IMG/VR virus record: IMGVR_UViG_3300025398_000635
Span: 9,666 to 73,665 of that record
Strand: one strand, 5' to 3'
From: a virus
Taxonomy: Duplodnaviria; Caudoviricetes
Length of the DNA: 64,000 nucleotides
Part shown: positions 1 through 64,000 of the stretch, piece after piece
Layout: each line of letters begins with the position of its first letter
Position numbering within the stretch: position 1 is the first letter of the stretch
The notes under the pieces: generated by a model
Seen by the model: the letters and a program-made list of their open reading frames with translations, nothing else
Databases searched by the model: none
Told to the model about the DNA's origin: nothing
Translations under genes and position numbers: made by a program

Positions 1-70
1 TGTCTACGGGTAATTCGGGTGATTCGAATATGGATATAGGAACTGGAAATAAATTAATAGTAGTTGACAT
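1..70 (-). CDS. 5' end of a gene running off the window (MSTTINLFPVPISIFESPELPVD...), possibly a TIGR02466-type 2OG-Fe(II) oxygenase
   Basis: Hand translation from ATG at 70; LFPVPI is typical of the N-terminus of that family. Confidence 0.45.
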   Translation of the reverse strand, partial: MSTTINLFPVPISIFESPELPVD

Positions 71-93
71 AAGAATATTTATGCCACTATAAT
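64..93 (+). promoter_or_regulatory. sigma70-type promoter TTGACA-N18-TATAAT, followed by late-type TAAATA at 101-106
   Basis: Consensus hexamers upstream of ATG 114. Confidence 0.6.
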
Positions 94-113
94 CCTTAAA
101 TAAATATGATGAT

Positions 114-1205
114 ATGTATAAATTTAAAGAAATAGGCGCCCTTCACGTTGAACTTAGTTCAAATTGTCAAGCCAGTTGTCCTATGTGCGCTAGAAATCAT
201 CACGGCGGCAAAGATAATCCCTTGCTCAAAGTTAAAGATATTGATCTTAGATTCTTTATTAGAATGATTCCTAGCAGGCTTGTAGAACAATTACACACTA
301 TAACAATGTGTGGAAACTTCGGTGATCCATTGCTTAATAATGACTTACTTAATATTGTCAAATATATTACTATGAACAATCCTAATATTAGGATTGATAT
401 ACATACTAACGGAAGCCTACGTTCGACTAAGTGGTGGGCAGAATTAGCCGCAGCATTACCCGACAATCATCTTGTACAATTTGGTATTGATGGATTGGAA
501 GATACTCACGCACTGTATCGTGTGGGGACGGACTTTAATAAAATCATTGACAATGCTAAAACATTTATTAATGCTGGCGGCAAAGCTCGCTGGAACTTTA
601 TTACATTTAGACACAACGAACATCAATTGGAAACCGCCCGACAGATGGCTAAGGATTTAGGATTTGATAGCTTCTATGAAAAGCAAACTAGCCGCTTTAT
701 AGGTAACCCTTGGTTTGATGCTTACGATAAAAATGGGAATGTAACCCATCGATTAGAAAATCCAACGGAACAAAAATTAGTGTTTGTAGATAAAAAGACT
801 GTAGAAAACTATAGAGAATTAGTTGCTAGTGCAACAATTAAATGTGAAGTTGAAGAACTTAATAGTGTATATATAGATGCACTAGGATACCTATGGCCTT
901 GTTGCTTTGTTGGAGCCACTCCATATATACATACAACAGAACAACAACTTGTTCATGATTTTCAAACAGATAGTAAATCAAGCCTTAATAGACTGCTAGA
1001 AAAATTTAAAGGTATTGAACAATTAAATTTACGTAAGAGGTCTGTTCAGGAAATAGTAGATAGTCCTGAATGGCAAAGTCAGTGGGACGAATCCTTTGAA
1101 GGTGATAAACTACATGTCTGTGTAAGAACTTGTGGTAAGTTTCCCGATGCTGTTATTAGTCAATGCCGCGATCAATTTGTAGACCTGGACACATTTAATG
1201 AATAA
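114..1205 (+). CDS. Radical SAM protein with C-terminal SPASM/twitch-like Cys domain
   Basis: CQASCPMC motif, GNFGDP, C-terminal YLWPCC...CVRTC. Confidence 0.9.
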   Translation: MYKFKEIGALHVELSSNCQASCPMCARNHHGGKDNPLLKVKDIDLRFFIRMIPSRLVEQLHTITMCGNFGDPLLNNDLLNIVKYITMNNPNIRIDIHTNGSLRSTKWWAELAAALPDNHLVQFGIDGLEDTHALYRVGTDFNKIIDNAKTFINAGGKARWNFITFRHNEHQLETARQMAKDLGFDSFYEKQTSRFIGNPWFDAYDKNGNVTHRLENPTEQKLVFVDKKTVENYRELVASATIKCEVEELNSVYIDALGYLWPCCFVGATPYIHTTEQQLVHDFQTDSKSSLNRLLEKFKGIEQLNLRKRSVQEIVDSPEWQSQWDESFEGDKLHVCVRTCGKFPDAVISQCRDQFVDLDTFNE

Positions 1206-2616
1206 GGTATTTTGGCTACAGCCCGAAACAACCCAACTAGGTGATTGGCAAAAACAAATTACCGAGCTAACCGGAAGTCCTAGCTTTTGTGTCCTACCGT
1301 GGATACATCTGGCCACCCGCCCTAATGGTGATATGCGTATATGCTGCGTGGCAAATGCGTCAGGTGCCGATAGTGGTGAGTACGATGTGGGGCTTGTTAA
1401 AAAGGAAGATGGTACTCCTGCTAATTTTGGGCGTGATTTGCCCACTGAGGCATTTAATAACAACTATATGCGATCGGTGCGTAAAACAATGTTAGCTGGT
1501 GAAGTGCCAGCTAGCTGTTTAAAATGCTATCAAGAAGAACAACAAGGTGTTGCCAGTAAGCGTATCTGGGAAACAGGCACCTGGCATTTACAAGAAAAAA
1601 TCGATATTAAAGAATTAATTGCAGAAACGCAAGCAGACGGTTCTGTACCTTATAAGTTACAGTATTTAGATCTTCGCTTGGGAAATACTTGCAATCTCAA
1701 ATGTATTATGTGTAGTCCACACGATAGTAGTTTATGGACTCCCGAACATAAAAAAGTATATCCGCTCTTTCAAAGTCCGTTAATTAAAAAACAAATGGGC
1801 TGGGATAAAAAAATGCACAACAACAGCTGGCATGAAAATCCCGAGTTCTGGGAAGAAGTCTATGATCAAATTCCCAACATTAAACAGTTGTATTTTGCAG
1901 GTGGTGAACCGTTGCTCATAAAAGAACATAAGGTATTTCTTTTAGAAATTATCAAACGTGGTTATGCTAGCCAAATTAGTTTACGGTATAATACTAACGG
2001 TATACTAGTCAATGATGAAATAATTGATATATGGAGCCAATTCCGTAAAGTAAAAGTAGGTGTTAGTTTAGACGGTATAGGACCGCGCGGTGAGTATATA
2101 CGCTATCCCTTAGATTGGAAGACAGTAGAAGAAAATTTAATTAAGTTAGATAATGCTCCAGACAACATACAGACTAACATTGCCATGGCTGTACAGATAC
2201 TAAACATTATGCACGTTCCGGATTTTATTAAATGGAAAGTGCGTATGAATTTTAAGAAAGTTAACTTTGATAAGAATGCCGCGGGACATGTAATGGGTGG
2301 AGGTTTAGTAGGTGTACACTTGCTATGGATTCCTACTTGGTTAAGTTTACGTGTATTACCTAAAGAAGATAAGGCAGAAGTACGTGAACTATTTTCTGAA
2401 CTACAGCAATGGTTATGGGACAACTATACACAAGATGCAGAGTTCTGGGAAGTTAATCCCTATGGATGGCGTCGCTGGGAAGGTATACTAGACTGGATGG
2501 ACGCAGAAGATCATACTAATTTACTACCAGATTTCCGTGAGTACATTAATACAATGGATGCACAACGTAAAACTGATTTTAAAATTACATTCCCCGAGTT
2601 GACACATTTACTATGA
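1198..2616 (+). CDS. Radical SAM protein with N-terminal auxiliary Fe-S (twitch-like) domain
   Basis: N-terminal CVLPW...RICC...CLKC; CNLKCIMC; GGEP. Confidence 0.9.
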   Translation: MNKVFWLQPETTQLGDWQKQITELTGSPSFCVLPWIHLATRPNGDMRICCVANASGADSGEYDVGLVKKEDGTPANFGRDLPTEAFNNNYMRSVRKTMLAGEVPASCLKCYQEEQQGVASKRIWETGTWHLQEKIDIKELIAETQADGSVPYKLQYLDLRLGNTCNLKCIMCSPHDSSLWTPEHKKVYPLFQSPLIKKQMGWDKKMHNNSWHENPEFWEEVYDQIPNIKQLYFAGGEPLLIKEHKVFLLEIIKRGYASQISLRYNTNGILVNDEIIDIWSQFRKVKVGVSLDGIGPRGEYIRYPLDWKTVEENLIKLDNAPDNIQTNIAMAVQILNIMHVPDFIKWKVRMNFKKVNFDKNAAGHVMGGGLVGVHLLWIPTWLSLRVLPKEDKAEVRELFSELQQWLWDNYTQDAEFWEVNPYGWRRWEGILDWMDAEDHTNLLPDFREYINTMDAQRKTDFKITFPELTHLL

Positions 2617-3698
2617 TTACTCGGATTGAATCAACACAACCCCGTAATAGATTAGAACTTCGATGGGCTTTGAACAACGTTTGTAATTTTAAATGTAGAT
2701 ATTGTTTTCCGGGTAGTAATGAAGGAAATTATCCAAGCCCAACAGATGTTGATTTATTAATTAAAAATTTTAATTACATGCTAGATTATTATAGCAAATA
2801 TGCCGGTAAAGAAGTATTTGATTTAAAAATACTAGGCGGCGAGCCTACTATGTATAAAGACCTTGATAAATTTATTAGAGGAATTAAAAAAGAACATAAT
2901 GTATATGTTAGTGTTGTTTCAAATGGATCTCGAACAATACGATGGTGGAAAGAAAACGGTATGTTAATTGATAATTTAATTTTAAGTTATCATCAACAAT
3001 TTGCTGATTTAGATCATACTATTAATGTTGCTGATATTATTCATGCGTATGGTAAAAAAGTTACAGTTCATGTGTTAATGGATGATCAGCACTGGGATGA
3101 ATGTGTTGCAAGTGTAAATTATATCAAAGCAAACAGCAAATATCGTTGGATGATTCAAACCAAAGAGTTAGTTTCTACTTCTCGAGTTAACATCTCGTAT
3201 ACAGATAAACAAAGAAACTTTTTTAAATATGAGCTTAAACGATTTCCTAGCATAATATGGATTTTAAAAAATCTTCATTTATTGTTTAAAGGACACGTTA
3301 AATTATTTGAAAGCAAATATACAGTTAATGGTAAGAAGCGCCGAGCTACTTCTCAATATTATATAACTACACAAGAAAATAATTTTAAGGGATGGGAATG
3401 TGCAATCGGAGTGGAGTCAGTCTATATAGATTTTGACGGTGAGTTAAAAGGTAGTTGTGGTCAATTAATTTTTAATAATACAAGATATAATATCTTAGAC
3501 AAGCAATTTATTAGTATTTTTAATCCGCAACTATCACCTAGCATCTGCACTATTAATAGATGTGTATGCCCGCCAGAAACACATTTATCAAAGTCTAATC
3601 TTAGTCAACGGAATGTCGGCAGCACACGTACAATAATTCCGATCACAGATAATCGGATCTACAGGAATAGTAAAGTTTCCCTGGTAGATATTACCTAA
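2613..3698 (+). CDS. Radical SAM protein
   Basis: CNFKCRYC, GGEPT, C-terminal C..G...SC...C...CxC. Confidence 0.9.
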   Translation: MITRIESTQPRNRLELRWALNNVCNFKCRYCFPGSNEGNYPSPTDVDLLIKNFNYMLDYYSKYAGKEVFDLKILGGEPTMYKDLDKFIRGIKKEHNVYVSVVSNGSRTIRWWKENGMLIDNLILSYHQQFADLDHTINVADIIHAYGKKVTVHVLMDDQHWDECVASVNYIKANSKYRWMIQTKELVSTSRVNISYTDKQRNFFKYELKRFPSIIWILKNLHLLFKGHVKLFESKYTVNGKKRRATSQYYITTQENNFKGWECAIGVESVYIDFDGELKGSCGQLIFNNTRYNILDKQFISIFNPQLSPSICTINRCVCPPETHLSKSNLSQRNVGSTRTIIPITDNRIYRNSKVSLVDIT

Positions 3699-4487
3699 AC
3701 TACCGCCCACTCGGCAGGTAGCGCGATGTACATCACCATCCCAATTAATCATTAGACTTTCTATCCCGGCGTTGCACGACCAACCCTTGTACTGATTGCG
3801 ATGCAGTTTAATAACATCGTTGGCATGCTGTGTTATTTGTCCAAACTTATCATCGAGCCAAATAATAACGTTAGGAGCAACTGTTGCTTCACTATCTTTA
3901 ATCCAATTTAAATCATCTGGGTGATAGCGCATATCATCGAACAAATCGTGATCTCCTTCGGTCCAGCGTATTCTGCGTATAGTGTATGGTACTTTTATAA
4001 TATCGAGATAATCAGCTGAATCTTTAACATCCTTCATGTGATCATGATGTGCCATTAACTGTAACACTAACGATTTGCTACTATCTTTCAAGCTAGTGGC
4101 AGTATGTAAAACTCTCTTAAAATCATATTCAAAGTGTATACTGAATACATATTGATCAACTCGTTGTCGTTGATACCATTCAGGTGTGCGTGTACCATTT
4201 GTAGTCACGCTGATCCAACTGATACCGACATGTTTAGCATAGTTGATTAATTCTTCAAAGTTTGGATGTACTGTAGGTTCCCCACCTGTGAAACTTAGTC
4301 GTACAGGTTTGCCTATCTTTACTAATTGATCTACGGTATTCTTTAATATTTCTATATCAGTATGTTTACTATTATTATCATGTATACTGCTAGGACAATA
4401 ACTACAATCGTAGTTACAACGCTTGCCGAGATTCCACTCGACTTTAACACTATTTTGATGGGGCCAGCGGCTAGTAACTTTAAACAT
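3588..4487 (-). CDS. Radical SAM protein, paralog of 2613..3698
   Basis: CNYDCSYC, GGEPT, CNAG...ATC...CDRNYCTC. Confidence 0.9.
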   Translation of the reverse strand: MFKVTSRWPHQNSVKVEWNLGKRCNYDCSYCPSSIHDNNSKHTDIEILKNTVDQLVKIGKPVRLSFTGGEPTVHPNFEELINYAKHVGISWISVTTNGTRTPEWYQRQRVDQYVFSIHFEYDFKRVLHTATSLKDSSKSLVLQLMAHHDHMKDVKDSADYLDIIKVPYTIRRIRWTEGDHDLFDDMRYHPDDLNWIKDSEATVAPNVIIWLDDKFGQITQHANDVIKLHRNQYKGWSCNAGIESLMINWDGDVHRATCRVGGSLGNIYQGNFTIPVDPIICDRNYCTCAADIPLTKIRL

Positions 4488-5745
4488 AGTCTTTGAATTC
4501 TTGTACTACATCAGTAAATGTTCGGCTGTTTCTAGTTTTATCTAACCGCCGATTAAACTCTACGCAATCTTCCCATAAATCACTAAGATCCTTAGCATTA
4601 AGAAAATTAATGTTATCTTGAATTTGTCCTAGTGTGTATTCTAATAGTTCAGGTCGTTCTTTAACTAGTTTGAAATTGGCCACTCGATCTTTAACTGCTT
4701 CCAGACGCATGATAGCTAACGATTTTAAGGGAGCAGGTAATACTTGCGCCGATAATAGATTAGGATAACTTACACGATGGGTGTGAAATATAATACCTAA
4801 CTTGTCTAAAAACTCTTCTATAATCTTGTCTAATATTAGTACGTTACTTACCTGAACAGTACAGGCACCTACTATACGACTAATGTTTGGTATAGATTGT
4901 ATTTGCCGAATGTTAGTAACCACTTCCTTCCAGCTGGCATTTGATCTTATGTATTCATATACATCACCTATACCATCTATACTTACATTGACCGCTACAC
5001 TTTTGAACTTGGGCCAGTATTGCCAAACAGTTCTGTTACTCTTGCCTAGCATACTTAAATTAGTAGCGTACTTTATTTCAATTTGATCACCGTACGGAGC
5101 AAGCATATCTAATATACGATAGTGCTGTGGATCCATTAAGGGCTCCCCACCGGCAAATTCTACACGACGGAAGTGAGGTAATAGTTTTTCTAGACTAGCC
5201 CACCACGCTGGACTATCTTGGAATTTATCTAGATGGGGTTTACTTTCTAAATTATTTTCTTCTACAATAGCATACATTATATTGCTTTCTTTCTTGTAGA
5301 ACTCTTTAACTTCATTCCAGTCTGTCCAACTAGTGCTATCCATAGGATGACACATACGGCAAGCAAGATTGCATAAGTTGTTTAATTTAAGTTCCATGGT
5401 AGGAATCTCAAACGGCATTGTAAAATCGTCTTGTAAACTGTTGAGTGCATCAGGATATAAATTAATCCTAGCTTCTGGTATCTTACCTGCTATATGACGC
5501 TGACGTAAACTTTCAACACCTTGATCTTCTAAACTAAAACATGGTTCACACTCGGGCGGACGTTCATCGTTGAGCACCTGCTGGCGAATACGTTTGATTG
5601 TATTGTTATTCCAAATTTCTTCTAACGATTGTTTATCTATAAATCCAATAGGATGGCTGCGACAGCAGGCGCAGATAGCCCCATCTTCTCTTGTGGCTAA
5701 TCCTGTAAAAGGATGCATACAGAATGTTTTACTGTTTGGCAACAT
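4480..5745 (-). CDS. Radical SAM protein, paralog of 1198..2616
   Basis: FCMHPF...CACC...CEPC; CNLACRMC; GGEP. Confidence 0.9.
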   Translation of the reverse strand: MLPNSKTFCMHPFTGLATREDGAICACCRSHPIGFIDKQSLEEIWNNNTIKRIRQQVLNDERPPECEPCFSLEDQGVESLRQRHIAGKIPEARINLYPDALNSLQDDFTMPFEIPTMELKLNNLCNLACRMCHPMDSTSWTDWNEVKEFYKKESNIMYAIVEENNLESKPHLDKFQDSPAWWASLEKLLPHFRRVEFAGGEPLMDPQHYRILDMLAPYGDQIEIKYATNLSMLGKSNRTVWQYWPKFKSVAVNVSIDGIGDVYEYIRSNASWKEVVTNIRQIQSIPNISRIVGACTVQVSNVLILDKIIEEFLDKLGIIFHTHRVSYPNLLSAQVLPAPLKSLAIMRLEAVKDRVANFKLVKERPELLEYTLGQIQDNINFLNAKDLSDLWEDCVEFNRRLDKTRNSRTFTDVVQEFKDYV

Positions 5746-6583
5746 ATCTTATTAGAGGACTTAGTCCCACTGGTTGGTTATCTTTAAGAGCAAGGTAAAT
5801 GCTCTTAGTTGGTGTTAGATCAAAGTCCTTGCATATCTTATAGTAAGTATCGCCGTAAGTATTCCACAAATAGTCTGGTAGAAGATTACGTAAGAAGTGT
5901 AAGCCAATCATCGCAGGTGCACGGAGATTCATATTAAAGTCATTCATAATAGTAACAGCATCTGGATCCTGACTTTTAGTCCAACGCAATCCTACACGAT
6001 TCCAACCTAGACCCAAACCTTTACTGAGGCTGATACCAACGCTACGAACAGCAGGATGCCCGACATCGAAAACAATATCCCTACAACAAGTAATCCAAGC
6101 GCCATCAATATGGACCGGAATTTCTTTATCCAAACATTCATCTAATATCTCCGTCATTTGATCATAGACTGCTCCTGTACCGGGAAAGGGCATGGCAATA
6201 ATTAACGGTAAGTCTCGACGTAAGTATCCCGGTATACTGTAAACTAAATTAGGATTTAGTCTAGCGTGATATCTATAATCGCCCTTTAGAGTCTGCACAG
6301 GCCCTTGCATATAGATAGCATCGATAAATTGTGTACAACCATTTATAATATCAACACGGTCAAATTTATCAAACCCAGTGATATTATTAAGTTTACTGGC
6401 AAATAACCATGCCGTCATTTCTTTTTTAAAATTGATATAGACTTGATCAGTAATGTCTTTATCCAGGACTCCGTTTAATACATCTTGTTGCAGTTGCTCA
6501 ATCCTAAGATCAGATAATGGTTGAGGACGATCTATCTCTAGCCATTTGGAATCATATGAAGGAGCAACACGTTGTGGTTTCAT
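5729..6583 (-). CDS. PLP-dependent fold-type-I enzyme (threonine aldolase/aminotransferase-like core)
   Basis: HIDGA and SLSKGLG motifs (pyridine-binding Asp, Schiff-base Lys). Confidence 0.65.
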   Translation of the reverse strand: MKPQRVAPSYDSKWLEIDRPQPLSDLRIEQLQQDVLNGVLDKDITDQVYINFKKEMTAWLFASKLNNITGFDKFDRVDIINGCTQFIDAIYMQGPVQTLKGDYRYHARLNPNLVYSIPGYLRRDLPLIIAMPFPGTGAVYDQMTEILDECLDKEIPVHIDGAWITCCRDIVFDVGHPAVRSVGISLSKGLGLGWNRVGLRWTKSQDPDAVTIMNDFNMNLRAPAMIGLHFLRNLLPDYLWNTYGDTYYKICKDFDLTPTKSIYLALKDNQPVGLSPLIRYVAKQ

Positions 6584-6621
6584 GAATTATTTACACTATA
6601 ATACTAGCACATAAATATTTC

Positions 6622-7293
6622 ATGCTAGAGCTCACTGATTATACTATATCTAACGAATTATTACAAGAGGCAATTAGTCTATTGCCCAAAATAGATGCAC
6701 GGTTAGCTCTTAATCAACCTAGTGCTAGATTCTTTAAAGATCCCTGGAAAATAAAACCAGAGTTTAAAAACACAGTTTGGGAACAGATTCTAGATAGTAT
6801 TGCTTGCGATAAAGGAGAAGCCAGACTAATTAAACTATCTCCGGGTGAGGCATATCCTAGTCATGCTGATATGGATGATCGATGGCATTTGTCTATTTGC
6901 GGTAATCATTCATATCTAATAGATTTAGAAAATAATCAAATGTTTCAAACTAAAGTAGACGGCTGTTGGTATAGTATGGACGCCGGAGTAAGACACACTG
7001 CTGCTAATTTTGGCAGCGAAGATAGATTGCAGTTAGTGGTCAGGAAGTTACTACCGACTAATATTCTTAAAGATCCGATTGATGTACATATTACGCTGAA
7101 AAATATCGTAGCAGATCGTAGATTTTTATTTGATGATATTATTAGCCCGTGGTTGAATAGAGCGTTCAAACGTGGTATTGTTAGTGACTTTGATGGTCAA
7201 GATCTAATTGCAAAACTTACCATAGAAGTAGACTGCTTAGATGAGTTAGATGCGTTGACTAAAGATTATTTTATACTAACAATAGATGTATGA
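6622..7293 (+). CDS. 2OG-Fe(II) dioxygenase, Asp/Asn beta-hydroxylase-like
   Basis: HxD (HAD) plus distal H (RHTAANFG..DR). Confidence 0.75.
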   Translation: MLELTDYTISNELLQEAISLLPKIDARLALNQPSARFFKDPWKIKPEFKNTVWEQILDSIACDKGEARLIKLSPGEAYPSHADMDDRWHLSICGNHSYLIDLENNQMFQTKVDGCWYSMDAGVRHTAANFGSEDRLQLVVRKLLPTNILKDPIDVHITLKNIVADRRFLFDDIISPWLNRAFKRGIVSDFDGQDLIAKLTIEVDCLDELDALTKDYFILTIDV

Positions 7294-7982
7294 ATACAGA
7301 TAATTGGAATCCCTTTTATAAAATCAATCCAGAAGATAATAATCTGATTGAAACTAATTTAATATATACTCCTCTAGTAAGTCCTAGTGGTAATGTATTT
7401 TGTATGCATTTTGATCATACTAGCAAATACCAAAATGAAGATCTAGCACACTGGTTACCTAATCGCCCGTACTATACTAAAGAGATGGTTAAATTTTTCT
7501 TCGATAGAGAAGTTGAGTATCTTACAGTATTCAAAGATAGAGTTTGGGCTCCAAGAAATATTTCAATAGACACAGAAGAACAAAAGATATTTTTCAGCTG
7601 GGTTGGAGAAACCTGTAATCAAATAGTATATACAGAGCGTAGTTTAGATGAAGAATGCCCCGATTGGAAAGAACAAATGTTTTCAATTTTAAAAGACATA
7701 GTTGATTCTGGATACTATAAAACTAGTCTATATCCGCATTGTTATTTTATTGATAACGGAGTATTGCGTACATTTGATTTTTATGGGTGTGTTAGAGCAA
7801 GAGATCCGTATGTCAAATTAGATCATATTCGAGGTATGATCGGTGAAACGTCGGGACCTAGATTTGAAGCAGCGATAGAAGGTGATGTTCTTAATATTGA
7901 AATATTATTCAAACAGGCATTAGAATCATGGGTTAAGTGGCCAGACGATGTTTTACCAAAAATGTACAAACAGCTATTTTAA
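7290..7982 (+). CDS. Protein-kinase-like fold protein (divergent)
   Basis: FDREV helix C-like segment, SLYPHCYF catalytic-loop-like segment, DFYG. Confidence 0.45.
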   Translation: MNTDNWNPFYKINPEDNNLIETNLIYTPLVSPSGNVFCMHFDHTSKYQNEDLAHWLPNRPYYTKEMVKFFFDREVEYLTVFKDRVWAPRNISIDTEEQKIFFSWVGETCNQIVYTERSLDEECPDWKEQMFSILKDIVDSGYYKTSLYPHCYFIDNGVLRTFDFYGCVRARDPYVKLDHIRGMIGETSGPRFEAAIEGDVLNIEILFKQALESWVKWPDDVLPKMYKQLF

Positions 7983-8023
7983 TAAAACTGTTATCAACCA
8001 AAAGATTATCATATAAATATTTC

Positions 8024-8536
8024 ATGAATTGTTCAAATATTATAGATTGGAAACATGTAATTGATACCCTAAAGGATCCAGCAGTTCCTGCATATATCAA
8101 ACCGGAAGAATGGTCCATGAAGAAAGATTATAATGAAATCCACAAGTTATGGATGGACGCTAATATGAATATTGCCGGCGTTCGAGTATTCAATTATGAA
8201 CCATTCCAAATCGATGATAACGTTGTTCCTGCGATGGAGAAGTTCTTAGGGTTGACTCATGTAGAATCTTGGATTAGTAGAATAGATCCTGGATGCATGG
8301 CCCCTTACCATTGGGACTTTGATAATCCTGCTATTGCAACACTGCCTCGAGAACCAAAAAGATATTCTGTACACATTAGCGAATTTTCATTTGGTCATGT
8401 TTTTATTGTAGATAATAGAATTTGTTATAATTTCCAAGTAGGTGATATAGTAGAATTTTCAAATTTTAGAGAGTGGCATGCTGGTGCCAACATGGGCCTT
8501 GTTCCGAAATACATGTATCACTTTATAGGATATTAA
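8024..8536 (+). CDS. 2OG-Fe(II)/cupin oxygenase
   Basis: HWD...WHAGAN; start reassigned to ATG 8024 after TATAAATA. Confidence 0.75.
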   Translation: MNCSNIIDWKHVIDTLKDPAVPAYIKPEEWSMKKDYNEIHKLWMDANMNIAGVRVFNYEPFQIDDNVVPAMEKFLGLTHVESWISRIDPGCMAPYHWDFDNPAIATLPREPKRYSVHISEFSFGHVFIVDNRICYNFQVGDIVEFSNFREWHAGANMGLVPKYMYHFIGY

Positions 8537-9088
8537 ATGAGTAAAGTTAAATTTGTAGGTAATTCTGCAGATATCATTGACTGGAACAAAGTTGTAGCAG
8601 AAGTTATCGATAAGCCGGGCAAGTTAGTCACAGCCGATAGATCCAAGTGGAAGATGGATTCTAATCCGGTCTACGGAGAACTGGTAGATCTATGGGAGCG
8701 AGCAAACTTTAACTTTGATTCTATCAAATGGATTAACTACTACCCGGGACAAGACTTTGATAGCGAAGTTATAGTTAAACTAGAAAACTTATTAAAAGTT
8801 AAAACAATCAAAGTATGGCTGGCAAGAATAGATCCCGGATGGTGTACACCATGGCATTGGGATACTGATGATAATGAAGAAGAATGGAATAAACTAGGAA
8901 ACACTCGTCGCTTTATGATATTCATTGATCCGCCTGCGGTGGGACATATACTTGCCATGGAAGAACAGTGTTTCTATAATGAAGCCATCGGCAACATGTA
9001 TGAGTGGAGTGACTATAAACTATGGCATGCTGGAACTAATGTAGGACTTACTCCTAAGTTTATATTACACTGGATGACTTACGATTAA
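8537..9088 (+). CDS. 2OG-Fe(II)/cupin oxygenase, paralog of 8024..8536
   Basis: RIDPG..PWHWD...WHAGTN shared with the upstream gene. Confidence 0.75.
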   Translation: MSKVKFVGNSADIIDWNKVVAEVIDKPGKLVTADRSKWKMDSNPVYGELVDLWERANFNFDSIKWINYYPGQDFDSEVIVKLENLLKVKTIKVWLARIDPGWCTPWHWDTDDNEEEWNKLGNTRRFMIFIDPPAVGHILAMEEQCFYNEAIGNMYEWSDYKLWHAGTNVGLTPKFILHWMTYD

Positions 9089-9660
9089 TCTAAATTATGA
9101 TCAATGTAGAATTTAGGTTTATGATATGCATCATCGGTTTCATGAGTACTAAATTGAAAAGTCACTCTCGGTATCATGCTAAGATTAACTACTCCGTGTA
9201 TTAGATCGGCCTGATCCCAAGTCCATAAATCACCAGCTTTATAATTAGTCATCATCTGGCCCCCTTCTGATACAAATACATGGCCTGGATGATAATCCAT
9301 CATTGCCATCCAGTATCGTTTAGCAGTTTGATAAATCTTTGTATGTGGGTCGTAATGCATACAAGCAACTGAGCCTGGCAGGAATTTAATGAACCACCAA
9401 TCCCAAGTTTTATTCCCTAAATCAATAGGTGGTGTTATTACAAAGTCCTTAATATCTTCAGTATACTGATTATACATATTTGAGTAAAAGTTACGTTTAT
9501 CGTAACCTGCTGCACAAAAAGTTTTATACCACGCTTCGTGTTCGGGGTGACCCTTCCATGTCAGTGGTTGATTTAACAGCGTCGGATCACCTTGAGTTTC
9601 TACTATTCTTTCTAGTAGCTCTGGCTGAATCCAATCTTTAAAATTACCTAGATATTTCAT
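9085..9660 (-). CDS. 2OG-Fe(II)/cupin oxygenase
   Basis: MHYDPH...HGVVNLSMIPR. Confidence 0.75.
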   Translation of the reverse strand: MKYLGNFKDWIQPELLERIVETQGDPTLLNQPLTWKGHPEHEAWYKTFCAAGYDKRNFYSNMYNQYTEDIKDFVITPPIDLGNKTWDWWFIKFLPGSVACMHYDPHTKIYQTAKRYWMAMMDYHPGHVFVSEGGQMMTNYKAGDLWTWDQADLIHGVVNLSMIPRVTFQFSTHETDDAYHKPKFYIDHNLD

Positions 9661-10189
9661 TATAAAAACTCATCTGCAGACTAATTCGGGGATTCATACT
9701 GATATTTGCAGCACCGTGCAAACACATAGCATCAGGCCATAAAAACAAATCGCCAGCCTTATAATTATTTAATAACACATCATCGTAGACAAATATGTGT
9801 CCATCTTCAAAATCTGTTAGCATCATAGTATAACGCTGACAATCTTGTGTATCTATAACATGCGGATCAAAATGCATAGGCTGCATATCCCCACCCATGT
9901 ATTTAACTATCCACCAATGATGTACTGGTGGCAAGTCAGGTAGATTAAATTTAAAATCAATTTGATCTAAAAACGGTTTTATACATTCTGTATTTTCAGT
10001 GTACTGATGAAAATGATAATCTAGTTTAGGATAGCCGGCATTTTCTAAAGCAATACGGGCAGCGTCCCATTCTGGTTTACCCGACCATTTTTCAGGCTGA
10101 TATACCGGAGTAATTTCACCATCATTGTTTAATACAGCATCAATTAATCCTGCTGGAATTTGATCTATGTAATTTCCGATATATTTCAT
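9644..10189 (-). CDS. 2OG-Fe(II)/cupin oxygenase, paralog of 9085..9660
   Basis: MHFDPH...HGAANISMNPR. Confidence 0.75.
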   Translation of the reverse strand: MKYIGNYIDQIPAGLIDAVLNNDGEITPVYQPEKWSGKPEWDAARIALENAGYPKLDYHFHQYTENTECIKPFLDQIDFKFNLPDLPPVHHWWIVKYMGGDMQPMHFDPHVIDTQDCQRYTMMLTDFEDGHIFVYDDVLLNNYKAGDLFLWPDAMCLHGAANISMNPRISLQMSFYNEISR

Positions 10190-10890
10190 TTTAATATAAA
10201 TCTAAGATCGATATGCGTTTTTAAAAAATCTGCCACAAGCTCGTGTCCATTTTCCAGGGGATGATCACCAGGACCCCAATCTATATTAGGGAAGTTCATT
10301 ACATAATGCCTTAATGCCATAGTGACCATGTAATAAGTTAAATCCATTTGTGATACAAATAGGTCTTTTATATCTTGGCGCAACAACACCGTCTTTGTGT
10401 CAAACGTGTTAAGCATTAAGTAAGGAATATTATTTTTCTTTAGAAATGATTCTAATAATACTACTTGAGTTAAAAAATTTATAACATCAGTTTCATCGGA
10501 AGAATATCGTGTCCAAATTTTTTCAGCAAGTTTTTGATCATCCCCACGAGTCGATGCTGAAAAGTTAGTCCAGTTATTTTTTTCTTGACTAAACAATTCA
10601 AAACGATGTATCAATGTCCATGTAATAATAACAAGAGGTTTACGCCCTTCCAGTAATAATCTACTAATATCTTCAACAGTAGTTCTAACTATTCTTTGAT
10701 TACTACCACCTGGTGAAGCAGAATTTAACAACGGTAAATTATAATGCTTTGATAACAAGCCTGGAAAGGAATATGCTAATCTATGTGCTTCGCTTTCATC
10801 ACCTAGCTCTGATCCCCAAGCCCAACTATCGCCATTACAATATAAAATGTCGGGTGTAATTTCTTGAGGTGAAATGGTTATATGCTTCAT
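10186..10890 (-). CDS. SGNH/GDSL-like hydrolase or acyltransferase
   Basis: GDSW block I, GGSN block II, DHP block V. Confidence 0.65.
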   Translation of the reverse strand: MKHITISPQEITPDILYCNGDSWAWGSELGDESEAHRLAYSFPGLLSKHYNLPLLNSASPGGSNQRIVRTTVEDISRLLLEGRKPLVIITWTLIHRFELFSQEKNNWTNFSASTRGDDQKLAEKIWTRYSSDETDVINFLTQVVLLESFLKKNNIPYLMLNTFDTKTVLLRQDIKDLFVSQMDLTYYMVTMALRHYVMNFPNIDWGPGDHPLENGHELVADFLKTHIDLRFILK

Positions 10891-12500
10891 TTACGATCCT
10901 TTAAAAATTTAAGTAATGGATTAAAATAATCACGCATAACTTGCTTGTATATTAACAGCATATTTCCACTGACTTTCGGTACGTTTTCATACTCTTCCCA
11001 TGATAGTGAATCGAGCTCTTCCCAGGACCAATCTCCGTGATCAAATGCAGTATGTTTAAATACCCACTTACCTTTGCGTTTGATTGTACTTAGCCTAGCT
11101 TCCCAGTAGTCTGATACCGCTTTGGCTTCATCGTAGTTGGTAATATCAGTACCGTCATTCTTTTCCCAATACCAGGGGCGATTTATTGGGTCAGGCCAAC
11201 TATAACCCCACTTTTCAGCTTCACGTTCAAATTGACTAGTGACCTTATATCTATCTAAGGGATCCGGGGCATACTGCCGTAGTGGAACAAGACCGATAGC
11301 ATCGATAGGAGCATCTTCACGCATAAACCATTCGACAGATTCTGCAACGCTGGCACTATCTTCCCCCGGTAAACCTGTGATAAATTGGCTACTGATTAAC
11401 ACATCTCCGCCCCATACTGCTTTACAATCTATCAGAGCTTGTTTAAGTTTATCCGGACTTGCTCCTTTTTTAATTGCGCGACCTGCTGTTTTATTAAACG
11501 TTTCGATGCCTACTACAATATCTTTAAATCCACAGTCTTTAATAAGTTGCATTTGTTCGGGGTGACTCGCTATTAGATCTAATCTAAAAAATCCCCAGAA
11601 CGCAGGCTTAAATGGTAAACTTTTAACAATAGCTAAAAATGTTTCTAGTTTTTCTGTGCTGTCATTAAACGTGTCGTCGGTCACGTAGTATTTCCATACA
11701 CCCCAACGTTCCCAATTCTCTATAAGTTCTTCACGAATAAGTTCCGGGGTCTTTGTGTAATCAGCTACATTCTTTTGTCCTATTAACGGCCAAGTACAAA
11801 AACTGCAACTAAAACGGCACCCCCTGCCAACTTCTAATCCTAATCCTTCGTACGACTGTATAAAATCTTCTTCCTGATAGCGTGTAGTGCTGTAGACATA
11901 GTTGAATTGTTCTTTGTTACCCTGAGCTTTAGTATCGTAGTCCACAATAGTATTAAAGATGCGTTTGGGTCCTTGCCCACTAATGCTTAATACATAGTCA
12001 ACAAACATAGTTTCGGCCATACCTACAAAGTAATTATCAACTAACGGTGTACCAAAGTATTCCCAAGTCTTACTGCCGCCCATGACAATTTTGGTCTTAG
12101 GATTTAGATCTTTAATATACTGTAACCAAGGAAGACTGTTACCGTTGGCAAACTGTAGTGGTAAACCTTTTGCATACCATTCTTCATCTTCTAATTTTAA
12201 AAAATCCTGTGAGCTAGTCCTGGCATAACTGGCCTGTAATAATCTTGCTTTCTTTTGTCCTTCTACATCCTGCATACGGTAAGGGAAGATACTAGTGCTA
12301 AATCCTACAAACAGTGTCTCTGGACCTATAGCTAAATTCAATAACTCTTTGTACAAGTCAATGTCGATTGCAAAAGCCCAATCTAGTACAAGTATTTTAA
12401 ATCCATAGCGGCGCAGTTCGTTAGCAAGACGATGTACGCCATAGCCGCGACCGAGCCAATTTTGACTAGTACATTCTGTAATAAAAATTCCGTGGTACAT
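10887..12500 (-). CDS. B12-binding-domain radical SAM enzyme (class B-like)
   Basis: N-terminal B12-binding-like region (VGFSTS, VMGGS), GRGCRFSCSFC, DDTF, VGIET. Confidence 0.8.
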   Translation of the reverse strand: MYHGIFITECTSQNWLGRGYGVHRLANELRRYGFKILVLDWAFAIDIDLYKELLNLAIGPETLFVGFSTSIFPYRMQDVEGQKKARLLQASYARTSSQDFLKLEDEEWYAKGLPLQFANGNSLPWLQYIKDLNPKTKIVMGGSKTWEYFGTPLVDNYFVGMAETMFVDYVLSISGQGPKRIFNTIVDYDTKAQGNKEQFNYVYSTTRYQEEDFIQSYEGLGLEVGRGCRFSCSFCTWPLIGQKNVADYTKTPELIREELIENWERWGVWKYYVTDDTFNDSTEKLETFLAIVKSLPFKPAFWGFFRLDLIASHPEQMQLIKDCGFKDIVVGIETFNKTAGRAIKKGASPDKLKQALIDCKAVWGGDVLISSQFITGLPGEDSASVAESVEWFMREDAPIDAIGLVPLRQYAPDPLDRYKVTSQFEREAEKWGYSWPDPINRPWYWEKNDGTDITNYDEAKAVSDYWEARLSTIKRKGKWVFKHTAFDHGDWSWEELDSLSWEEYENVPKVSGNMLLIYKQVMRDYFNPLLKFLKDRK

Positions 12501-13303
12501 TAGTATGAATCCAAATGATCAATGCCCAGTTTTTTACGGAACTCATCTGTAAACTTGCCATCAATACGTAGACTATAGCTCTGTTCCATTATACGTTCAC
12601 CACCGTGCCAGTCCTGATCGTTCCACCAGGCAACTCGTGTATTTAGATATACCTTATTCTTAGTTTCCGGATCCCAGATATAAAATGCTTTTTTAGTGTT
12701 AGGACGTATGTGTATAAATTCATTACGGTGTAAAAATGTTTGATTCATACCATTCTTAGCATCTAAGTCTCTATGCTCAAACGGAATACCATCTGCTTCG
12801 CAATGGAAGAATATAACACGACCGATATCTTCAAACACTGTACCTACCAAACTTTCTATCCACTTAACTGTGTTGGGAAAATATTCTGCTTCAGGAGTTA
12901 GTTTGCGTGGTGCAGTACGATCATCCCACGATCCTTCTTCCCACAAATAGTAATATATGTAAGGGTCATATGCACCCATAGCCATTTTTAAAAATCTTGT
13001 AAACTTATTTCGCTGTTGGAAGTTTTTAAAATCTAATGGCATTAGTTTCATACCTGCTTCTTTAATAGGATCCCCGTCGGGCAATGCTGCAAATTCTTCA
13101 GCTGCCTTGTAGATAGGTTTCCAGTGAGGCTGATAACTCATATCTTCAAATGTAAAACCAGGAGCCATCCAAGTTCCTTCTTTGGCTTGATCACGTGCTA
13201 GAGCAAACCCGGTAAGTATTTCTGATTGTAGTTGATCAAACTCTGCCATATCTACATATTGAGCCAGATCATAGTATGGTTGCTTGTTTATACCTATAAT
13301 CAT
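12500..13303 (-). CDS. 2OG-Fe(II)/cupin oxygenase-like protein
   Basis: EHRD...WHGG...SLRIDG. Confidence 0.55.
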   Translation of the reverse strand: MIIGINKQPYYDLAQYVDMAEFDQLQSEILTGFALARDQAKEGTWMAPGFTFEDMSYQPHWKPIYKAAEEFAALPDGDPIKEAGMKLMPLDFKNFQQRNKFTRFLKMAMGAYDPYIYYYLWEEGSWDDRTAPRKLTPEAEYFPNTVKWIESLVGTVFEDIGRVIFFHCEADGIPFEHRDLDAKNGMNQTFLHRNEFIHIRPNTKKAFYIWDPETKNKVYLNTRVAWWNDQDWHGGERIMEQSYSLRIDGKFTDEFRKKLGIDHLDSY

Positions 13304-13902
13304 ATTTCACCCGTTATTGCTAGCAGATCTTCTATTCGATCTTTAGGTATCCTTGCAATTAGATTAACTCTATCCTTATTAGAATTATTAACCGTATCGT
13401 GAGGTAGTTCTACATCTAATCCCCAAGCACTACCATCGGGTGTAAATGTATAAGGAGTATTATTTAAAATAAACAAAGCATCTGATTCCCACTGTATGGG
13501 AATAATAATTACATATTGTCCCGGATCATTATGATTAACAACCTGCCCAGTGGGTGGCAATACAAACAAAGTCCAACGGAACGCGAATGGTATACGGTCT
13601 TTTAATCTCTTTACAACTCCGAACATTAGTTCAGTATCATACCAATCTACTGTAGGATGTTTAGTCTTTAACATTGATGGCGGCATAGACTTATCTGCCA
13701 TATTGCTTTGCATCATCCATCCGTGCATTAAGGTTTGTGATTTTTCGGCACATTCACTAGCAGCCACATTATCTAAATGGATGCTGTTATTTTCCCAAGT
13801 CCAATTTAAATGACTATATTGAGTTTTAACTTTGTTGTAATAGTCTACTAGTTCTGTTGGATCTACAGTAAAATTTAATTTGGTGACTTCAGAAATATTC
13901 AT
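13300..13902 (-). CDS. Asp/Asn beta-hydroxylase-like 2OG-Fe(II) oxygenase
   Basis: HND...PHDTVNNSNKDRVNL. Confidence 0.7.
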   Translation of the reverse strand: MNISEVTKLNFTVDPTELVDYYNKVKTQYSHLNWTWENNSIHLDNVAASECAEKSQTLMHGWMMQSNMADKSMPPSMLKTKHPTVDWYDTELMFGVVKRLKDRIPFAFRWTLFVLPPTGQVVNHNDPGQYVIIIPIQWESDALFILNNTPYTFTPDGSAWGLDVELPHDTVNNSNKDRVNLIARIPKDRIEDLLAITGEI

Positions 13903-13931
13903 AGTAGAACTATTTATAGCTAAGTATTTTC

Positions 13932-14627
13932 ATGATAAGCGGATACGAATACTACTATAATAATGTGCCAGGAGATGGCCTTTGCAGAAACAATCTCATT
14001 TATACCAGCCTCATTAGCCAGGATAAAAAAACATTTGTACAATGGTATCACAACGATACGGAGTATCATAAAGGACAAAATCAAGTAGTAGATCCAAAAT
14101 TAATGACAGCCAAATGGGAAAGAGAAATGCATTTTCTCCACAATATGGCATATCATTATCCAGACATGGTTCCTGAAATATTAGAAGTAAACGTCCCCGA
14201 ACGAAAAATATATCTTAAAATCGATGGGGTCGATTTTTGGCAACGGAGCTTAGACGGAGCTTGCAATTTTGATCAAATACTTCCAGACTGGCGTGAACAG
14301 ATGTTAGATATGTTTCGTGCATACAAAGCACATGGTTGGTACAAGTATAGTTTACACCCTAGTAGCTATTTTATCGTAGATGGCCGTCTTAAAAGTATAA
14401 ACTATTTCTTTACATATTCTAATAATGAAAAACCAATCACAGTCGCTGATCACCTGAGTCATATTAGTGAAGAGCGTCAAGTGGCAATGAAGACTATAAC
14501 AGATTATATGGGCATCGATTGGGATGAACCGCAATCGTTGTTTACTATGCAGATGCTGGCATTTGAAAGTTTTAGAAATAACTATCCAGATGACTTTATA
14601 GATCAGGCTAAAGATGTCTGGCTTTAA
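13932..14627 (+). CDS. Protein-kinase-like fold protein, paralog of 7290..7982
   Basis: Shared NLIYT, ERE, W.EQM, Y(K)SL(H/Y)P..YF motifs. Confidence 0.45.
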   Translation: MISGYEYYYNNVPGDGLCRNNLIYTSLISQDKKTFVQWYHNDTEYHKGQNQVVDPKLMTAKWEREMHFLHNMAYHYPDMVPEILEVNVPERKIYLKIDGVDFWQRSLDGACNFDQILPDWREQMLDMFRAYKAHGWYKYSLHPSSYFIVDGRLKSINYFFTYSNNEKPITVADHLSHISEERQVAMKTITDYMGIDWDEPQSLFTMQMLAFESFRNNYPDDFIDQAKDVWL

Positions 14628-15180
14628 AATAGTACCCTGGTCGGAAGATCTAGACCTCACAGAGTTCTATGCTGATGCAGCTCGTAGAGGATTCGATAAT
14701 AATTCAAGTCGTCAATCTCTAGTAGATTGTTTTCGTAACGAAAAATCGAAACAAGTATGGATACTTTATTATAATGATCGTGCAGTAGGTAGTGTTGCTG
14801 CCCATAGCTTTCCAGAAATGGGTGAAGATGCATTTAGGATTGCTGCTCGTACCTGTGTGTTTACAGATCAACTACCTGGGGCATATGGTTCGGCTTTACG
14901 TACAATAAGTGTTATTACAGAACATCAAAATCCCACAGCACAATTTTTAATACCTGCTTGTATAGAATGGTGTCCACCTTGGGCTGATCTGTACATAACA
15001 TCAAACGAAAGCCCTGTTGGCACACAGCGACTAGTACATAATATATTTGGCCCCGCAATGGAACGACAGGGTGTTATGAAAAGAATCAAAGAGCTAGACT
15101 ATAGAGGAACTAGGCAAACTGCCTGGCAATTTTTTCCTAATACCTTTTACGAACAATTAAGCATCTATCGACGCTGGTAA
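14614..15180 (+). CDS. GNAT-like acetyltransferase-fold protein
   Basis: VWILYYNDRAVGSVAAH...FRIAARTC pattern. Confidence 0.4.
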   Translation: MSGFKIVPWSEDLDLTEFYADAARRGFDNNSSRQSLVDCFRNEKSKQVWILYYNDRAVGSVAAHSFPEMGEDAFRIAARTCVFTDQLPGAYGSALRTISVITEHQNPTAQFLIPACIEWCPPWADLYITSNESPVGTQRLVHNIFGPAMERQGVMKRIKELDYRGTRQTAWQFFPNTFYEQLSIYRRW

Positions 15181-16236
15181 TTTAAAATCTTTAATGTCTG
15201 CTAGATTTACATAGTAGGCCATTTCTTTATTATAATCACTAATAAACGGTTCTTTCAAATACGGCTGCCATGGACCTGTTTGTAAATTACTATAGTCATG
15301 TTGTATGCGATAGCATAACCTATCCTTAATATCACCTAGTCTACGATGTAGTGTAATACTATTGTCAAATAGACAAAAATCGTTATTGCTTTGATACCAA
15401 TGATCGTAGATATATTTGTCTACAAATAGTTCTTTGTTTATTTCTGCAAATACACTATCACTTTCTTCTTTAGTCATACCTTTAATACTGTGAACTGTGT
15501 TTAATGAATAATGTAATCCTATGATACCCCCGGGACTACGCATTACCATAGGAATCTCTGTGTCATCTTCCGGACACATGTTGGCATGCATAACTTCATC
15601 TTGATCTTGACGTAGACCCGGATTGATACGTCCGGGTGTAAATCTATGTACTAGTATCATTTCATCTAATTCACTACGGAACGCATTGCTGACATTTTCA
15701 TAATAGTCAGGTGTAGTAAGAAATCCTGTACTAGATCCTATCATGTTTTCAGCACCTAATAATGCCACTCCGGGTGTGAATGTTAATGTACCACTTTCAT
15801 TGCTATGCCAAAGTAATTCACCTTCAGCAAACATACCCAGTGGGTTACCGTCTGAATCCCGCTTGCCGGTTACACGCATAACATGTCTGCCATCTGGCAT
15901 AAGTTCTTGCATACGACTAATACTTTGTAGTCGCTGTTTATCTATGTCATCTATGCTAGGATCATCCTGCAGAGCGGCACCGACGATTTCCTTCCAAGTC
16001 CTGCCTTGATATTTTTTAAGTAATAGATATCGAACACCGTATCGTGTATCACCAAATTGCTTGCAGAAATCTATCTCTCGATCCCAAGTTAGATTACAAT
16101 CACGAATGATAGTAACTAGATTTTCTAAATGTAGACGGCCAATTTCCAGCCATTCTTCATTGGTAATCGTAGTAAAGTCTACCTCATCGACAAAAACGCC
16201 GAATCTGCCTAATCCGGGTATCTTTGATACTTTCAT
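15157..16236 (-). CDS. TauD/TfdA-family 2OG dioxygenase
   Basis: LLWHSNES, STGFLTT, WYQSNNDFCLFDNSITLHRR. Confidence 0.85.
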   Translation of the reverse strand: MKVSKIPGLGRFGVFVDEVDFTTITNEEWLEIGRLHLENLVTIIRDCNLTWDREIDFCKQFGDTRYGVRYLLLKKYQGRTWKEIVGAALQDDPSIDDIDKQRLQSISRMQELMPDGRHVMRVTGKRDSDGNPLGMFAEGELLWHSNESGTLTFTPGVALLGAENMIGSSTGFLTTPDYYENVSNAFRSELDEMILVHRFTPGRINPGLRQDQDEVMHANMCPEDDTEIPMVMRSPGGIIGLHYSLNTVHSIKGMTKEESDSVFAEINKELFVDKYIYDHWYQSNNDFCLFDNSITLHRRLGDIKDRLCYRIQHDYSNLQTGPWQPYLKEPFISDYNKEMAYYVNLADIKDFKLPASIDA

Positions 16237-16237
16237 A

Positions 16238-16276
16238 AAAAAATCCTTAAATGTTTTTAGTATTTAAGGATTTTTC
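16238..16276 (-). promoter_or_regulatory. 15-bp perfect inverted repeat containing late box TAAATA and the TauD RBS; also terminator-like
   Basis: AAAAAATCCTTAAAT / ATTTAAGGATTTTTT. Confidence 0.65.
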
Positions 16277-16298
16277 TAATGCTAGTTAGTGTTATTGA

Positions 16299-17342
16299 TT
16301 AAGGTCCAGTAAATGCCACCCAAGCAGTACCGTTATACCCGTAGAAATGATTTAATTGTTGATCAAATATAATCATTCCCTTTGAAGGATTAGACGGATA
16401 AGATGAAGTATTGTATAAACCTGTTTGTATTACTGGAGCAGTTAATACACCAGTACTGCTGAATAATAATTGATTACGACCGCCACCTGTTTTAGTTGTA
16501 ATTACAACAAACGATCCAGGCACTGCACCAGTTGCTACTGTGCCGTTCGAATCTACTTCTGCTCCAAATGCTACAGCTTGACTATAATTTGATCCATCGT
16601 GTCCATATACAATAATACCACTCATTGTATCACCAGCGTGGACAGCTGAAGGAGAAGCAGGTGTTCCCCTTGACATATTTAAACTAATCCATGAGTCAAC
16701 TGGATAAACTTCTCCGTAGAAGTTTGCAAGAGGTTGACCGTTAGTAGTTTGGGATGAGCTTAATATTCCAGTAATACTGATATTACCGGTACCGGTGATA
16801 TTATGACTGTTAAGTGATAAATTGCCGCCTAAACCTGTTGATGCATTAATAGTTCCTGCAATATTAATATTACCTGTACCTGTGCTGGTAATATTATAGT
16901 TACCCATATTTAAACTGCCACCAAGACTTGGGTTAGTATCTGCACTAACACTTAAAATTCCTTCGCCTGTAAAATCAACTGTTGCGCTAATTGAGTGACT
17001 ACTTTGATTATAAACGAAACTAATATGTGAATGTGTACCGTTAGCGAATAATGCGGCTGCATCGCCTTGCGCTCTTGCTGTAGTATAAAATAAATTAGTC
17101 GATCCCTCAGTAAGTGAATCGCTACTTAGTGTAACACCATTTGCAGTAAAATCTATCTTCTTTGTAGATTGATTATATGTCAATCCGACACCTGCCATAG
17201 ACGCCATAGCGTTAATACCGCCGGCATGTATGCCGTCTCCAACCCATAACTGATTGCTATCTGTAGTCCAGATTAGTTCACCTGGATCAAAGGTTTTTGA
17301 AAGTCTATCAGTTTCGTTTCCGCGTCTAATTTGTAGCGACAT
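16299..17342 (-). CDS. Virion fibre-like protein with Mtd-N/hyaluronidase-type N-terminus
   Basis: LQIRRG...PGELIWTTDSNQLWVGDG; G/S/T/N-rich body; C-terminal GMIIFD...FYGYNGTAWV. Confidence 0.65.
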   Translation of the reverse strand: MSLQIRRGNETDRLSKTFDPGELIWTTDSNQLWVGDGIHAGGINAMASMAGVGLTYNQSTKKIDFTANGVTLSSDSLTEGSTNLFYTTARAQGDAAALFANGTHSHISFVYNQSSHSISATVDFTGEGILSVSADTNPSLGGSLNMGNYNITSTGTGNINIAGTINASTGLGGNLSLNSHNITGTGNISITGILSSSQTTNGQPLANFYGEVYPVDSWISLNMSRGTPASPSAVHAGDTMSGIIVYGHDGSNYSQAVAFGAEVDSNGTVATGAVPGSFVVITTKTGGGRNQLLFSSTGVLTAPVIQTGLYNTSSYPSNPSKGMIIFDQQLNHFYGYNGTAWVAFTGP

Positions 17343-17418
17343 GTGCTATCTCCGTTATTCTCTAATCAGTCAAATGATTATTATAGTGTATTTATTAAAC
17401 TGACAACTTTGTTAAGTC

Positions 17419-17445
17419 AAAAAAATAGGGCCCTAAGGCCCTATT
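17419..17445 (-). terminator. Intrinsic terminator
   Basis: AATAGGGCC-TTAG-GGCCCTATT followed by a T run. Confidence 0.8.
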
Positions 17446-17459
17446 AAACTGCTACTATA

Positions 17460-18065
17460 TTACATAGTAGGTCCGTTTCCGTTGCGAAACCCAATACTTC
17501 CACCCTCTGCTTCAATATTACGGATAACATCTTCAAACAAAATAGGTGCAAAATCGGGAGTTTGTTCTACGCAAACGCAATGGTAACGAACATCGTTTTC
17601 ATCGCTGTATAAAACTTCACCAGTTCTAGCATCAACTCCCCGGGCTTTTTTAACACGATTTGCGTGTAAATGTCCGTGAATGTTAACACCAAAACGTCCA
17701 AGACTTTCTGCGTGAACAGGAATATGGCTAAGGATCATACCGTTCATAACGTGATAAGCCCTAAGCTCTCTAAAGTACTGACGGTATTCGTCATCTCTAA
17801 AGATATCGTGATTACCACGAATTAGTACTTTATCACCGTTAAGTCTGGATAAGATTTTTAACGATCGACGATTGATGACAACATCACCTAAATGGTAGAC
17901 TTTGTCAGCGGGCTTTACCCGTTCGTTCCACGCCTTAACCATTGCTTCGTCCATTTCCTCCGCAGAATCCCATGGACGGAGTTTTGTAACACCATCGCTA
18001 CGAGTAAAGCGGCAAACACCAGCGTGACCAAAGTGCGTGTCGCTAACTAAAAATACACTAGGCAT
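17460..18065 (-). CDS. Calcineurin-like metallophosphoesterase
   Basis: SDTHFGH, HLGDV, GNHD, SHIP, HGHLH. Confidence 0.85.
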   Translation of the reverse strand: MPSVFLVSDTHFGHAGVCRFTRSDGVTKLRPWDSAEEMDEAMVKAWNERVKPADKVYHLGDVVINRRSLKILSRLNGDKVLIRGNHDIFRDDEYRQYFRELRAYHVMNGMILSHIPVHAESLGRFGVNIHGHLHANRVKKARGVDARTGEVLYSDENDVRYHCVCVEQTPDFAPILFEDVIRNIEAEGGSIGFRNGNGPTM

Positions 18066-18078
18066 AAGCCCTCCTTTA

Positions 18079-18240
18079 TTAGTGGACGGGCTGTTTTATC
18101 TCACATTCAACAACCCAGTTTTCAAAACGGGTAGCACCCGTTACATCTACCCCTAGCCCAACTGCTTCATTTACAAAATGCTGTAGTAGTGAATTATACA
18201 GCTCGTCGGGCATAGTATCTTTATCAAATATAATTTTCAT
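18079..18240 (-). CDS. Small hypothetical protein (53 aa, MKIIFDKDTMPDELYNS...)
   Basis: Hand-called; ATGA-coupled to the upstream stop. Confidence 0.6.
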   Translation of the reverse strand: MKIIFDKDTMPDELYNSLLQHFVNEAVGLGVDVTGATRFENWVVECEIKQPVH

Positions 18241-18563
18241 GCTGTTAGCCAATCCATTTCTTGTTCTAGTTCAATTGATTCGTTACCATCGTATTCATGA
18301 ATACGAAACTTAGTACCAACAGGTATCCAGCTTACTGCTAGGTCGTCAAAGCCTGAAACATATACATCTGGGTAGCGCATTGCCACGTAAGTATGGAACT
18401 CATCTTTTTTGTTATTCAAGATCATTTCAACTAGCATAGGATCAAACACTAACTCAGGAGTTTTTAAATTCCAAGTGTACCAACCAGCACCGAAACCTGG
18501 GGAAAATATCACTGCTACTTTGTCGTCTTTGATTAGTTTTTCCATATCGCTCTCCTTACTCAA
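18237..18563 (-). CDS. Hypothetical phage protein
   Basis: ORF behind a sigma70 promoter; internal AGGAG before MEKL. Confidence 0.7.
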   Translation of the reverse strand: MSKESDMEKLIKDDKVAVIFSPGFGAGWYTWNLKTPELVFDPMLVEMILNNKKDEFHTYVAMRYPDVYVSGFDDLAVSWIPVGTKFRIHEYDGNESIELEQEMDWLTA

Positions 18564-18569
18564 TAATAT

Positions 18570-18598
18570 ATTATACTACCAAAAGAGCAATTTGTCAA
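18570..18598 (-). promoter_or_regulatory. sigma70 (early) promoter TTGACA-N17-TATAAT
   Basis: Perfect consensus. Confidence 0.85.
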
Positions 18599-18611
18599 CC
18601 GAGCGTAAAAT

Positions 18612-18689
18612 TGGAGGTGCGGGTGAGATTCGAACTCACGGTTTTAGGGATTTGCAGTCCCTTGCATTGGGCCTCTCTGCCACCACACC
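18612..18689 (-). tRNA. trnC: tRNA-Cys(GCA)
   Basis: Cloverleaf, U73, encoded CCA. Confidence 0.93.
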
Positions 18690-19279
18690 TTAGGTTTTTT
18701 TAATTTTGAATTTATGTTTATTACTATTCTTCTTGATGTTGTGTTCGGAGTTGAACTTGAATGATACTGTAGCCCATCAAACCAAACAAAGGTATTTTCC
18801 TTTGGAGTAACAGTTTCTTCAACATTGTATACACGATCTGATTCGGACTCGTACCAATTGGTAGGTAAAAAATCAATACCATGCCTAAAACGTTCTTTAT
18901 AAAAGATTGTATCCCCATCTGAATCATTTAGATAAATCAATCCAGTCATGTGTGGAACATCCATATCAATGTGGGCTCCATGGACAAATGGGACATCTAA
19001 TGCAGTAATCATTCCTAATCTAATACGATAAATCAATGACAATGTTTGTCCGGTATTATCTAATGCAGATCTCACTGCTAGGTCCACTAGGTCATATAAT
19101 TCAGATGAAGGGCGACCATCTCCGTATATGTGATGTACATAACTAAAATTTAAATGTGCATTGTCGGCTGAAGAAGGATAGGCAGTATTAGGAGTAAAGA
19201 ACCAAGGTATTGAACCAAATACTTCCTGTTTTAATCTTTGAAAAATTAATGGTGAAATAGCATCGTGTTTGATATTCAT
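18644..19279 (-). CDS. 2OG-Fe(II) oxygenase; stop codon lies inside tRNA-Cys
   Basis: HIDM...LIYLNDSDGDT...FDGLQYHSS...RR. Confidence 0.8.
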   Translation of the reverse strand: MNIKHDAISPLIFQRLKQEVFGSIPWFFTPNTAYPSSADNAHLNFSYVHHIYGDGRPSSELYDLVDLAVRSALDNTGQTLSLIYRIRLGMITALDVPFVHGAHIDMDVPHMTGLIYLNDSDGDTIFYKERFRHGIDFLPTNWYESESDRVYNVEETVTPKENTFVWFDGLQYHSSSTPNTTSRRIVININSKLKKPKVWWQRGPMQGTANP

Positions 19280-19282
19280 GCA

Positions 19283-19861
19283 TTATCCTAATACGCTGTT
19301 AAATGCTATACTGATACGATCATGTCCGCTACGATTTGGTTGTGTATAGTGTAACAGCCAACTAGGAAATATAACTAATTTTCCAGCAGTCGGATGTTCA
19401 CTCCATTCTGCACTATTATAAAAATTATAGTTTTCAACAACACCATTTGGAATGGTATATACATGTTCAGCTACAGGATTATGCCATTCTAATTGGCCTG
19501 CTCCGGGTTCGGCTTTGACATAGAACACTCCTGAGAAAAAGCAACCAGGATGCTTGTGTGGTTTATTGTAGTGTCCTTCTTGATTGATATTAACCCAAGA
19601 GTCCTGGATCACCTGCTTGCAGTTATTTTTAAAGCCTAACTGCTGATGGAGTCCGTTAACCACTTGATCGATTTGATCGAACAATGGGCTGATAGCCGAG
19701 TCATTAGTGTCTAGATAGTGGCTATGATAGCCGCCTTCGTTACTGACGAACACTCCGGAATCTTGTTGTTGTACGTTATAGCAGTAGTCTTCAATAGACT
19801 TAAGATCAACTGTTAAAAAATCAATAAAGATAAAACTGCTAAAGATACTTTGTATTTGCAT
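19283..19861 (-). CDS. TIGR02466-like 2OG-Fe(II) oxygenase
   Basis: SWVNIN...HKHP..FSGVFYV...FPSWLLH...RISIAFN; start moved to ATG after tRNA-Val. Confidence 0.85.
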   Translation of the reverse strand: MQIQSIFSSFIFIDFLTVDLKSIEDYCYNVQQQDSGVFVSNEGGYHSHYLDTNDSAISPLFDQIDQVVNGLHQQLGFKNNCKQVIQDSWVNINQEGHYNKPHKHPGCFFSGVFYVKAEPGAGQLEWHNPVAEHVYTIPNGVVENYNFYNSAEWSEHPTAGKLVIFPSWLLHYTQPNRSGHDRISIAFNSVLG

Positions 19862-19870
19862 AAAGGTTCC

Positions 19871-19946
19871 TGGTAGGACGTGACGGGTTCGAACCGCCGA
19901 CATTCACGGTGTAAACGTGACGCTCTACCAACTGAGCTAACGTCCT
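19871..19946 (-). tRNA. trnV: tRNA-Val(UAC)
   Basis: Canonical cloverleaf with CCA. Confidence 0.95.
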
Positions 19947-19952
19947 AGATTC

Positions 19953-20186
19953 TTATTTTACTTTTTTAAAGTACTCTTGACCTTCGATCTGGCCATTTTG
20001 TAATTCTAGTAGTGCTGTGACAATAGTATGTGTATATTCATACTGAGTACTGGTCTTGTGATGACGACGTAGTTCTCGAGCGCGAGCACTAGCAGCCAAA
20101 ATCATATCGTACATACCAGTGCCCATAAGACGTACACACTTTTCACGATCAATTTCTGGGCCACGACTTGGAATTAGCTTTTTCAT
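19953..20186 (-). CDS. rpoZ: RNA polymerase omega subunit-like protein
   Basis: YDMILAASARAREL...IVTALLEL..G matches omega FDLVL.AA.RAR....V.AL.EI..G. Confidence 0.65.
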   Translation of the reverse strand: MKKLIPSRGPEIDREKCVRLMGTGMYDMILAASARARELRRHHKTSTQYEYTHTIVTALLELQNGQIEGQEYFKKVK

Positions 20187-20208
20187 ATAGATCCTTAGTT
20201 AAAACATT

Positions 20209-20237
20209 ATTGTAACATCATTACGCCGGAATGTCAA
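20209..20237 (-). promoter_or_regulatory. sigma70 promoter TTGACA-N17-TACAAT for the rpoZ-like gene
   Basis: Near-consensus. Confidence 0.75.
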
Positions 20238-20803
20238 ACATATTGTATATCAGCAGCCAAAATAAATCTATAGTCTTTACTTTGTGCAATGCCAGGTCTA
20301 TGCCATTGATTACTTGGATAAATTAACCAAGAATATTCTGTAGGACGTACAAAAAACTTTCCATCACCTTCTGGACCATTTGGTGCCATTTCAGTTCCGC
20401 ATGTATCACGATCTTCAACATCTGTAGGAATGTGTAGATAGTATATGCCGCTGATACTGTTACCACCATGTTTGTCATGATGATGCCAGTAGCTATCTCT
20501 ATTTTCCTGTGTATCTGTATTGGTCATAAAACTCCAAGCCATCATATTGGAAACCTTGACTTCGTGACCCAGATACATGAACACACTCATTAAAAAACTC
20601 ATGCGATACTTTAACCAAACTGGTTCTTTACGGGCAAAGATATTTTCTTTGGTTTGAAATTTTGGGGAATTTTCAAAGTAATTACCGCTGTCAATTATGT
20701 CTTTAATAACAAACATAGCCTGCCAGTTGTCATCCTCTGTAATTATACTAGAGAAATCATACTTTTTAAAAGTATCGTTAGAATCAATTATAGTGTGCAT
20801 CAA
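20234..20803 (-). CDS. 2OG-Fe(II) oxygenase-like protein
   Basis: WHHHD...SGIYYL...YPSNQWHRP...RFILAAD. Confidence 0.65.
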   Translation of the reverse strand: MMHTIIDSNDTFKKYDFSSIITEDDNWQAMFVIKDIIDSGNYFENSPKFQTKENIFARKEPVWLKYRMSFLMSVFMYLGHEVKVSNMMAWSFMTNTDTQENRDSYWHHHDKHGGNSISGIYYLHIPTDVEDRDTCGTEMAPNGPEGDGKFFVRPTEYSWLIYPSNQWHRPGIAQSKDYRFILAADIQYV

Positions 20804-21060
20804 GCAGTACGATGGATTAAGTGAAAACCAAACTGTGTTTGCACAGGCTGGCTAATAGAGCCAACAGGGGTTGCTAGAGTAGCATCTTCAAAAGGCTTAA
20901 CCATTTGGCCTGGACCAAAATCTCCTAGATCACCGCCACGAGCTTTGCTTGGGCATGAGCTATGTTGCATGGCCAGTTGACCGAAATTTAAAGGTGTTGC
21001 CTGTTCACGTAGTGATGTTGCTTGTTCTAATGTTGATACTAAAATATGACTTGCTTTCAT
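20800..21060 (-). CDS. ppiC: Parvulin-type peptidyl-prolyl isomerase
   Basis: ASHILV, HSSCPS..RGGDLG, GQMVKPFE, TQFGFHLI. Confidence 0.92.
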   Translation of the reverse strand: MKASHILVSTLEQATSLREQATPLNFGQLAMQHSSCPSKARGGDLGDFGPGQMVKPFEDATLATPVGSISQPVQTQFGFHLIHRTA

Positions 21061-21083
21061 GTTTTTTCCTTTTTATAAAACTT

Positions 21084-21160
<77 letters not shown>

Positions 21161-21162
21161 AA

Positions 21163-21321
21163 TTATCTGCCTCTACCTGCTGATTTTTTAGCAGGTTTAT
21201 TAACAATAACTTGATTGCCTCCGGCTGCCTTAGCGATGTCGCCCTTATTCTTTTTACTGCTTTGATTTCGACTAGCATTTTTCTTTTCTAATGCCGCTTT
21301 CAAAATATCACTAGTTCCCAT
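21163..21321 (-). CDS. Small basic protein (52 aa, MGTSDILKAALEKK...)
   Basis: Hand-called; GGAGA RBS. Confidence 0.65.
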   Translation of the reverse strand: MGTSDILKAALEKKNASRNQSSKKNKGDIAKAAGGNQVIVNKPAKKSAGRGR

Positions 21322-21331
21322 ACTATCTCCT

Positions 21332-21405
21332 TGGAGCGGGATATCGGAATCGAACCGATGACGAAAGATTGGAAATCTTTAGTTTTGCCCCTAAACTAAT
21401 CCCGC
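21332..21405 (-). tRNA. trnG: tRNA-Gly(UCC)
   Basis: Cloverleaf with CCA. Confidence 0.95.
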
Positions 21406-21413
21406 ATAATACT

Positions 21414-21489
21414 TGGTGCCCCTTGTCCGACTCGAACAGACCACCTACTGATTACAAATCAGTTGCTCTACCAGATGAGCTAAAGGGGC
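21414..21489 (-). tRNA. trnT: tRNA-Thr(UGU)
   Basis: Cloverleaf with CCA. Confidence 0.95.
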
Positions 21490-21497
21490 AAAAATTA

Positions 21498-21731
21498 TTA
21501 CTCTGCTACTACTTCTTCTACCGCCGACTCCACCACTTCTTCTACAACAGCCGGAGCCTTGTAGCTTGGAAGACTTTTCATAAATGCAATTCTGCGTTGG
21601 ATCATTGCCACGTGCTTTTTACGAGCACCACTTAGCAATTTTTCTAATTGCTCAATATTCAATGGCCCTAAACGAGTTTTACCGTTACGGGTTAGCATTG
21701 TACTTTTTGTTTTTTGTTTTGCGGCTGCCAT
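21498..21731 (-). CDS. Small hypothetical protein, basic N-terminus and acidic tail
   Basis: ORF with AGGAA RBS. Confidence 0.65.
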   Translation of the reverse strand: MAAAKQKTKSTMLTRNGKTRLGPLNIEQLEKLLSGARKKHVAMIQRRIAFMKSLPSYKAPAVVEEVVESAVEEVVAE

Positions 21732-21752
21732 AGTGTTTCCTTATTGTTTATT

Positions 21753-21896
21753 TTACTTAGTTTTAGGCTTTTTGTCTACTGGTCGTTTATGATCTTTTGT
21801 TTTTTTATTGCCAAAAATTTTATCCCAATTTTGATCAAAAACTTCTTTAGGCACAGTAAATGGTCTTGCCTTACTACCTTTTCCGCCGTCACTCAT
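21753..21896 (-). CDS. Small phage protein (47 aa, MSDGGKGSKARPF...NWDKIF)
   Basis: Hand-called; AGGAGA RBS; GGKGS.RP motif I associate with phage micro-proteins. Confidence 0.65.
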   Translation of the reverse strand: MSDGGKGSKARPFTVPKEVFDQNWDKIFGNKKTKDHKRPVDKKPKTK

Positions 21897-21908
21897 AATG
21901 ATCTCCTA

Positions 21909-22295
21909 CTATCTTTTTAATCCTCTTGCTTGTCTACCGTTACCTTTGTTTTTAGCAACAAACGTATCTGTTTGACTGTGGCAATTAGGACACATAAGTC
22001 TCAAATTCTTTGGAGTGTTATTACTAGCATCTCCGTCTATATGATCTAATTGTAATGCCAACGGCTGGTTATTGTAAACCCCAGTATTGCCACATTCAAC
22101 ACATTGATATCCAAATAGGTGTTTTAAAATTCGATGTAATGTTCTTCTATTAGAAACTTCACCTTTTTTAAATTTGGGCAAAGTTTCGTGTTCTAATTGA
22201 TAATCTTGTTGACAAGCATTATTACAATACTTGTTCATATGATTCTTCTTTTTTACATTTTCTTTTTTACAACTAATACATTTAAAATATTCCAT
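21909..22295 (-). CDS. HNH endonuclease with Zn-binding Cys motifs
   Basis: CxxC, LQLDHIDG...N...NLRLMCPNCH. Confidence 0.92.
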   Translation of the reverse strand: MEYFKCISCKKENVKKKNHMNKYCNNACQQDYQLEHETLPKFKKGEVSNRRTLHRILKHLFGYQCVECGNTGVYNNQPLALQLDHIDGDASNNTPKNLRLMCPNCHSQTDTFVAKNKGNGRQARGLKR

Positions 22296-22296
22296 T

Positions 22297-22333
22297 ATGT
22301 AGTCCTCTGTACTATTTATACAGAGCTCTACAT
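22297..22333 (-). promoter_or_regulatory. Hairpin with T4 late promoter TATAAATA at the loop and the HNH RBS (GAGGA) in the stem
   Basis: ATGTAG-AG-CTCTGTA-TAAATAG-TACAGAG-GA-CTACAT. Confidence 0.8.
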
Positions 22334-22347
22334 TTTCTACTAATTAA

Positions 22348-22423
22348 TGGTGGAGGTGACAGGACTTGAACCCGCTACCTTGACCTTGCAAAGGTCCTGC
22401 TCTACCAGATGAGCTACACCCCC
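22348..22423 (-). tRNA. trnA: tRNA-Ala(UGC)
   Basis: G3:U70 pair, cloverleaf, CCA. Confidence 0.95.
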
Positions 22424-22471
22424 ATTATTCTTAAAACACTACATTTAAAACTTGGCTCCCCGTGAATCTAT

Positions 22472-23236
22472 TTAATTTTTTACTAACAAGAATGTTTTAG
22501 ATGTGGTTTGGACCCCGCCGTATTGGTCATCTATTACTTCTAATATTTGGCATCCTGCATCTTCAGCTAATTCATCTATTAACTGTTCTGTAAGGGCATG
22601 CATTTCTATAAACGCATCAGTGCCTTTTAACCGATGGTATGCTAGATGTTGATCAAGGCTGAATTGATATGGTCCATTTAATTGACTATCAGTTAATATT
22701 TGAAAATAAGCAATACCATTAGATTTAAGATTTCCCAAAGCTACATCTAACGTGTATAGTTGTATAGGTGGTGTATTATGCTGTAAGGTTATTACAGAAT
22801 AAAAACAATCATAATCAACTATATTCTTAACATCAGTATATTTTTCTATTAATCTAGTCGATACATTGGTAATACTGTGATTACTAAGATAGTCTTGACA
22901 TATTGCTAAATTATGCTGATCGATATCTGTCGCTGTAATACTATCAAAAACAGTGGACAGCTGACTAGTAACACGTCCGACACCGCAACCTAATTCAAAA
23001 CAATGTCCCGAAGGTGTTAGACCATTACGGTCGCATGCTGTTAGAAAATCTTCTAGATAATCTCCGCCAGATTGATAAAACTGTTTTATCTTGTCTTGAT
23101 CCGACAAACTAATAAATTCGTCTTTGGCCAATACTGACCAATATGGCAAGTTTTGACTTACAAGACTGTACTGAGTACGAGTTATATCAAATAACTGATT
23201 GAGTATCGAATGTGATGCTGTAACATCTATCTTCAT
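22472..23236 (-). CDS. Class I SAM-dependent methyltransferase
   Basis: FELGCGVGRV, TATDID, YSVITLQH; start moved to ATG 23236 after tRNA-Asn. Confidence 0.85.
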   Translation of the reverse strand: MKIDVTASHSILNQLFDITRTQYSLVSQNLPYWSVLAKDEFISLSDQDKIKQFYQSGGDYLEDFLTACDRNGLTPSGHCFELGCGVGRVTSQLSTVFDSITATDIDQHNLAICQDYLSNHSITNVSTRLIEKYTDVKNIVDYDCFYSVITLQHNTPPIQLYTLDVALGNLKSNGIAYFQILTDSQLNGPYQFSLDQHLAYHRLKGTDAFIEMHALTEQLIDELAEDAGCQILEVIDDQYGGVQTTSKTFLLVKN

Positions 23237-23241
23237 AATGC

Positions 23242-23317
23242 TGGCTCCCCAACCAGGACTTGAACCTGGGACCAACAGATTAACAGTCTGCTGCTCTACC
23301 GACTGAGCTATCGGGGA
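23242..23317 (-). tRNA. trnN: tRNA-Asn(GUU)
   Basis: Cloverleaf with CCA. Confidence 0.95.
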
Positions 23318-23324
23318 ATAATCC

Positions 23325-23528
23325 TTACTCTATTACAGTTGCACTTGTACTAGTTTGAGCGTAGTTACCGCCTGGACGCTCTTTCTTAACTGTCTTTGGT
23401 ACAACTGCCGCATATAATTCTGCTTCAATTAAACACTTCTTCCATGCACCGCGCTTATTTTTGTCAGTGAATGTGGCTAATTGTCTTTTTGAATCTTTAC
23501 TTAGGTTAAACGTCTTACCTGGTTTCAT
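23325..23528 (-). CDS. Small hypothetical protein
   Basis: ORF between tRNAs, AAGGT RBS. Confidence 0.6.
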   Translation of the reverse strand: MKPGKTFNLSKDSKRQLATFTDKNKRGAWKKCLIEAELYAAVVPKTVKKERPGGNYAQTSTSATVIE

Positions 23529-23549
23529 AATTTACCTTTTTTTAAATTT

Positions 23550-23643
23550 TGGCGGAGAACGAGGGATTCGAACCCTCGATACAGGTTTAAGCCCGTATGC
23601 CTCCTTAGCAGGGAGGTGCCTTCGACCACTCGGCCAGCTCTCC
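23550..23643 (-). tRNA. trnS: tRNA-Ser(GCU)
   Basis: Long variable arm, G73, CCA. Confidence 0.95.
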
Positions 23644-23644
23644 G

Positions 23645-23791
23645 TTATCTTGTTACCTTACGTATTAATTTATACCAATAAAATTTTATACCCCTAAAAG
23701 ATGGCAGCCAGGAAAAAAAATCAAAATCGCTAGCTACTTCTTTCGGGATACTTCCATAGGCCTTGTTTAATGTATCGTCTTGCTTTGACAT
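23645..23791 (-). CDS. Small hypothetical protein (48 aa, MSKQDDTLNKAYG...)
   Basis: Hand-called; AAGGAAG RBS. Confidence 0.55.
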   Translation of the reverse strand: MSKQDDTLNKAYGSIPKEVASDFDFFSWLPSFRGIKFYWYKLIRKVTR

Positions 23792-23808
23792 ACGACTTCC
23801 TTAGTTAT

Positions 23809-23893
23809 TGGTAGGACTGGGCGGGGTCGAACCGCCATGGCGTGAGCCGCAGCATTTTAAGTGCTGTGAGTATACCTGTTTCTCCACAGTCCC
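23809..23893 (-). tRNA. trnL: tRNA-Leu(UAA)
   Basis: Variable arm, A73, CCA. Confidence 0.9.
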
Positions 23894-23897
23894 GTTT

Positions 23898-24206
23898 TTA
23901 TTTCCACAACTTCAGCAAGTTAATAAACTCGGGGAAGTCATTATTATAACGTGGACACAAGGCAATAGCAAGCTCTGCATTGTCCATACGGCTTTCAGTA
24001 ACCACGACGTGATCGCTTAGTTGTTTAATCATAGCATACTCTGCAGGCGTTACTGCACATGTTACTTTCTTAAAACTCGAAGCTAGCCAATCATGCATCA
24101 CAGGTTTATCTTTAAATTCTAAGTAGCACATAAGTCCTGCATGTGCCGCGGCATTCATTGCCATGCCCGGAGCAGTACCTTCTTTGATACAAATATACAT
24201 CTTCAT
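23898..24206 (-). CDS. Peptidyl-tRNA hydrolase, Pth2 family
   Basis: MYICIK...G.A....AHA; W....FKKVTCAV; E....T..AIALCP. Confidence 0.7.
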   Translation of the reverse strand: MKMYICIKEGTAPGMAMNAAAHAGLMCYLEFKDKPVMHDWLASSFKKVTCAVTPAEYAMIKQLSDHVVVTESRMDNAELAIALCPRYNNDFPEFINLLKLWK

Positions 24207-24352
24207 TCTTCAACTCCAAAATGTTGTTTAAACAGGTCGAGCCGGATACTGTTATCTTTATACACACGAGATACTTCAACACCGTTCTCTACTACGGTGG
24301 TCATATCATCCCAGATGATGGTAGCACGATAGTTTAACTCTGGCTCGTTCAT
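24203..24352 (-). CDS. Small hypothetical protein (49 aa)
   Basis: Hand-called; coupled to neighbours by ATGA overlaps. Confidence 0.55.
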   Translation of the reverse strand: MNEPELNYRATIIWDDMTTVVENGVEVSRVYKDNSIRLDLFKQHFGVEE

Positions 24353-24606
24353 TCTTCGAATCCTAAAACTGAAATTTTCTTAACCATATCACCTAACCGT
24401 AGTTCCACATATAAACGACGCTCGTCTCCGTTAAACATTCCGTCGCTAACTACAGCCGTATTGGCGATTTCATTAAACAATAACTCGGCGAACTTATCCA
24501 AGTATTCTTCAGGAGTATAGTTGTCTATCATTTCTCTGCCACTATCGTCCCATAATGTAAATCCTATACCAGCATCGAGAGCAAGTTTTTTAATCTTCTC
24601 GTTCAT
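24349..24606 (-). CDS. Hypothetical phage protein (MNEKIKKLA...)
   Basis: ORF, coupled start. Confidence 0.6.
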   Translation of the reverse strand: MNEKIKKLALDAGIGFTLWDDSGREMIDNYTPEEYLDKFAELLFNEIANTAVVSDGMFNGDERRLYVELRLGDMVKKISVLGFEE

Positions 24607-24830
24607 TGTGTTCTCCGCTTCATCCAAGTGTAATCTACGCCATCTGGTGTTTTACCATTAACTACTGCATCTACTCCCGGCTTGCCAATTGAGTTAGGAT
24701 TTTCACTAACCATTGTGACAAATGTACGGCCTAGTGACCGATGGAATTGTGTAGCAGATAATGCTACACTCATATCCTCAAACACTTCTGCATGCGGAGT
24801 ATCGTCTACTGTGTAATATACTTTAAACAT
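24603..24830 (-). CDS. Hypothetical phage protein
   Basis: ORF directly after a promoter. Confidence 0.65.
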   Translation of the reverse strand: MFKVYYTVDDTPHAEVFEDMSVALSATQFHRSLGRTFVTMVSENPNSIGKPGVDAVVNGKTPDGVDYTWMKRRTQ

Positions 24831-24835
24831 TCTTT

Positions 24836-24864
24836 ATTATACTTTCTCTATCTGTGTATGTCAT
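24836..24864 (-). promoter_or_regulatory. sigma70 promoter ATGACA-N17-TATAAT
   Basis: Near-consensus. Confidence 0.65.
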
Positions 24865-24870
24865 TTTATT

Positions 24871-24946
24871 TGGCGTCCCCCCACGGTGACGATCCGCGCT
24901 CTTCGGTTTTGGAGACCGATGTTCTGCCAACATGAACTAGGGAGAC
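24871..24946 (-). tRNA. trnW: tRNA-Trp(CCA) with atypical T-loop (AUCGUCA)
   Basis: Anticodon arm UCGGU-CUCCAAA-ACCGA, G73, CCA. Confidence 0.85.
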
Positions 24947-24950
24947 AATT

Positions 24951-25040
24951 TGGCGGAAACGGTGAGATTCGAACTCACGGAGCTTTTACACTCGACAGTT
25001 TTCAAGACTGTTGCAATAAACCGGACTCTGCCACATTTCC
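24951..25040 (-). tRNA. trnS: tRNA-Ser(UGA)
   Basis: Long variable arm, G73, CCA. Confidence 0.95.
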
Positions 25041-25045
25041 AATAT

Positions 25046-25119
25046 TGGTTGCGGGACCTGGAATCGCACCAGGGACTAGGGCTTATGAGACCCTCGAGAT
25101 ACTCCTTCTCTATCCCGCG
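25046..25119 (-). tRNA. trnfM: Initiator tRNA-fMet(CAU)
   Basis: C1:A72 mismatch, three G:C pairs in the anticodon stem. Confidence 0.85.
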
Positions 25120-25128
25120 ATAGATTAG

Positions 25129-25226
25129 TAACTGTTATTGTTGTGTCGGGAAACAGTTAAACCCCGTGAGCGCAGCCCATCCTGTTTTCGCGTCAGCGGA
25201 TGCGGAATATGATTACAGGTCCGCAT
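25129..25226 (-). ncRNA. Candidate structured RNA with pseudoknot potential
   Basis: ATGCGGA/TCCGCAT stem whose loop CCTGT pairs with downstream ACAGG; second stem TAACTGTT/AACAGTTA. Confidence 0.35.
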
Positions 25227-25233
25227 TAAATTT

Positions 25234-25318
25234 TGGTGCCCCCCAAGGGACTCGAACCCTCACACCTTGCGATACCAGAACCTAAATCTGGCGCGTCTAC
25301 CAATTTCGCCAAAGGGGC
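25234..25318 (-). tRNA. trnL: tRNA-Leu(UAG)
   Basis: Variable arm, CCA; late box TATAAGTA at 25326-25333. Confidence 0.95.
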
Positions 25319-25336
25319 ATGCTTTTACTTATACTA

Positions 25337-25547
25337 TTAGTTGTATTGTCATGTTATGGACTAGGCCCAACCCTAGTCGTTTGCTTTTACTGTCCTATGC
25401 TTACTATATGGGATGATCAGTCCGATCTCGTCATAGTCCAACTCGCGTTAGTTAGTCCACAGTCTAGGACCGTAGCATTTGCCGGCTCTCCCTAACGTTG
25501 AAAGTGCATTATGCGATACACGCATTTTTCCATAACAATACAACTAA
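25337..25547 (-). ncRNA. Candidate 211-nt structured ncRNA directly after tRNA-Glu CCA
   Basis: Long terminal helix (TTAGTTGTATT..GTTATGGA / TCCATAAC..AATACAACTAA), internal hairpins, no credible ORF. Confidence 0.55.
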
Positions 25548-25623
25548 TGGCGCTCCCAGCGAGATTCGAACTCGCGTACTCACCGTGAAAGGGTGATGTC
25601 CTAGGCCTCTAGACGATGGGAGC
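25548..25623 (-). tRNA. trnE: tRNA-Glu(UUC)
   Basis: Cloverleaf with CCA. Confidence 0.95.
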
Positions 25624-25667
25624 CATGTACTACTTGAATTGTTAATGAACTTAACTACTAAACAACT

Positions 25668-25696
25668 ATTATACATATTAGTTAGGTTAATGTCAA
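25668..25696 (-). promoter_or_regulatory. sigma70 promoter TTGACA-N17-TATAAT upstream of tRNA-Glu
   Basis: Perfect consensus. Confidence 0.85.
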
Positions 25697-25703
25697 CCTT
25701 TAT

Positions 25704-25780
25704 TGGCCGGCCCTGAGAGATTCGAACTCCCAACCGCTGGTTTCGAAGACCAGAACTCTATCCAATTGAGCTAAGGGCCG
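25704..25780 (-). tRNA. trnR: tRNA-Arg(UCG)
   Basis: Cloverleaf with CCA. Confidence 0.93.
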
Positions 25781-26357
25781 TTAATTTGAATATGCCCTCA
25801 ACGCCTGTGCTAGACCATCCGGGATAATCTTCTAATTTAAATATTTTTCCTTTACTGTCATTTACACAATCTTCTTTGAGAAGAATGTGTGTATTTAAAT
25901 TATATTTCTGAATAATATTAAAGAGTGATTCGTATCCTAACGGTCTGACACGTACACATATGTCCATAGCGCCACCACACATATAAATGTTATCTATTTG
26001 ATTATTCTTTATAAACATTTCAAATTCCCACGGATAATGCATGGCGATTTGTTGTTTTTTGCTAGACCAATTTAATATAATTTTATCAGTTCTTTGAAAT
26101 GATTTAGGGTCCACGTTTGCTAATATATTTTTATTATTGTATAATTCCTCACCTAATAATTTTAGACTATTAGCATGCCATATTGTATTTGATTCATCGA
26201 TAGAATCATACGTTGCTAGTATAATAGTTTTAATATTGTCATTAGATTCTACAAATTTTTTAATTTTGTTGAACAGGATATAGTCGTAGTCAAATGGAAT
26301 TTTAAACTTCGACAACCATGTTTCCCAACAATCGATTAATATAGCGATATCATTCAT
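25758..26357 (-). CDS. Isochorismatase/cysteine-hydrolase-like protein; ends inside tRNA-Arg
   Basis: ILIDCW...IYMCGGAMDICV; start moved to ATG 26357. Confidence 0.5.
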   Translation of the reverse strand: MNDIAILIDCWETWLSKFKIPFDYDYILFNKIKKFVESNDNIKTIILATYDSIDESNTIWHANSLKLLGEELYNNKNILANVDPKSFQRTDKIILNWSSKKQQIAMHYPWEFEMFIKNNQIDNIYMCGGAMDICVRVRPLGYESLFNIIQKYNLNTHILLKEDCVNDSKGKIFKLEDYPGWSSTGVEGIFKLTALSSIG

Positions 26358-26378
26358 AATGTTACTTATTAAGAGTAA

Positions 26379-26461
26379 TGGTGCCCCTGACGGGATTCGA
26401 ACCCGCAACCTAACTGTCTCTTGAACAGCCGCGTCTTCCTAGTATATTGCGCCACAGGGGC
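26379..26461 (-). tRNA. Atypical Leu-like tRNA (anticodon AAG in a 7-nt loop, or CAA in a 9-nt loop)
   Basis: Perfect acceptor and T arms and CCA; enlarged D loop; C33; short variable region. Confidence 0.7.
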
Positions 26462-26463
26462 AT

Positions 26464-26558
26464 TGGTAGTAGATAAAGGTTACGATCCTTTCCGTTGCAG
26501 CCCATCTGACCACTCTCCCAGGTTTATAAAACCTAGCCGCACACCAGTGCTATCTACC
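26464..26558 (-). tRNA. Atypical tRNA with UAU anticodon and long variable arm
   Basis: 7-bp acceptor, 4-bp D stem with 4-nt loop, 6-bp anticodon stem, about 26-nt V region, T-loop AUCGUAA, CCA. Confidence 0.7.
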
Positions 26559-26566
26559 GTTGTATT

Positions 26567-26643
26567 TGGGGTGGCTGATGGGAATCGAACCCACGAGTAT
26601 CGGAATCACAATCCGAGGTCTTAACCGCTTGACGACAGCCACC
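26567..26643 (-). tRNA. trnH: tRNA-His(GUG)
   Basis: G-1:C73, CCA. Confidence 0.95.
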
Positions 26644-26704
26644 ATTGTGTAGGGCTTCCACCTACTCCCACCTCGCTTTAAAGTCTGCGTGTCCAAGACT
26701 TAAT

Positions 26705-26779
26705 TGGTCCGGCTAGGAAGAATCGAACTTCCGTTACAAGATTAGAAGTCTCGTGTATTATCCACTATACGATAGCCAG
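26705..26779 (-). tRNA. trnR: tRNA-Arg(UCU)
   Basis: Cloverleaf with CCA. Confidence 0.92.
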
Positions 26780-26782
26780 GTT

Positions 26783-26856
26783 TGGCAGGGGATATAAGAA
26801 TCGAACTTATACTGAGGGAATCAAAATCCCGTGTGCTACCACTACACCAATCCCCA
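26783..26856 (-). tRNA. trnQ: tRNA-Gln(UUG)
   Basis: Cloverleaf, weak 1:72 pair, G73, CCA. Confidence 0.92.
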
Positions 26857-26863
26857 ATTGAAA

Positions 26864-26907
26864 TAAAAAACTCCCCGCAGTGTGCTGTCTATGACAAGCA
26901 GGGGGAG
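26864..26907 (-). terminator. Terminator-like hairpin after the HNH gene
   Basis: CTCCCC...GGGGAG followed by TTTTTT. Confidence 0.55.
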
Positions 26908-26917
26908 GTGTGTGTTC

Positions 26918-27313
26918 TTAGTTTAGGGGAAGTCCTCTTGCGGCTCTTCCGCTACCTTTATTTCTTGCACTAAAAGTATCAGTTTGACTGTGACAATTAG
27001 GACATATTAATCTTAAATTACTTGGACTATTATTGCCAGCATTTCCATCAGTGTGATCGACTTGTAATGTTAACAGTTTGCCATTATGTTCGCTAATCCC
27101 ACAACAACTACACTTGTATCCGCTGAGTTCTGTCAGCACTTTCCTAATTGTTTTGCGATCGCTTACTTCACCTCGATTAAATCTATTAATTGTTTCAGTA
27201 AACATTCCCTTAGCACTACAGGTATTGCTACAGTATACATTCATTTTTTGATGAGACCATTTTGATTCGGTTCCACACGTTTTACAAAGATAAGTTTTGG
27301 TAGAGTTATTCAT
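26918..27313 (-). CDS. HNH endonuclease, paralog of 21909..22295
   Basis: CKTC, LQVDHTDG...N...NLRLICPNCHSQTDTF; start ATG 27313 lies inside hairpin GTAGAGT/ACTCTAC. Confidence 0.92.
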   Translation of the reverse strand: MNNSTKTYLCKTCGTESKWSHQKMNVYCSNTCSAKGMFTETINRFNRGEVSDRKTIRKVLTELSGYKCSCCGISEHNGKLLTLQVDHTDGNAGNNSPSNLRLICPNCHSQTDTFSARNKGSGRAARGLPLN

Positions 27314-27342
27314 ATATTTATTTATCACTCTACCAAATAAAT

Positions 27343-27416
27343 TGGAGCGGGTAGCGAGAATCGAACTCGCGAATAAACCTTGGCAAGGTTTCAGGTTACC
27401 ATTACATCATACCCGC
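27343..27416 (-). tRNA. trnG: tRNA-Gly(GCC)
   Basis: Cloverleaf with CCA. Confidence 0.95.
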
Positions 27417-27421
27417 ATAAA

Positions 27422-27673
27422 TTGTTATTAGAAAAGGACCCTGAAAGTTTTGGTCTCCTGAAACGGAAAGACATGGCTGCCCGGACTTACAGATCCGCTT
27501 TACTGGTCCAGCAAACGTGGAGCATATATGTCATCAACAGATTTATGCTGTAATCACTATCTGTCATATTTGACAAGTGTAAAGTTTATAACTTTTGCTA
27601 GACTCTCCTTCCGGGATTGTCTATCCACCCTTGCGGGACACCGTTAATGCCTTGAGTCCTTTACTAATAACAA
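27422..27673 (-). ncRNA. Candidate 252-nt structured ncRNA with its own late promoter
   Basis: Terminal helix TTGTTATTAG-TAAAGGAC / GTCCTTTT-CTAATAACAA; GNRA hairpin CCC-GCAA-GGG; TATAAGTA 5 nt upstream. Confidence 0.6.
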
Positions 27674-27695
27674 CTAGATACTTATACTAATAACA

Positions 27696-27770
27696 TGGTG
27701 GTAATGGCTGGATTCGAACCAGCACCTTGCTCCGTATGAAGGAGGTGCACGACCATTATGCTACATTACC
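27696..27770 (-). tRNA. tRNA with CAU anticodon (elongator Met or lysidine Ile2)
   Basis: Cloverleaf, paired 1:72, CCA. Confidence 0.9.
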
Positions 27771-27773
27771 ATT

Positions 27774-27851
27774 TGGTGCCTTGTGGTGGACTCGAACCAC
27801 CGACCCCTGCGTTATCAACACAGTGCTACTAACCAACTGAGCTAACAAGGC
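27774..27851 (-). tRNA. trnI: tRNA-Ile(GAU)
   Basis: Cloverleaf with CCA. Confidence 0.95.
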
Positions 27852-27855
27852 ATTT

Positions 27856-27932
27856 TGGCGGAACGGACGGGACTCGAACCCGCAACTTCCGCCGTGACAG
27901 GGCGGTGCTCTAACCAATTGAACTACCATTCC
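27856..27932 (-). tRNA. trnD: tRNA-Asp(GUC)
   Basis: Cloverleaf, G73, CCA. Confidence 0.95.
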
Positions 27933-27938
27933 TAATTC

Positions 27939-28022
27939 TGGTGGGCTGTACTGGGATCGAACCAGTCATGCCAGAGGCGTCGGATTTACAGTCCGATGAA
28001 TCACCATTGATTCTTCCAGCCC
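27939..28022 (-). tRNA. trnY: tRNA-Tyr(GUA)
   Basis: Variable arm, A73, CCA; G7:A66 mismatch. Confidence 0.9.
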
Positions 28023-28036
28023 AGATATGTATTGTA

Positions 28037-28230
28037 ACACTCTCTCGCTATGCTGTCAACCGGCCCCGAATGGACGCTCCGATAAGAGAGAGTGTGTAAT
28101 AAAGCACACTCGTTGAATATGCTTTATTACGCTGTAATTTTTCACACCACAAAAGGTGCTTCATCCTACAGGCCGCCCATTCGCCCATGTTTTAAGTGCA
28201 GGCTAGGATCTCGTTTCCCATACACACTCT
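28037..28230 (-). ncRNA. Candidate structured RNA with mutually exclusive helices, upstream of the first tRNA
   Basis: TACACACTCTCTC pairs with either AGAGTGTGTA or GAGAGAGTGT; GTAATAAAGCA hairpin; ATCCTA/TAGGAT. Confidence 0.45.
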
Positions 28231-28241
28231 ACTACTACTGT

Positions 28242-28409
28242 TTAATCTTCAATTTGATGATAAACAGATTCTTTTAGTGACTTGCGATATACATTCGCAC
28301 GATCTAATTTTTCTTGAATCAGTTTTTGCTTCGCTTCGGCCGATAGGATATAGGCTTGCTCAACAATCCGTTCATTTAATTTTGTATAATCAATACCTTT
28401 ATATTCCAT
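28242..28409 (-). CDS. Small hypothetical protein (55 aa, MEYKGIDYTKLNER...)
   Basis: Hand-called; AAGGAG RBS; first gene after the attenuator terminator. Confidence 0.7.
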   Translation of the reverse strand: MEYKGIDYTKLNERIVEQAYILSAEAKQKLIQEKLDRANVYRKSLKESVYHQIED

Positions 28410-28425
28410 TTTAATCTCCTTAAAA

Positions 28426-28457
28426 GCAAAAACCCCAGGGTTTTTAATCCTGGGGTT
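28426..28457 (-). terminator. Intrinsic terminator of the leader attenuator
   Basis: AACCCCAGG-ATTAAAAAC-CCTGGGGTT-TTTGCTTTT; 5' strand competes with GGGGTTCCGT at 28490-28499. Confidence 0.85.
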
Positions 28458-28485
28458 CTGTGTAATCTTATATTGTAAAACTAGA

Positions 28486-28596
28486 CTATACGGAACCCCT
28501 CAAACGATCATTACTTAGACCAAAGCATAACACTGACCATGTTGGATAGGCCATGTGTTCTATATTGGAAATAATTATCTGTTGTAAGTGTTGCAT
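28486..28596 (-). CDS. Leader peptide MQHLQQIIISNIEHMAYPTWSVLCFGLSNDRLRGSV (36 aa)
   Basis: ATG 7 nt after -10 (leaderless); last codons and stop overlap the antiterminator strand. Confidence 0.7.
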   Translation of the reverse strand: MQHLQQIIISNIEHMAYPTWSVLCFGLSNDRLRGSV

Positions 28597-28603
28597 AATC
28601 TTT

Positions 28604-28632
28604 ATTATACTGTCTCTTATATTCGTTGTCAA
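28604..28632 (-). promoter_or_regulatory. sigma70 promoter TTGACA-N17-TATAAT heading the tRNA array
   Basis: Perfect consensus. Confidence 0.9.
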
Positions 28633-28698
28633 GTCTGCCTCGACTTTTTATTTAGCCTTTCGGCGAAATAGTGGTACTTAATATGGTATTTTAGTGTT

Positions 28699-29700
28699 TT
28701 ATTTTTCTACTAGATTATCTTTAAAAATATTCCAGCATGACTGCCATGTCCATTTCTTACTATTAAGTTTAACAGTTTTTCGATCTAATGTCAATGCCGT
28801 TTGAACTGCTAATTTTAAATCAGTATTCATCGAACCTGTGACACCTTCTTCGAGTATATCAATTGGTCCCGGAACCGGGTAACCTGCAACAGGAGTACCG
28901 CAGGCCAATGCTTCTATAATAACAATTCCAAACGTATCAGTGCGACTAGTAAATACAAATACATCAGCATTGGCATAGTATTCAGCAAGACTGCTCCCTT
29001 TTTTTACTCCTGCAAAAATTACATCGGGATACTTGCTAGCTAGCTCTTTACGATACGGACCGTCACCTACTACAATCTTTGTAGCACTGGGCCAATCTAA
29101 TTCGCAAAAATCATCTATTCCTTTTTCCTTGCTAACACGTCCAACACTTAAGAGTATAGGACGACCTGCTATAGTTTTTCCTCTTAGATTACTTTTAAAC
29201 ACTGTGCGATCTACTCCGCGTGTCCAAGGAACAACGTCACCTGTGAATCCATGGTTGCGTAGATCGCCGACCATGGTCTGTGTAGTGGTTAGCACACGAC
29301 CCGAATGTTTATGGAACCAACGCACATACCAATAGGTCCATTTTATAGGTATACCATAAAGCTCTTTTAGGAATTCTGGAAACTTTGTGTGATAGCTGGT
29401 ATTGTATTTGTAACCTTTACGATCACAGTATACGCGAGCAGCAAACCCTAAGGGGCCTTCTGTGGCAATGTGAATATAATCCGCATCCATCGCCTCAATC
29501 TTCTTGCCCATCGATCGGGGGAACGAGAGTTTAACTTCAGGATAGCCAGGGCAATCAATATAACTGAACTGCCCGGGATCAAGATATACAATATTATAGC
29601 CACTATCGCTAGCCAGAGTTTCGATGCTTTTGAAAGTTGTGACCACTCCATTAACTTGATCTCTTAAATTGTCAGTTACTATCAGTATCGTCTTGGGCAT
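28699..29700 (-). CDS. agt: GT4 glycosyltransferase, Agt-like diacylglycerol glycosyltransferase
   Basis: ILIVTD..DQVNGVV, HIATEGPLG, SYHTKFPE, GRVSKEK, FVFTSRTDTFG.V.IEA.ACG. Confidence 0.75.
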   Translation of the reverse strand: MPKTILIVTDNLRDQVNGVVTTFKSIETLASDSGYNIVYLDPGQFSYIDCPGYPEVKLSFPRSMGKKIEAMDADYIHIATEGPLGFAARVYCDRKGYKYNTSYHTKFPEFLKELYGIPIKWTYWYVRWFHKHSGRVLTTTQTMVGDLRNHGFTGDVVPWTRGVDRTVFKSNLRGKTIAGRPILLSVGRVSKEKGIDDFCELDWPSATKIVVGDGPYRKELASKYPDVIFAGVKKGSSLAEYYANADVFVFTSRTDTFGIVIIEALACGTPVAGYPVPGPIDILEEGVTGSMNTDLKLAVQTALTLDRKTVKLNSKKWTWQSCWNIFKDNLVEK

Positions 29701-29772
29701 CTTTGTTTATAAAATAATTTAAAAAACTAGCAACTACTAATACTATGGCAAGACCTAAAATAAAATATCCCA

Positions 29773-30657
29773 TTATTGTATCCTAAATTTAACGTACTCT
29801 GTTATTATATCTGCTACATCTACTGAACAGTATTTTTCAAACCCACTGAATCCAGGATTTGAATTAGCTTCACATACACGGAATCCACGCTTGTCAAATA
29901 ATAGATCGACACCAGCAATGTCTAGATTTAAGGCACGAGCAGTTTCACGAGCTAGATATTCTATTTCTTCAGTTAAGGGATAGTTCTCTCCAGTACCACC
30001 ATTTGTGATATTAGCACGGAAATCACCATCGGGCGCTGTACGCTTCATAGCCCCGACGACCTTGCCACCGATAACCAACACACGTAGATCTTCTCCAGGA
30101 TGATCATTTAGATATTCCTGTACAACCATGGTTTTCTTATTGCCTAGGTTGTCAATAAATTCCATTAGTTTTTTGTAGTCACGCTTCTTTTCGCAGAGAT
30201 AAACACCTTCACCATATGATCCAGTAACAACTTTGACCACGCAAGGAAACCCAATATTATTTTCTACAAGATGATCGTCGATAGGTAATCGTACCATCAT
30301 AGTGTTGGGAATAGCGATACCGGCACGACTTAAAATCTGACTAGTACGTAATTTATCTTTAACTGTTTCTATTGGTAATGATCCGTTGATACAAGGAACA
30401 CCAGCTTGTTCAAAATGTCTAACAACTGCTAATTGGAACGGCAGTATACCAGCACCTAACCTTACTAATACTAGTTTAGGTAGTTCCATATCTTGACCTT
30501 GATACTTAATGCCCTTATGGATATCACGGTCGACGATGATATCAAAATCATCAGGATGACACATGCGAGCTGTAATGCCCTTGGCTGCAAAACTTTCTAC
30601 TAGTCTATTTGATTCGTATTCGTTACGATCAAGTTTAGTTAGGATTATTACGGTCAT
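29773..30657 (-). CDS. rimK: RimK-family ATP-grasp ligase
   Basis: DKLRTSQIL, GSYGEGV, VQEYL, DLRVLVIGG, FRANITNGG, AGVDLL, EANSNPG. Confidence 0.88.
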   Translation of the reverse strand: MTVIILTKLDRNEYESNRLVESFAAKGITARMCHPDDFDIIVDRDIHKGIKYQGQDMELPKLVLVRLGAGILPFQLAVVRHFEQAGVPCINGSLPIETVKDKLRTSQILSRAGIAIPNTMMVRLPIDDHLVENNIGFPCVVKVVTGSYGEGVYLCEKKRDYKKLMEFIDNLGNKKTMVVQEYLNDHPGEDLRVLVIGGKVVGAMKRTAPDGDFRANITNGGTGENYPLTEEIEYLARETARALNLDIAGVDLLFDKRGFRVCEANSNPGFSGFEKYCSVDVADIITEYVKFRIQ

Positions 30658-31412
30658 TAATCATGTCCTTTCGTCCATGTAATTATCTCCCAACGACCAT
30701 CATGGTGTTCAACTAAGGCCGTCATTGACTCTACCCAGTCACCGTCATTCATGTATGTAACACCATCGATATCTTTAATTTCTGCGTGATGTATGTGTCC
30801 ACATATTACACCATCAAATCCACGTTTTTTACAGTAAGCGGCTAGATTACGTTCAAATTGAAACATAAAGTCTGCGGCCTTCTTAACTCTGTTCTTGAGA
30901 TACTTACTCAAACTCCAATACCCGAGCCCAAGTTTATGCCTAACAAAATTAAATCTGCTGTTCCAATCTAACACCAGGTCATACAACTTATCGCCTAAAA
31001 ATGCTAGCCAAGGAGCAAGACGAGTAATGCCGTCGAACAAGTCCCCGTGAGTTACAAGGTAATGTTTACCGTCTAGTCCTATATGTTCTGTTTGATTGAC
31101 TATTTCAACTTGTCCGAATCCTAAACCATAAGGAATAAGTGGACGTAAAAATTCATCATGATTACCTGCTACATATATTACTCTTGTACCTCGCTTGGCA
31201 TGACCTAGGATACGACGTATGGCATTTGAATGACTTTGTTTCCAACGCCACTTGTTTTGTTGGATCTTCCAAGCATCGATAATGTCGCCTACAAGGTAAA
31301 GTGTTTCACAGGTGTTGTGTTTGAGAAAGTTGTTGAGCTCTTCAGCTTTGCAGTCTCGAGTACCGAAGTGTATGTCCGAGACGAAAATACTGCGATATGT
31401 AGTTGGTTTCAT
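30657..31412 (-). CDS. plcP: PlcP-like Mn-dependent phospholipase C (often annotated UDP-2,3-diacylglucosamine hydrolase)
   Basis: SDIHFG, LVGDIID, GNHDE, HGDLFD, GYWSLS, CGHIHH, NDGDWVES. Confidence 0.8.
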   Translation of the reverse strand: MKPTTYRSIFVSDIHFGTRDCKAEELNNFLKHNTCETLYLVGDIIDAWKIQQNKWRWKQSHSNAIRRILGHAKRGTRVIYVAGNHDEFLRPLIPYGLGFGQVEIVNQTEHIGLDGKHYLVTHGDLFDGITRLAPWLAFLGDKLYDLVLDWNSRFNFVRHKLGLGYWSLSKYLKNRVKKAADFMFQFERNLAAYCKKRGFDGVICGHIHHAEIKDIDGVTYMNDGDWVESMTALVEHHDGRWEIITWTKGHD

Positions 31413-31452
31413 GCCAATATTTATCGCTAGTTATTCTAGTGCTATATTACAT

Positions 31453-31584
31453 TTATTTTACAGCTTCAGTATGTTTGTGATCAAGACTTTTCTTTAGTAG
31501 TTTGAACCAGATCTTTTTGGCTTTCTCGAGATTGTGTTCAATTTCGGCCTTGTATAATTTCATAACTAGTTTTTTAACTTTCAT
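31453..31584 (-). CDS. Small basic protein (43 aa, MKVKKLVMKLYK...)
   Basis: Hand-called; GAGGAG RBS; sigma70-like promoter upstream. Confidence 0.6.
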   Translation of the reverse strand: MKVKKLVMKLYKAEIEHNLEKAKKIWFKLLKKSLDHKHTEAVK

Positions 31585-31659
31585 GATTGACTCCTCTTTG
31601 TAATCAAAGTGTAACATATTATTTACTCAATGTCAAGAAATAAAAGATTACAGTCAAAA

Positions 31660-31681
31660 GAAATGGAACCGAAGTTCCACT
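31660..31681 (-). terminator. UUCG-loop terminator after rubredoxin
   Basis: TGGAAC-TTCG-GTTCCA followed by TTTCTTTT. Confidence 0.7.
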
Positions 31682-31738
31682 GTGGATTACGGATCCCACG
31701 ACACCTTATTTTGTGCCCGCATTTTATTTAGCGTGTGA

Positions 31739-31876
31739 TCAGAATTCCAGTGTTACTAATTCATAATCCGATTTGCTAACACCGCATTCTGGACAACATA
31801 CATCATCTGGTAAACTGTTATAGTCTTCTACTGATAAAATATGTCCACATACTACACAACGATATACCTGTTCCAT
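31739..31876 (-). CDS. Rubredoxin-like protein (45 aa)
   Basis: YRCVVCG...CPECG; TAATG-coupled to rubrerythrin. Confidence 0.85.
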   Translation of the reverse strand: MEQVYRCVVCGHILSVEDYNSLPDDVCCPECGVSKSDYELVTLEF

Positions 31877-32325
31877 TATAGGGTCTCCTTTACTTTTTGA
31901 TATGCTTCTGCATGACGCTTCTCAACTTTAGCCAGCGCGGCAAAACGTTTTTCAGCTTTGGCCAACACTTGAGCAAATTGATCAGCATGTTCTTTTGATT
32001 CATCAATTTGATGTTGTGCTTCGACGGCAGCTTGTTGATTACCTTCTTCAACTGCTTCTGCTAACATTGTTGGATACATGTGAGTATATTCTTCAGTCTC
32101 ACCATCAATAGCCAACTGTAGACATTCTTTAGTTGAAGGTTTACCAATTAGTAATTCTAAGTGACCCCAAGCATGCAGGATCTCTTGATCTGCTGTGTGT
32201 TCAAAATGTTTAGCTACATCTTCAAAACCTTCTTCTCGAGCAATTTTTGCAAAATAGCGATATTTGATGTGTGCCTGACTTTCACCAGCAAGTGCATCTG
32301 CTAAATTTTTAAGTGTGATAGACAT
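31876..32325 (-). CDS. rbr: Rubrerythrin (ferritin-like diiron domain)
   Basis: LAGESQAHIKYRYFA, E..HA, AIDGETEE, E..HA. Confidence 0.9.
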   Translation of the reverse strand: MSITLKNLADALAGESQAHIKYRYFAKIAREEGFEDVAKHFEHTADQEILHAWGHLELLIGKPSTKECLQLAIDGETEEYTHMYPTMLAEAVEEGNQQAAVEAQHQIDESKEHADQFAQVLAKAEKRFAALAKVEKRHAEAYQKVKETL

Positions 32326-32380
32326 AATATCTCCTTTGTGTGTAATGTCTGTAATAACTCAGTACTAATACTGATATGTT

Positions 32381-32466
32381 ATTGTAATAGTATTTACTAA
32401 TAAGATCAAGCATTTTAATTGATTTTTTCAATAATTATTTTAATAACGGTAATTGATTTTTTTAAT
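32381..32466 (-). promoter_or_regulatory. Promoter TTGATC-N17-TACAAT with upstream ATTG-N7-CAAT and ATTG-N7-TAAT boxes
   Basis: Boxes at 32418-32432 and 32452-32466, LysR/OxyR-type spacing. Confidence 0.4.
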
Positions 32467-32476
32467 AACGAAATTG

Positions 32477-32501
32477 AAAAAGAAACCCGCCGAAGCGGGT
32501 T
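32477..32501 (-). terminator. Intrinsic terminator after the tmRNA coding piece
   Basis: AACCCGC-TTCG-GCGGGTT followed by TCTTTTT. Confidence 0.85.
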
Positions 32502-32504
32502 CTG

Positions 32505-32862
32505 CTATTTTGGGTGACAAGGTATAACTACCTCGCAAGTGCAGTTTCTTAGGCTGCTAGTGCAAATGCGTCGTCGTTAAGAGCGACATCAACTTGCATG
32601 TACTTGAATGTATTTGCTTTTGCATTTACGATATTTGCTTGATTTACAGTCATCGCCTACTCTGTTGCCTCTTTCGCTATCTCACCATGTCGAAACCTTG
32701 TCATCCCCATCATAAAGATACATATCGCATAGTTTATAAAACAGGCTATGCCCCACATATACTGCCAGTGCCAGTTTTCAAACATACTATATCCTTATGG
32801 TGGAGATGCCGGGAATCGAACCCGGGTCCACAGTGCCTTCACTACGAAGGAATTACAACAAT
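32505..32862 (-). ncRNA. ssrA: Circularly permuted (two-piece) tmRNA
   Basis: Acceptor piece with T arm ending CATCTCCACCA at 32798 precedes the 5' end GGGGATG at 32708; G3:U70; 89-nt intervening segment; outer ends approximate. Confidence 0.92.
32549..32623 (-). CDS. tmRNA tag AKANTFKYMQVDVALNDDAFALAA (24 aa)
   Basis: Resume codon GCA after GTAAAT; ALAA-stop degron. Confidence 0.8.
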   Translation of the reverse strand, partial: AKANTFKYMQVDVALNDDAFALAA

Positions 32863-32865
32863 TCT

Positions 32866-32940
32866 TTACTTACGCTTTTTCAACGTTCTGCGGGCAGTTG
32901 CCTTAACAGATCGTGAATGATGCGCACGAAACTTTGCCAT
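32866..32940 (-). CDS. Basic micro-protein MAKFRAHHSRSVKATARRTLKKRK (24 aa)
   Basis: Hand-called; TAATG-coupled. Confidence 0.65.
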   Translation of the reverse strand: MAKFRAHHSRSVKATARRTLKKRK

Positions 32941-33041
32941 TACTTACGTTTGGCACCACGACTTGCCATAGTTTTTAAACTTTTAGCTCGTGGTGGTTTT
33001 TTACCTTTTAAAATCTGACTTACTCTACGTGGACTGGGCAT
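32940..33041 (-). CDS. Basic micro-protein MPSPRRVSQILKGKKPPRAKSLKTMASRGAKRK (33 aa)
   Basis: Hand-called; TAATG-coupled at both ends. Confidence 0.65.
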   Translation of the reverse strand: MPSPRRVSQILKGKKPPRAKSLKTMASRGAKRK

Positions 33042-33112
33042 TATCTGCTCCTTGCTTTACGAACTGCTCGCATTGCACGTGCCCGCATAGTTTTTGGTTT
33101 TCCTCTTGCCAT
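33041..33112 (-). CDS. Basic micro-protein MARGKPKTMRARAMRAVRKARSR (23 aa)
   Basis: Hand-called; AGGAGAGG RBS. Confidence 0.7.
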   Translation of the reverse strand: MARGKPKTMRARAMRAVRKARSR

Positions 33113-33296
33113 TTTGCCTCTCCTTTAAAAGTCAACCCAATCCTTAAGCTCTATAAGGGCATATACTATTATTGCCGCAAAGATCATTAAGGCTATCATT
33201 AACATAATGTATTTATTATAGCATCTTTTAATTTAGATAGCAATGATTTTGAGTAATAGTAGCATAAATACTTGTACAACCGGGAGCGAATCGGAA

Positions 33297-33578
33297 ATGG
33301 GCGAAATTTTCAAAATTATCGGGGATCTAGGATTCCCTGTCGCGGCTGCAATGGCTGGCGGCTATTTTGTTTTCTTAACTATCAAACTACTTTTGGGCGG
33401 AGTTTTAGGCTCAGTAAAAGGCATGGCTGGTATTATCACAGCACTTGATAATCGTGTAAAAACCATGAATCACGATGTAATACGTATCGATACAGTAGTA
33501 TCAAACGCACTTGGACTACGTCCAGATGTAGATCGTATTGCTCGTGCAGATGGTAAGAACGATGCAAGGAGAGACTGA
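33297..33578 (+). CDS. Small membrane protein, YvrJ/holin-like
   Basis: GFP.AA motif, one TM helix plus coiled tail; late box CATAAATA at 33263-33270. Confidence 0.55.
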   Translation: MGEIFKIIGDLGFPVAAAMAGGYFVFLTIKLLLGGVLGSVKGMAGIITALDNRVKTMNHDVIRIDTVVSNALGLRPDVDRIARADGKNDARRD

Positions 33579-33766
33579 TGAAATACTACGATTATGAGTG
33601 GGATTTAGAACCCAACAGAATACTACTAGATGAAGAACTTAATGTAGATGCACTAGGTTGGAAAGGTGGCGATTATTTTAAGTTAGTCAATCGCAACGGC
33701 AGATCTATGTTAGTAAAAGTAGACCCGATAGAAGTTTTTTCAAAAGGATATAAAGTAAATGAATAA
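33578..33766 (+). CDS. Small hypothetical protein (possible AbrB-like fold)
   Basis: LGWKGGD.F.L pattern. Confidence 0.5.
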   Translation: MKYYDYEWDLEPNRILLDEELNVDALGWKGGDYFKLVNRNGRSMLVKVDPIEVFSKGYKVNE

Positions 33767-33917
33767 ATGGCAAGCATGGTGGGACAGTTTAGATCCCAAC
33801 ACACAAAAATATTTAAACAATCAACCACTATGGAAAGATGCTGATCTAGCAAAAGTTGCAGTGGGATCATTTTTTCTAGGTTTTCTACTTTGTCTAGCAA
33901 TGACAGGTCAACTATAA
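33759..33917 (+). CDS. Small membrane protein (52 aa, MNKWQAWWDSL...)
   Basis: Hand-called; C-terminal hydrophobic helix. Confidence 0.6.
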   Translation: MNKWQAWWDSLDPNTQKYLNNQPLWKDADLAKVAVGSFFLGFLLCLAMTGQL

Positions 33918-33926
33918 GGAGCAATC

Positions 33927-34487
33927 ATGAGTTTATTAGACAGTGCATTAAATTTAATCAGTAAAGGTCGCAAAGAACCATTAACAGGATCACGTTCAGA
34001 ACGTGAAGCAAAGATCAAAGACAAAGCCGGTATGGTTATCAACGTGTTTGCTGCCTTGTTGGCATTTAACACAGTAATCAGCGGCGGGTTAAGTTCAACA
34101 GTAATGAACAATACTATTAAAGCAAACGATCTTTGGAACTTTTATCAAGCCAAAAGCATCAAGCAAACACAATATGAACTAACTGCATTAACAGTTAAAG
34201 ATCCTGTATTGGCAAAAAAGTTTAGCGACAAAGCCGCTAGTTATGAAGATGGCGACGAAGGTAAAAAAGCCTTGTACGCCACTGCTAAAAAATTAGAAGC
34301 AGAACGTGACTTGGCCAAAAAGAAATCGCCATGGATTGGCTACGCAAGCACAGCATACCAACTGGCAATCGTATTACTATCCGCTAGTATTTTAGCAGTG
34401 CGTATGGAATTATTTTGGAGCAGTTTCCTTGTTGCAGGTATAGGTGTTATACTAATGAGCCAGGGACTTTGGTTGTGGCTACCTTAA
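33927..34487 (+). CDS. DUF4337-like membrane protein
   Basis: AND.WNFYQAKSIKQ motif, flanking TM helices. Confidence 0.65.
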   Translation: MSLLDSALNLISKGRKEPLTGSRSEREAKIKDKAGMVINVFAALLAFNTVISGGLSSTVMNNTIKANDLWNFYQAKSIKQTQYELTALTVKDPVLAKKFSDKAASYEDGDEGKKALYATAKKLEAERDLAKKKSPWIGYASTAYQLAIVLLSASILAVRMELFWSSFLVAGIGVILMSQGLWLWLP

Positions 34488-34507
34488 CACTTGTAATTCA
34501 AAATAAT

Positions 34508-35566
34508 ATGATTGGTTGTAAATTTCATGGGGATCATGGCCCTATGAATATTCATATAGAACCTCAACCTTTACCTATTGCACAAGTAATACCCCAGCCC
34601 ATGCCTTTTGTAACTGATCTATCTGTTGTAACCGAGGAAGAAATTGTGAATCAAGATACTATATTAACATATTACGAAACATTAAGTATAACCGATCGTA
34701 AGACATTGCGTGATGCACTAGCCGCTGATGAAATAACTATCCTAGCCCAAGAACGAGAAGCCGCAAGGTTAGCTCGAATTGCCTTGGGTGTCCCAACTGG
34801 GCTAGAGCCAGAGCTTGCTGGTAAAAGTGCCTATCAAATCAAACAAGACTATCCAGATAGTCCAGATGGAGTATATTGGATACAGAATGATGATATCAAC
34901 AACGGTCAACCCTTCCAAGTCTACTGCGATATGACTACCTTAGGTGGTGGTTGGACTTTAGTATTACAAAACAACGTAGGCGAAGGTTGGACTCCAGAAC
35001 TAGCATTATCACGTAACGCACTAACTCCACCTAGCACACTAGTCCCAGAAGGTCAATATATGACTAACAACGGCGCTGATGCTTACAGCATATATGGTTG
35101 GGCTGATAAGATTAAAAGATCAGCATCAGGCTTTGACTATATGATTGATGCGTATGCTCGAGGACACAATGGTGGTGCATGGACAGTTAATCAAGAGTAT
35201 AACTTTATTGATGACGCTGACTCTACAACTGACTGGGGCGCCACGGACGATGTTAGAGGCAGTGATGGTTTCCACCAAGATATTACTGAAATTGTCAAGT
35301 TCCCTACAGGCAGTTCAAACGGTACGGGTACTTGGGACTACGATAATCAAAGTATGGAACACCGCATGCCTTGGTTTGCCGATACTCGTACATTCAGTGT
35401 TGGACAAGCCCTAATCACTACCACACACAAAGATGATTACTCTTGGTGGGGCACACTGGTAACTTGGGGCGGTGGTTGGACTCCAGCACCGTGGATGGCT
35501 AGTAATACATCAAACAGCGATCGTGATGTTAGCCAGCCACAAGTAATATGGTTATGGGTAAGATAA
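34508..35566 (+). CDS. Fibrinogen C-terminal-like (lectin-type) domain protein
   Basis: DGVYWI...PFQVYCDMTTLGGGWTLV; start uncertain. Confidence 0.7.
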   Translation: MIGCKFHGDHGPMNIHIEPQPLPIAQVIPQPMPFVTDLSVVTEEEIVNQDTILTYYETLSITDRKTLRDALAADEITILAQEREAARLARIALGVPTGLEPELAGKSAYQIKQDYPDSPDGVYWIQNDDINNGQPFQVYCDMTTLGGGWTLVLQNNVGEGWTPELALSRNALTPPSTLVPEGQYMTNNGADAYSIYGWADKIKRSASGFDYMIDAYARGHNGGAWTVNQEYNFIDDADSTTDWGATDDVRGSDGFHQDITEIVKFPTGSSNGTGTWDYDNQSMEHRMPWFADTRTFSVGQALITTTHKDDYSWWGTLVTWGGGWTPAPWMASNTSNSDRDVSQPQVIWLWVR

Positions 35567-35576
35567 GGAGTAAGAT

Positions 35577-35888
35577 ATGGATTATGTAGAACTAGTCAAC
35601 AAATACGGATTTCCTATAATCATGGCCATCGGTATGGGCTACATAATCCATTATGTATGGGAGTGGTGTACTAAAGAAGTTAAGCCAGTATTATCAGATG
35701 CCAATACAGTTCTTATCGCTCTCATTGATCGCATTCGTATGCTGGACAACGATCTAATCCGTTTAAATCAAAAGGTCAATACTGTACTGCATCTACGTGG
35801 TAAAACTATTGATCACGAGCGTGTGGTTGCAGAAATGACCATCAACAAATCAGAAGATGACAATGTTGCCTCTGGGGGTAACGACTAA
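35577..35888 (+). CDS. Small membrane protein, paralog of 33297..33578
   Basis: GFPI.A...GY; L.DRI..LDND.IR motif shared. Confidence 0.6.
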   Translation: MDYVELVNKYGFPIIMAIGMGYIIHYVWEWCTKEVKPVLSDANTVLIALIDRIRMLDNDLIRLNQKVNTVLHLRGKTIDHERVVAEMTINKSEDDNVASGGND

Positions 35889-35893
35889 AGAAT

Positions 35894-35989
35894 CACCTTA
35901 GGACCGGTACTAGTTACCGTAGGTGGGGCGGCTGCTGCCCTGGGACAACTGATTCGCTACCGGGAATCCCTAAAGTGAGCATTTTTTTT
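35894..35989 (+). ncRNA. Candidate multi-stem RNA element ending in a U run
   Basis: GC-rich; outer stem CACCTTAGG/CCTAAAGTG; hairpins CGGTA/TACCG, GGGCG/TGCCC, GATTC/GAATC. Confidence 0.45.
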
Positions 35990-36003
35990 GACTAAATATC
36001 TTT

Positions 36004-36258
36004 ATGAAAATACGTGAATTGCTAGAAAATATGGATCACAAAAAGGACAGTCAAGCTGTTCCTGAACTTAAAGCGGCCCTTCTAGCTCAAAAGAAAAAAA
36101 TTCAATCAGTTAAAGATGATAAAGATGCAGTGTATGATATCATTGACAGTATCATGACCAGCATCGCCAAAGCTCACGGAATGTCAGGACAACGAATCCA
36201 TGACCTGTGGGTAGATCAATATAAAGAAATCCCCGATACCTGGATCATGCACAAATAA
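36004..36258 (+). CDS. Hypothetical protein with head-targeting-like N-terminus (MKIRELLE)
   Basis: Late box TAAATA 5 nt upstream. Confidence 0.65.
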   Translation: MKIRELLENMDHKKDSQAVPELKAALLAQKKKIQSVKDDKDAVYDIIDSIMTSIAKAHGMSGQRIHDLWVDQYKEIPDTWIMHK

Positions 36259-36320
36259 ATCTGTTTGTAATCATTATATTAGTACATTATCATAAATAGT
36301 GTATTAAGAAAGATTATCAA

Positions 36321-37370
36321 ATGAAACGAGTGCTATTCATCCTCAAACGTAGACCAGACTTCAATGCCAAAGTCCATACACACATTGGTCTAAGCACAGG
36401 TCTATATAATAGTGCTAAATTTATGCACGACATGTTATGTGATCGTGGCGTAGATAGTAGAATCGAGGTTGCTATAGATAATAACTGTATCGATCGACTA
36501 GTTACTAAACATCGCCCCACACATGTAATTATAGAAGCCATTTGGGTAGTACCTACTAAATTCGCTATCCTACAAAAATTACATCCAGACGTAACTTGGG
36601 TGATTCGCATCCACAGCGAAACTCCTTTCCTAGCAGGTGAAGGTAATGCACTCGATTGGATTGGAGATTATTCTGGATTTAAAAATATTGTGATATCGGC
36701 TAATGCACCTAGGATGTTGCATGAGACAAAACTATATCTACAGCATCGTAATCAATGGACTGATCAAGAAACAGAACAGCGTGTGGTCTATTTGCCTAAT
36801 TTTTATCCTCAAGAATATAAAACTAAAGAATTTGATAAAAACAAGTGGTGGGTTGATATTGGATGTTTTGGTGCTGTTCGACCACTTAAAAATCATCTAG
36901 TACAGGCTTTTGCAGCCATAGACTTTGCTGAAAGTATGGGCAAGCAGTTGAGATTCCATATCAACGCCGGCCGTATTGAAATGCAAGGTGGTCCAGCTAT
37001 CAATAATCTCAAAAGTTTATTCCAACAAATTAGTGATCACGGGCATCAACTGATCAATCATCAATGGCGTCCTAGAGAAGAATTTTTAGAATTATGTTCA
37101 GAAATGGACATAGGATTACAAGTTAGTTTCAGTGAAACATTTAACATAGTAGGCTGCGATATTATTAGCTCGGGTGTTCCACTAGTTGGTAGCAGTGAAA
37201 TTCCTTGGAATTGTAGCTTATTCAATGCTGATCCAACAGACAGTAAGGATATTGCACGTATGCTAAAAAGGGCCTATAATCATCCTCAATTAAATGTCAA
37301 AGCAAATCAGTATCTAATGACTCGATACACAAATAACTCAGCTAAAATTTGGACTAAATATTTCAGTTAA
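36321..37370 (+). CDS. GT-B glycosyltransferase
   Basis: IGCFGAVRPLKNHL, DIGLQVSFSETFNIV..D....GVPLV. Confidence 0.75.
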   Translation: MKRVLFILKRRPDFNAKVHTHIGLSTGLYNSAKFMHDMLCDRGVDSRIEVAIDNNCIDRLVTKHRPTHVIIEAIWVVPTKFAILQKLHPDVTWVIRIHSETPFLAGEGNALDWIGDYSGFKNIVISANAPRMLHETKLYLQHRNQWTDQETEQRVVYLPNFYPQEYKTKEFDKNKWWVDIGCFGAVRPLKNHLVQAFAAIDFAESMGKQLRFHINAGRIEMQGGPAINNLKSLFQQISDHGHQLINHQWRPREEFLELCSEMDIGLQVSFSETFNIVGCDIISSGVPLVGSSEIPWNCSLFNADPTDSKDIARMLKRAYNHPQLNVKANQYLMTRYTNNSAKIWTKYFS

Positions 37371-37380
37371 GGTTATCAGT

Positions 37381-37620
37381 ATGAGCATGCATAAAGTTAA
37401 ATCGTCTTATTGGAAGCAAGGAATATTACAAACCCTTGAGCATTGGTTTGAATCAGTTGAAGAAGCTATAGATTTCGGTACAACTGTGCCTGCTTCTAAT
37501 GTAAAAGTATTTGATCCAGAAGGCATGCTAATACACGCACAAGACAATACAGTAGCATTAGTAAGCAGTTATGACTACAATGATAGCGGTTATAACTACA
37601 ATGACAACAGTTATACTTAA
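37381..37620 (+). CDS. Small protein, paralog 1 of 3
   Basis: H.VK...W..G.L.T.E..F.S.E.A...KV.D..G.L. Confidence 0.7.
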   Translation: MSMHKVKSSYWKQGILQTLEHWFESVEEAIDFGTTVPASNVKVFDPEGMLIHAQDNTVALVSSYDYNDSGYNYNDNSYT

Positions 37621-37631
37621 AGGATAAAATT

Positions 37632-37823
37632 ATGAGCAAGCATCATGTAAGACATCATCACTGGGTTGGCGGAATTCTTAGCACAGTAGAACACTTTTTT
37701 GACACATTAGAAGAAGCTATTGAACATGCTAATGATAGTGAAGCACATACTGTAAAAGTATATAGTCCGACTGGAGAACTACAGCATATTGTAACTCCGA
37801 CCGGTACTGAAACCTACGCTTAA
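37632..37823 (+). CDS. Small His-rich protein, paralog 2 of 3
   Basis: Same motif; ends TYA. Confidence 0.7.
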   Translation: MSKHHVRHHHWVGGILSTVEHFFDTLEEAIEHANDSEAHTVKVYSPTGELQHIVTPTGTETYA

Positions 37824-37832
37824 GGGAAAAAT

Positions 37833-38030
37833 ATGGCACATCGCAAACATAAGGTTAAAACACAAAATTGGTATAATGGTCAATTGCTTACTGTTGAAGA
37901 ATTTTTTGACAGTATCGAAGACGCCATGGTTTATGCAGCAGCACAAACAGCACCACAGATTAAAGTGTACGACGACGAAGGAATGTTGGTTACCGCAATG
38001 TCACCAGCAAATCCAATTACCTACGCCTAA
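37833..38030 (+). CDS. Small protein, paralog 3 of 3
   Basis: Same motif; ends TYA. Confidence 0.7.
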   Translation: MAHRKHKVKTQNWYNGQLLTVEEFFDSIEDAMVYAAAQTAPQIKVYDDEGMLVTAMSPANPITYA

Positions 38031-38036
38031 ATTAGT

Positions 38037-38738
38037 TTGATTATCTATACACTAGTGGTCACGCATATTACCATAGTATGCGTGACTTTATTTTTACATC
38101 GCGGCCAAGCACATAAAGGAATAGAATTCCATCCTATTCTAAGTCACTTTATGCGATTCTGGTTATGGTTAACAACCGGCATGATTACACGCCAGTGGGT
38201 AGCTATACATCGTAAACATCATAGATTCAGTGATGTTGAAGGAGATCCACATTCGCCACACGTGTTCGGCTTTTGGAATATTCTATCTCGAGGTGTAATG
38301 TACTATGTTCAAGAAGGTAAAAATACTCAAACTATAATGAGTTATGGCAAGGGAACACCCAACGACTGGATCGAACGTAATTTGTATACCCCATACAATT
38401 TCTACGGAATTCTCTTAATGCTAGTTATAAACTTATTGTTATTTGGTCTGTGGGGATTTGTCATATGGGGTATACAACTTGCATGGATACCTTTCTGGGC
38501 AGCCGGAGTGATCAACGGAGTAGGGCATTGGTGGGGTTATAAGAACGGTGATACTAAGGATCAAAGTCGCAACATAATTCCTTGGGGCATTGTCATTGGC
38601 GGTGAAGAGCTACACAACAATCATCATATCAATCCAGCCAGTGTTAAGCTAAGTCGTCGTTGGTTTGAATTTGATATTGGGTATATGTGGCTACGCTTAT
38701 TCAGCCTAGTAGGACTTGCTAAAATTACTTTGAGGTAG
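38037..38738 (+). CDS. Membrane fatty acid desaturase (delta-9/DesC-like)
   Basis: His boxes HRGQAH, HRKHH, HNNHH; TTG start. Confidence 0.9.
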   Translation: MIIYTLVVTHITIVCVTLFLHRGQAHKGIEFHPILSHFMRFWLWLTTGMITRQWVAIHRKHHRFSDVEGDPHSPHVFGFWNILSRGVMYYVQEGKNTQTIMSYGKGTPNDWIERNLYTPYNFYGILLMLVINLLLFGLWGFVIWGIQLAWIPFWAAGVINGVGHWWGYKNGDTKDQSRNIIPWGIVIGGEELHNNHHINPASVKLSRRWFEFDIGYMWLRLFSLVGLAKITLR

Positions 38739-40740
38739 CAACATAGGTGCCTGCCCAATTACTTGGGACACCTTCTTTTAAGCGTTCTTCCATCTTGTGA
38801 TAATATTCAGCTAGTTCAGGATTAGCTGTTTGGCAAGACTCAATCAATCCCAATGCCTTAGTCCACTGTCCACGATAGTATAAATCTAAGAACTGTTCAT
38901 GTTCTTTTGTGCTATTGCCCGGAGTATAGATCTTTAATCCGATCGTTTTACCTTTAACAGCAATACAATCTAATTCTACAACAGGAATTTCGTCACGTAC
39001 TAGTTCAGCAGTGCGTGGACCAATAATTAATAAGACACCGTAGCCTTTTGTTTGACCTTCTAAGCGTGCCGCAGTACTTACTGAATCTCCCAAGACATCA
39101 TAGCCAAACTTGGTCTTAGCGCCAATGTTACCAATGAGTGTTTCACCAGTGTTGACACCTGCGCCCATGCCCACTGGTGGACGTCCTTTGGCAGTTAATT
39201 CGACATTAAAATCAGCAATAGCCTGTATCATTTCTTGTGCTGTGCGTACCGCAGTTTTAGCATGATTGGCATCATCTAATGGAGCACCGTGTACATGTAG
39301 ACTTGCATCACCAATGAACTTGATAAGTGTACCATCATTTTTAAGCACAGGAACACTGAGAGCTGTCATGTAGTCGTTCATGATTTGTGTTAGCCCTTCT
39401 ACGTCATCTCCAAATGATTCACCTAATGTAGTAAAGCCGCGCAAGTCAGTCATAACAATACTAAGTTCTTTACGCTCGCCACCTAGTTTAATTAGGCTAG
39501 GATCTTTCTGTAAGCGTTCTACAATAGTAGGATTAACATAACTACCAAACTGTTTCTTGATCTGTTGTTTCTGTAAGAACTCGCTTACAAATTTGACCCC
39601 GTAAGTATGGAGACTAACAAGCACAAGCCCACTAACCAAACCAGTAACGTCGACAAGCCAAGCATTAGTCGAATACAACAAATTAGAAAGGGGAATACTA
39701 CCACCAATAATAATAACGCTAGTAAAAATTCCAACATAAGTCCACCTTGATAAAAAGATTAATAATATACCTAGAGCTACAAGTAATAATACTTCTCCGC
39801 CTTCTGCCCAGTCTGGACGAGTAATAGCTGATCGATCCTTGTTGGCAATTACAGTACCTAGTACAGCCGCTTGTAAATCTTGTGGTAACATTTCACCTAG
39901 ACTAGTAGCAACTGGATTTGCTAAGCCTTGTGCTGACACACCTACAATAACTATTTCACCTTCAAAGTCTTGAGGTAAATCTGTTAGGCTATACTTGCTT
40001 GGTACTAGACTCCAATCAATCCAGATGCGACTTAGGCTGTCTGTTGTTATAGGGCCAAACTTAGGAATACGCATTTTCTCAACGCCATTCTCGTTGATCT
40101 TAACTTGGAATGTTGAATCGCCAGCAGCTACACGCAGTACTTCCATAGCAAGGCTAGGATATAGTTTACCGTCATGTGCAGCAACCATAGGCATACGGCG
40201 CACAACACCGTCAACTTCGGGCAAGGTATTGACAAGTCCTACACCGGCAGCAGCGGATTCTATACTAGACTGATTAGCTACAATTCCCGGATAGGTTACA
40301 AAAGAGTCCAAGCCATAAGGTCCAATAATAACAGAACCAGGGTTCCGGGCTTGATTGCGATTATTTGTTGACCCAACTGCTGGAAGAATTGTGGGATACT
40401 GTCGGAGTGCTTGTATGTATTCCGCATCGTGCCCCATGCGATCTCTATCAGGAGTAAGAACATTGAAAACCACAAGACCAGCATTACGGCGGTATAAGTC
40501 TCGGATGAGCTGGGCATATACATCTCTACTAAACGGGAATTGTCCATATTTTTCTAAAGCCTTTTCGTCAATGTTTACTACACTAACACCTATAGTCTCA
40601 GGTGCTTTGCTAGTTACTAGTGTATCAAAGTAACGTAGGCGTACTGATTCTACAAATGATGGGTCTGCTACACGTAAGCCCACTACTAACGCTAGTGTTA
40701 GCAGAGCAGTCCAGGGGCTAGTTAGGATTTTTTTCAGCAT
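38725..40740 (-). CDS. CHASE2-domain class III adenylate/guanylate cyclase
   Basis: VNIDEKALEKYGQFPFSR (CHASE2), 3 TMs, TDLRGFT, KFIGDA, GDSVSTAARLE. Confidence 0.92.
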   Translation of the reverse strand: MLKKILTSPWTALLTLALVVGLRVADPSFVESVRLRYFDTLVTSKAPETIGVSVVNIDEKALEKYGQFPFSRDVYAQLIRDLYRRNAGLVVFNVLTPDRDRMGHDAEYIQALRQYPTILPAVGSTNNRNQARNPGSVIIGPYGLDSFVTYPGIVANQSSIESAAAGVGLVNTLPEVDGVVRRMPMVAAHDGKLYPSLAMEVLRVAAGDSTFQVKINENGVEKMRIPKFGPITTDSLSRIWIDWSLVPSKYSLTDLPQDFEGEIVIVGVSAQGLANPVATSLGEMLPQDLQAAVLGTVIANKDRSAITRPDWAEGGEVLLLVALGILLIFLSRWTYVGIFTSVIIIGGSIPLSNLLYSTNAWLVDVTGLVSGLVLVSLHTYGVKFVSEFLQKQQIKKQFGSYVNPTIVERLQKDPSLIKLGGERKELSIVMTDLRGFTTLGESFGDDVEGLTQIMNDYMTALSVPVLKNDGTLIKFIGDASLHVHGAPLDDANHAKTAVRTAQEMIQAIADFNVELTAKGRPPVGMGAGVNTGETLIGNIGAKTKFGYDVLGDSVSTAARLEGQTKGYGVLLIIGPRTAELVRDEIPVVELDCIAVKGKTIGLKIYTPGNSTKEHEQFLDLYYRGQWTKALGLIESCQTANPELAEYYHKMEERLKEGVPSNWAGTYVATSK

Positions 40741-40755
40741 TGAATATTTATCCGT

Positions 40756-40782
40756 GAAAAAGCCCTCTTCGGAGGGCTTGTG
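40756..40782 (-). terminator. Intrinsic terminator
   Basis: AGCCCTC-CGAA-GAGGGCT followed by TTTTC. Confidence 0.75.
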
Positions 40783-40789
40783 AAATGAG

Positions 40790-40930
40790 CTATGCCCGAA
40801 TGTGTGTATTATTAGAAATTAATTCTTGCCTGAAGTGATGCCAGTGTTTTCGCTCGTCTAGGTAATACCATATGTAAGCAGTGCCAAAGCCAAATAAGCC
40901 GCCTAGTATTTGTGCTATTATTGTACCCAT
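40790..40930 (-). CDS. Small membrane protein (46 aa)
   Basis: Hand-called; N-terminal hydrophobic helix. Confidence 0.4.
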   Translation of the reverse strand: MGTIIAQILGGLFGFGTAYIWYYLDERKHWHHFRQELISNNTHIRA

Positions 40931-41139
40931 TCTTCTGTAGTCTCCTCTATCTCAGGATGCTTCATTAATAAAAAATCAGCATACTTTTCTGGCACTCGAA
41001 ATTCTATAGTGTACTTGCCAATTTCCATACTTCCGTCATGGGCTTGTACATACTGCCAGATGTCTTCTTCCAGTAGATTATATTCCGGAGTATTCCTACC
41101 CTTACGCCATAGTTTAAAAAATCTCATGTTCGCTCTCAT
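40918..41139 (-). CDS. Small hypothetical protein
   Basis: AGGGG RBS before MRANMRFF. Confidence 0.6.
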   Translation of the reverse strand: MRANMRFFKLWRKGRNTPEYNLLEEDIWQYVQAHDGSMEIGKYTIEFRVPEKYADFLLMKHPEIEETTEEWVQ

Positions 41140-41141
41140 GA

Positions 41142-42266
41142 TTAATTCCCCTGTCTTACTGTAATAGGTTGACAACCACCAGCAGTTACACACACGGTAT
41201 TGATATAATAATTCTGTCCACCAGTTTGTGTTAAGTTTACACTACCCGGACCGCCAGCATTGGTAATGCTAATGCTGGCGTTGTTTGCTGTGCTACCTGA
41301 TTGATTAACTGTGGCAGAATTTCCGGTGCCTAATAAGTTAACACTTAGATAATGTTGGCCGAGACCGCTTTGGCTTGTTGATACTGTATTCAAATCTCCT
41401 TGTACATTGACAAAGGATGCTTTGGCTGTATTGTCAGTTTGACTTGTATTCACAGTATTGTAATCTCCATTAACAGTTGTTGACAAATAATGCCCACCAC
41501 CACCTGTATTAGTCTGCTCGCTATTGACTTGGTTGCCTGTTCCAGTTACACTTATCGCTTGATAATGCTGTCCGTTATCTTGTCCGTTAGTTTGATTACC
41601 TAAGGTCGTTCCTTGGTTAAGTCCTAGGGTATTATAGCTACCATATACTTCAGCTTCAATTAAGTTCTGTCCGTAGGGATTACTTGGATCCCCTTGACGG
41701 ATTTTAACAGTATTGCCCGAACCTTGTATTGGCATGCTCTGTTGTCCTAATCCTGCTACACTGTTTTGTGTACCATTTTGTTGTACGATAACTGTATTGT
41801 TAGAGCCAACTTGATCTATATAGATACTATTTCGAGTAATATAATTAACTCTAGCACGGGCAGAATCTATTGCGGCTTGTTGATCAGCGGTAATAGCACT
41901 GACTGGTGTTGTTGGTGGCGGATAAAAAACATAAGTGGCACCGGATTCTCCCGGCACATTTAAATTTATTACTGCCCAATCAGCTGGATTACCTATAGAG
42001 TTTAAAGAAGCACCTGTTACAGTTCCGGCTTGCGGGCCTGTACAATTATTGCAGGTCCATACCCAACCGGGACCTATTCTAGAGACTGCGGATCCATTCC
42101 AGTCATGCATGCCAATGCTTCCAGACCATAGACCAACGTAGGTGTTATTGCCGTTTACATTTTGTATCGAGCCGGTACTACTATCCGTAGTTGCGGCATT
42201 TTGAGCATGAGCGTTACCGCACATATTGAGTCCTGCGACAAGAAATAATATCATTAAGTATTTCAT
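41142..42266 (-). CDS. Secreted curlin-repeat protein (CsgB-like)
   Basis: Signal peptide; NSIYIDQVGSNN and repeated Q.G..N units; C-terminal Cys pair. Confidence 0.7.
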   Translation of the reverse strand: MKYLMILFLVAGLNMCGNAHAQNAATTDSSTGSIQNVNGNNTYVGLWSGSIGMHDWNGSAVSRIGPGWVWTCNNCTGPQAGTVTGASLNSIGNPADWAVINLNVPGESGATYVFYPPPTTPVSAITADQQAAIDSARARVNYITRNSIYIDQVGSNNTVIVQQNGTQNSVAGLGQQSMPIQGSGNTVKIRQGDPSNPYGQNLIEAEVYGSYNTLGLNQGTTLGNQTNGQDNGQHYQAISVTGTGNQVNSEQTNTGGGGHYLSTTVNGDYNTVNTSQTDNTAKASFVNVQGDLNTVSTSQSGLGQHYLSVNLLGTGNSATVNQSGSTANNASISITNAGGPGSVNLTQTGGQNYYINTVCVTAGGCQPITVRQGN

Positions 42267-42267
42267 G

Positions 42268-43398
42268 TTAGTTCTGCTTTACAGTTATAGTAGTACCGGC
42301 ACCGGAGTTGATACGGTTCTTAAATGTATACTGCCCTTGAGTCATGTAGACTGTAGCAGTTTCATTCTTGTTTACTGTTACACTTTCTTTGTTACTGCCA
42401 TCATCACGATATAGTGTAACTGATAGATCATCCACGTAGGCCTTGATACCTGTACTGGCACGATAATCTGGTAATAGTCCTGTATTAGTGGAATTTAGTA
42501 ATTTCAATTCAGCGGCCAGCTCTTCATTTAACATAGTCAATACATTGGCTAGAAAATCCTGGTCTAGAAAGTTCTGAGCTAGCTTATTGGCGAATATCTG
42601 ACGTTGTTGGTCAGCGAGCACGTTGCCCAAGTCTGCTTCTTTAAGAAAATCTTGACTTAATAAACTTACTGTGGTTCGTGATTGTTCTTGTTGTGCTTTC
42701 TTAAGTTCAGGGGGTGGTGATAGAATCAACAGATTATTCATAGCATCTAGACTAAGATTAATGGTTACCGGTTTAGTTGGGGGTTGACTGCGGCTTTCAA
42801 CCTTAGTGGCTTGGAACGCTTGATCTAGTGTAACCGACCCTGCGTCAGTAATAACGTCAATAATTCCAACCTTACAATCTCGCTTTACATCTGCCCATCC
42901 ATTAGGACAGCTAGGCAATAGGATAACTGTACTGGCACCTAGTTCGTCTACAGTAGCAGTAAAATCAGTACCACGAACAGCAATAGTAGCTGTAGGGGTA
43001 TTGATGGCGACTCGATTAGGATTATTATGAGCAATAGCACCTGAAGCGTACCTGACAGTACCTTGCGCCATATTGAGAGCAAGTTTGCCTGCGGCAGGTT
43101 TTTTAGGGTCGTAGACAAATTCGTCAATAACTAGTCGACTATTTTCATTTACCTGTACCCTTGTATCGTCCGCGAATGTAATACCAACCTTACCTTGGTT
43201 GGTCTTTACCGCGTCCTCCATTTCCACTCCGGTTCCCTTGGTTCCAGTTAGAGTCGTCTTCGATCGTTGTATCGAAGCTGGGCTGTTCAATTGTTCCGTT
43301 ATGGTCCCGATCGCGGCTTCGCAATTCGTGAATGTACTCCCTAAGAGTACGCATAGTAGTCCCGTCCATATTAGTCTCCTTTTATAAACCATGAGCAT
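42268..43398 (-). CDS. FecR-domain periplasmic protein
   Basis: MED.VKT..G...I.F.DDT.V...ENS.L.ID, GTVRYASG, TPTATIAVRGTDF. Confidence 0.85.
   Translation of the reverse strand: MLMVYKRRLIWTGLLCVLLGSTFTNCEAAIGTITEQLNSPASIQRSKTTLTGTKGTGVEMEDAVKTNQGKVGITFADDTRVQVNENSRLVIDEFVYDPKKPAAGKLALNMAQGTVRYASGAIAHNNPNRVAINTPTATIAVRGTDFTATVDELGASTVILLPSCPNGWADVKRDCKVGIIDVITDAGSVTLDQAFQATKVESRSQPPTKPVTINLSLDAMNNLLILSPPPELKKAQQEQSRTTVSLLSQDFLKEADLGNVLADQQRQIFANKLAQNFLDQDFLANVLTMLNEELAAELKLLNSTNTGLLPDYRASTGIKAYVDDLSVTLYRDDGSNKESVTVNKNETATVYMTQGQYTFKNRINSGAGTTITVKQN
43190..43369 (-). CDS. Overprinted ORF inside the FecR gene (59 aa, MDGTTMRTLREYIHELRS...)
   Basis: AGGAGA RBS 5 nt before ATG; different frame from FecR. 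Confidence 0.5.
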   Translation of the reverse strand: MDGTTMRTLREYIHELRSRDRDHNGTIEQPSFDTTIEDDSNWNQGNRSGNGGRGKDQPR

Positions 43399-43541
43399 TT
43401 TTGTAACTCTCGCATAACTTGATCAGCAGTGGTTCCATTTACACGAGTCACTAGTTCCACAAAGTCCAACCAATTGTGTGCATAGTCATTCATACCATGA
43501 CTCCACTGTTGGTACATGTGTTCTAGGAATCGTCGATCCAT
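43371..43541 (-). CDS. Small hypothetical protein (56 aa, MDRRFLEHMYQQW...)
   Basis: Hand-called between the curlin and FecR genes. Confidence 0.6.
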   Translation of the reverse strand: MDRRFLEHMYQQWSHGMNDYAHNWLDFVELVTRVNGTTADQVMRELQKCSWFIKGD

Positions 43542-43543
43542 GA

Positions 43544-44473
43544 TTAATTGTGATTACTTTGGTTTATAGTTGTAGTATTACTACTACCATTAATCTTTAG
43601 GTTAAGTATATTACTATCACTGGTAGTATTATTCTGTGTTACATTGACAGTATTACTGCTACCAGTCATGCCTAGGGCAACACTATTATTACCAGTTTGA
43701 CCGATAGTAACACTATTACTGTTACCTACCATTGAATCACCTGAGGCATAACCACCAATGCTGACACTATTCAAACCATTTTGATTGATTGTATAAGTGT
43801 TACTAGCACCATCGGATTTAATACCAACTGAGTTTCCACCCTGCATAGTGACCGAAGCAGTATTGTTGCCTCCGCCTATTAAGCTGATAGCGGCACTGCT
43901 ATCACCACCAGATAGGTTAACATTTACTTGGTTGCTTGAACCTCCAGCTGTAGCGATATTAACATGATCCCTACCACCTATCATTTTAATATTAACACCG
44001 GCATTATCACCAACTTGGACAACATTGACACTACTGCTGGTAAAGCTGTTTTGTCCATCGCCATTAAGATCAATTATGGCTGTAGCACTATTACCTGTTA
44101 CGCTATAGTTTACAGCAGGTGCCTGATAACCTCCCATGGTGCTACCCACCATGCTAATATCTAATTTATTTTGATTACCTACTTGATTAATGTTGACTCC
44201 GGCATTATCACCGTAGAGTTTGGCTGAGACTGTATTATCATCCCCACCCTGGATCGGTTGTACTCCTCGGACAACGTTTCCAAATCCATCCTGTGTGATA
44301 GCCACAGTTGCGCCACTACCGGATTGATCCACGTAGATGCTGTTATCTGCTGCCATTCCCAATGTTGGCATTGCAGCCACCATCAGAGTTGTAAGTAATT
44401 TTCTCGACAACTTACCAGCGCCTTTTAGACTTGATGTATTCATCATCATTTTTTGATTTGGGTTGGAACTCAT
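43544..44473 (-). CDS. Secreted curlin-repeat protein (CsgA/B-like)
   Basis: Signal peptide ending GMA-A; DNSIYVDQSG; many N/S/G-rich Q.G..N repeats; start may be 44449. Confidence 0.75.
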   Translation of the reverse strand: MSSNPNQKMMMNTSSLKGAGKLSRKLLTTLMVAAMPTLGMAADNSIYVDQSGSGATVAITQDGFGNVVRGVQPIQGGDDNTVSAKLYGDNAGVNINQVGNQNKLDISMVGSTMGGYQAPAVNYSVTGNSATAIIDLNGDGQNSFTSSSVNVVQVGDNAGVNIKMIGGRDHVNIATAGGSSNQVNVNLSGGDSSAAISLIGGGNNTASVTMQGGNSVGIKSDGASNTYTINQNGLNSVSIGGYASGDSMVGNSNSVTIGQTGNNSVALGMTGSSNTVNVTQNNTTSDSNILNLKINGSSNTTTINQSNHN

Positions 44474-44608
44474 TGTTTGTCATTTAAGCCAAACGCTTAG
44501 TTTATCCCCTCATCGCTCCTGGAGTCTCTGCTCCTTTAATTTTCGCTACTATCTTTCCTTTCTTAAAATATTTACTGCATTTGCAACTAAGATTTTATAC
44601 TACTACTA

Positions 44609-45793
44609 CTATTGTTTTACTTCTTCCAACTTCTCTACAAGTATCCAACCGCCTCGTGATTGATTATCTGATACTTTTATCCATCCTTCGCTACCAGCCT
44701 GTTTTATTTCTACTACGGTGCCTTTCTTAAATTGCCAAGTTTTTTGACTCTTATCATTTGATTCTCTATAAATGAATTCAGCTTCTTTTAATCTGCGTTG
44801 GCCAACTAATTCTTTAGGTTCTTCTTTTTTTACTTCTATCTTAGGTTCTTCTTTTTTTACTTCTATCTTAGGTTCTTCTTTTTTTACTTCCGTATCTACT
44901 GCAACCGGTTGAGTTAGGGTAGGTGTCATAACTACTACAGGTAGTTTACGATAATCCCATACTCCTTTGCGCTCACCTTCTTTGATCATTTCTACCACTG
45001 CGGCTTCGACGGTAGTCTTAACTGCTAGTGTTGCAGGTTCATTAATAGTCAATCCGCTTTCAAATTCAAATATTCCTGCTGTAGCACTAGTTGATCCTGT
45101 GTTGCCATTAAATACCTGCTGAAGTATGCCGCCCCCTGGATCAATACTTTTTAGGATGGCTACGCTATCTGCTGTTGAGTAAATGATCTTAGTTACTGTT
45201 ACTGCTGCAAGTATCTTACCTGTGTTTACACTAATAGCTCGTAAACTTACAGTAACAATATCTTTCGAGTATTGTGTCTGTGGACCTACACCCAAAAACT
45301 TATATGCCGCGCCTCCTGATTCTAGGCCTGTATCGTAACCAATGATACCACCTTCCATAATAATACCAGCGAACTGCATTGGCATTAGGGGTTTAGCATC
45401 CTTGCCTTCATATGCTTCACGCATCTGTTTGATGATTAAGCGTTCTTTAGTAAGTGCATCGATGTTGCCACGCTCAACTACATCAAACCAACGGCCCTGT
45501 CCTACATCTTGTAGAGCTTTGATTAGGAACACCTCGGCACCCTGTGTGACCGCAGTTGAAAAACTAGCAACACCCGGAGTAGGTTTACGCTGTCCAGTTT
45601 TATCTGCAAACTGATAAACAGCAACACTGAGTTTAGGCCCCGCAGGTGGAGGAAGCAAATCAAATTCTTTTTGCATCTTATTCTCTGCTAACTTGGGCTC
45701 ATGCTCTATGCCCGCAAGTTGTCCTGTCTTTTGTGTTATCGCACAACCGGACATTAATAAAACTGTAGAAAAAATAATTACTATTTTTTTCAT
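44609..45793 (-). CDS. csgG: Curli secretion channel CsgG with C-terminal SH3-like extension
   Basis: Lipobox LMSGC; AVYQF.DKTGQRK; STAVTQGA; WFDVVER..L.KER.II; EGGIIGYD. Confidence 0.92.
   Translation of the reverse strand: MKKIVIIFSTVLLMSGCAITQKTGQLAGIEHEPKLAENKMQKEFDLLPPPAGPKLSVAVYQFADKTGQRKPTPGVASFSTAVTQGAEVFLIKALQDVGQGRWFDVVERGNIDALTKERLIIKQMREAYEGKDAKPLMPMQFAGIIMEGGIIGYDTGLESGGAAYKFLGVGPQTQYSKDIVTVSLRAISVNTGKILAAVTVTKIIYSTADSVAILKSIDPGGGILQQVFNGNTGSTSATAGIFEFESGLTINEPATLAVKTTVEAAVVEMIKEGERKGVWDYRKLPVVVMTPTLTQPVAVDTEVKKEEPKIEVKKEEPKIEVKKEEPKELVGQRRLKEAEFIYRESNDKSQKTWQFKKGTVVEIKQAGSEGWIKVSDNQSRGGWILVEKLEEVKQ
44814..44890 (-). repeat. 27-bp coding tandem repeat (2.85 copies; KKEEPKIEV linker)
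   Basis: ttaggttcttctttttttacttctatc repeated. Confidence 0.9.
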
Positions 45794-45794
45794 C

Positions 45795-46274
45795 TTAGTT
45801 CATATTAAAGGAATTAAGTGGTACGTTGATTACTGTAGTGTTACCTACGTTATCTCTAACAGTTAATAAAATATTAGTTGGGTTAGTTGGGTCTTTCATC
45901 CAACTTAATGTATTGCCCTGGAAGTTAATTGTGCCGCCGCAAGCTGATGCATTTGCACTACAGGCGCCTCCTGCAAACATCTGTGTGGCTACGTTTTGAC
46001 TAACCTGTGCGTAGATACGAGATTCTAAATTAGTTAAGAATTGATTAATGGGTTGATTACTAGCCGCACTTGCGGCTGCATCTTTAGCTGATTGTAATGC
46101 ACTCAATACTGCCTGCTGACGTGTATACTGTTCATTCTCTATAGTCAGCACATAGGTACCGTATCCATTGCCGTTAAAACTTGGACTTTTAAATGAATAA
46201 TCAGCCAAGGGCGTTGCTGCTACAAAAGCAGGAAACAGTAGAAGTACTGCAAGAAATTTTGCTGCTTTAGACAT
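45795..46274 (-). CDS. csgF: Curli assembly factor CsgF
   Basis: Signal peptide; YSFKSPSFNGNG; F...LESRIYAQ.S; adjacent to csgG. Confidence 0.8.
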   Translation of the reverse strand: MSKAAKFLAVLLLFPAFVAATPLADYSFKSPSFNGNGYGTYVLTIENEQYTRQQAVLSALQSAKDAAASAASNQPINQFLTNLESRIYAQVSQNVATQMFAGGACSANASACGGTINFQGNTLSWMKDPTNPTNILLTVRDNVGNTTVINVPLNSFNMN

Positions 46275-46342
46275 GGATTCGCCCCCACTAGGTCTTATTA
46301 GTATTTAATATACCTACATATTAAATAATACTAGCGGTTTTC

Positions 46343-47632
46343 TTAGGGTACTTTTACCTGCATGCCATTCTGACTGCCAGTGTTGAATCCTAGTTTCTGA
46401 ATGGTTAGGTTAGACTCAAATTCGTCGGGTGTTTGAGTATAAATGAAATTACCAGTAGTGCCATTTAAAAATAAAATACCCTGGAACTTATCATGTTTCT
46501 GATAGTAAGCATAGGCAAATCTTTTTAAATTTGGAATAAATGCATCAAAGTTTATTACACCCTGATCTGTAATACTAGGGTTTACTACAGCCGCTACATC
46601 ACTATCTGATGCTTCTAAGTATAGTGATTGAAAAATGGAAGTAATTGATGCTTTTACAAATGCTGCAACGTCTTTAGGTTTTGCACCTTGTTGTATTAAA
46701 GCAGGACCAAAGCCGCTCCAAAATGGATTTGTTGATCCTACACTGACTGCATCTTTACTAGCTATAATTTGTGAAGCGGTAGTTCCTGGTGCAATCTTAG
46801 CTCCACGTGCTTCAGCTACTGCTGTTGGATTTTCTTCCTCTGCTGTGTCTGCCTCTGGTTGAGGTGCAGCAGCCGGAACTGGTCTTCCAGTCCACTGTGG
46901 AGCAGTAGGTTTAGTATCAGGCTTAGTTGGATCAATAGCCTTTAATGGTTCTGATTTTTTCGTTGTCTTTGCTAATTTAGTAGTCAGAGTTGAAATAAAT
47001 TGGGCAGCAGATTTTCTTACTTGTGATATAGCTTGATTAGTAGTGCCGTATCCTCGCACACCTATAATACGGGCACCGTTGCCTTTTACTTCAACTAGTC
47101 GACCGTTAATAATAAGGTCCCCAGCATCTTTACTAAGCATGATCTTTGGACTGGCAATCGCTAGGAAAAATTCTCCTTTGCCTTTATTAGTAGTAGTTTT
47201 TCCAGATTTAAATTTTCCAGAAATATTTAATAAATCACTTGAAACCTGTTGATACACTGTAGGATATTTTGTCTGTACAACATCATCTAAATTTTGCCAA
47301 ACACCGGGAGTTAATAATTGTTTAATATTAATAATTCCCTTGGTTGCTAATTCCTGTGCGAATGCCATTTTATCATCGAATGGTGCTTTTGCATCTATAA
47401 TTGCACGAGATATAATAGTGTGGACTTGTTTTAGATCTTCATCTTTTGATAAAATGTTATCAATACCGCTACCGATATCAATTTTTCTTATGTAAGAATA
47501 AATCTGATGTAACTCATCAATATCTAAAATATTAGGTATTTGCTGAATAATATGTTGTTGAACCGCGGCAACTCGAGGGTCAACACCTGGTTCTTTTTTT
47601 GATCGTTCTAGTAAAATGTCAATTACACGCAT
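46343..47632 (-). CDS. Late protein with head-targeting-like N-terminus and a PD-(D/E)xK nuclease-like motif
   Basis: MRVIDILLE; GKGE...GDLIING..VEVK; TATAAATA upstream. Confidence 0.55.
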   Translation of the reverse strand: MRVIDILLERSKKEPGVDPRVAAVQQHIIQQIPNILDIDELHQIYSYIRKIDIGSGIDNILSKDEDLKQVHTIISRAIIDAKAPFDDKMAFAQELATKGIINIKQLLTPGVWQNLDDVVQTKYPTVYQQVSSDLLNISGKFKSGKTTTNKGKGEFFLAIASPKIMLSKDAGDLIINGRLVEVKGNGARIIGVRGYGTTNQAISQVRKSAAQFISTLTTKLAKTTKKSEPLKAIDPTKPDTKPTAPQWTGRPVPAAAPQPEADTAEEENPTAVAEARGAKIAPGTTASQIIASKDAVSVGSTNPFWSGFGPALIQQGAKPKDVAAFVKASITSIFQSLYLEASDSDVAAVVNPSITDQGVINFDAFIPNLKRFAYAYYQKHDKFQGILFLNGTTGNFIYTQTPDEFESNLTIQKLGFNTGSQNGMQVKVP

Positions 47633-47642
47633 AGTGTAATAT

Positions 47643-48323
47643 TTATACTATTTCTGGGAACAGGCAATCTTGTATGAACACTTGTACATCTGCTTCGTTT
47701 AGGCCTAAACTAGCCATAACTTTAGGTGTATGCGGGTTACATTTCTGATTTAGGCAGTAGTAGTTTTGTGCTTCTGTAGTATCTACTGCTGTATTATTAG
47801 TTTCTGCCACAGTTTCTAGGTAATGGGCCAAAGTAGTGCGAGCCATGGACATAATTTGCTCTAATTCAGCTTCATCCTGTACATTGCCCGCAGCCACCAT
47901 ACTAGGGCTGAATATGTTAGTAGCCCACTCGGGCAATGTTCTAGGTTTACGCCATTCTAACTTGCTAATTTCTTCAGCAAACCACGACATCATTGGATGA
48001 TCGGGATCCCCAGCTTTTGAATAGTCATGGAAACAGCCAGTCATTTTGTTTTTACCAGCTACTACATCAAAGCCGTAAATTGGAGCAGGATTATGAGTAT
48101 GTGGGAAGATGCAACAGTGCATCATCCAAAGTCCTTTAGTTTCTCTCGCATCCACCACGTCAACGTGAGCACGGCGATAGCGATCACTAGTCCATACCCT
48201 ATTAATCCAGCCAGGTTGGTTAAAACGATCCATCCCAGGTTCGAAAATTTCAGTGCCTGTAAGATCAAAACTTTCTTCCAGCAAATGCTGTATTTCTATT
48301 AGTGTGTCCCAGACCTTACTCAT
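47643..48323 (-). CDS. pcyX: Ferredoxin-dependent bilin reductase, PcyX/PcyA-like
   Basis: RRAHVD, MMH(69)CC.FP, PIYGFD(86)VV, LPEWA..IFS, QNYYC.NQ..NPHT. Confidence 0.8.
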   Translation of the reverse strand: MSKVWDTLIEIQHLLEESFDLTGTEIFEPGMDRFNQPGWINRVWTSDRYRRAHVDVVDARETKGLWMMHCCIFPHTHNPAPIYGFDVVAGKNKMTGCFHDYSKAGDPDHPMMSWFAEEISKLEWRKPRTLPEWATNIFSPSMVAAGNVQDEAELEQIMSMARTTLAHYLETVAETNNTAVDTTEAQNYYCLNQKCNPHTPKVMASLGLNEADVQVFIQDCLFPEIV

Positions 48324-48870
48324 CCTGATATTCTACAAGATCCATCATTTCTTTAAAAAAATCAGTAGCAAATTCAAAACAAATTTTAGCTTCATCGGCC
48401 ATATCATCACTGATCTTTTCACGGACAGCAGCCTTGAGTGCTTCTGGATTTTCAAACTGATACATGCGTCCAGCACCTGGAATTTTTTTGGCAATCATCT
48501 GTCCACCAGCAAGATCTCCCATGTGGCGCACATAGATATGTGCCATTAGTTTTTTTGGATCATGTTTAATACTCATGATATGATCCATATAGCGTTTGAC
48601 TACCGGTAGAATTTGTGGATCACCGTCTTTTTCATCATCCCACAATTCCATAAAGTCTGCAAGTATATGCGGTGCTCTGCGAATTTCAGGCATGCTGTTT
48701 AACAAACCATGCGGCATTGCGCATACTTCTAACAACTCATATTGTGGGTGTTGATTTTTTAAATATACCGCGTAGAGTTTAGGATTAATCGTTCCCGAAA
48801 ATAAAATCTTTACAAACTCTTGACGTTCTGCATTCTGATGTGCTTCGTGGGTTAGGTCTCTTAAGCTCAT
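48316..48870 (-). CDS. hemO: Heme oxygenase
   Basis: LRDLTHEAH..AE, AHIYVRHMGDLAGGQ. Confidence 0.92.
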   Translation of the reverse strand: MSLRDLTHEAHQNAERQEFVKILFSGTINPKLYAVYLKNQHPQYELLEVCAMPHGLLNSMPEIRRAPHILADFMELWDDEKDGDPQILPVVKRYMDHIMSIKHDPKKLMAHIYVRHMGDLAGGQMIAKKIPGAGRMYQFENPEALKAAVREKISDDMADEAKICFEFATDFFKEMMDLVEYQDE

Positions 48871-49169
48871 TCTTCTTCCAATTTAATTTGTAAGGGGAAA
48901 CCATTTGTTCGGGCAAGATTAGTTGCTTCTACTGCTTTGACTTCAGCGATTTCAAAACTATAAACACCTGCTATTCCACTACCTTGCTCGTGAACTTGTA
49001 ACATAATATCTCTAGCTGTAGATTCATTATGTTTAAAAACTTCAGTCAGTACCGATACTACAAATTCCATAGGAGTGCTATCATCATTCACAAGTATAAC
49101 CTTCCAACGCTTTGGTTCTGTGATAATTACTTTAATTTTTTCATCTAATTGAATATCTGTACTTGACAT
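48867..49169 (-). CDS. clpS: ClpS N-degron adaptor
   Basis: KVILVNDDSTPMEFVV, MLQVHEQG, FPLQ. Confidence 0.93.
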   Translation of the reverse strand: MSSTDIQLDEKIKVIITEPKRWKVILVNDDSTPMEFVVSVLTEVFKHNESTARDIMLQVHEQGSGIAGVYSFEIAEVKAVEATNLARTNGFPLQIKLEEE

Positions 49170-49213
49170 GATTGCTTTCTTTTAATGTTGGGGGAGTTGC
49201 CTCCCCCGGTTGA

Positions 49214-49645
49214 TTATTTAACCTTAATGATACGAGGTTTTAATGCTTCTGGAACAATACGTTCGATATTAATAATCAACATACCGTCCTTGACTTCTGC
49301 ATCCTTAACTTCCATGTATTCAGCCAAAGTCCAATTCTGTTCAAAGTTACGGCTAGCTAAACCACGGTGCAAATATTCTTTGCTCTCGTCTGTAGTTTCA
49401 GCTTGTATACCACGAACAACTAATTGATCCTGATCTATTTCAACTGAGATTTCATCTTTGCTGAAACCTGCAACTGCTACTTCGATAGCATAAGCACTAT
49501 CACTATACTTCACAATGTTGTGTGGAGGATAGTTTCCGTTTACTTGTTGTAATCTTTGATTAAAGATTTGATCAAAGCCAACTAGAGCTCTGCTTAGATT
49601 AGCCAATTCGGCTGGTGTTACTGTTTTTAATTGCATTGTTGCCAT
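49214..49645 (-). CDS. ibpA: Small heat-shock protein (IbpA/Hsp20)
   Basis: YPPHNI, IEVAVAGF, YLHRGLASRNF, A...DGML.I; start moved to 49645 (AAGGAG). Confidence 0.92.
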   Translation of the reverse strand: MATMQLKTVTPAELANLSRALVGFDQIFNQRLQQVNGNYPPHNIVKYSDSAYAIEVAVAGFSKDEISVEIDQDQLVVRGIQAETTDESKEYLHRGLASRNFEQNWTLAEYMEVKDAEVKDGMLIINIERIVPEALKPRIIKVK

Positions 49646-49710
49646 TTTTAATCTCCTTATAGTAAGCAAGAATGTGCAGGGCCCCGAAGGCACCCTACAT
49701 TTTTATTATA

Positions 49711-51621
49711 TTACTTCTCTTCTTTAGGGTCAACCTCTGTAAAGCTCGCATCTACTGTTTGCTCAGCAGCCTGTGGTTGGGCTTCAGCTTGAGCTTTAGC
49801 CTGTTCAGCAGCCTGTTTTTTAGCAGTCAGTGGATTAGCAGCTTCAAAGAATGACTGTACAGCTTTTTGGATAGCCTCTACATCTTCACCGGCCATTGCA
49901 GTGTTAACAGCGTCAAGCGCGGTTTGGTATGCAGTCTTTTCCTCTTCAGTTAATTGATCTTGATATGCATCAAAATCTTTCTTAACTGTATGTAGTGAAG
50001 CCTCAGCTTGATTACGTGCTTCAATCAATTCCTTGGCTTTCTTATCAGCTTCAGCATTTTCTTCAGCTTCTTGTACCATGCGTTGGATTTCAGCATCAGT
50101 CAATCCTGAATCAGATTTGATAGTAATCTTGTTTTCTTTGCCAGTGTTTTTATCTCTGGCACTTACATTCAAGATACCATTAGCATCTAGATCGAGTGTA
50201 ACTTCAATCTGTGGCATGCCACGCATTGCAGGAGCAATACCTTCTAAGTTGAACTCGCCCAGTTGCTTATTATACTTGTACAACTCACGCTCACCTTGTG
50301 CAACCTTAATGGTCACAGCTGGTTGATTGTCTTCTGCTGTTGAGAAAACTTGTGAGTGCTTAGTTGGGATAGTAGTGTTCTTAGGAATCAATTTGGTAAA
50401 CACACCGCCCATTGTTTCAATACCCAATGTTAATGGTGTAACGTCTAACAACAATACGTCTGTCTTGTCGCCAGCTAGAACAGCACCTTGTACTGCGGCA
50501 CCTGCGGCAACTGCTTCGTCTGGGTTAACGTCTTTACGTGGAGCCTTGCCAAACAGTTTCTCAACTGCTTCTTGTACTTTAGGCATACGTGTTTGACCAC
50601 CAACTAGGATAACTTCATCGATATCACTAGCACTTACCTTAGCATCGGTCATAGCAATCTTACATGGCTCAATTGAACGTTGGATTAAGTCTTCAACCAT
50701 TTGTTCAAACTTACTACGGGTAATAGTAATGTTCATGTGCTTTGGACCGCTTGCATCAGCAGTAACATATGGAAGATTTACTGTAGTCTGTTGTGTGCTT
50801 GACAGTTCAATCTTGGCTTTTTCAGCGGCATCTTTCAAACGCTGTAAAGCAAGCATATCATTTTTCAAATCAATACCGTTGTCTTTCTTAAACTCGTCGA
50901 CTAGGTGATCCATGATACGTTGGTCAAAGTCTTCACCACCTAAGAATGTATCACCGTTTGTGCTTAATACTTCGATCTGTTTATCGCCGTCGATATTTGC
51001 GATTTCAATGATCGATACGTCGAACGTACCACCACCAAGGTCGTAAACAGCAATTTTGCGATCTCTTTTATCAGCTTTATCAACGCCATAAGCAAGAGCT
51101 GCCGCAGTAGGCTCGTTAATAATACGGAGTACTTCCAAGCCGGCAATTTTACCAGCATCTTTAGTAGCTTGTCTTTGACTGTCATTGAAGTACGCTGGTA
51201 CTGTAATGACTGCTTGTGTAACTGTTTCACCTAGATAATCCTCTGCTGTTTTTTTCATTTTACGAAGTACTTCAGCTGACACCTGTGGTGGAGCCAGTTT
51301 TTCGCCATTTGCTTCAATCCATGCATCGCCGTTGTCGGCTTTGACAATAGCGTATGGCATAAGGTCAATGTCTTTCTGTACTTCTTTTTCGTCAAATTTA
51401 CGCCCAATCAAACGCTTGGCCGCATAGATTGTATTTTTTGGATTCGTGACTGCTTGACGTTTTGCTGTTGCACCAACTAAAATTTCTTTGTCAGTGTATG
51501 CAATGATTGACGGTGTTGTTCTAGCACCTTCGCTGTTTTCGATTACTTTTGCAATTCCATTTTCTAGGATTGCTACGCAGCTATTTGTTGTACCCAAGTC
51601 GATACCGATGATTTTGCTCAT
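49711..51621 (-). CDS. dnaK: Molecular chaperone DnaK
   Basis: [38 protein letters not shown]; start ATG 51621. Confidence 0.98.
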
Positions 51622-51689
51622 AATTTTCTCCTTATAATTAAGCAAGTAAATATGTACAGCCCTTACGGCGCTCTACACATTTATTTATC

Positions 51690-51974
51690 TCAGACATTCT
51701 CTAAATTCTTAATATTAGACCACTTTTTAAGCCTTTGGAATTTGGCAAGTTTTGCTGCCTGAATATTATCGTGGCCGATAATATCCATAGAATACAGAAT
51801 ATCTATCATGGCTAGTACATCACCAACTTCGTCTTCTAGGTGTTCTCTATTAGTTTTAGGTTTGCCCGGTTTATAATTGTCCAATCCAAACCTACTAATT
51901 TTGCTAACTGCTTGAATCACTTCAGCACATTCTTCTTGCAATATATCTAATACTTCTTTAGTTTGACTGTCCAT
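51690..51974 (-). CDS. MazG-like nucleotide pyrophosphohydrolase
   Basis: EECAEVIQA...EVGDVL. Confidence 0.8.
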   Translation of the reverse strand: MDSQTKEVLDILQEECAEVIQAVSKISRFGLDNYKPGKPKTNREHLEDEVGDVLAMIDILYSMDIIGHDNIQAAKLAKFQRLKKWSNIKNLENV

Positions 51975-52137
51975 TTTGTGCCTCTTGTAAAATTTCAATT
52001 AATTGTGGAATAATTTTTTCATCTAACACTACACTATATCCTTTAGCTGACCCTGTATTAAGTTTAATTTTAATAAGTGAATCTACGATGTCTACCCAAC
52101 AGTAGACTTCTCCATCGGGTTTAGTTATTTCTCTCAT
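51958..52137 (-). CDS. Small hypothetical protein (MREITKPDGEVYCW...)
   Basis: Hand-called; ATGA-coupled. Confidence 0.55.
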   Translation of the reverse strand: MREITKPDGEVYCWVDIVDSLIKIKLNTGSAKGYSVVLDEKIIPQLIEILQEAQNGQSN

Positions 52138-52715
52138 CTTTGGTTTATAAATGGTTGTAGCATTTTGCCTTCGTATGTAGTGCTAGTACGAAGTGTATTG
52201 TAGACATTCTGAATGCCTACTGCCTGGTTCCATGCATCTTCTAATGCATGGTGGGCCGTTACAGGTGGACGTTTAGGATCGATGCCTAGGTCAAAGGCTG
52301 TGCGAACATCTCTGACTTCCCAAAACTTCCAAGGAATTGCCTTGTTAATTTTACGGAACACATGCTCGCAAATGATAATATCAAAACATGCACCATTTGC
52401 CCATACACGCTTGGCACCCCAACAAAATTTATACAGTTGATTAAATGCATCAACGATATCAATCCTTCCATCTGGGTCAAAGGCAGCTTCCTGTGCCTCC
52501 TTGCTTTGATTAGCCCACCAGGCGATTGTATCATCACTAGTGGTTAATCCAATTCGATCACAACTATCTATATCTACCTTGACATAAAAACTTTCCATTG
52601 CTGGCTCTTTTAATTCAGCACCGAATGGGTCAAATTTTACTGCGCCAATTGTAAGAATAGTAGCGTCTGGAGTTGTATTTAGAGTCTCCAAATCTATCAT
52701 AATGTCTGTTAGCAT
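52134..52715 (-). CDS. DEDDh 3'-5' exonuclease (DexA/Rv2179c-like)
   Basis: MIDLETL, WANGACFD, RDVRT, HHALEDA. Confidence 0.88.
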   Translation of the reverse strand: MLTDIMIDLETLNTTPDATILTIGAVKFDPFGAELKEPAMESFYVKVDIDSCDRIGLTTSDDTIAWWANQSKEAQEAAFDPDGRIDIVDAFNQLYKFCWGAKRVWANGACFDIIICEHVFRKINKAIPWKFWEVRDVRTAFDLGIDPKRPPVTAHHALEDAWNQAVGIQNVYNTLRTSTTYEGKMLQPFINQR

Positions 52716-52721
52716 ACAGTT

Positions 52722-52750
52722 ATTATAACAGATTTAAATTGACATGTCAA
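52722..52750 (-). promoter_or_regulatory. sigma70 promoter TTGACA-N17-TATAAT
   Basis: Perfect consensus. Confidence 0.85.
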
Positions 52751-52980
52751 TACATTTTTTTAGGAAGTTGTTGATCGCGGAGTTTTTTCTTCCAACGAGC
52801 TTTAGCCGCACCCTTTTTGCGTTTGCGTTCTGTGGTGGGTTTTTCGTAGGTTTCTTTTTGGCGGAGATCGTCCAATTTACCAGAATCTTCAATTTTACGT
52901 TTGAAACGACGTAGGGCCTGATTGATATTTTCACCGTCTTTAACGGTAATACCAGTTCCTCTACTCTTCTGATGCATCAT
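52747..52980 (-). CDS. rpsU: Ribosomal protein bS21
   Basis: [12 protein letters not shown]...G...R..E.YEKPT..RKRK...A..R. Confidence 0.9.
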
Positions 52981-53380
52981 CTTGGTTATCTTCCTCTTGC
53001 TGATTCTTTAATTGTTCTACAATCAAGTCTAAATTATATATCCGATTTTTACTAATTAAGTGGTACGGAGTGAGTTCATCACCGGTAATATAATGAGTAT
53101 TTGGTGCAGACAGCAACAAAGTAATGAATTTTTGGGTAATAGGATCACAATTATCAACATCGACGATTACACAATCTACCTGTTGAGCAACACTGAGCAT
53201 CCAGCTGATATCCGAATCATCTTGATCAAAAATAAACACATTAAGATCTTCTATGCTTTGGCTAAGAATTGTCTGAAACTGTTCTTTAACTAATTGGCTT
53301 GGTTTTATCAAAAGATATGCCAAGTTCATGTTGAACAATCTATCAGGCGGTGTTATTAGAGTTATTTTTCCTAAGTTCAT
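52961..53380 (-). CDS. Hypothetical phage protein
   Basis: ORF from [13 protein letters not shown]. Confidence 0.65.
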
Positions 53381-53666
53381 GTATACGCTCTTCAAAGTAT
53401 TCTATTTTTTCCATCGGATAGTCACTAAATCTAGGACCATGCAATTTTGTCTCTTTTACAAATGCTGCCAATTCTGGTTCAGTTTTTTCATCAACATTAA
53501 AATCTGTAAATTGATGATCACCATATTCCTTGTACAACTGATCAATGGGTTGTAATCCTATTATTTTACTCCAAATACTACCTGTACCTTGTTCTTGATT
53601 TTGTATATAGCCTATGTTCGATTCTTGGTAATCAGATTCCCTTCCGAGTCCTTGATCATGTAAGTC
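53343..53666 (-). CDS. Putative -1 frameshift extension (107 codons) of 53612..54859
   Basis: Frame open from the A-AAA-AAG slippery site at 53672-53666 to TGA 53343; no good own start. Confidence 0.55.
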   Translation of the reverse strand, partial: DLHDQGLGRESDYQESNIGYIQNQEQGTGSIWSKIIGLQPIDQLYKEYGDHQFTDFNVDEKTEPELAAFVKETKLHGPRFSDYPMEKIEYFEERIHELRKNNSNNTA

Positions 53667-54859
53667 TTTTTTTTTGATTCATCGACAGGAAGATCGATGT
53701 CAGGGACAGCTAACTGAGGTTCTTCGATTTCAGCTTCTTCCAATGCTGAAATTTCATTACCTTCGTTATCAATATAAGTTTCGCCTTTAGCCACACGTTC
53801 TTCTACTGTAGTTTCCTGTGATTTGGCCACTTCGCGTTCCGCCTCTTCAATCATTTTATTCCAACGATCGAGTTCAGTCTCTTCTTCAATTTCAGGAGTA
53901 TCTGTAACGATTGTTTGTTCTCCAATTTGAACCAGCTGATCAGCAGTTAGCTCTGTATCAGTTTGTTCATCTTGAGATTCTTGTTTCTTATCCCAGAATC
54001 GGGCTTTCTCTTTAGCACGAGTAAACCATTCGCTAACAGTAGTATCGTTAAATGCCTCAGTTAATTCATCGGCTTGGTCATCTAACCATGTATGTTCTTT
54101 TTCTTCTTTAGCCCAAGCAAAGGACATCTGTGCCGCCAACAGCATAATAACTGCCAGTGGATCGAACACAATAACAATCATAATAATAACCCAGGTCACT
54201 GCTTTTTCTAGTATCGTAGCATCGGGATTAACACCGTAGATCAGTGCGGCAATATATTTGATTGGTCCGACTTCTGCTTCTACCTTACGTAGATCCTTAG
54301 CAATAGGAGCACGTTCTTCGTTTAATGAAGCGATTGTCTTTTGAGATTTTTGGATATCGTTTTGTAAGTTACTACGTTCTTTAGCTTGGCTTCGACGTAG
54401 TGCGGCAGCTTTATCGGCACCTTTCTCATCACTACTACGACTCATAGTTTGATCCACAGCCGAGTCCATTTGTGTTAGAGCTCTGCGAGCTGACTCAATG
54501 TTGTCTCGTTCGGTTTTGATTTTTTCGTCTATGATAGCGACTTTGTCAACAACGTCACCGCTTACCAAACTTTGATCTAAGTGTGCTTTTGATAAGAAAC
54601 CAAAAATACCCATCGATGTAATCATCATGAGTACTATGACTGCGATACACATGTATGTTTTCATCAACATGGGTACACGGGTCCAATTGGCCTTAATCCA
54701 TGTGGCGCATACTAATTTGGCAACTTCGAGGGTGGCGCCCATTATCATAACTGGAATCGCCGCGGCCGCGAAGATTGAAGTAAGCCCTACTACACTATAG
54801 TAAATGGCTACCGCTGATATTGTAAGACCAGTTAAAAGGAGCAGATATGCAAGTATCAT
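53612..54859 (-). CDS. Membrane coiled-coil protein
   Basis: Three N-terminal TMs, coiled coil, TM, acidic tail. Confidence 0.8.
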   Translation of the reverse strand: MILAYLLLLTGLTISAVAIYYSVVGLTSIFAAAAIPVMIMGATLEVAKLVCATWIKANWTRVPMLMKTYMCIAVIVLMMITSMGIFGFLSKAHLDQSLVSGDVVDKVAIIDEKIKTERDNIESARRALTQMDSAVDQTMSRSSDEKGADKAAALRRSQAKERSNLQNDIQKSQKTIASLNEERAPIAKDLRKVEAEVGPIKYIAALIYGVNPDATILEKAVTWVIIMIVIVFDPLAVIMLLAAQMSFAWAKEEKEHTWLDDQADELTEAFNDTTVSEWFTRAKEKARFWDKKQESQDEQTDTELTADQLVQIGEQTIVTDTPEIEEETELDRWNKMIEEAEREVAKSQETTVEERVAKGETYIDNEGNEISALEEAEIEEPQLAVPDIDLPVDESKKKTYMIKDSEGNLITKNRT

Positions 54860-54889
54860 CCGGTAGTGCTTTCTATATTATAAGGTTGA

Positions 54890-55498
54890 TTAAGTTAAAG
54901 TAGTTCCAGAAATTTGGCTAACACTAACAACACCAACTAGGGTGGCGTTACTTACTGCGGCATTAGCTGTAACTGATTGTTGTGTTCCAGCACTGCTTAC
55001 AGGATCATAAACACGCATAGATTCTGTAGTACCGTTGTATAATCCGCTAGCGACTGCATTGGCAATAACTTTGGCATTGGTATTCATAGGATTACCAGCG
55101 GCATCATTACCCACTGTAGCTGTACCTTGTTTGGTTCCAGTCTGTGGTAAGAATGTGTCACGATCGAACTTTACAGTGAATGCCAATGCTGTAGCTTGTG
55201 TGCTGCCATCGGTTTCGCCCGTTAGTACGATATCTAAAATTTGACAATCTGCTATACTGGTGATTTGATTAACTACTTGTTTGAAACGTAGATTACCACG
55301 AGCACGACTTAGTGCTAGTGCGGCTGTACTTGGTAAACTTGCACCTGAGAAATAATCCCAAGTGTTTGGGGTGCAACCACCGTCTTGATGATTACCCAAA
55401 TCTGTTGTTGGGAAATTTGTTGAGTTGCTCATGTCAATCACAACACGGTAAAAATTTGGTTGTAATTGATCTAAATCTTGTTGAAATCCTGATGCCAT
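54890..55498 (-). CDS. Hypothetical late (virion-type) protein
   Basis: S/T/A/G-rich; ATAAATA and AGGAG upstream. Confidence 0.65.
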   Translation of the reverse strand: MASGFQQDLDQLQPNFYRVVIDMSNSTNFPTTDLGNHQDGGCTPNTWDYFSGASLPSTAALALSRARGNLRFKQVVNQITSIADCQILDIVLTGETDGSTQATALAFTVKFDRDTFLPQTGTKQGTATVGNDAAGNPMNTNAKVIANAVASGLYNGTTESMRVYDPVSSAGTQQSVTANAAVSNATLVGVVSVSQISGTTLT

Positions 55499-55551
55499 GG
55501 TCCTGCTCCTTAATTGATAGTGTATTTATCAGCAAAACACCTCTAGTAGTG

Positions 55552-55580
55552 ATTATATATTAGAGGTGTCCGATAGTCAA
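55552..55580 (-). promoter_or_regulatory. sigma70 promoter TTGACT-N17-TATAAT
   Basis: Near-consensus. Confidence 0.65.
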
Positions 55581-55581
55581 C

Positions 55582-55935
55582 TTATTTGAATATAATCAAG
55601 GCCATCAAGCCTGCCTGGACAAAGAACCCAAATCCTATGGTTACAATGTTTAAAAAGTCCTTTTGGATGGCGGCTTTGATGAAAAAGCAGAATAACCCAG
55701 CCCATGCAAACAATACTAGGTCTACAGGTGGCATTTTTTCAGTTAATCCTGTTAAAACTGCCAACAGTGTAGGAATAGTAGCTAGGTGCATTAGAATAAC
55801 TGCTATCCACCCCATGGTTTCTGCACTCACTGTAGGTGCATGTGTTTTGATATTTTTAACTAGCAAATCTAAATCAAATAGATCGTGTATTTTTGATTTG
55901 AGCTGGCTTAAAAATAATTGTGTTTTTGCGTTCAT
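55582..55935 (-). CDS. Three-helix membrane protein, PQ-loop/SemiSWEET-like
   Basis: GWIAVILMHLATIPT...LFAWAGLFCFFI..I.KD..I.I pattern. Confidence 0.45.
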   Translation of the reverse strand: MNAKTQLFLSQLKSKIHDLFDLDLLVKNIKTHAPTVSAETMGWIAVILMHLATIPTLLAVLTGLTEKMPPVDLVLFAWAGLFCFFIKAAIQKDFLNIVTIGFGFFVQAGLMALIIFK

Positions 55936-55943
55936 GCTAGACC

Positions 55944-56474
55944 TTAATTGTAAAAGATATGATGTCCAATTTTGGCCACAGGTTTTTTGCCCCAGCCCGG
56001 TTGAACATAATCACCGTGGAAATATAATGCATTTTTCAAATCTGGAAGTCTAAATCCTTCTAAGAGTACTTTCTTTGCTACTTCCATGGATTCGGTGTAC
56101 ATTGGACCATTCATTGGTTTCATGGCACTTGGGCCTTCACAATACCAGCTAAACTGGCACATGACTTTTTCGTACACTACATTCTTTTGATATACAACCT
56201 TACAGATGTCGCTAGGAAATGCGCCAGATTCTGTACGGTTGATTGTGACCTGTGCAACAGCTACTTTGCCTTCAAATGGCTCAGAGCCTGCTTCATGATA
56301 TATGTTACGAGCTAGACAATCTAATTGAGTTTGTCTCATTTGAGCTGTAACTGGACTCGTTTGTTCACGAGCTTGTTTTAGGTGTTCAAACTTACGACTT
56401 ACTGCTTCTTGTGCTACAAATAATACTGATAGTGCTACTACTAAATTTACTGCAATTTTGATAATGCGTATCAT
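55944..56474 (-). CDS. SleB-family cell wall hydrolase (Hydrolase_2) with N-terminal anchor
   Basis: CLARNIYHEAGSE..GK.AVAQV..NR, CQFSW, ALYFH.DYV.P.W, IGHHIFY; start moved to 56474 (AAGGAG). Confidence 0.92.
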   Translation of the reverse strand: MIRIIKIAVNLVVALSVLFVAQEAVSRKFEHLKQAREQTSPVTAQMRQTQLDCLARNIYHEAGSEPFEGKVAVAQVTINRTESGAFPSDICKVVYQKNVVYEKVMCQFSWYCEGPSAMKPMNGPMYTESMEVAKKVLLEGFRLPDLKNALYFHGDYVQPGWGKKPVAKIGHHIFYN

Positions 56475-56648
56475 GTTTTTCTCCTTTACGCTGGATGAGG
56501 TATCGCTAGTACCGTCATTAAATCGGCTGTGTTTATTTCTCCTATAAAAATTAGCCTTACTACTCGTGTCCTCTAAACCCTTAGGGGACAATATATAGTT
56601 ATCCTCTGTTTCATGAGGTAAAATACTATTATTATGATTGGGCAATAT

Positions 56649-57050
56649 TTATCTCCGCATTTTGGATATATCAACCGCTTCATCATCACTAAAAATAGGC
56701 ACTGCATTGCTTTTATGCATGGTTCCGATGCCCTTAACTTTGGTTCCGGTGTAGATTTTGTCAGCACCCTTAGTACAAGCCACCCAACCAGTGTCACGAC
56801 TTTCGATCCGGGGCAGGTCTGATCCCCGGAAACTAGTTGGTGGAGCCTGATAAACTTCGGCAGTTAACGCCCTTTTACGCTTGCGGGCTTCTTGTTCGAT
56901 ACCCTGCTGTTTGAGCAGTTCTTTCCATTGCTCATCTAATTGTTCAGCCTTACGTTTGGCTTCTGCGCTGGCCCATTTCTTTTTGCCTTTTTTCTTACCG
57001 GTAGTACTAAGCCACGGGCCTTCAAGGTGCATTGACAATCTAAACTCCAA
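56649..57050 (-). CDS. Conserved T4-like phage hypothetical protein
   Basis: C-terminal YTG..VKGIGTMHKSNAVP motif. Confidence 0.7.
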   Translation of the reverse strand: MEFRLSMHLEGPWLSTTGKKKGKKKWASAEAKRKAEQLDEQWKELLKQQGIEQEARKRKRALTAEVYQAPPTSFRGSDLPRIESRDTGWVACTKGADKIYTGTKVKGIGTMHKSNAVPIFSDDEAVDISKMRR

Positions 57051-57068
57051 ACTGTTAATAATAGTAAT

Positions 57069-57097
57069 ATTATACAGTAATGCTACCTATTTGTCAA
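57069..57097 (-). promoter_or_regulatory. sigma70 promoter TTGACA-N17-TATAAT
   Basis: Perfect consensus. Confidence 0.85.
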
Positions 57098-57101
57098 GTT
57101 G

Positions 57102-57431
57102 TTAGGAATTATAACTTTGGATTACATCGTTTAGCAGTTCATCCAAATCCTTGTCTAGCATTTGGGTATTAAGTTCATATATATCATCATCTATGCCCTC
57201 TGTATCTGTAAAACCTAAAATCTCAAATACTTCTCTTCGACTAATTTGCTCATTCCGCATATTAGCCACCCAAATTACAGTAATAACCATACAGGCTATA
57301 ATTTTTTCATCTGAGTAGATATCGTGTTTTTTGCACCATTCTACAGCCTGATTTACATGATAGGTTATATCTTCAATTCGATGTTCTAATTGGGCGATCC
57401 ATTCTAATGTGTTATCTCGATTCCAGGTCAT
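57102..57431 (-). CDS. Hypothetical protein
   Basis: ORF from MTWNRDN, coupled to the iscA stop. Confidence 0.6.
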   Translation of the reverse strand: MTWNRDNTLEWIAQLEHRIEDITYHVNQAVEWCKKHDIYSDEKIIACMVITVIWVANMRNEQISRREVFEILGFTDTEGIDDDIYELNTQMLDKDLDELLNDVIQSYNS

Positions 57432-57772
57432 ACTCGAAAACTTTCCCCGCATCCACATTCATCTTTGGCATTTGGATTGATAAATTTGAATCCTTCGTTG
57501 AGTCCGTCTCTAACATAGTCTACAGTCATACCTGTAAGATATGGAAAATCTTTTTTTGAACATACTACTTTGGCATATTGATTGCCACCCATCCAATACA
57601 GGGTATTTTCATCCAGGCTGTCGAGATATTCTAGTGTATAGGCCAATCCAGAACATCCGGTAGTTTTTACACCTACACAAATCCCTATACCTTTGCCACG
57701 CTGAGCTAGCTTTTTTTGGATCTGTTTGGCGGCTGCCTCAGTTAAGATTATTGGTTTTTCTTCTGTAGTCAT
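57428..57772 (-). CDS. iscA: A-type Fe-S carrier IscA/HesB
   Basis: GVKTTGCSGLAY, F.NPNAKDECGCGESF. Confidence 0.93.
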   Translation of the reverse strand: MTTEEKPIILTEAAAKQIQKKLAQRGKGIGICVGVKTTGCSGLAYTLEYLDSLDENTLYWMGGNQYAKVVCSKKDFPYLTGMTVDYVRDGLNEGFKFINPNAKDECGCGESFRV

Positions 57773-58124
57773 CTATGGCAGCCTTAATAGCGTCTTCCGC
57801 AAGGATACTGCAATGGATCTTAACCGGCGGGAGTGCGAGCTCCTCTGCAATCGCAGAATTCTTAATTGATCCAGCCTGCTCCAGCGTTTTACCCTTGACC
57901 CATTCGGTGACAAGTGACGATGAAGCGATCGCCGACCCACAGCCATAAGTTTTAAATTTCGCATCTATTATTATTCCGTCTTCTACTTTAATTTGTAATT
58001 TCATCACGTCACCGCAGGCCGGGGCCCCGACCATACCAGTGCCTACCGCTGGATCAGCCGCATCCATTTTTCCTACGTTACGTGGATTTTCATAGTGATC
58101 TAATACTTTATCGCTGTAGGCCAT
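57738..58124 (-). CDS. iscU: Fe-S scaffold IscU
   Basis: YSDKVLDHYENPRNVG, GAPACGDVM, GCGSAIAS, LPPVKIHCS. Confidence 0.97.
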   Translation of the reverse strand: MAYSDKVLDHYENPRNVGKMDAADPAVGTGMVGAPACGDVMKLQIKVEDGIIIDAKFKTYGCGSAIASSSLVTEWVKGKTLEQAGSIKNSAIAEELALPPVKIHCSILAEDAIKAAIDDYRRKTNNLN

Positions 58125-58125
58125 A

Positions 58126-58290
58126 TTATTTCTTTACCGGAGGTTGAGGTGGTTTAGGTGCCTGCGGTGGTTGAGGAGTTTGACGTGGTTGTTGTACTGG
58201 CTTTTTTAAATCGTTGAATATATTAGCAAGCCCTGCAGCCGATACTGTGGATACACTAACTAAAATAATAAAGGTATACAGGTATTTCAT
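58126..58290 (-). CDS. Small secreted Pro/Gln-rich protein (54 aa)
   Basis: Hand-called; signal peptide followed by PQP repeats. Confidence 0.6.
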   Translation of the reverse strand: MKYLYTFIILVSVSTVSAAGLANIFNDLKKPVQQPRQTPQPPQAPKPPQPPVKK

Positions 58291-58291
58291 T

Positions 58292-58633
58292 TTAATTTGG
58301 AACTAGCACAGCTCTATAGCAATTACAGTTAGCATCTACTAGTGCTTCCCAATGGTATCCTGCAGGTGCTGGATAGACTGGTGGGTATATTGGTGGATTT
58401 TGTTGCTGAATATAAACTGGTTGCTGTTGAATTACAACTGGCGGACGAGTAGCTTCGTACACAATAACACCACCGACTACAGCTGGAACTGCCCAGCCAT
58501 AGCCTGGATGATAGTAGTATGCTCCGCCACCATGTCGCCAACGTTCAGCATGGGCGTCAGCAGAAAACGCAAACAAAGCACTCATTGTTAAAATACTAGC
58601 AAACACTGAAATTACAATTAATTTACTTTTCAT
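58292..58633 (-). CDS. Secreted Pro/Tyr-rich protein
   Basis: Signal peptide AHA; PVVIQQQPVY; C-terminal CNC. Confidence 0.65.
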   Translation of the reverse strand: MKSKLIVISVFASILTMSALFAFSADAHAERWRHGGGAYYYHPGYGWAVPAVVGGVIVYEATRPPVVIQQQPVYIQQQNPPIYPPVYPAPAGYHWEALVDANCNCYRAVLVPN

Positions 58634-58659
58634 ACTGCACTCCTTGATATTATTACTTA

Positions 58660-58950
58660 TTAAACTAACTTAATACCGCTAGTCTGTTCGGTGTAACGAT
58701 CTGCGGCATCTTTAACAGTAGATGCTAGCACCATAATGGTACTACGATTGATAGTAACTTCAGCATCTGGGTCTGTTGTAAATAAAAACGGAACAAGTCC
58801 AATACCATCTTTAGTAGCTGTCAAACACAATGGCTTACTAACTTTAATACCATTAGCGCCATCTTCGATCAATTTAGCCACAATCTCTTCTCCAGCTGTA
58901 GTTTTGATCGTAACTACTTCACCTGCGGTAACACCTTTTGAAATTAACAT
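58660..58950 (-). CDS. Hypothetical protein (Sm-like pattern)
   Basis: GEVVTIKTTAGEEIVAKL; start moved to 58950. Confidence 0.6.
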   Translation of the reverse strand: MLISKGVTAGEVVTIKTTAGEEIVAKLIEDGANGIKVSKPLCLTATKDGIGLVPFLFTTDPDAEVTINRSTIMVLASTVKDAADRYTEQTSGIKLV

Positions 58951-58951
58951 A

Positions 58952-59179
58952 TTATACCTTTTCGAAATATTTTTTGAGTTCTGTAAATCCGCCAATATAA
59001 TTATCGTCTAAAAATATCTGCGGCAAAGTTCTGGCTGTGGGAACTGCCTCTAACAGTTGTTCTTTGGTCCATGTTGTTTGAACATTACGTTCTTCGTATT
59101 CAATACCTTTCATTTCTAACAGGGCTTTGGCCTGTACACAAAATGGGCAGGCGTTTTTACTCCATACTATTGCTTTCAT
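58952..59179 (-). CDS. nrdC: Glutaredoxin
   Basis: CPFC, TLPQIF, IGGFTEL; start at MKAIVW. Confidence 0.9.
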   Translation of the reverse strand: MKAIVWSKNACPFCVQAKALLEMKGIEYEERNVQTTWTKEQLLEAVPTARTLPQIFLDDNYIGGFTELKKYFEKV

Positions 59180-59198
59180 TTTAATTCCTCTTTGCTTA

Positions 59199-60299
59199 TT
59201 ATAACGTCGGAAGGGCGTCGTAGTCAATACCTTCGGACATGACTCCGATTACGTAATTGGTACTTTCGTTTTCCTGAAGAGCAGTTTGCTTTTTACTAGT
59301 GTCCGTATGCTTGTTGAACCAAGGAATTGGTGTGGATTTTGGAGCATTGGCTTGATACTTAATGCCAATATCTTTAAGTGCGCCCACTGCTGTGTAATCC
59401 ACAAAATCTTTTAGAATATTTGCGTTAAGTCCAATAACTGGTCCTTTTTGGAACAAGTAGTCAGCCCATTCTTTTTCTTCTCGGATAACATCCATGTACA
59501 ACTGATATACTTCTTGTTCACATTCGGTTTTGATGTCAGCAAATCGTTGATCTTCTTTGATTACTTGATTGATCAAGTAGGCTGTCCAACCTTTGTGTAG
59601 TAATTCATCTTGTAGGATTAAACTGATAATATTGCCATTACCAATAAAGATCTTGTTCTCTACCATGGCCAAGCTGGTAGCAAATGACACCATAAAGCGA
59701 AACGCTTCTAAGGCATAACTGGCATGTAGAGCCATCCAAATGGCTTTGATATGTGTGCGTTCATTGATCTTTTCTCCTGCCTCTTTACGACAGTTGATTA
59801 GATGCAGTGCGTCATAATAATTTCCTACCGAACTTGCCATGTCTACGATTTCTGTAGTATCGTGAATGGTGTTGAACACATCCTTAGGCACATTGTAGAT
59901 ATTACGAATTATATGACTGTAGCTCTTACTGTGGATGTTGGTTTCGTAGAATGTCCAATTATAAACTAGAGCTTCTAATTCTGGTAAACTAACAACCGGA
60001 GTAAAGATTTGACTAGGTCCACGACCTTGCAGACTATCTAAAGCAGTCTGGCGAAGTAGATTACTAGTAAAGATATGTCGAATGGCATCTGAGGCATCTT
60101 TAAAGTCATTAGCATCTTTACTAAGACTAATCTCTTCGGGTTGCCAGAAGAAGCCTCGGGCTGTCGCTTCAAAGTCTGCAATCTTACGATATTTAGTCTC
60201 CTCAAATCTCTGTATTGTGACTGGACCTGCAGGATCTAAGAACATCTTACGATTAAGATAATCAGTTGGTTTGCTTAAATCATATTGTTGTTTTGACAT
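59199..60299 (-). CDS. nrdB: Class Ia ribonucleotide reductase beta subunit
   Basis: [32 protein letters not shown]. Confidence 0.96.
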
Positions 60300-60816
60300 T
60301 TTTATTCCTTCTCAATTGAGCTTCTCTCATTTTTTGTTTTGTTTCTTCTGATCGCTTAACTCCAACTGGATTAGAATTTTTATTATGCGATAATCTTAAT
60401 TTCAATTTAGTTTCTTCAGACTTTGCTCGACCTTTTAGTTTTTCACGCACTTGACGTTTTCTTTCTTCCGATTGCGGCGGTCTTTTAATACCTTTTAAAG
60501 CATTACTTATTTTAGATTTATGATCTTCTGTAAAAACTATTCCAGCCGTACCTTCTCCGCCGTCTGTTCTATTATGCAATATACCAGTACCTAAATCTTT
60601 TCTACCGTACCATCGAATCATTCTTCGTTCAAGTGCTAGAGCTCCAACTTCTGTTAAGTTAGATTCTAAAATAATGATATAAGATTTTTCTGGAGTATGT
60701 ACACCTTTATTGTTAATTCGGTGTTGTTCCCATGCTCGATCATCTTTTCCCTTACCAATATAGTAGGGTGTGCCATCTTTTCTCAAGTAGGCATAGATGT
60801 AATAGTGTAAATACAT
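60280..60816 (-). CDS. Free-standing GIY-YIG homing endonuclease with NUMOD3-like repeats
   Basis: YYIYAY...YYIGKG, N.TDGGEG, SEETK repeats; start ATG 60816 after GAGGAG. Confidence 0.88.
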
Positions 60817-60887
60817 TTGCTGTAACTCCTCACAGTTATAGAGCCGGTGGATATTATCAGTATCGCGATCGGCACTTGTATTTATCA

Positions 60888-63212
60888 TTACAACTTACAA
60901 GCCTCGCAATCTTCTTCGTCATCAAAATCTATTGGCTCTAACATAGGCGGCGCTTCCTCTACATCTGCTTTAGCACCCTGTTTATTTACGAGGCTGTAAT
61001 AGAAGGTTTTCAGACCCCATGCATGTGCCTGCATCAAGTTCTTGGCAATTAATGTAGTTGGAACTTTACGATCTGCCCAGTGTGCTGGATTGTAAAAAGT
61101 ATTTGTACTCAGACTCTGATCAACATAGGCTGCAATGACAGCCGCTGTCTTTAAATATCCGTCGCAGTCTTTTTGTTCCCACATTAGTTGATACTTGTTC
61201 TTTAACTTAGCATATTCTGGTACAACTTGTGTAAATGATCCTGCCTTTGATTCTTTAGTACTGATCAAGCTCATGGGCATTTCAATACCATTAGTGCTGT
61301 TTATAACAACACTACTGCTTTCAACTGGTGCAACGGCCATTAAAGTTGCGTTGCGAACACCATACTGTTTCATATTTGTACGTAGTGTTTCCCAATCGAG
61401 TTCTGGAGCAAAGTCTGCTAATTGATTAACACCCTCTGCTCGTAATTCCCAAGGGAATATGCCTTGACCATATCGTGTATGTGAGCTATGCAGACAAGCG
61501 CCACGCTCTCGGGCCAACTCTACAGTAGCCTCTGTTAGATAAAATGCTTGATGTTCCATCCAGCTTTTAACATCTTGTAGTGCATCTTTATCGCCATACT
61601 TTAATCCACGCTTGGCATGCCAATAGGCCAAGTTAGTGATACCAATGCCCAGAGGACTGATTTCATCGTTGCTGAGTTTGCTTTGAATACTTAGGAAATC
61701 TTGGTAATCAAGTATGTTGCATAGGCTACGCTGTAGTATACGGCAAGCACGACGCATGTCTTCTGGATTACGGAAAGCTCCCCAGTTGATTGATCCCAGT
61801 GTACATAACGCTATGCGACCTTCGACGTCATCCAGACGTTTGAAAGATTTTGTAGGTAATAGGATCTCACAACATAAATTGCTTTGGTAGATAGTATGGA
61901 ACTCAGGATCAAATGGTCCTTGATTTTGTACGTTGTCAATAAACACTAAGTAGATCCGTCCTGTATCAGTCCGTTCTTTTAATATACCACTTTTGAATAC
62001 TTCTTCAGCACTCATAGTTTTCTTACGTAAGTCTTTACGCTTTTCATACTTGACGTATAGCTCTTCAAACAACTCGGTGTTCTTGTAAAACGCTTCGTAT
62101 AGATCAGGCACCTCATTAGGGTCAAAGAAAGTTATGTTTTCTTTATTTTTGAATCGTCTCCAGAAGAAGGCTGATAGTACGACTCCGTAGTCCATGTGTC
62201 GGACTCGAGTTTCTTCAGTTCCTTGATTATTCTTGAGAACGATAAGATCGTCAAACTGATGATGCCAAATAGGATAAAATACTGTGGCTGAAGCATTGCG
62301 GATTCCTCCCTGTGAACAACTACGTAAATCACCGAACCATTTCTTTAAGAATGGGATCATGCCTGTGTGCATAATCTCTCCACCACGAATAGGACTACCT
62401 AGTGGACGTAAGCGACCGATCTCTAGACCAATGCCTGCACGTTTGCTGGCATACTTGGCCATCATCTCCCCAGAAGCAAATATGCTATCCAGATCGTCGT
62501 CACTGCGGATAAGCACACAACTCGAAAACTGTTTAGTTGGAGTGCCAAGGCCAGCCAACACAGGTGTTGCAAGAGTAAATAGACCATCTGACGCCGCGTT
62601 GTAATACTCTTTGATGTAACGCATACGGGCTGATCCAGGTTCTTCTTTATGGAATACAGTAGCGGCCGCAATAATATACCTAATTTGTGGCGTCTCATAG
62701 ATCTCTTTTGTTGCGCGATTGCGAACAAGATACTTCTCGATAAGTTGTTCAATTGCTGCATAACTATATAATTCATCCTTTTCGTGATCCAGCATTTCAT
62801 TCATTTTATTCCAATCGTCTTCGGTATACCACTCTAGTAATTCCGGTGTGTATAGTCCAACATCGACATTTTTCTTTACGATCGTGTAAAGGTGAGGAAC
62901 CGTATATGATCCATATACATCTTTACGTAGCATTGATAAACGTTGTTTACCTGCTACATATTGATAGTTAATGTTTCCTAAATCTGGATTTGATTCTACA
63001 TCGATAAGGTCAACGATTGCTCGCAACGTTACCTCATCTATTTCCTGTGTGGTGATGCCGTCATAAAAGTGTGGCTGACTTTTGATTTCAATCATACTTT
63101 GACTGACATCAGCAATGCCTTGGCAAACTTTAGTTATTTGGGCTTGCCATTTTTCTACTGCTAAAGGTTCTCGCTCACCACTTCGTTTTATTACTGTAAT
63201 CTTGCTGTTCAT
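60888..63212 (-). CDS. nrdA: Class Ia ribonucleotide reductase alpha subunit
   Basis: ATP cone, QFSSC, SNLCCEI, APVESSS, KTFYY, C-terminal CEAC. Confidence 0.97.
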
Positions 63213-63427
63213 GTTTGCTTTAACTTATATTTTTGATTATGTACTTACTCGACAACCTATTTCTAAAAAGTATTTAGTGAGAGGCATCGTCTCAGCAAAA
63301 CTTATTGAAAGTCAATGGTTTGCAAGCGGTTTTCGCAAAAAATTGTGTTGGGGAGTAGGTGACAAATCTTATCATGCTTATAATTTAAATTATATACGCA
63401 TTTATTAAAAAAATCTATCAGTTTGAG

Positions 63428-64000
63428 TTATACAGAGAAAATTGAACTATATGTATAAGTGAATGGGCCAGTATCACTACCAGTATTCAAGTATTGTAGA
63501 ACAAAGCCATATGGAGGTGTTAGACCGCCCACATAAGCATTGCCATTTTGGTCAAGTAACTGTGCAGAAAAACTTAGTTTGACTGCGGTATCATCAGTTG
63601 AGTTATCACTGCCAGCGAAATCAAATTCATCGCTCAGGCTGATTTTTTTATTTGCAACGTCTACACTGATGTTTAATGTACCGCGTCTAGTAAATCCCTG
63701 ACTGCTATGATAGGTATAGTCAACATTATAAGTTACAAATCCACTTGGGCTACCTGCTTGTGTAAGTGTGCCTGCTGACCATGCCACTGGAAGTTTTAAA
63801 AATTGACTTAGAATAAATTTATTTAATGTAATGGTATTGACACCTGACATAGTATATGTACCAAGACCGCTAACCTCTGGAACATATGGTATGGCATAGA
63901 ATGTAGGATTAACGCTATTATCAGGACTGTATAAATCACTGTGTCTATCGCTTACTATATTTTGTACACTATTTCCTGGGGTATTAAAATAAATCTGTGA
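63428..64000 (-). CDS. 3' part of a large gene entering from beyond the window (probably virion structural)
   Basis: Frame open from 64000 through the listed ORF 63428..63850. Confidence 0.65.
   Translation of the reverse strand, partial: SQIYFNTPGNSVQNIVSDRHSDLYSPDNSVNPTFYAIPYVPEVSGLGTYTMSGVNTITLNKFILSQFLKLPVAWSAGTLTQAGSPSGFVTYNVDYTYHSSQGFTRRGTLNISVDVANKKISLSDEFDFAGSDNSTDDTAVKLSFSAQLLDQNGNAYVGGLTPPYGFVLQYLNTGSDTGPFTYTYSSIFSV

Follow-up and report, generated by a model that had tools for sequence, protein, structure and literature searches.

A radical SAM and iron-oxygenase enzyme island with a fixed core and a variable shell in a freshwater T4-like jumbo phage

What does a phage do with an array of radical enzymes? 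A T4-like jumbo phage of fresh water, uncultured and very abundant, devotes about 20 kb of its genome to genes of soluble radical SAM (rSAM) enzymes, iron oxygenases and helper enzymes. All proteins of this island are predicted to be soluble and to lack membrane segments, and an array of 24 tRNA genes abuts it. The window analyzed here comprises 64,000 nucleotides of this genome. Its ORFs are labeled w1 to w23 in order from 114 to 19903, whereas ORFs u1 to u13 lie in the 9.6 kb that precede the window (locus L009). A preliminary description, made from the sequence of positions 114 to 16236, had recognized an enzyme island and proposed that it modifies virion proteins, glycans or packaged DNA, or makes a small molecule. 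The island is confirmed and turns out to have been understated. A T4-like environmental viral genome from the sea has likewise been published with a count of 12 rSAM genes, which were discussed solely as Fe-S cluster clients (Nishimura et al. 2017, PMC5332604). That paper does not describe the anatomy of a cluster, a core, a counterpart in bacteria or a function.

The six rSAM ORFs previously counted in 114..16236 all exceed the Pfam Radical_SAM gathering score and carry the CX3CX2C motif, and two more are found upstream of the window. Within the 73.7-kb contig PF04055 has eight matches, and all of them lie inside 15 kb; a search of the other 52 kb with this profile found none. Five of the six, w1 to w5, have four or five additional cysteines each, as had been noted, and these are conserved in 89-100% of homologs. 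With the upstream genes included, twitch/SPASM-like auxiliary Cys sets are present in seven of the eight rSAM enzymes of the contig.

The core contains three kinds of auxiliary-cluster rSAM enzyme, represented by u10/w3/w4, by w1/u12 and by the N-terminal-twitch proteins w2 and w5. W1 (114..1205, plus strand) matches Pfam Radical_SAM with 43.4 bits and SPASM with 18.8 bits, the latter below cut-off; its C-terminal auxiliary cysteines, C244, C263, C264, C336 and C340, are conserved, and it is a paralog of u12 (38% identity by blastp). W2 (1198..2616, plus) belongs to the family NF033640 (NCBIfam N_Twi_rSAM, 401.6 bits against a cut-off of 170), and its N-terminal C31, C49, C50, C107 and C110 are conserved. 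W3 (2613..3698, plus; Radical_SAM 42.3 bits), with a C-terminal set of five cysteines, is assigned to the u10/w3/w4 type by blastp to w4 and u10 and by Cys conservation, and w4 (3588..4487, minus; 58.9 bits), also with conserved cysteines, is of that type too. W5 (4480..5745, minus) is the second NF033640 protein (326.1 bits, same cut-off), with a SPASM match of 34.7 bits at residues 9-69. Both w2 and w5 match NF033640 over the full profile length and retain the N-terminal Cys set, and here the paralogs sit in a fixed core alongside other rSAM types. A literature search found neither an experimentally characterized member of this family nor a paper on it.

Two further enzymes complete the core. 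W6 (5729..6583, minus) is the PLP enzyme of the preliminary description, an assignment borne out by its structure model (VIA Z 19). It is a fold-type I PLP-dependent enzyme of the class I/II aminotransferase, C-S lyase or CobD-like kind, in which D160 and S185-x-x-K188 are invariant, and an Atlas lead points the same way. The model (pLDDT 90.7) matches class I/II aminotransferases and C-S lyases with a Foldseek E of 1e-8 and VIA Z of 18-19.3. Its nearest relatives are PLP enzymes acting on amino acids, namely CobD, PatB, C-S lyases, MppP, ACC synthase and HisC, and no DegT-type sugar aminotransferase is found among its best 50 entries. U11 has a class I SAM-dependent methyltransferase fold; in structure it comes closest to a nicotianamine-synthase-like protein, and small-molecule O/N-methyltransferases rank next.

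Comparison of 68 related phage loci revealed a fixed core of u10, u11, w2, w4, w5 and w6 together with w1-, w3- and w7-type genes. W2, the best conserved of them, is present in 68 loci. Among the 19 relatives with full flanks, w2, w4, w5 and w6 are retained at 50% identity or more in all 19, and u10 and u11 in 16 each. Around the core lies a shuffled mosaic of oxygenases, kinase-like proteins and others that is swapped between relatives. A relative has 6-9 rSAM genes, including two to three N_Twi_rSAM paralogs, and 1-9 oxygenase-like genes. In relative L033, w2 is 83% identical and w10 to w14 are 87-93% identical, whereas in L012 the values are 90% for w2 and 39-49% for w10 to w12. Retention of the core by all 19 relatives with full flanks, and its clustering in bacteria as well, mark the island as a single coherent and conserved enzyme system, a fixed core inside a variable shell, and not as a collection of unrelated genes.

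Several oxygenases are encoded in the window. W7 (6622..7293, plus) is an Asp/Asn β-hydroxylase-like Fe(II)/2OG oxygenase (Pfam Asp_Arg_Hydrox 23.4 bits, cut-off 22.6), with H81, D83, H125 and R135 invariant in its family. W16 (13300..13902, minus) is of the same kind; at 19.5 bits it falls below that cut-off, but it aligns in family A13. The small cupin/DSBH oxygenase-like proteins w9 (7937..8536, plus), w10 (8537..9088, plus), w11 (9085..9660, minus) and w12 (9644..10189, minus) form one family by blastp, with an invariant HxD...H motif, which hhalign relates to an AspH-like family (91%, E 1e-6). W19 (15157..16236, minus) is a TauD/TfdA-family Fe(II)/2OG dioxygenase (Pfam TauD 53.8 bits, cut-off 27), and a 47% identical homolog lies within an rSAM operon of an Acidimicrobiaceae MAG. 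Seven of the eight oxygenases originally claimed are thus supported. The eighth, w15 (12500..13303, minus), is oxygenase-like at the level of a motif, H177-x-D179...H233...R246, invariant in the alignment, and PDB and profile searches lent the assignment no support. Two further oxygenase-like genes, w22 and w23 (18644..19903, minus), recognized at motif level by HxD/HxH, follow past a fibre gene; w23 is related to the upstream u13 (blastp E 2.8e-10).

The remaining shell proteins are more varied. W8 (7290..7982, plus) and w17 (13932..14627, plus) are paralogs by blastp. Their family profile matches the TTK kinase (E 5e-6) and also Bud32 in the PDB, as expected for the two kinase-like folds described, but the match covers part of the fold and no catalytic motif was identified in it. 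W14 (10887..12500, minus; Radical_SAM 58.7 bits at residues 223-391) has an N-terminal domain of about 220 residues and no auxiliary cysteines. It looks like a class-B rSAM, in keeping with the B12-type enzyme proposed earlier, although its top NCBIfam matches, PhpK, HpnJ and other B12-binding rSAM families, are all far below cut-offs. The reported SGNH hydrolase, w13 (10186..10890, minus), is confirmed by a DUF6071 match (63.2 bits) and conserved GDS, G, N and H blocks. The N_Twi rSAM gene of Ralstonia phage RsoM2USA is flanked by three w13 paralogs. The supposed GNAT, w18 (14614..15180, plus), is at best a possible GNAT-like acyltransferase, with weak leads from Pfam FeeM (E 0.09) and from the Atlas (0.95 to clusters with PF00583 on 12-15% of members) and with no PDB match.

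On what, then, does this system act? The core is clustered in 20 bacterial loci, mostly from Bdellovibrionota (predatory Bdellovibrio-like bacteria) and from a few other bacteria, at identities of 44-48% for u10, 35-39% for w1, 45-50% for w2 and 30-38% for u11; w6 is sometimes included. The bacterial versions are long co-directional operons with at least 10 rSAM genes as well as aldo-keto reductase and nitroreductase genes. The commonest neighbor family is GT2 (five clusters), and other neighbors are a NodU-type carbamoyltransferase, an NDP-sugar epimerase/dehydratase, a Nucleotid_trans protein and an FkbM methyltransferase. Between u11 and w2 the bacteria have a divergent GT2-like pair with a DGD motif, called famY, with 7827 homologs, a few of which bear PF00535 or PF13641. 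In phage relatives, famY and a third N_Twi rSAM form a triad. One of these relatives, G004, has the order two IMC-type tail fibre genes, Nucleotid_trans, famY pair, N_Twi, UDP-glucose dehydrogenase, island.

Since the core occurs beside sugar-transferring enzymes in Bdellovibrio-like bacteria, its likeliest role is to make or modify an unusual sugar decoration. The best reading is a pathway that tailors glycans in the cytoplasm and perhaps decorates the virion, although we hold it tentatively, at a little short of an even chance. The general idea of modification machinery survives, and among its four proposed targets the glycan is best supported, by the neighbors of the core in bacteria and phage relatives. 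The core would act in the cytoplasm on a sugar, a sugar nucleotide or a glycan that GT-A type glycosyltransferases have already transferred; these would be the enzymes adjoining the core in bacteria and some phage relatives and lying elsewhere in the genome in others. The radical enzymes might perform C-H chemistry (epimerization, dehydration, oxidation or C-methylation), the PLP enzyme and u11 might add or remodel amino or methyl groups, and the shell might hydroxylate, phosphorylate, acylate or deacylate the product. By such tailoring, we propose, each phage strain would have its own product variant. More speculatively, a fibre protein of the virion may be where the decorated glycan ends up, given the lack of an exporter and the frequent position of fibre genes beside the island.

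Known glycan loci resemble the island in part. Capsule loci of Campylobacter jejuni combine GT2 enzymes with an auxiliary PLP transaminase, amidoligase and phosphatase (PMC11800379). Like them, the present clusters join GT2-type transferases to tailoring enzymes that are soluble, among them a non-DegT PLP enzyme, and are variable between strains; as in glycan clusters, bacterial and some phage cores adjoin GT2 or GT2-like, carbamoyltransferase, epimerase and UDP-glucose dehydrogenase genes. Unlike capsule clusters, the phage island has no polymerase, flippase or exporter and the window has no transferase gene; and 6-9 rSAM enzymes per phage locus are unlike known capsule or O-antigen loci. Viruses can encode glycosylation machinery, as do chloroviruses for their capsid glycans and T4-like cyanophages in LPS-like gene clusters. 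The likeness is that of a large virus with its own cytoplasmic sugar enzymes; those systems are built on glycosyltransferases and NDP-sugar enzymes and are not known to have rSAM arrays.

Several observations count against a glycan. Neither the window nor the 73.7-kb contig contains a famY-type glycosyltransferase-like gene or a Pfam GT2 match. The triad of two large relatives is 77-96 kb from the island, and sugar-nucleotide genes adjoin the island in one relative only. The earlier remark that no sugar-nucleotide pathway is evident holds for the window, but not for the lineage. The assignment of famY to GT-A lacks statistical backing: hhalign to single GT2 proteins aligns the DxD region only, and famY has no PDB hit. 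The resemblance of w6 to PLP enzymes acting on amino acids is a further difficulty, and peptides are frequent substrates of Twitch/SPASM rSAM enzymes.

The latter point leads to direct maturation of a virion fibre or other phage protein, RiPP-like or HXS-like on a full-length substrate, which rSAM enzymes would cross-link, epimerize or methylate, AspH/TauD-type enzymes hydroxylate and kinase-like proteins phosphorylate. We consider this unlikely, although the AspH-like and protein-kinase-like folds and the adjacent fibre-like gene suit it, the auxiliary Cys sets of the seven rSAM enzymes are of a type common in peptide maturases, and such maturases dominate the NCBIfam match lists at low scores, every named one far below cut-off. 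The HXS antiphage system (HxsA-D) is a precedent for rSAM-matured protein effectors (PMC13128918), and like it and the SPASM/twitch peptide maturases the island has paired auxiliary-cluster rSAM enzymes. W5 matches HxsB (39 bits), and w1, u12 and w4 match HxsC-type models, all weakly and far below cut-offs. Unlike HXS, the phage and bacterial loci searched contain no HxS-repeat or other substrate protein; a (C)HxS-repeat protein is absent from the contig and 146 related loci, and the gaps between the island genes leave no room for a precursor gene. That no precursor peptide is evident had been stated before and stands, which tells against the peptide option. The adjoining fibre-like protein, w20 (16299..17342, minus), is Ser/Gly/Asn-rich with an Mtd_N-like N terminus (Pfam 21.9 bits, below cut-off) and matches a PHROG virion structural protein (E 2.5e-5), but it has no cysteine. 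Its position beside the island, correctly described for the window, is kept in only some relatives, homologs being adjacent or 12-28 kb off. Judged from sequence, w20 is a neighbor of the island and at most a candidate substrate. The bacterial clusters, moreover, adjoin glycosyltransferases and not an obvious substrate protein.

Equally improbable in our estimate is a free small molecule derived from an amino acid or nucleoside and made during infection, such as a toxin, signal, metallophore or cofactor analog; on this view the phage would carry a genuine secondary-metabolite cluster. The relatives of w6 and u11 fit, as do the long bacterial operons with their reductases and a typical tailoring set of TauD, class-B-like rSAM, kinase-like and SGNH proteins and a possibly N-acyl-amino-acid-synthase-like w18. 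No enzyme that would form a scaffold, such as an NRPS, PKS, terpene cyclase or PEP mutase, was seen, however, PEP mutase alone having been searched for as such; no exporter or immunity gene was recognized among these soluble proteins, and the recurrent glycosyltransferase neighbors would need another explanation.

Quite improbable is hypermodification of phage DNA or the phage's own tRNAs, in which a complex base would be assembled through rSAM, PLP, kinase, acyltransferase and oxygenase steps, on the pattern of thymidine hypermodification, 7-deazaguanine or wybutosine-type pathways. The enzyme palette is like that of thymidine hypermodification sets, which reportedly comprise a kinase, a PLP enzyme and an rSAM enzyme; w8 and w17, however, are presumably not of the P-loop type of that pathway. 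The abutting tRNA array and QueC-like genes in relatives and bacteria are in favor, but the similarities to QueC and QueE are weak and of a generic kind. Phages with GT-A-type DNA glycosyltransferases and Bdellovibrio with JGT homologs are known (bioRxiv 10.1101/2023.12.21.572611), which also favors it. Against the DNA option, no Tet_JBP oxygenase or ThyA-type hydroxymethylase was found on five contigs searched, one of them 76% complete, and occurrence in cellular Bdellovibrionota beside GT2 and housekeeping genes fits poorly. Lastly, a hyperplastic pile of unrelated, often paralogous auxiliary genes with no common pathway, to which the shuffled order, patchy shell, many paralog families and bordering tRNA array (such arrays often lie beside variable regions in T4-like phages) might point, is already disfavored and very improbable, because the six core genes stay together in every relative examined and distant bacteria have four of these families side by side at 30-50% identity, which chance accretion would not predict.

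When would the island be expressed? Many of its genes had been said to follow late boxes. The strict T4 late box TATAARTA is not enriched, but ATAAATA is, with 11 of its 19 copies located no more than 45 nt ahead of a start on the same strand. ATAAATA boxes stand before non-virion genes too, and late expression is predicted solely from these promoter-like elements. The units that begin with w1, w6, w7, w16 and w19 have ATAAATA or G/T-TAAATA at their head. Upstream of w1, ATAAATA is 14 nt before the ATG and is accompanied by TTGACA-N18-TATAAT; a TATAAATA box at 13911-13918 precedes w16. Sequence reading and motif statistics indicate a divergent promoter-like spacer between w6 and w7 (6584..6621), in which each ATG is preceded by a TAAATA box at a distance of about 10 nt.

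The 19 open reading frames (ORFs) between positions 114 and 16236 of the window are tightly packed on both strands and belong to a genuine and coherent enzyme system, which is widespread and as yet uncharacterised. The preliminary description counted six radical SAM enzymes in this interval, and all six were confirmed, but the border that it placed at 114 on the left is produced by the edge of the window. The island continues upstream, where contig positions 6450-9735 (L009:6450-9735) encode the radical SAM enzyme u10 (L009:6450-7406), the methyltransferase-fold protein u11, a second radical SAM enzyme, u12 (L009:7986-9101), and the oxygenase-like u13. The true start of the island is thus about 3.2 kb before the window, and the island contains eight radical SAM genes in all. 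The remaining 52 kb of the contig contain none. An all-against-all comparison groups the proteins into six families of paralogs: u12 with w1, w2 with w5, u10 with w3 and w4, w9 with w10, w11 and w12, w8 with w17, and u13 with w23 (the w numbers denote the window's ORFs in order and the u numbers those of the 9.6 kb upstream). No membrane segment is predicted in any island protein. Relaxed Pfam searches with the unknown proteins returned noise only, a PHROGs search with ten of them found no match except for the fibre-like protein, and profile searches of PDB sequences gave nothing significant for w6, w14, w15, w18, u11 or famY, a divergent GT2-like protein pair of related loci.

Proteins were assigned to the radical SAM superfamily if they contained the CX3CX2C motif of the SAM-cleaving [4Fe-4S] cluster and had a profile score above the gathering score. 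Six ORFs of the window and the two upstream ORFs exceed the 29.5-bit gathering score of PF04055, and all contain the motif. Seven of the enzymes (u10, u12, w1, w2, w3, w4 and w5) have four or five extra cysteines, conserved in 89-100% of homologs, which are C-terminal in u10, w3, w4, w1 and u12 and N-terminal in w2 and w5. These residues would be able to bind clusters, and the seven enzymes are probably of the SPASM/twitch type with auxiliary clusters. The five such enzymes reported earlier for the island correspond to w1-w5, in which the extra cysteines are indeed conserved. Only w5 passes the Pfam SPASM threshold (34.7 bits); w1 scores 18.8, below the cut-off of 21.5. Both w2 and w5 match the N-terminal-twitch family NF033640 (N_Twi_rSAM) over their full length, with 401.6 and 326.1 bits, respectively, against a cut-off of 170, and five cysteines of their N-terminal twitch-like domain are conserved in 92-100% of homologs. 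Literature searches for a characterised N-terminal-twitch enzyme yielded no study of NF033640 members. The eighth enzyme, w14, a candidate for class B (cobalamin-dependent), has no extra conserved cysteines and carries an N-terminal domain of about 220 residues ahead of the radical SAM domain. Its best NCBIfam matches are B12-dependent families (PhpK, 65 bits; HpnJ, 63 bits), none of which comes near its cut-off, and it has neither a Pfam B12-binding match nor a PDB sequence match.

The identities of w6 and u11 come from structure prediction, the sequence searches having given none. Asp160 and the Ser185-x-x-Lys188 motif of w6 are invariant across phage and bacterial homologs. The model of w6 (pLDDT 90.7) resembles class I/II aminotransferases, C-S lyases, CobD and MppP, with VIA Z scores of 18-19.3 over 260-270 residues to PatB, MalY, MppP and HisC. 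With its candidate Schiff-base lysine, pyridine-nitrogen aspartate and fold, w6 is in all probability a fold-type I PLP-dependent enzyme, as had been proposed, and its model looks like PLP enzymes that act on amino acids. The u11 model (pLDDT 94.6) has a class I SAM-dependent methyltransferase fold and is closest to a nicotianamine-synthase-like protein.

Eight 2-oxoglutarate/cupin oxygenases had been proposed. The AspH-like w7 and the TauD protein w19 are above the Pfam cut-offs, whereas w16 is just below. In the w9-w12 family the HxD...H motif is invariant, as is the facial triad in the AspH-like family of w7 and w16, and profile-profile alignment relates the two families (hhalign, 91%, E 1e-6). 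By facial triad and family profile matches, the island appears to encode Fe(II)/2-oxoglutarate oxygenases of the cupin (DSBH) fold; w15 is oxygenase-like by its invariant HxD...H...R motif alone. The proposed SGNH hydrolase, w13 (Pfam DUF6071, 63 bits), keeps the GDS, Gly, Asn and His blocks of such enzymes: Gly20, Ser22, Gly61 and His210 are invariant in its family and the 'PGxSN' block is retained. The GDSL profile gave weak matches only, in related accessory genes. The w8/w17 family profile matches the kinase TTK (E 5e-6) over about 105 residues, which is part of the fold, and Bud32 with E 0.009; Lys144 is invariant, and no catalytic Asp motif was identified. The similarity of w18 to GNAT proteins is weak (FeeM, E 0.09; no PDB match). 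Its Atlas score of 0.95, based on just 136 shared features, is to clusters in which 12-15% of the members carry PF00583.

The late boxes of the preliminary description survive in altered form. The strict T4 late box, TATAARTA, occurs in six copies compared to 15 expected by chance; being rarer than expected, it was rejected in favour of ATAAATA. Eleven of the 19 ATAAATA copies fall within the 45 nt that precede a start on the same strand, positions that make up only 3.5% of the sequence, and TAAATA is ninefold enriched immediately 5' of starts. Boxes of this type head units at w1, w6, w7, w16 and w19 and, upstream of the window, at u13 and u10; w1 is additionally preceded by a sigma-70-like TTGACA-N18-TATAAT. 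Since such boxes are found in front of non-virion genes as well, in other parts of the window, late expression of the island in a T4-like phage is plausible, but no more than that. The region 5' of gp23 in one relative offered no promoter by which 'late' could be calibrated.

The window comprises bases 9666-73665 of a 73,665-bp IMG/VR record that is about 20% complete according to CheckV. The relatives of this record carry the T4-type major capsid gene (Gp23) and are 270-371 kb in size, so the source is an uncultured jumbo phage of the T4-like type. Its lineage is found very commonly in metagenomes, and public ones contain more than 3900 homologs of the w2 protein at E <= 1e-10, on contigs of up to 371 kb, and the best 120 of these are all at least 79% identical to it. 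With so many close homologs, an uncharacterised pathway of six to nine radical SAM enzymes may well be expressed at large scale in lakes. A megablast search of the island against 50,697 phage records gave no match. The phage also encodes a DnaK (Hsp70) on the minus strand (window 49711-51645). It shares about 70% identity with DnaK sequences from records that carry the names of Pseudomonas, Salmonella, Escherichia and Acinetobacter phages or strains, and 53-58% with those of metagenomic megaphages, possibly a hint of a proteobacterial host.

Homologs of w2 with 58-100% identity are found in 68 IMG/VR loci. All 19 loci with full flanks encode w2, w4, w5 and w6 with an identity of 50% or more, and the same holds for u10 in 16 loci and for u11 in 16; members of the w1, w3 and w7 families occur in every locus, but are divergent. 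Around this core is a patchy shell, consisting of w8-w19 and many unknown ORFs, and the gene order is shuffled, w2 for instance being relocated behind w6. In one relative (L033) w2 is 83% identical and w10-w14 are 87-93% identical; in another (L012) w2 is 90% identical and w10-w12 only 39-49%. Judging from these identities, the shell is swapped without regard to the core. Accessory genes in relatives encode QueC-like, SGNH-like, fatty-acid-desaturase-family and further AspH-like proteins, and the core-and-shell layout is a natural variant set for enzyme discovery. The desaturase-family gene (membrane di-iron) lies inside the island in six of the 68 related phage loci, e.g. L047:3936-4697, and also adjoins the bacterial core in one neighbor cluster. 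It is the only enzyme of the membrane type associated with the system and could be a sign of a lipid-linked intermediate. A cultured jumbo phage, Ralstonia phage RsoM2USA, encodes an N-terminal-twitch enzyme, gp202, flanked by three DUF6071/SGNH-like paralogs, gp200, gp201 and gp203 (L156, record positions 125035-129043), all annotated as hypothetical. This locus could be a tractable model.

The closest cellular homologs of w2 (45-50% identity) in the species-representative genomes scanned are from Bdellovibrionales, Pseudobdellovibrionaceae and Bacteriovoracaceae metagenome-assembled genomes (MAGs); others are from one Acidimicrobiaceae, one Neisseriaceae and one gammaproteobacterial MAG. Twenty bacterial loci have clustered homologs of u10 (44-48%), w1 (35-39%), w2 and u11 (30-38%), often with w4, w5 and w6 in addition, and contain up to ten radical SAM genes. 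That the core is common to phages and predatory bacteria points to a function tied to the attack on Gram-negative cells. GT2 glycosyltransferases are the commonest neighbor family of the bacterial core. Further neighbors include a NodU-type carbamoyltransferase, an NDP-sugar epimerase/dehydratase, a nucleotide-diphospho-sugar transferase and an FkbM methyltransferase, as well as PhyH, AspH-like and QueC-like proteins. In the Neisseriaceae and gammaproteobacterial MAGs, a conserved 71-74-residue ORF ('...ATNNN..QFNK.AHHNSQ.WYKA...YGDLPSKAGPGK'; L096:5316-5531 and L110:5391-5615), not seen in the phage, directly follows the u11-like gene; it could encode a small subunit or a substrate. Small proteins that resemble MTA/SAH (5'-deoxyadenosine) nucleosidases by motif only are present in bacterial multi-radical-SAM operons (L110:15748-16305 and L095:6811-7296); enzymes of this type would remove the radical SAM by-product.

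Between u11 and w2, the bacterial clusters encode famY, a paralogous pair of about 235 and 315 residues; several phage relatives have homologous ORFs joined to their islands. A DGD motif follows the β-strand-like 'DIxFISYDE'. A few of the 7827 famY homologs have a precomputed PF00535 or PF13641 match, and one copy is named as a cellulose-synthase-like glycosyltransferase. From these matches and the DxD motif, famY is a putative GT-A type transferase; hhalign comparisons with single GT2 proteins were not significant. Five phage contigs contain no Pfam GT2 match, and famY is recognised in phages only through homology to the bacterial neighbors. The pair is present in the related phage contigs G001, G002 and G004, and in the two that were examined, G001 and G004, it is followed by a third N-terminal-twitch enzyme. 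In G004 a tail fibre with an S74 chaperone domain comes first, followed by a second fibre that weakly matches a G2-type cleavage domain (E 0.004, below the Pfam cut-off); then come a nucleotide-diphospho-sugar transferase, the famY pair, the N-terminal-twitch gene, UDP-glucose dehydrogenase and, finally, the island.

Because the radical SAM core is recurrently paired, in phages and bacteria alike, with sugar-nucleotide enzymes and transferases of the GT-A type, a sugar or glycan is the most likely substrate. Virion proteins, glycans, DNA and a small molecule had all been named as targets; the gene pairing favors glycans, and tailoring of a glycan is the best-supported guess, with a chance of being correct that is a little short of even. 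The mosaic shell is compatible with diversifying selection on the product. The soluble enzymes, which lack an exporter, and the fibre neighbors suggest that the target is assembled in the cytoplasm and may be a virion protein. It had been stated that no sugar-nucleotide pathway is evident. This holds for the window and its contig (about 20% complete), which have neither glycosyltransferase nor sugar-nucleotide genes, famY included, but such genes adjoin the core in bacteria and in some phage relatives. Against the glycan reading are the missing transferase in the window, the position of the famY triad, which two large relatives encode at a great distance from the island, and the single occurrence, in G004, of sugar-nucleotide genes next to the island. 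Neither these nor the fibre genes of G004 adjoin the island in the other loci compared. The likeness of w6 to amino-acid-acting enzymes also counts against it; nevertheless, PLP enzymes of this kind have a precedent in glycan decoration, in the glucuronamide pathway of the C. jejuni capsule (PMC11800379). A more elaborate proposal, which we consider improbable as a whole, is that a widespread group of freshwater T4-like jumbo phages and predatory Bdellovibrionota have an undescribed pathway in common, in which several twitch enzymes would rebuild a sugar, GT-A transferases would attach it to a fibre protein, and the rapidly swapped shell of oxygenases, kinase-like proteins and esterases would diversify it between strains, giving a hypervariable, radical SAM-based 'glycan coat' on the prey- or host-recognition apparatus.

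Direct maturation of a protein by the radical SAM, oxygenase and kinase-like enzymes would account for the twitch/SPASM enzymes, the AspH-like and kinase-like folds and the neighboring fibre gene. It is nevertheless unlikely: a substrate gene, of the HxS type or otherwise, is absent from all loci, and the similarity to named maturases is weak and sub-threshold. The HXS system is an example of radical SAM-matured proteins (PMC13128918). A six-frame regular-expression search of the whole contig and loci L001-L155 found no protein with His-Xaa-Ser or Cys-His-x-Ser repeats, and a cassette of the HXS/CHxS type was dropped for want of this substrate. The gaps between island genes (window 1205-17460) are 29-117 nt long, with a further 113 nt before the first gene, and the core contains no conserved small ORF of the RiPP-precursor kind in a contig representing about 20% of the genome. 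There is a similarly small chance that the island makes a free small molecule, with which the structural matches of w6 and u11 would agree, but PEP mutase is missing and neither a scaffold enzyme nor an exporter was recognised; the missing PEP mutase also led us to drop a phosphonate product. Hypermodification of DNA or tRNA is less probable still, being weakened by missing Tet_JBP and ThyA-type genes: PF00303 and PF12851 have no match in five contigs of the lineage, which are incomplete genomes, one of them 76% complete. Glycosylation of 5hmC or 5hmU in DNA, which would draw on these genes, was likewise dropped. A random accretion of unrelated genes is very improbable, as it conflicts with a core that is conserved across domains.

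Should the product prove to be a virion glycan, it would represent a novel type of chemistry for phage particles and would provide a role for the orphan N-terminal-twitch family; a small molecule or a modified base would be no less novel. The system matters because it is abundant, has an unusual enzyme load and is shared with predatory bacteria. In the literature, multiple radical SAM genes in phages appear only as a gene count, 12 in a marine T4-like genome (PMC5332604), and no study of the present cluster was found.

Several further genes flank the island. The 109-residue u9 (L009:5956-6285, minus strand) has a signal-peptide-like N terminus and a C-terminal 'GHETRHC' (HExxH-like) motif and is kept beside u10 in 21 relatives; the 60-nt stretch 5' of its start terminates in a sequence resembling a tRNA 3' end, which ARAGORN does not call. 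Farther upstream, the small ORFs u2, u3 and u4 (L009:765-2449, minus strand) have lipoprotein-like signal peptides, a hydrophobic stretch followed by a cysteine, which suggests that they are phage-made secreted or outer-membrane lipoproteins. At the other end, past the fibre-like gene, the metallophosphoesterase-like w21 and the oxygenase-like w22 and w23 (window 17460-19946) are interleaved with tRNA-Cys (18612-18689) and tRNA-Val (19871-19946), at the distal end of an array of 24 tRNAs.

Follow-up and report, generated by a model that had tools for sequence, protein, structure and literature searches.

Leader-peptide attenuators of amino-acid operons include trpL, hisL, pheL and leuL, the multivalent thrL and ilvL, and pheM of pheST, and single codons give only weak pauses in the classical examples. 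The pheL leader has been cited as an attenuator of this kind (PMC3082878). Broader sensing is known from the whiB7 (wblC) uORF of Actinobacteria, translation of which forms the terminator, while stalling or loss of the start codon leads to antitermination (PMC10274678). The shortages sensed are set by the amino-acid content of the uORF, which in M. smegmatis includes 19 of the 20 amino acids, and removal of a single Trp codon significantly weakened the Trp response; only Ala is enriched in the whiB7 uORF (25-40%), and the M. tuberculosis uORF lacks several residues (PMC10274678). The toiL uORF of E. coli topAI-yjhQ is multipurpose, with stalls at several positions relieving repression (PMC12121999). 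In Anabaena, the trn operon (L-array), a mobile array of 26 tRNA genes, is induced under translational stress and controlled by TrcR (PMC8421152; PMC10272220). As for phages, why they carry tRNA genes has been under debate for 50 years, with codon compensation and replacement of cut or degraded host tRNAs as the alternatives (PMC10264068). Phage tRNAs are presented as counter-defence in work on PARIS (PMC11464382), retrons (PMC11555353) and anticodon-loop escape (PMC10264068), and in the portions of these papers that were available we found no account of a cis-acting sensor regulating phage tRNA genes. Nor did we find a paper on attenuation of tRNA genes, in a search that left subscription journals mostly uncovered.

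The locus considered here lies in a 64,000-nt stretch (hereafter the window) of a 73.7-kb virus record from a large uncultured freshwater phage, whose relatives measure 340-400 kb when complete; among the cultured phages in INPHARED, neither the leader nor the 55-aa gene behind it was matched. All window coordinates given below are on the minus strand. A betaproteobacterial host may be inferred from the type of the permuted tmRNA (32458-32920), from the phage DnaK, which is 70-72% identical to Neisseria and Ralstonia proteins, and from the single match among GTDB genomes, a homologous leader on a 6-kb contig in a Polynucleobacter MAG, which we infer to be phage DNA. The tmRNA tag is unusually long (25 aa), and similar long tags are found in the relatives L001, L008, L014, L027 and L029. 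Upstream of the leader (28699-32325) lie genes for a glycosyltransferase, a RimK-like ligase and a metallophosphoesterase, each with a PHROG match, as well as a rubrerythrin-like gene; this set is not kept beside the leader in the upstream flanks that were viewed.

The tRNA array itself (18612-28022) has small ORFs interspersed and covers 18 amino acids, without Lys or Phe. The earlier note had counted 25 tRNA genes, which is the number obtained from 24 ARAGORN predictions plus one gene found only by Rfam (26382-26461). The lack of a Lys tRNA, also pointed out in that note, extends to the whole 73.7-kb contig, and Phe tRNA is likewise absent from the array, although the leader contains a Phe codon. 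The contig covers only part of the genome, which leaves room for Lys or Phe tRNAs outside it. The Rfam-only gene is tRNA-like (39.8 bits), with a distorted anticodon arm, and by eye is most like Leu-CAA. A tRNA with a long variable arm (26464-26558) was called as Ile with anticodon TAT, an identity that remains unchecked; TAT-anticodon tRNAs are present in 30 of the 55 arrays described below, and the UAU anticodon is rare in bacteria. The array also holds two related ORFs (26918-27313 and 21909-22295) that are HNH endonuclease-like on the basis of motif only.

Ahead of the array, a sigma70 promoter with a 17-nt spacer (28632-28604) matches the consensus at 12 of 12 positions and thus deserves its earlier description as perfect. 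The ATG at 28596 lies, as claimed, 7 nt past the -10 box, and the leader message is therefore probably leaderless. A CTAAATA box resembling a T4-type late promoter (28655-28649) stands just upstream; its role is inferred, and boxes of this type occur upstream of 93/140 leaders versus 2 on the antisense strand, which suggests that early and late transcription both enter the attenuator. The ORF (28596-28486) has 36 codons and, in agreement with the peptide reported earlier, uses 19 of the 20 amino acids, with Lys missing; the array supplies a tRNA able to read each of its codons except TTT (Phe). Codons 1-31 (28596-28504), the sensing part, contain all 19 residues, and a ribosome stalled there should leave unoccupied segment 2 (28499-28483), the 5' strand of the antiterminator, which overlaps the final codons and the stop. 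Segment 3 (28468-28452) is the 3' strand of the antiterminator and also the 5' arm of the intrinsic terminator, which comprises a hairpin and a U-rich tail (28458-28422). The pairing of 9 in 10 positions described in the note belongs to an antiterminator hairpin that extends further (28499-28452; -19.4 kcal/mol, z -4.6 on folding), and the terminator hairpin (28458-28430; -18.1 kcal/mol, z -4.4) is slightly less stable; the two share a strand and exclude each other, as had been proposed. The further claim that both Arg boxes are sampled stands only insofar as an AGG codon is present, since this codon lies inside segment 2 and could not sense. The residue that comes last into the set, Arg (CGT), is borderline, with only about 5 nt between its codon and segment 2.

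We consider it likely that the leader is a ribosome-coupled attenuator through which slow decoding raises transcription of the tRNA genes. RNA polymerase would start at the sigma70 promoter, with a host ribosome translating the 36 codons behind it. If decoding were prompt, the ribosome at the stop codon would cover segment 2, segments 3 and 4 would pair, and transcription would end near 28425. If the ribosome waited at a codon of the sensing part for a scarce charged tRNA, or did not load, segment 2 would pair with segment 3 and the polymerase would continue through the 55-aa gene and a structured RNA to the tRNA genes; the tRNAs made in this way would then relieve the shortage and close a feedback loop. 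In the window phage, read-through would add to transcription from internal promoters and would not be its only source. There are no RNA or bench data behind this reading: that the leader is translated, that the RNA switches, how large the boost is and what sets it off in nature (cleavage or decay of host tRNAs, or starvation) are all inferred, while the anatomy, the coding constraint, the selection for a full amino-acid set, the covarying exclusive hairpins, the spacing and the leader-array match were computed from the data described below.

Homologous loci were collected by searching with the 55-aa gene that follows the terminator, which brought in 37 viral and 62 metagenomic loci, and with a pattern for the two RNA strands that is blind to the peptide, which gave at least 120 further loci. 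Among the matches listed, about 115 loci are owed to the peptide-blind pattern, and duplicate removal left 143 distinct leaders. The earlier note had proposed comparing such homologues for length, residue diversity and stem covariation, and all three hold: length is conserved at 34-52 codons, diversity is retained despite a median identity of 30%, and antiterminator and terminator both covary. A promoter with 11-12 of 12 consensus positions precedes 132/143 leaders, and in every one of the 143 the stop codon is located 9-27 nt past the point where segment 2 begins. The leaders are under coding constraint (pN/pS 0.45 in 40 disjoint close pairs, with a third-position excess). Wherever the downstream DNA extends for 1.5 kb or more (101 loci), a tRNA gene lies within those 1.5 kb in every case. 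The only pattern match with a disrupted-looking leader is L121, which has no Trp and no start codon at the usual distance, with intact hairpins. A version of the pattern with another terminator loop found no matches, a scan for further close relatives with long contigs returned only those already known, and the leader matched no Rfam family. The leader tree, built on 50 columns, is poorly resolved.

Both stems of the switch vary in a manner that keeps them paired. In a 61-row alignment, 97.7% of the paired cells are retained as pairs in the antiterminator and 100% in the terminator, and double changes (27 and 23, respectively) exceed all 500 shuffles and all slid controls. One segment 2/3 pair is A-U in 77, G-C in 52, G-U in 10 and mismatched in 4 of the 143 leaders, and a second is C-G in 125, U-A in 14 and U-G in 4; the terminator has three pairs with compensatory changes in the 61 leaders. 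Since the search pattern fixed the GGG/CCC cores, this covariation rests on the free positions only, which in the antiterminator means two pairs. The antiterminator region folds with a family median z of -5.5. With a ribosome placed at the stop, the terminator is predicted to form in 69/69 representatives, and with segment 2 free, either because the ribosome is stalled or because the RNA is untranslated, the antiterminator is predicted to win in 84%. Folding of the representatives predicted no 1:2 protector hairpin (median probability of upstream pairing of segment 2, 0.27). Antitermination of untranslated RNA without a conserved protector, as in whiB7, is what would be expected of a generic sensor of the rate or coupling of translation, one that reacts to any slowdown, also by antibiotics, ribosome inactivation or hibernation, and for which the amino-acid set of the leader is incidental; the device proposed here would itself react to these stresses. 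It is the composition of the leaders that speaks to this possibility.

All 20 amino acids are present in 116/143 leaders and exactly 19 in another 22, so that 138/143 have at least 19. Complete sets occur in 4.2% of phage protein windows, in 3.7% of sequences with the leaders' own composition and in 11.5% with uniform composition; column resampling yields 15% and single-crossover chimeras 53%. A tree-aware null with site-specific evolution from a complete ancestor gives 16.5 +/- 6.7% complete, with a maximum of 44% in 2000 runs. The other two sense frames are complete in 1 and 0 of 143 leaders, and clustering at 50% identity leaves 24/38 with the full set and 36/38 with 19 or more residues. 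Cys is found in 98% of leaders and is a single copy in 89%; its distance from the conserved Trp takes 24 different values, and an internal Met is retained in 96%. Residues present as the sole copy are replaced less often (47/496, 9.5%) than repeated ones (537/3800, 14.1%; p 0.004). Thus, the leaders are selected for a complete amino-acid set, with rare residues shifting position. It is worth noting that the family statistics, not the window alone, are decisive on whether completeness exceeds chance, because at least 19 residues in 36 codons are found in 4.4% of phage protein windows, which is modest for a single leader. The earlier note had emphasized a run of 16 different residues, and its arithmetic (1.5e-4) was correct, but the run is not a family trait: the mean longest run of distinct residues is 11.1 versus 10.9 after order shuffling. 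At the level of codon boxes, there is no excess for Thr or Val and, under a within-column null, a weak or absent one for Arg. Ala makes up 5.3% of leader residues versus a background of 6.5%. The lack of Lys in the window leader is, judging from related sequences, most likely a loss, because L184, L192 and L213, which are among its nearest kin, are complete with just 35 codons; codon 11 is Lys in L001 and Asn in the window leader.

The position of the residues also fits the geometry of the switch. In 70/143 leaders, the codon supplying the last new residue stops 7 or 9 nt short of segment 2; 7-9 nt is roughly how far a ribosome extends past its A site. Much of this peak stems from one conserved Glu, and it therefore does not represent 143 independent observations. 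The alphabet is complete at least 6 nt before segment 2 in 71% of leaders versus 14% after shuffling of codon order.

Leader content follows array content. We fetched 20 kb behind 60 leaders, a sample enriched for incomplete ones, and kept the 55 arrays that end well inside the fetched DNA. For residues missing from the sensing part, the corresponding tRNA is absent in 25/41 cases (61%), compared with 43/1059 (4%) for the others (OR 37); restricting the comparison to a single leader from each cluster (16-25 lineages) gives an OR of 10-23 (permutation p <= 0.004). Parsimony and clustering, on which the count rests because the tree is poorly resolved, place the match in about 7-8 lineages, with at least 3 independent losses forced by strong branches. 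The earlier coupling of the missing Lys codon to the missing tRNA-Lys thus generalizes beyond the window. Residue and tRNA are both missing for Asp, Glu and Tyr in L221/L229, for Ala, Asp, Glu and Gly in L147/L232/L237/L238, for Cys in L227, Trp in L233, Phe in L226, Val in L224, and Phe and Val in L222, in addition to Lys in the window. Among relatives ranked by the 55-aa gene, L158 comes next after L001; its leader lacks Phe and Lys, the two tRNAs absent in the window, but its contig is too short for its own array to be checked. The same comparison at the isoacceptor level gives 7/17 versus 1/38 for Arg AGR and 2/2 versus 0/53 for Ser AGY (one lineage for Ser), and there is no match at box level for Thr or Val. 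Exceptions exist: 16 of the 41 missing residues do have a tRNA, mostly Val or Met, but also Lys, Met and Arg in L231 and Asp in L223, and in the reverse direction Phe is probed by the window leader without a tRNA in the array.

In L035 and L069, the unprobed tRNAs (Asp, Glu, Tyr and Ser-GCT) lie upstream, behind a second leader. This second attenuator (L035, 2905-3082; L069, 4525-4700; plus strand) has its own terminator and a sequence unrelated to the main leader, and its 34 codons include Asp, Glu, Tyr and Ser codons near the end. It precedes a Ser-GCT/Glu/Tyr/Asp/Met block and is complementary to the main leader, which argues that the putative object of monitoring is the tRNAs and not only the amino acids. 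A generic sensor of translation would need no complete alphabet, whereas completeness lies far above all nulls and follows array content down to the isoacceptor; we therefore regard that explanation as unlikely.

A different question is which genes the attenuator serves. The earlier note held that it switches on the 25-tRNA operon, and the attenuator does head the array, but the array has strong promoters of its own. One of these (28059-28031; 11/12, extended -10) lies 38 nt before the first tRNA gene, tRNA-Tyr, and would start transcription at its 5' end, bypassing the attenuator; promoters hold the same position (-34 to -38) in L239, L247, L261 and L262. A 12/12 promoter precedes tRNA-Glu (25696-25668), and the strong promoters downstream of the terminator in the window are those at 28059, 25696, 24864 and 20237. 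Across the 55 arrays, 161 strong promoters are in sense and 2 in antisense orientation, and 50/55 arrays have internal promoters. Because of these promoters, the attenuator is better seen as a booster than as the sole switch of the tRNA genes. In the window, we infer that nothing but the 55-aa gene and the structured RNA depends on it alone and that for the tRNAs it is a booster of unmeasured size, and its effect on tRNA output there may be only modest. Strong promoters 34-41 nt before tRNA genes were observed at 28059-28031 in the window and in L112, L065, L143 and L058; transcription from them would begin at or next to the mature 5' end, and the tRNAs concerned might need no RNase P.

The first gene behind the terminator (28409-28242, with a Shine-Dalgarno sequence at 28420-28416) encodes a helical protein of 55 aa and unknown function. 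It follows 47/129 leaders and has 1218 homologues, all unnamed; searches of PHROG, Pfam, Atlas and Foldseek gave no match, and the structure model reached a pTM of 0.44. Between this gene and tRNA-Tyr lies a structured non-coding segment of about 220 nt (28241-28023; z -2.8), without an Rfam match, which is possibly a separate small RNA. It shares a motif with L220, and the motif is found within 400 nt of 31/129 leaders. The real output could be these first cistrons, with a shortage still being sensed and the tRNAs made mainly from their own promoters, as the promoter 38 nt before tRNA-Tyr, others inside the array and the 50/55 arrays with internal promoters would allow. We find this improbable, since a promoter precedes the first tRNA in only 12/55 arrays, the 55-aa gene follows only a minority of leaders, and the leader matches the whole array, closely so in L221/L229, which have no internal promoter. 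Restricting the target to the tRNAs before the first internal promoter fits worse (OR 7.7 versus 37 for the whole array), with 409 probed residues lacking a tRNA in that block. The mirroring of the whole array by the leader suggests that read-through matters for all of it, to an extent that is unknown.

Two elements of the peptide are conserved in position, a Trp and an Asn-Asp-Arg motif. These, together with a pN/pS below 1, would suit a functional or ribosome-arresting peptide; alternatively, the 170-nt terminated RNA might act in trans, or a protein factor might switch the hairpins. The Asp-Arg part of the motif, however, is fixed at the codon level (123/124 leaders spell it GAT CGY), and 82/124 have a 6-bp partner for it upstream, against a null of 27 +/- 4, which points to RNA structure, probably a pause hairpin. 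The candidate has a family median z of -1.6 and would be weak in the window (28539-28505, with arms 28539-28534 and 28510-28505; z -0.2). Given also that rare residues wander and that nulls preserving the columns are complete in only 15%, a role of this kind for the peptide, the terminated RNA or a protein factor is very unlikely. A chance ORF over a plain terminator, for which the window alone would leave room (probability about 4% for 19/20 in 36 codons), is already refuted by 143 homologues that share the ORF, the stop position, the composition and the covarying stems.

Returning to a ribosome-coupled attenuator that boosts tRNA transcription, what would trigger it in nature can only be reasoned. 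Loss of tRNA is a more sensible trigger than lack of an amino acid, because extra tRNA helps little when the amino acid is lacking; no result bears this out. A specific version, a serious possibility that we hold only tentatively, is on-demand counter-defence, in which the leader tracks each replaceable tRNA down to the isoacceptor, and cleavage of any host tRNA by an immune nuclease, or tRNA decay driven by the infection, would elicit more phage tRNAs in a self-limiting manner. A sensor wired to its array makes the debate about the purpose of phage tRNAs directly testable, as one reporter can show which insults trigger it. Induction of phage tRNAs by slow decoding would mark them as a response to stress rather than a constitutive supply for codon usage, and if the counter-defence reading is true, the codon list of each leader would be a record of the tRNAs that the lineage must defend. 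The 200-nt element could also be used as a small reporter of defence systems that target tRNAs. In addition, selection for completeness of the alphabet rather than for sequence would be missed by ordinary conservation analysis, and attenuation, so far a matter of one amino acid and its pathway, would be extended to all codons and the tRNA pool.

Among known systems, the whiB7 uORF is the closest precedent, with broad sensing and read-through by default in the absence of translation, the latter being a folding prediction in the phage. Unlike the phage leader, it controls a transcription factor, its completeness is not conserved, and no regulated tRNA set is matched to it; no homology is implied. 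The phage leader is not Ala-rich, and the gene downstream of it has no family match. The toiL uORF differs in acting through translational repression and Rho, in sensing antibiotics and in controlling a toxin-antitoxin pair. The Anabaena L-array is regulated at initiation by a protein repressor, and the strings "attenuat" and "leader" do not occur in PMC8421152. No T-box riboswitch was matched in Rfam at the gathering score. The counter-defence tRNAs, as far as the available portions of those papers go, give the likely purpose of the array, namely the replacement of host tRNAs cut during infection. With the trp/his class, the phage leader shares the promoter, a short ORF over segment 2, exclusive 2:3 and 3:4 hairpins, a U tail and possibly a pause hairpin, and it meets the criteria of that class in having a constrained ORF, an ORF end over the antiterminator strand and hairpins that exclude each other. 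Members of the class have runs of one to three kinds of codon, a 1:2 protector and a biosynthesis or synthetase target. The phage leader departs from them on all three counts, with each of about 20 residues used once or a few times in place of control-codon runs, no predicted protector, and a tRNA array as its target.

Follow-up and report, generated by a model that had tools for sequence, protein, structure and literature searches.

Conserved micro-ORFs encoding basic peptides upstream of a permuted tmRNA gene in freshwater jumbo phages

The smallest ribosomal proteins (bS22, bTHX, bL34, bL35, bL36, and eL41) are approximately 25–45 aa long, extremely rich in lysine and arginine, and encoded beside translation genes. 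The phage micro-proteins considered here are similar to them in all these respects, and the similarity may extend to the helical or extended mode of rRNA binding that would be expected of such sequences. They differ in that they match no family model and are found only in phages, with patchy occurrence and variable copy number. Arginine-rich-motif peptides (N of phages lambda and P22, Tat and Rev of HIV), protamine, and the adenovirus mu peptide are also short and basic, some of them helical, and bind nucleic acids largely by charge; compared to these, the micro-proteins are richer in lysine and alanine and have conserved non-basic positions.

Another close parallel is provided by ribosome rescue factors. 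The positively charged tails of SmpB and ArfB lack structure in solution and adopt a helical form within the mRNA channel (PMC8012679). Similarly to the C-terminal tails of SmpB, ArfA, and ArfB, the micro-proteins are positively charged, helical by prediction (at least ORF2), and linked to tmRNA by gene context. However, the tails belong to larger proteins with a body domain, whereas the micro-proteins stand alone, and no sequence similarity between them has been found.

The translation genes of large phages, as listed in a passage of PMC7162821 that cites Mizuno et al. (2019), include those for S21, S1, L7/L12, IF1, IF3, tmRNA, and SmpB, and basic RNA-binding extensions of phage-encoded ribosomal proteins have been proposed to redirect host ribosomes (PMC7162821). 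All these genes have recognisable cellular homologues, whereas the micro-proteins have no cellular counterpart among 1.84 billion representative proteins. Two-piece phage tmRNAs located behind early promoters have also been described, e.g., in the aquatic T4-like OM43 phage Melnitz (PMC9004378). For Melnitz, a glutamine riboswitch is reported and no micro-ORF leader is mentioned (PMC9004378), whereas in the locus studied here a coding cassette lies between the promoter and the tmRNA.

Structure of the micro-ORF–tmRNA unit

The studied window is a stretch of 64,000 nt from a 73.6-kb IMG/VR viral contig (IMGVR_UViG_3300025398_000635), for which CheckV estimates completeness of approximately 20%. 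As related contigs are 353–356 kb long and 96–100% complete (G001–G003), the contig is a fragment of a freshwater jumbo phage genome. It carries 24 tRNA genes and the tmRNA gene, all on the minus strand (ARAGORN). The features of the unit are listed in Table 1.

Table 1. Features of the probable transcription unit containing the micro-ORFs and the tmRNA, in the order of presumed transcription (window coordinates)
Feature	Position	Strand	Details
Sigma70-like promoter, TTGCTA-17-TG-TATAAT	33243-33215	-	10/12; putative, from sequence only
Hydrophobic micro-ORF, 26 aa	33205-33125	-	First gene of the unit; mean hydrophobicity +0.66
ORF1, basic micro-protein, 23 aa	33112-33041	-	10 K+R, 0 D/E; strong SD
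ORF2, basic micro-protein, 33 aa, MPSPRRVSQILKGKKPP family (T2)	33041-32940	-	12 K+R, 0 D/E
ORF3, basic micro-protein, 24 aa, MAKF/W-x-AHH-x-RS-x-KATARR family (T3)	32940-32866	-	10 K+R, 0 D/E
Two-piece tmRNA, circularly permuted: acceptor piece first, then intervening segment and coding piece	32860-32549	-	RF04321, 130.9 bits
Intrinsic terminator	32502-32483	-	GC-rich 8-pair stem, then T run

The sequence-only reading of this region had described three ORFs of 23, 33, and 24 aa, the first one with a strong SD, chained by TAATG overlaps, lacking acidic residues, and ending a few nucleotides from the tmRNA, and all of this is borne out on the minus strand. At both junctions, ORF1/ORF2 and ORF2/ORF3, one A is common to the stop and the start, none of the three peptides contains D or E, and 5 nt separate the stop codon of ORF3 (32868-32866) from the beginning of the Rfam permuted-tmRNA match. 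The SD of ORF1, AGGAGAGG, lies 5 nt upstream of the start, and that of ORF2, AAGGAG, lies within ORF1. No clear SD precedes ORF3, so its start must depend on translational coupling. Lysine and arginine constitute 36–43% of the three basic peptides, whose mean hydrophobicity is from -0.47 to -0.68, which makes membrane activity of these peptides unlikely. A search of the entire 73.6-kb contig shows that ORF1–ORF3 are the only copies of such ORFs.

The ATG of the hydrophobic 26-aa ORF is approximately 3 nt from the predicted transcription start, making it near-leaderless; in relatives, longer versions of the MFKY..ELKDW type occupy this position. Hydrophobic micro-ORFs of two families, 22–36 aa in length, travel with the basic ones (window 33125-33205 (-); L003, L014, L073; L006, L011, L199, L213, L366). 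The MFKY..ELKDW type comes first behind the promoter, and the MK[AT]YQFIV...LIHVFM type is the final ORF before the tmRNA in several relatives. A divergently transcribed gene of 111 aa (33243-33578 (+)) has no Pfam match and encodes a product with a hydrophobic central segment. The gene is highly conserved: at least 590 stretches confirmed by tblastn correspond to it, and identity across the 80 loci kept is 75–94%.

The tmRNA scores 130.9 bits with RF04321 (gathering threshold 47) and 114.2 bits with RF01850 (gathering threshold 84), and hence belongs to the permuted tmRNA class. ARAGORN also predicts a permuted tmRNA, at 32890-32458, with a tag of 24 residues, and this prediction overlaps ORF3 by 25 nt. 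The tags of these phage tmRNAs are long, 22–31 residues (e.g., AKANTFKYMQVDVALNDDAFALAA, window 32549-32623 (-)), and vary widely among close relatives, some of which have short tags of the ANDExFALAA type. The terminator is the only terminator-like site on the minus strand from the promoter to that point, and between the ORFs and the tmRNA in the window we observe neither promoter-like nor terminator-like sites.

Families of micro-proteins and their conservation

Relatives were collected via both flanking genes and then with degenerate DNA patterns for the ORF1, ORF2, and ORF3 peptides; a scan with a DNA pattern for RARAMRAVR yielded mostly off-frame matches in GC-rich contigs, which were dropped. 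Homologous micro-ORFs are common in related contigs. The ORF2 type, MPSPRRVSQILKGKKPP..., is represented by 26 distinct peptides (alignment A1), the ORF3 type, MAKF/W-x-AHH-x-RS-x-KATARR-x-LKKRK, by 13 distinct peptides, and the ORF1 type comprises MAQGKPKTQRARAMRAVRKARSK and its variants. Several more types (MAYRAK..., MSRKKPTPME..., ...GWRA..., and MARRSDRAK...) are present in relatives and absent from the window. As far as searched, the orthologous groups of ORF1, ORF2, and ORF3 are confined to one clade of uncultured freshwater jumbo phages.

Substitution patterns were analyzed frame by frame. Orthologues of ORF1 in three loci (L351, L358, L366), located directly upstream of the tmRNA, are identical to it in 20 of 23 residues, with 8–9 synonymous and 3 nonsynonymous codon differences. 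For ORF2, dN/dS is 0.07–0.08 overall, compared to 0.125 in the portion that the search pattern leaves free, and for ORF3 it equals 0.063 (24 distinct nucleotide sequences of equal length; 25 in all, 13 peptides). Across the families, the in-frame values are 0.35–0.76 for pS, 0.03–0.27 for pN, and 0.06–0.23 for dN/dS. In the two shifted sense frames dN/dS is 0.6–6, and the three antisense frames contain stops in most relatives or have pN/pS >1. As the search patterns fix some amino acids by construction, the selection test was repeated on unconstrained codons only, yielding pN/pS of 0.13–0.48 and Jukes–Cantor dN/dS of 0.07–0.13 where defined.

Moreover, the start codon is ATG in all 82 distinct ORFs of these families, and 60 of them (73%) have an SD core (GGAG, GAGG, or AGGA at -18 to -4), compared to 7.6% for any ATG. 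The gaps between neighbouring ORFs are from -1 to +3 nt in 25 pairs out of 31. To judge by these patterns, the three ORFs are almost certainly genuine protein-coding genes. Since their orthologues are under purifying selection and the contig contains no other such ORFs, the arrangement is beyond chance. In the sequence-only reading, a lack of ORF conservation in relatives was named among the refuting observations; this conservation is in fact strong, and the arrangement of coupled micro-ORFs running into the tmRNA recurs there.

In a leave-one-out HMM analysis of the short types, ORF3 scores 35.7 bits, a value matched by none of 1000 shuffles, and ORF1 and ORF2 score -2.8 and -7.5 bits, respectively, no better than shuffles. 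A single paralogous family uniting ORF1, ORF2, and ORF3 was rejected on this ground, as no significant profile similarity is observed. A C-terminal motif [ST]-h-[KR]-A-x-A-[KR]-R-x-h-K-K, noticed on visual inspection of the alignments, lacks statistical support. The three ORFs are handled here as three orthologous groups, to which this motif is possibly common.

Searches in sequence, fold, and structure databases place these peptides apart from described families. In Pfam, NCBIfam, and PHROGs, no ribosomal family is matched at E up to 10 (35 members), and the matches obtained, HTH_3 at E 0.077 and scattered single ones, are not meaningful. A profile search against all PDB chains, SmpB, ArfA, ArfB, and BrfA included, yields no ribosomal or rescue chain at E up to 10; its sole matches are designed helical repeats with the TTVEEAVKRALK unit, indicating little beyond helix-like sequence. 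No match to ORF2 and ORF3 is found by tblastn in 50,697 GenBank phages, to which the low-complexity filter may contribute, the ESM Atlas contains only unnamed clusters under 0.9, and Foldseek finds no match to the AF2 model in the PDB. Among 1.84 billion representative proteins, the ORF2-type profile has six matches, all from the same family, environmental, and annotated as ‘hypothetical’. The AF2 model of ORF2, built on the 26-sequence alignment, predicts two helices, at residues 4–12 and 22–32, with a GKKPP loop between them (mean pLDDT 87.6).

One ORF in a relative begins with MPKIKSVR, which we take to resemble the N-terminus of bL35. Identity with bL35 was rejected, as an HMM built from 93 distinct proteins (120 rpmI loci) assigns on average 1.69 bits to the peptides and 1.72 bits to shuffles. 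More generally, the likeness to bS22, bTHX, or eL41 and the partial mimicry of the SmpB tail, both suggested from composition before any searches, do not translate into any relation by sequence or fold in these searches, be it to the named ribosomal proteins, to bL34, bL35, and bL36, or to SmpB and the Arf factors.

Genomic context and transcription of the cassettes

Forty-two distinct cassettes were found by peptide pattern alone, independently of tmRNA, and 30 of them are assessable. The tmRNA is located downstream on the same strand within 120 nt in nine of these 30 cassettes and within 1.5 kb in five more (14/30, 47%), compared to the chance expectation estimated at approximately 0.2% for a 350-kb genome with one tmRNA, and in the remaining 16 no tmRNA is present within 1.5 kb. 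The link between the cassettes and tmRNA is strong, not obligate. The cassettes contain from one to four or more micro-ORFs, and the order of these varies.

The ORF1, ORF2, and ORF3 types are also found directly before iscU-iscA (PF01592, PF01521), often overlapping the iscU start (L168, L179, L193, L197-L218, L364). As the same peptide types are encoded away from tmRNA, e.g., before iscU, they are not dedicated tmRNA partners. In two of these loci (L168, L193) the cassette follows a gene for an Hc1 histone-H1-like protein (PF07432, E 6.5e-18), and many iscU-iscA loci with micro-ORFs have a gene for a His-rich secreted protein of 101 aa upstream. Single genes of the ORF2 type precede those for a GDSL hydrolase, a pilin-like protein, and others. 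The slot just upstream of the tmRNA is often occupied by a CSD cold-shock gene of 67 aa (PF00313, E 6.6e-29), alone or together with micro-ORFs (L006, L011, L073, L111, L138, L143, L165, L166, L177, L181, L358). In one of the loci (L011, 1106-1738) a 210-aa ORF starting with MFYTVYKTTNLINGKIYVG, by eye a GIY-YIG homing-endonuclease-like insertion, lies between the cassette and the tmRNA.

In five related genomes (83–100% complete) neither profile has a significant match, with one weak row at E 0.097, in a search of uncertain sensitivity for such short queries; this suggests that the function is dispensable. Overall, the micro-ORFs appear to be tiny accessory genes that form a mobile set and prefer the tmRNA leader markedly, though not exclusively.

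The unit is headed at the same position by a consensus or near-consensus TTGACA-17-TATAAT promoter in 18 out of 37 distinct relatives. In three loci, L049/L052/L083 (IMGVR_UViG_3300000439_001808, 3300020731_000714), the promoter is placed directly on the tmRNA 5' end (TATAAT, 7 nt, TTGTTGTAAT) with no ORFs, and given this layout the micro-ORF cassette elsewhere looks inserted into the leader. In relatives with adjacent cassettes, the last ORF stops 0–12 nt before the conserved (A)GAATTGTTGTA element, which forms the 5' side of the first helix of the tmRNA. This terminal ORF may be of any of five types (ORF3, ORF2, ORF1, TPME type, and hydrophobic), and with five unrelated coding sequences abutting the tmRNA there is little room for a conserved internal promoter.

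Contigs from three lake metatranscriptome runs join the tmRNA of a relative to 195–255 upstream letters, of which the first 30, reverse-complemented, encode ...MASRGAKRR, a C-terminus of the T2 type. These contigs hint at co-transcription, with the reservation that DNA carry-over is possible and a contig is not proof of a single transcript. At window-like identity, metatranscriptome contigs cover parts of the tmRNA and not the ORFs of the window; the runs hold relatives, not this phage. Taking the layout of promoter, ORFs, tmRNA, and terminator as a guide, co-transcription of the ORFs with the tmRNA is quite probable, and the transcript is presumably early, given the sigma70-type promoter.

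The sequence AGAAUU is conserved directly after the last stop, both in the window (32861-32866 (-)) and in relatives. We take it to resemble the RNase E preference RN↓WUU, and it is thus a candidate site for the release of the tmRNA acceptor piece. The leader folds with z = -2.16 relative to shuffles (a single sequence), and synonymous sites are saturated in relatives. Finally, SmpB (PF01668, E up to 0.001) is not found in three relatives that are 96–100% complete and have tmRNA (G001–G003), with controls detected. As tmRNA is present and SmpB is not found, the phage tmRNA presumably relies on SmpB of the host.

Possible roles of the peptides

We estimate the probability that the basic peptides bind RNA or the ribosome and have a role in translation as about one half. 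RNA binding is suggested by their composition, predicted helical shape, and gene context. The proposed mechanism is as follows. One early transcript would start at the sigma70-like promoter, cover the 26-aa hydrophobic ORF, ORF1, ORF2, ORF3, and the two-piece tmRNA, and end at the terminator. Ribosomes would load at the SD sites of ORF1 and ORF2 and then cross the TAATG overlaps from ORF to ORF, and a ribosome terminating at the last ORF would cover the strand of the first tmRNA helix. As the last stop abuts the tmRNA 5' element, the acceptor piece would have to be excised from the mRNA, that is, the tmRNA would be cut out of a translated message.

The peptides themselves would act in trans on RNA of the translation apparatus (the ribosome, tmRNA, or tRNA), favouring phage translation early in infection. 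Such a role is suggested by their composition, the predicted helices, the early-type promoter, and the neighbours (tmRNA, cold-shock protein, tRNA). The binding would be comparable to that of the tiniest ribosomal proteins and of the basic tails found in rescue factors, and ribosome-directed proteins of large phages, with their basic RNA-binding extensions, provide a precedent (PMC7162821). Since the tmRNA would depend on the host SmpB, action of the peptides at the rescue step is attractive, although neither sequence similarity nor domain logic supports it. In a bolder variant, free-standing peptides of 20–35 residues would insert into host ribosomes, with the mRNA channel, the decoding centre, and an rRNA groove as conceivable sites. 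By redirecting rescue or translation, they would give a phage with tmRNA and without SmpB control over trans-translation; we consider this variant rather unlikely.

A different possibility is that the peptides serve as protamine-like counter-ions on phage or host DNA, either as part of the content of the jumbo capsid or as agents that compact or silence the nucleoid of the host. The high content of lysine and arginine (36–43%) with no acidic residues would fit such a role, the Hc1 histone-H1-like gene preceding the cassette in L168 and L193 agrees equally well with DNA binding, and the copy number varies as if dosage mattered. However, the host sigma70-type promoter common to the peptides and the tmRNA suggests early rather than late (virion) expression, the apparent absence from relatives that are 83–100% complete argues against a core packaging role, and the cassettes strongly favour the vicinity of RNA-related genes (tmRNA, csp, tRNA). 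The idea of protamine-like virion peptides, which had been one of the initial suggestions for this locus, is weakened by the promoter type and by the patchy presence among relatives, and we regard DNA binding as unlikely.

The peptides might also enter stalled ribosomes and occupy the vacant mRNA channel or the decoding region, similarly to the tails of SmpB, ArfA, and ArfB, and thereby tune rescue, either aiding the phage tmRNA with the host SmpB or blocking rescue in the host. This would agree with their being encoded together with tmRNA while three relatives, 96–100% complete, show no SmpB, and with the basic character of the peptides and the predicted helices of ORF2. Moreover, a synthetic SmpB-tail peptide has been reported to inhibit A-site binding of tmRNA–SmpB (PMC8012679). 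On the other hand, the profile search of the PDB, which covers the rescue factors, yields nothing at E up to 10, the peptides have 23–33 aa and no further body domain that could recruit a release factor or hold tmRNA, and the same peptide types are found before iscU and elsewhere. Together these points make a channel-binding function quite unlikely.

Another explanation assigns to the ORFs a role in cis, where their translation, proceeding as far as the tmRNA 5' element, would determine how the precursor folds, how it is processed, or how stable it is, and thus couple tmRNA output to ribosome availability. In favour of it, the stop is located 0–12 nt before the first-helix strand in every adjacent case, irrespective of which of the five terminal ORF types is present, and a terminating ribosome would cover this strand. 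However, a pure act-of-translation device does not need strong purifying selection on the peptide sequence, the same peptides are encoded where no tmRNA is present, neither a terminator nor an alternative hairpin separates the ORFs from the tmRNA, and the leader has only a modest folding advantage over shuffles (z = -2.16). Nor do the ORFs resemble those of attenuator leader peptides, which can vary rather freely in sequence and whose ORFs overlap alternative terminator/antiterminator hairpins before the regulated gene: the peptides here are conserved (dN/dS 0.06–0.2), a terminator-like site is lacking, and the ORFs also occur at unrelated sites. A function in cis by itself seems doubtful to about the same degree as channel binding; cis and trans roles could coexist.

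Many small early phage proteins serve host take-over or defence evasion, and the micro-proteins could similarly be inhibitors or toxins directed against a host protein or the envelope, with the tmRNA adjacency being incidental. The cassettes are accessory and variable both in number and in position, a pattern typical of genes of this kind, and small hydrophobic peptides are encoded together with the basic ones. The basic peptides are very hydrophilic, however, so they are unlikely to act on membranes directly, and their 47% association with tmRNA greatly exceeds the chance level. In addition, inhibitors that bind specific proteins are not usually very short and purely basic; we consider this explanation distinctly improbable. 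Lastly, chance open frames in an untranslated tmRNA leader with no protein made, which would agree with the ORFs being short, of low complexity, and not present in the family databases searched, are hardly credible in view of the frame-specific purifying selection, synonymous sites close to saturation, ATG starts throughout, SD sites enriched tenfold, and stops in alternative frames.

Phage tmRNAs and small basic proteins as a class are already known. What appears to be new, according to our comparative data, is the peptide families with no homologues outside this phage clade in the databases searched, purifying selection demonstrable at 21–35 codons, and the recurrent placement of the ORFs as a probable translated leader fused to the tmRNA precursor. 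ORFs of 21–25 codons escape gene callers; here at least six sequence types, probably more, represent genes that are conserved within an abundant lake phage group, and these micro-genes sit inside what would be annotated as the leader of an RNA gene. Whatever the function of the peptides, a hybrid mRNA–tmRNA precursor poses the question of how the acceptor piece of a two-piece tmRNA is released from a translated mRNA.

If ribosomes or tmRNA are indeed bound by the peptides, the phage take-over of translation, which already involves tRNAs, tmRNA, S21, and S1, would gain a layer that is purely viral. In this case, the micro-proteins would also be minimal natural peptides for probing ribosome rescue, a process discussed as an antibiotic target (PMC8012679). 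Insertion into the ribosome, if true, would mean a new class of virus-encoded ribosome-binding micro-proteins, along with a new route to tmRNA, which would derive from the 3'-terminal part of an mRNA.
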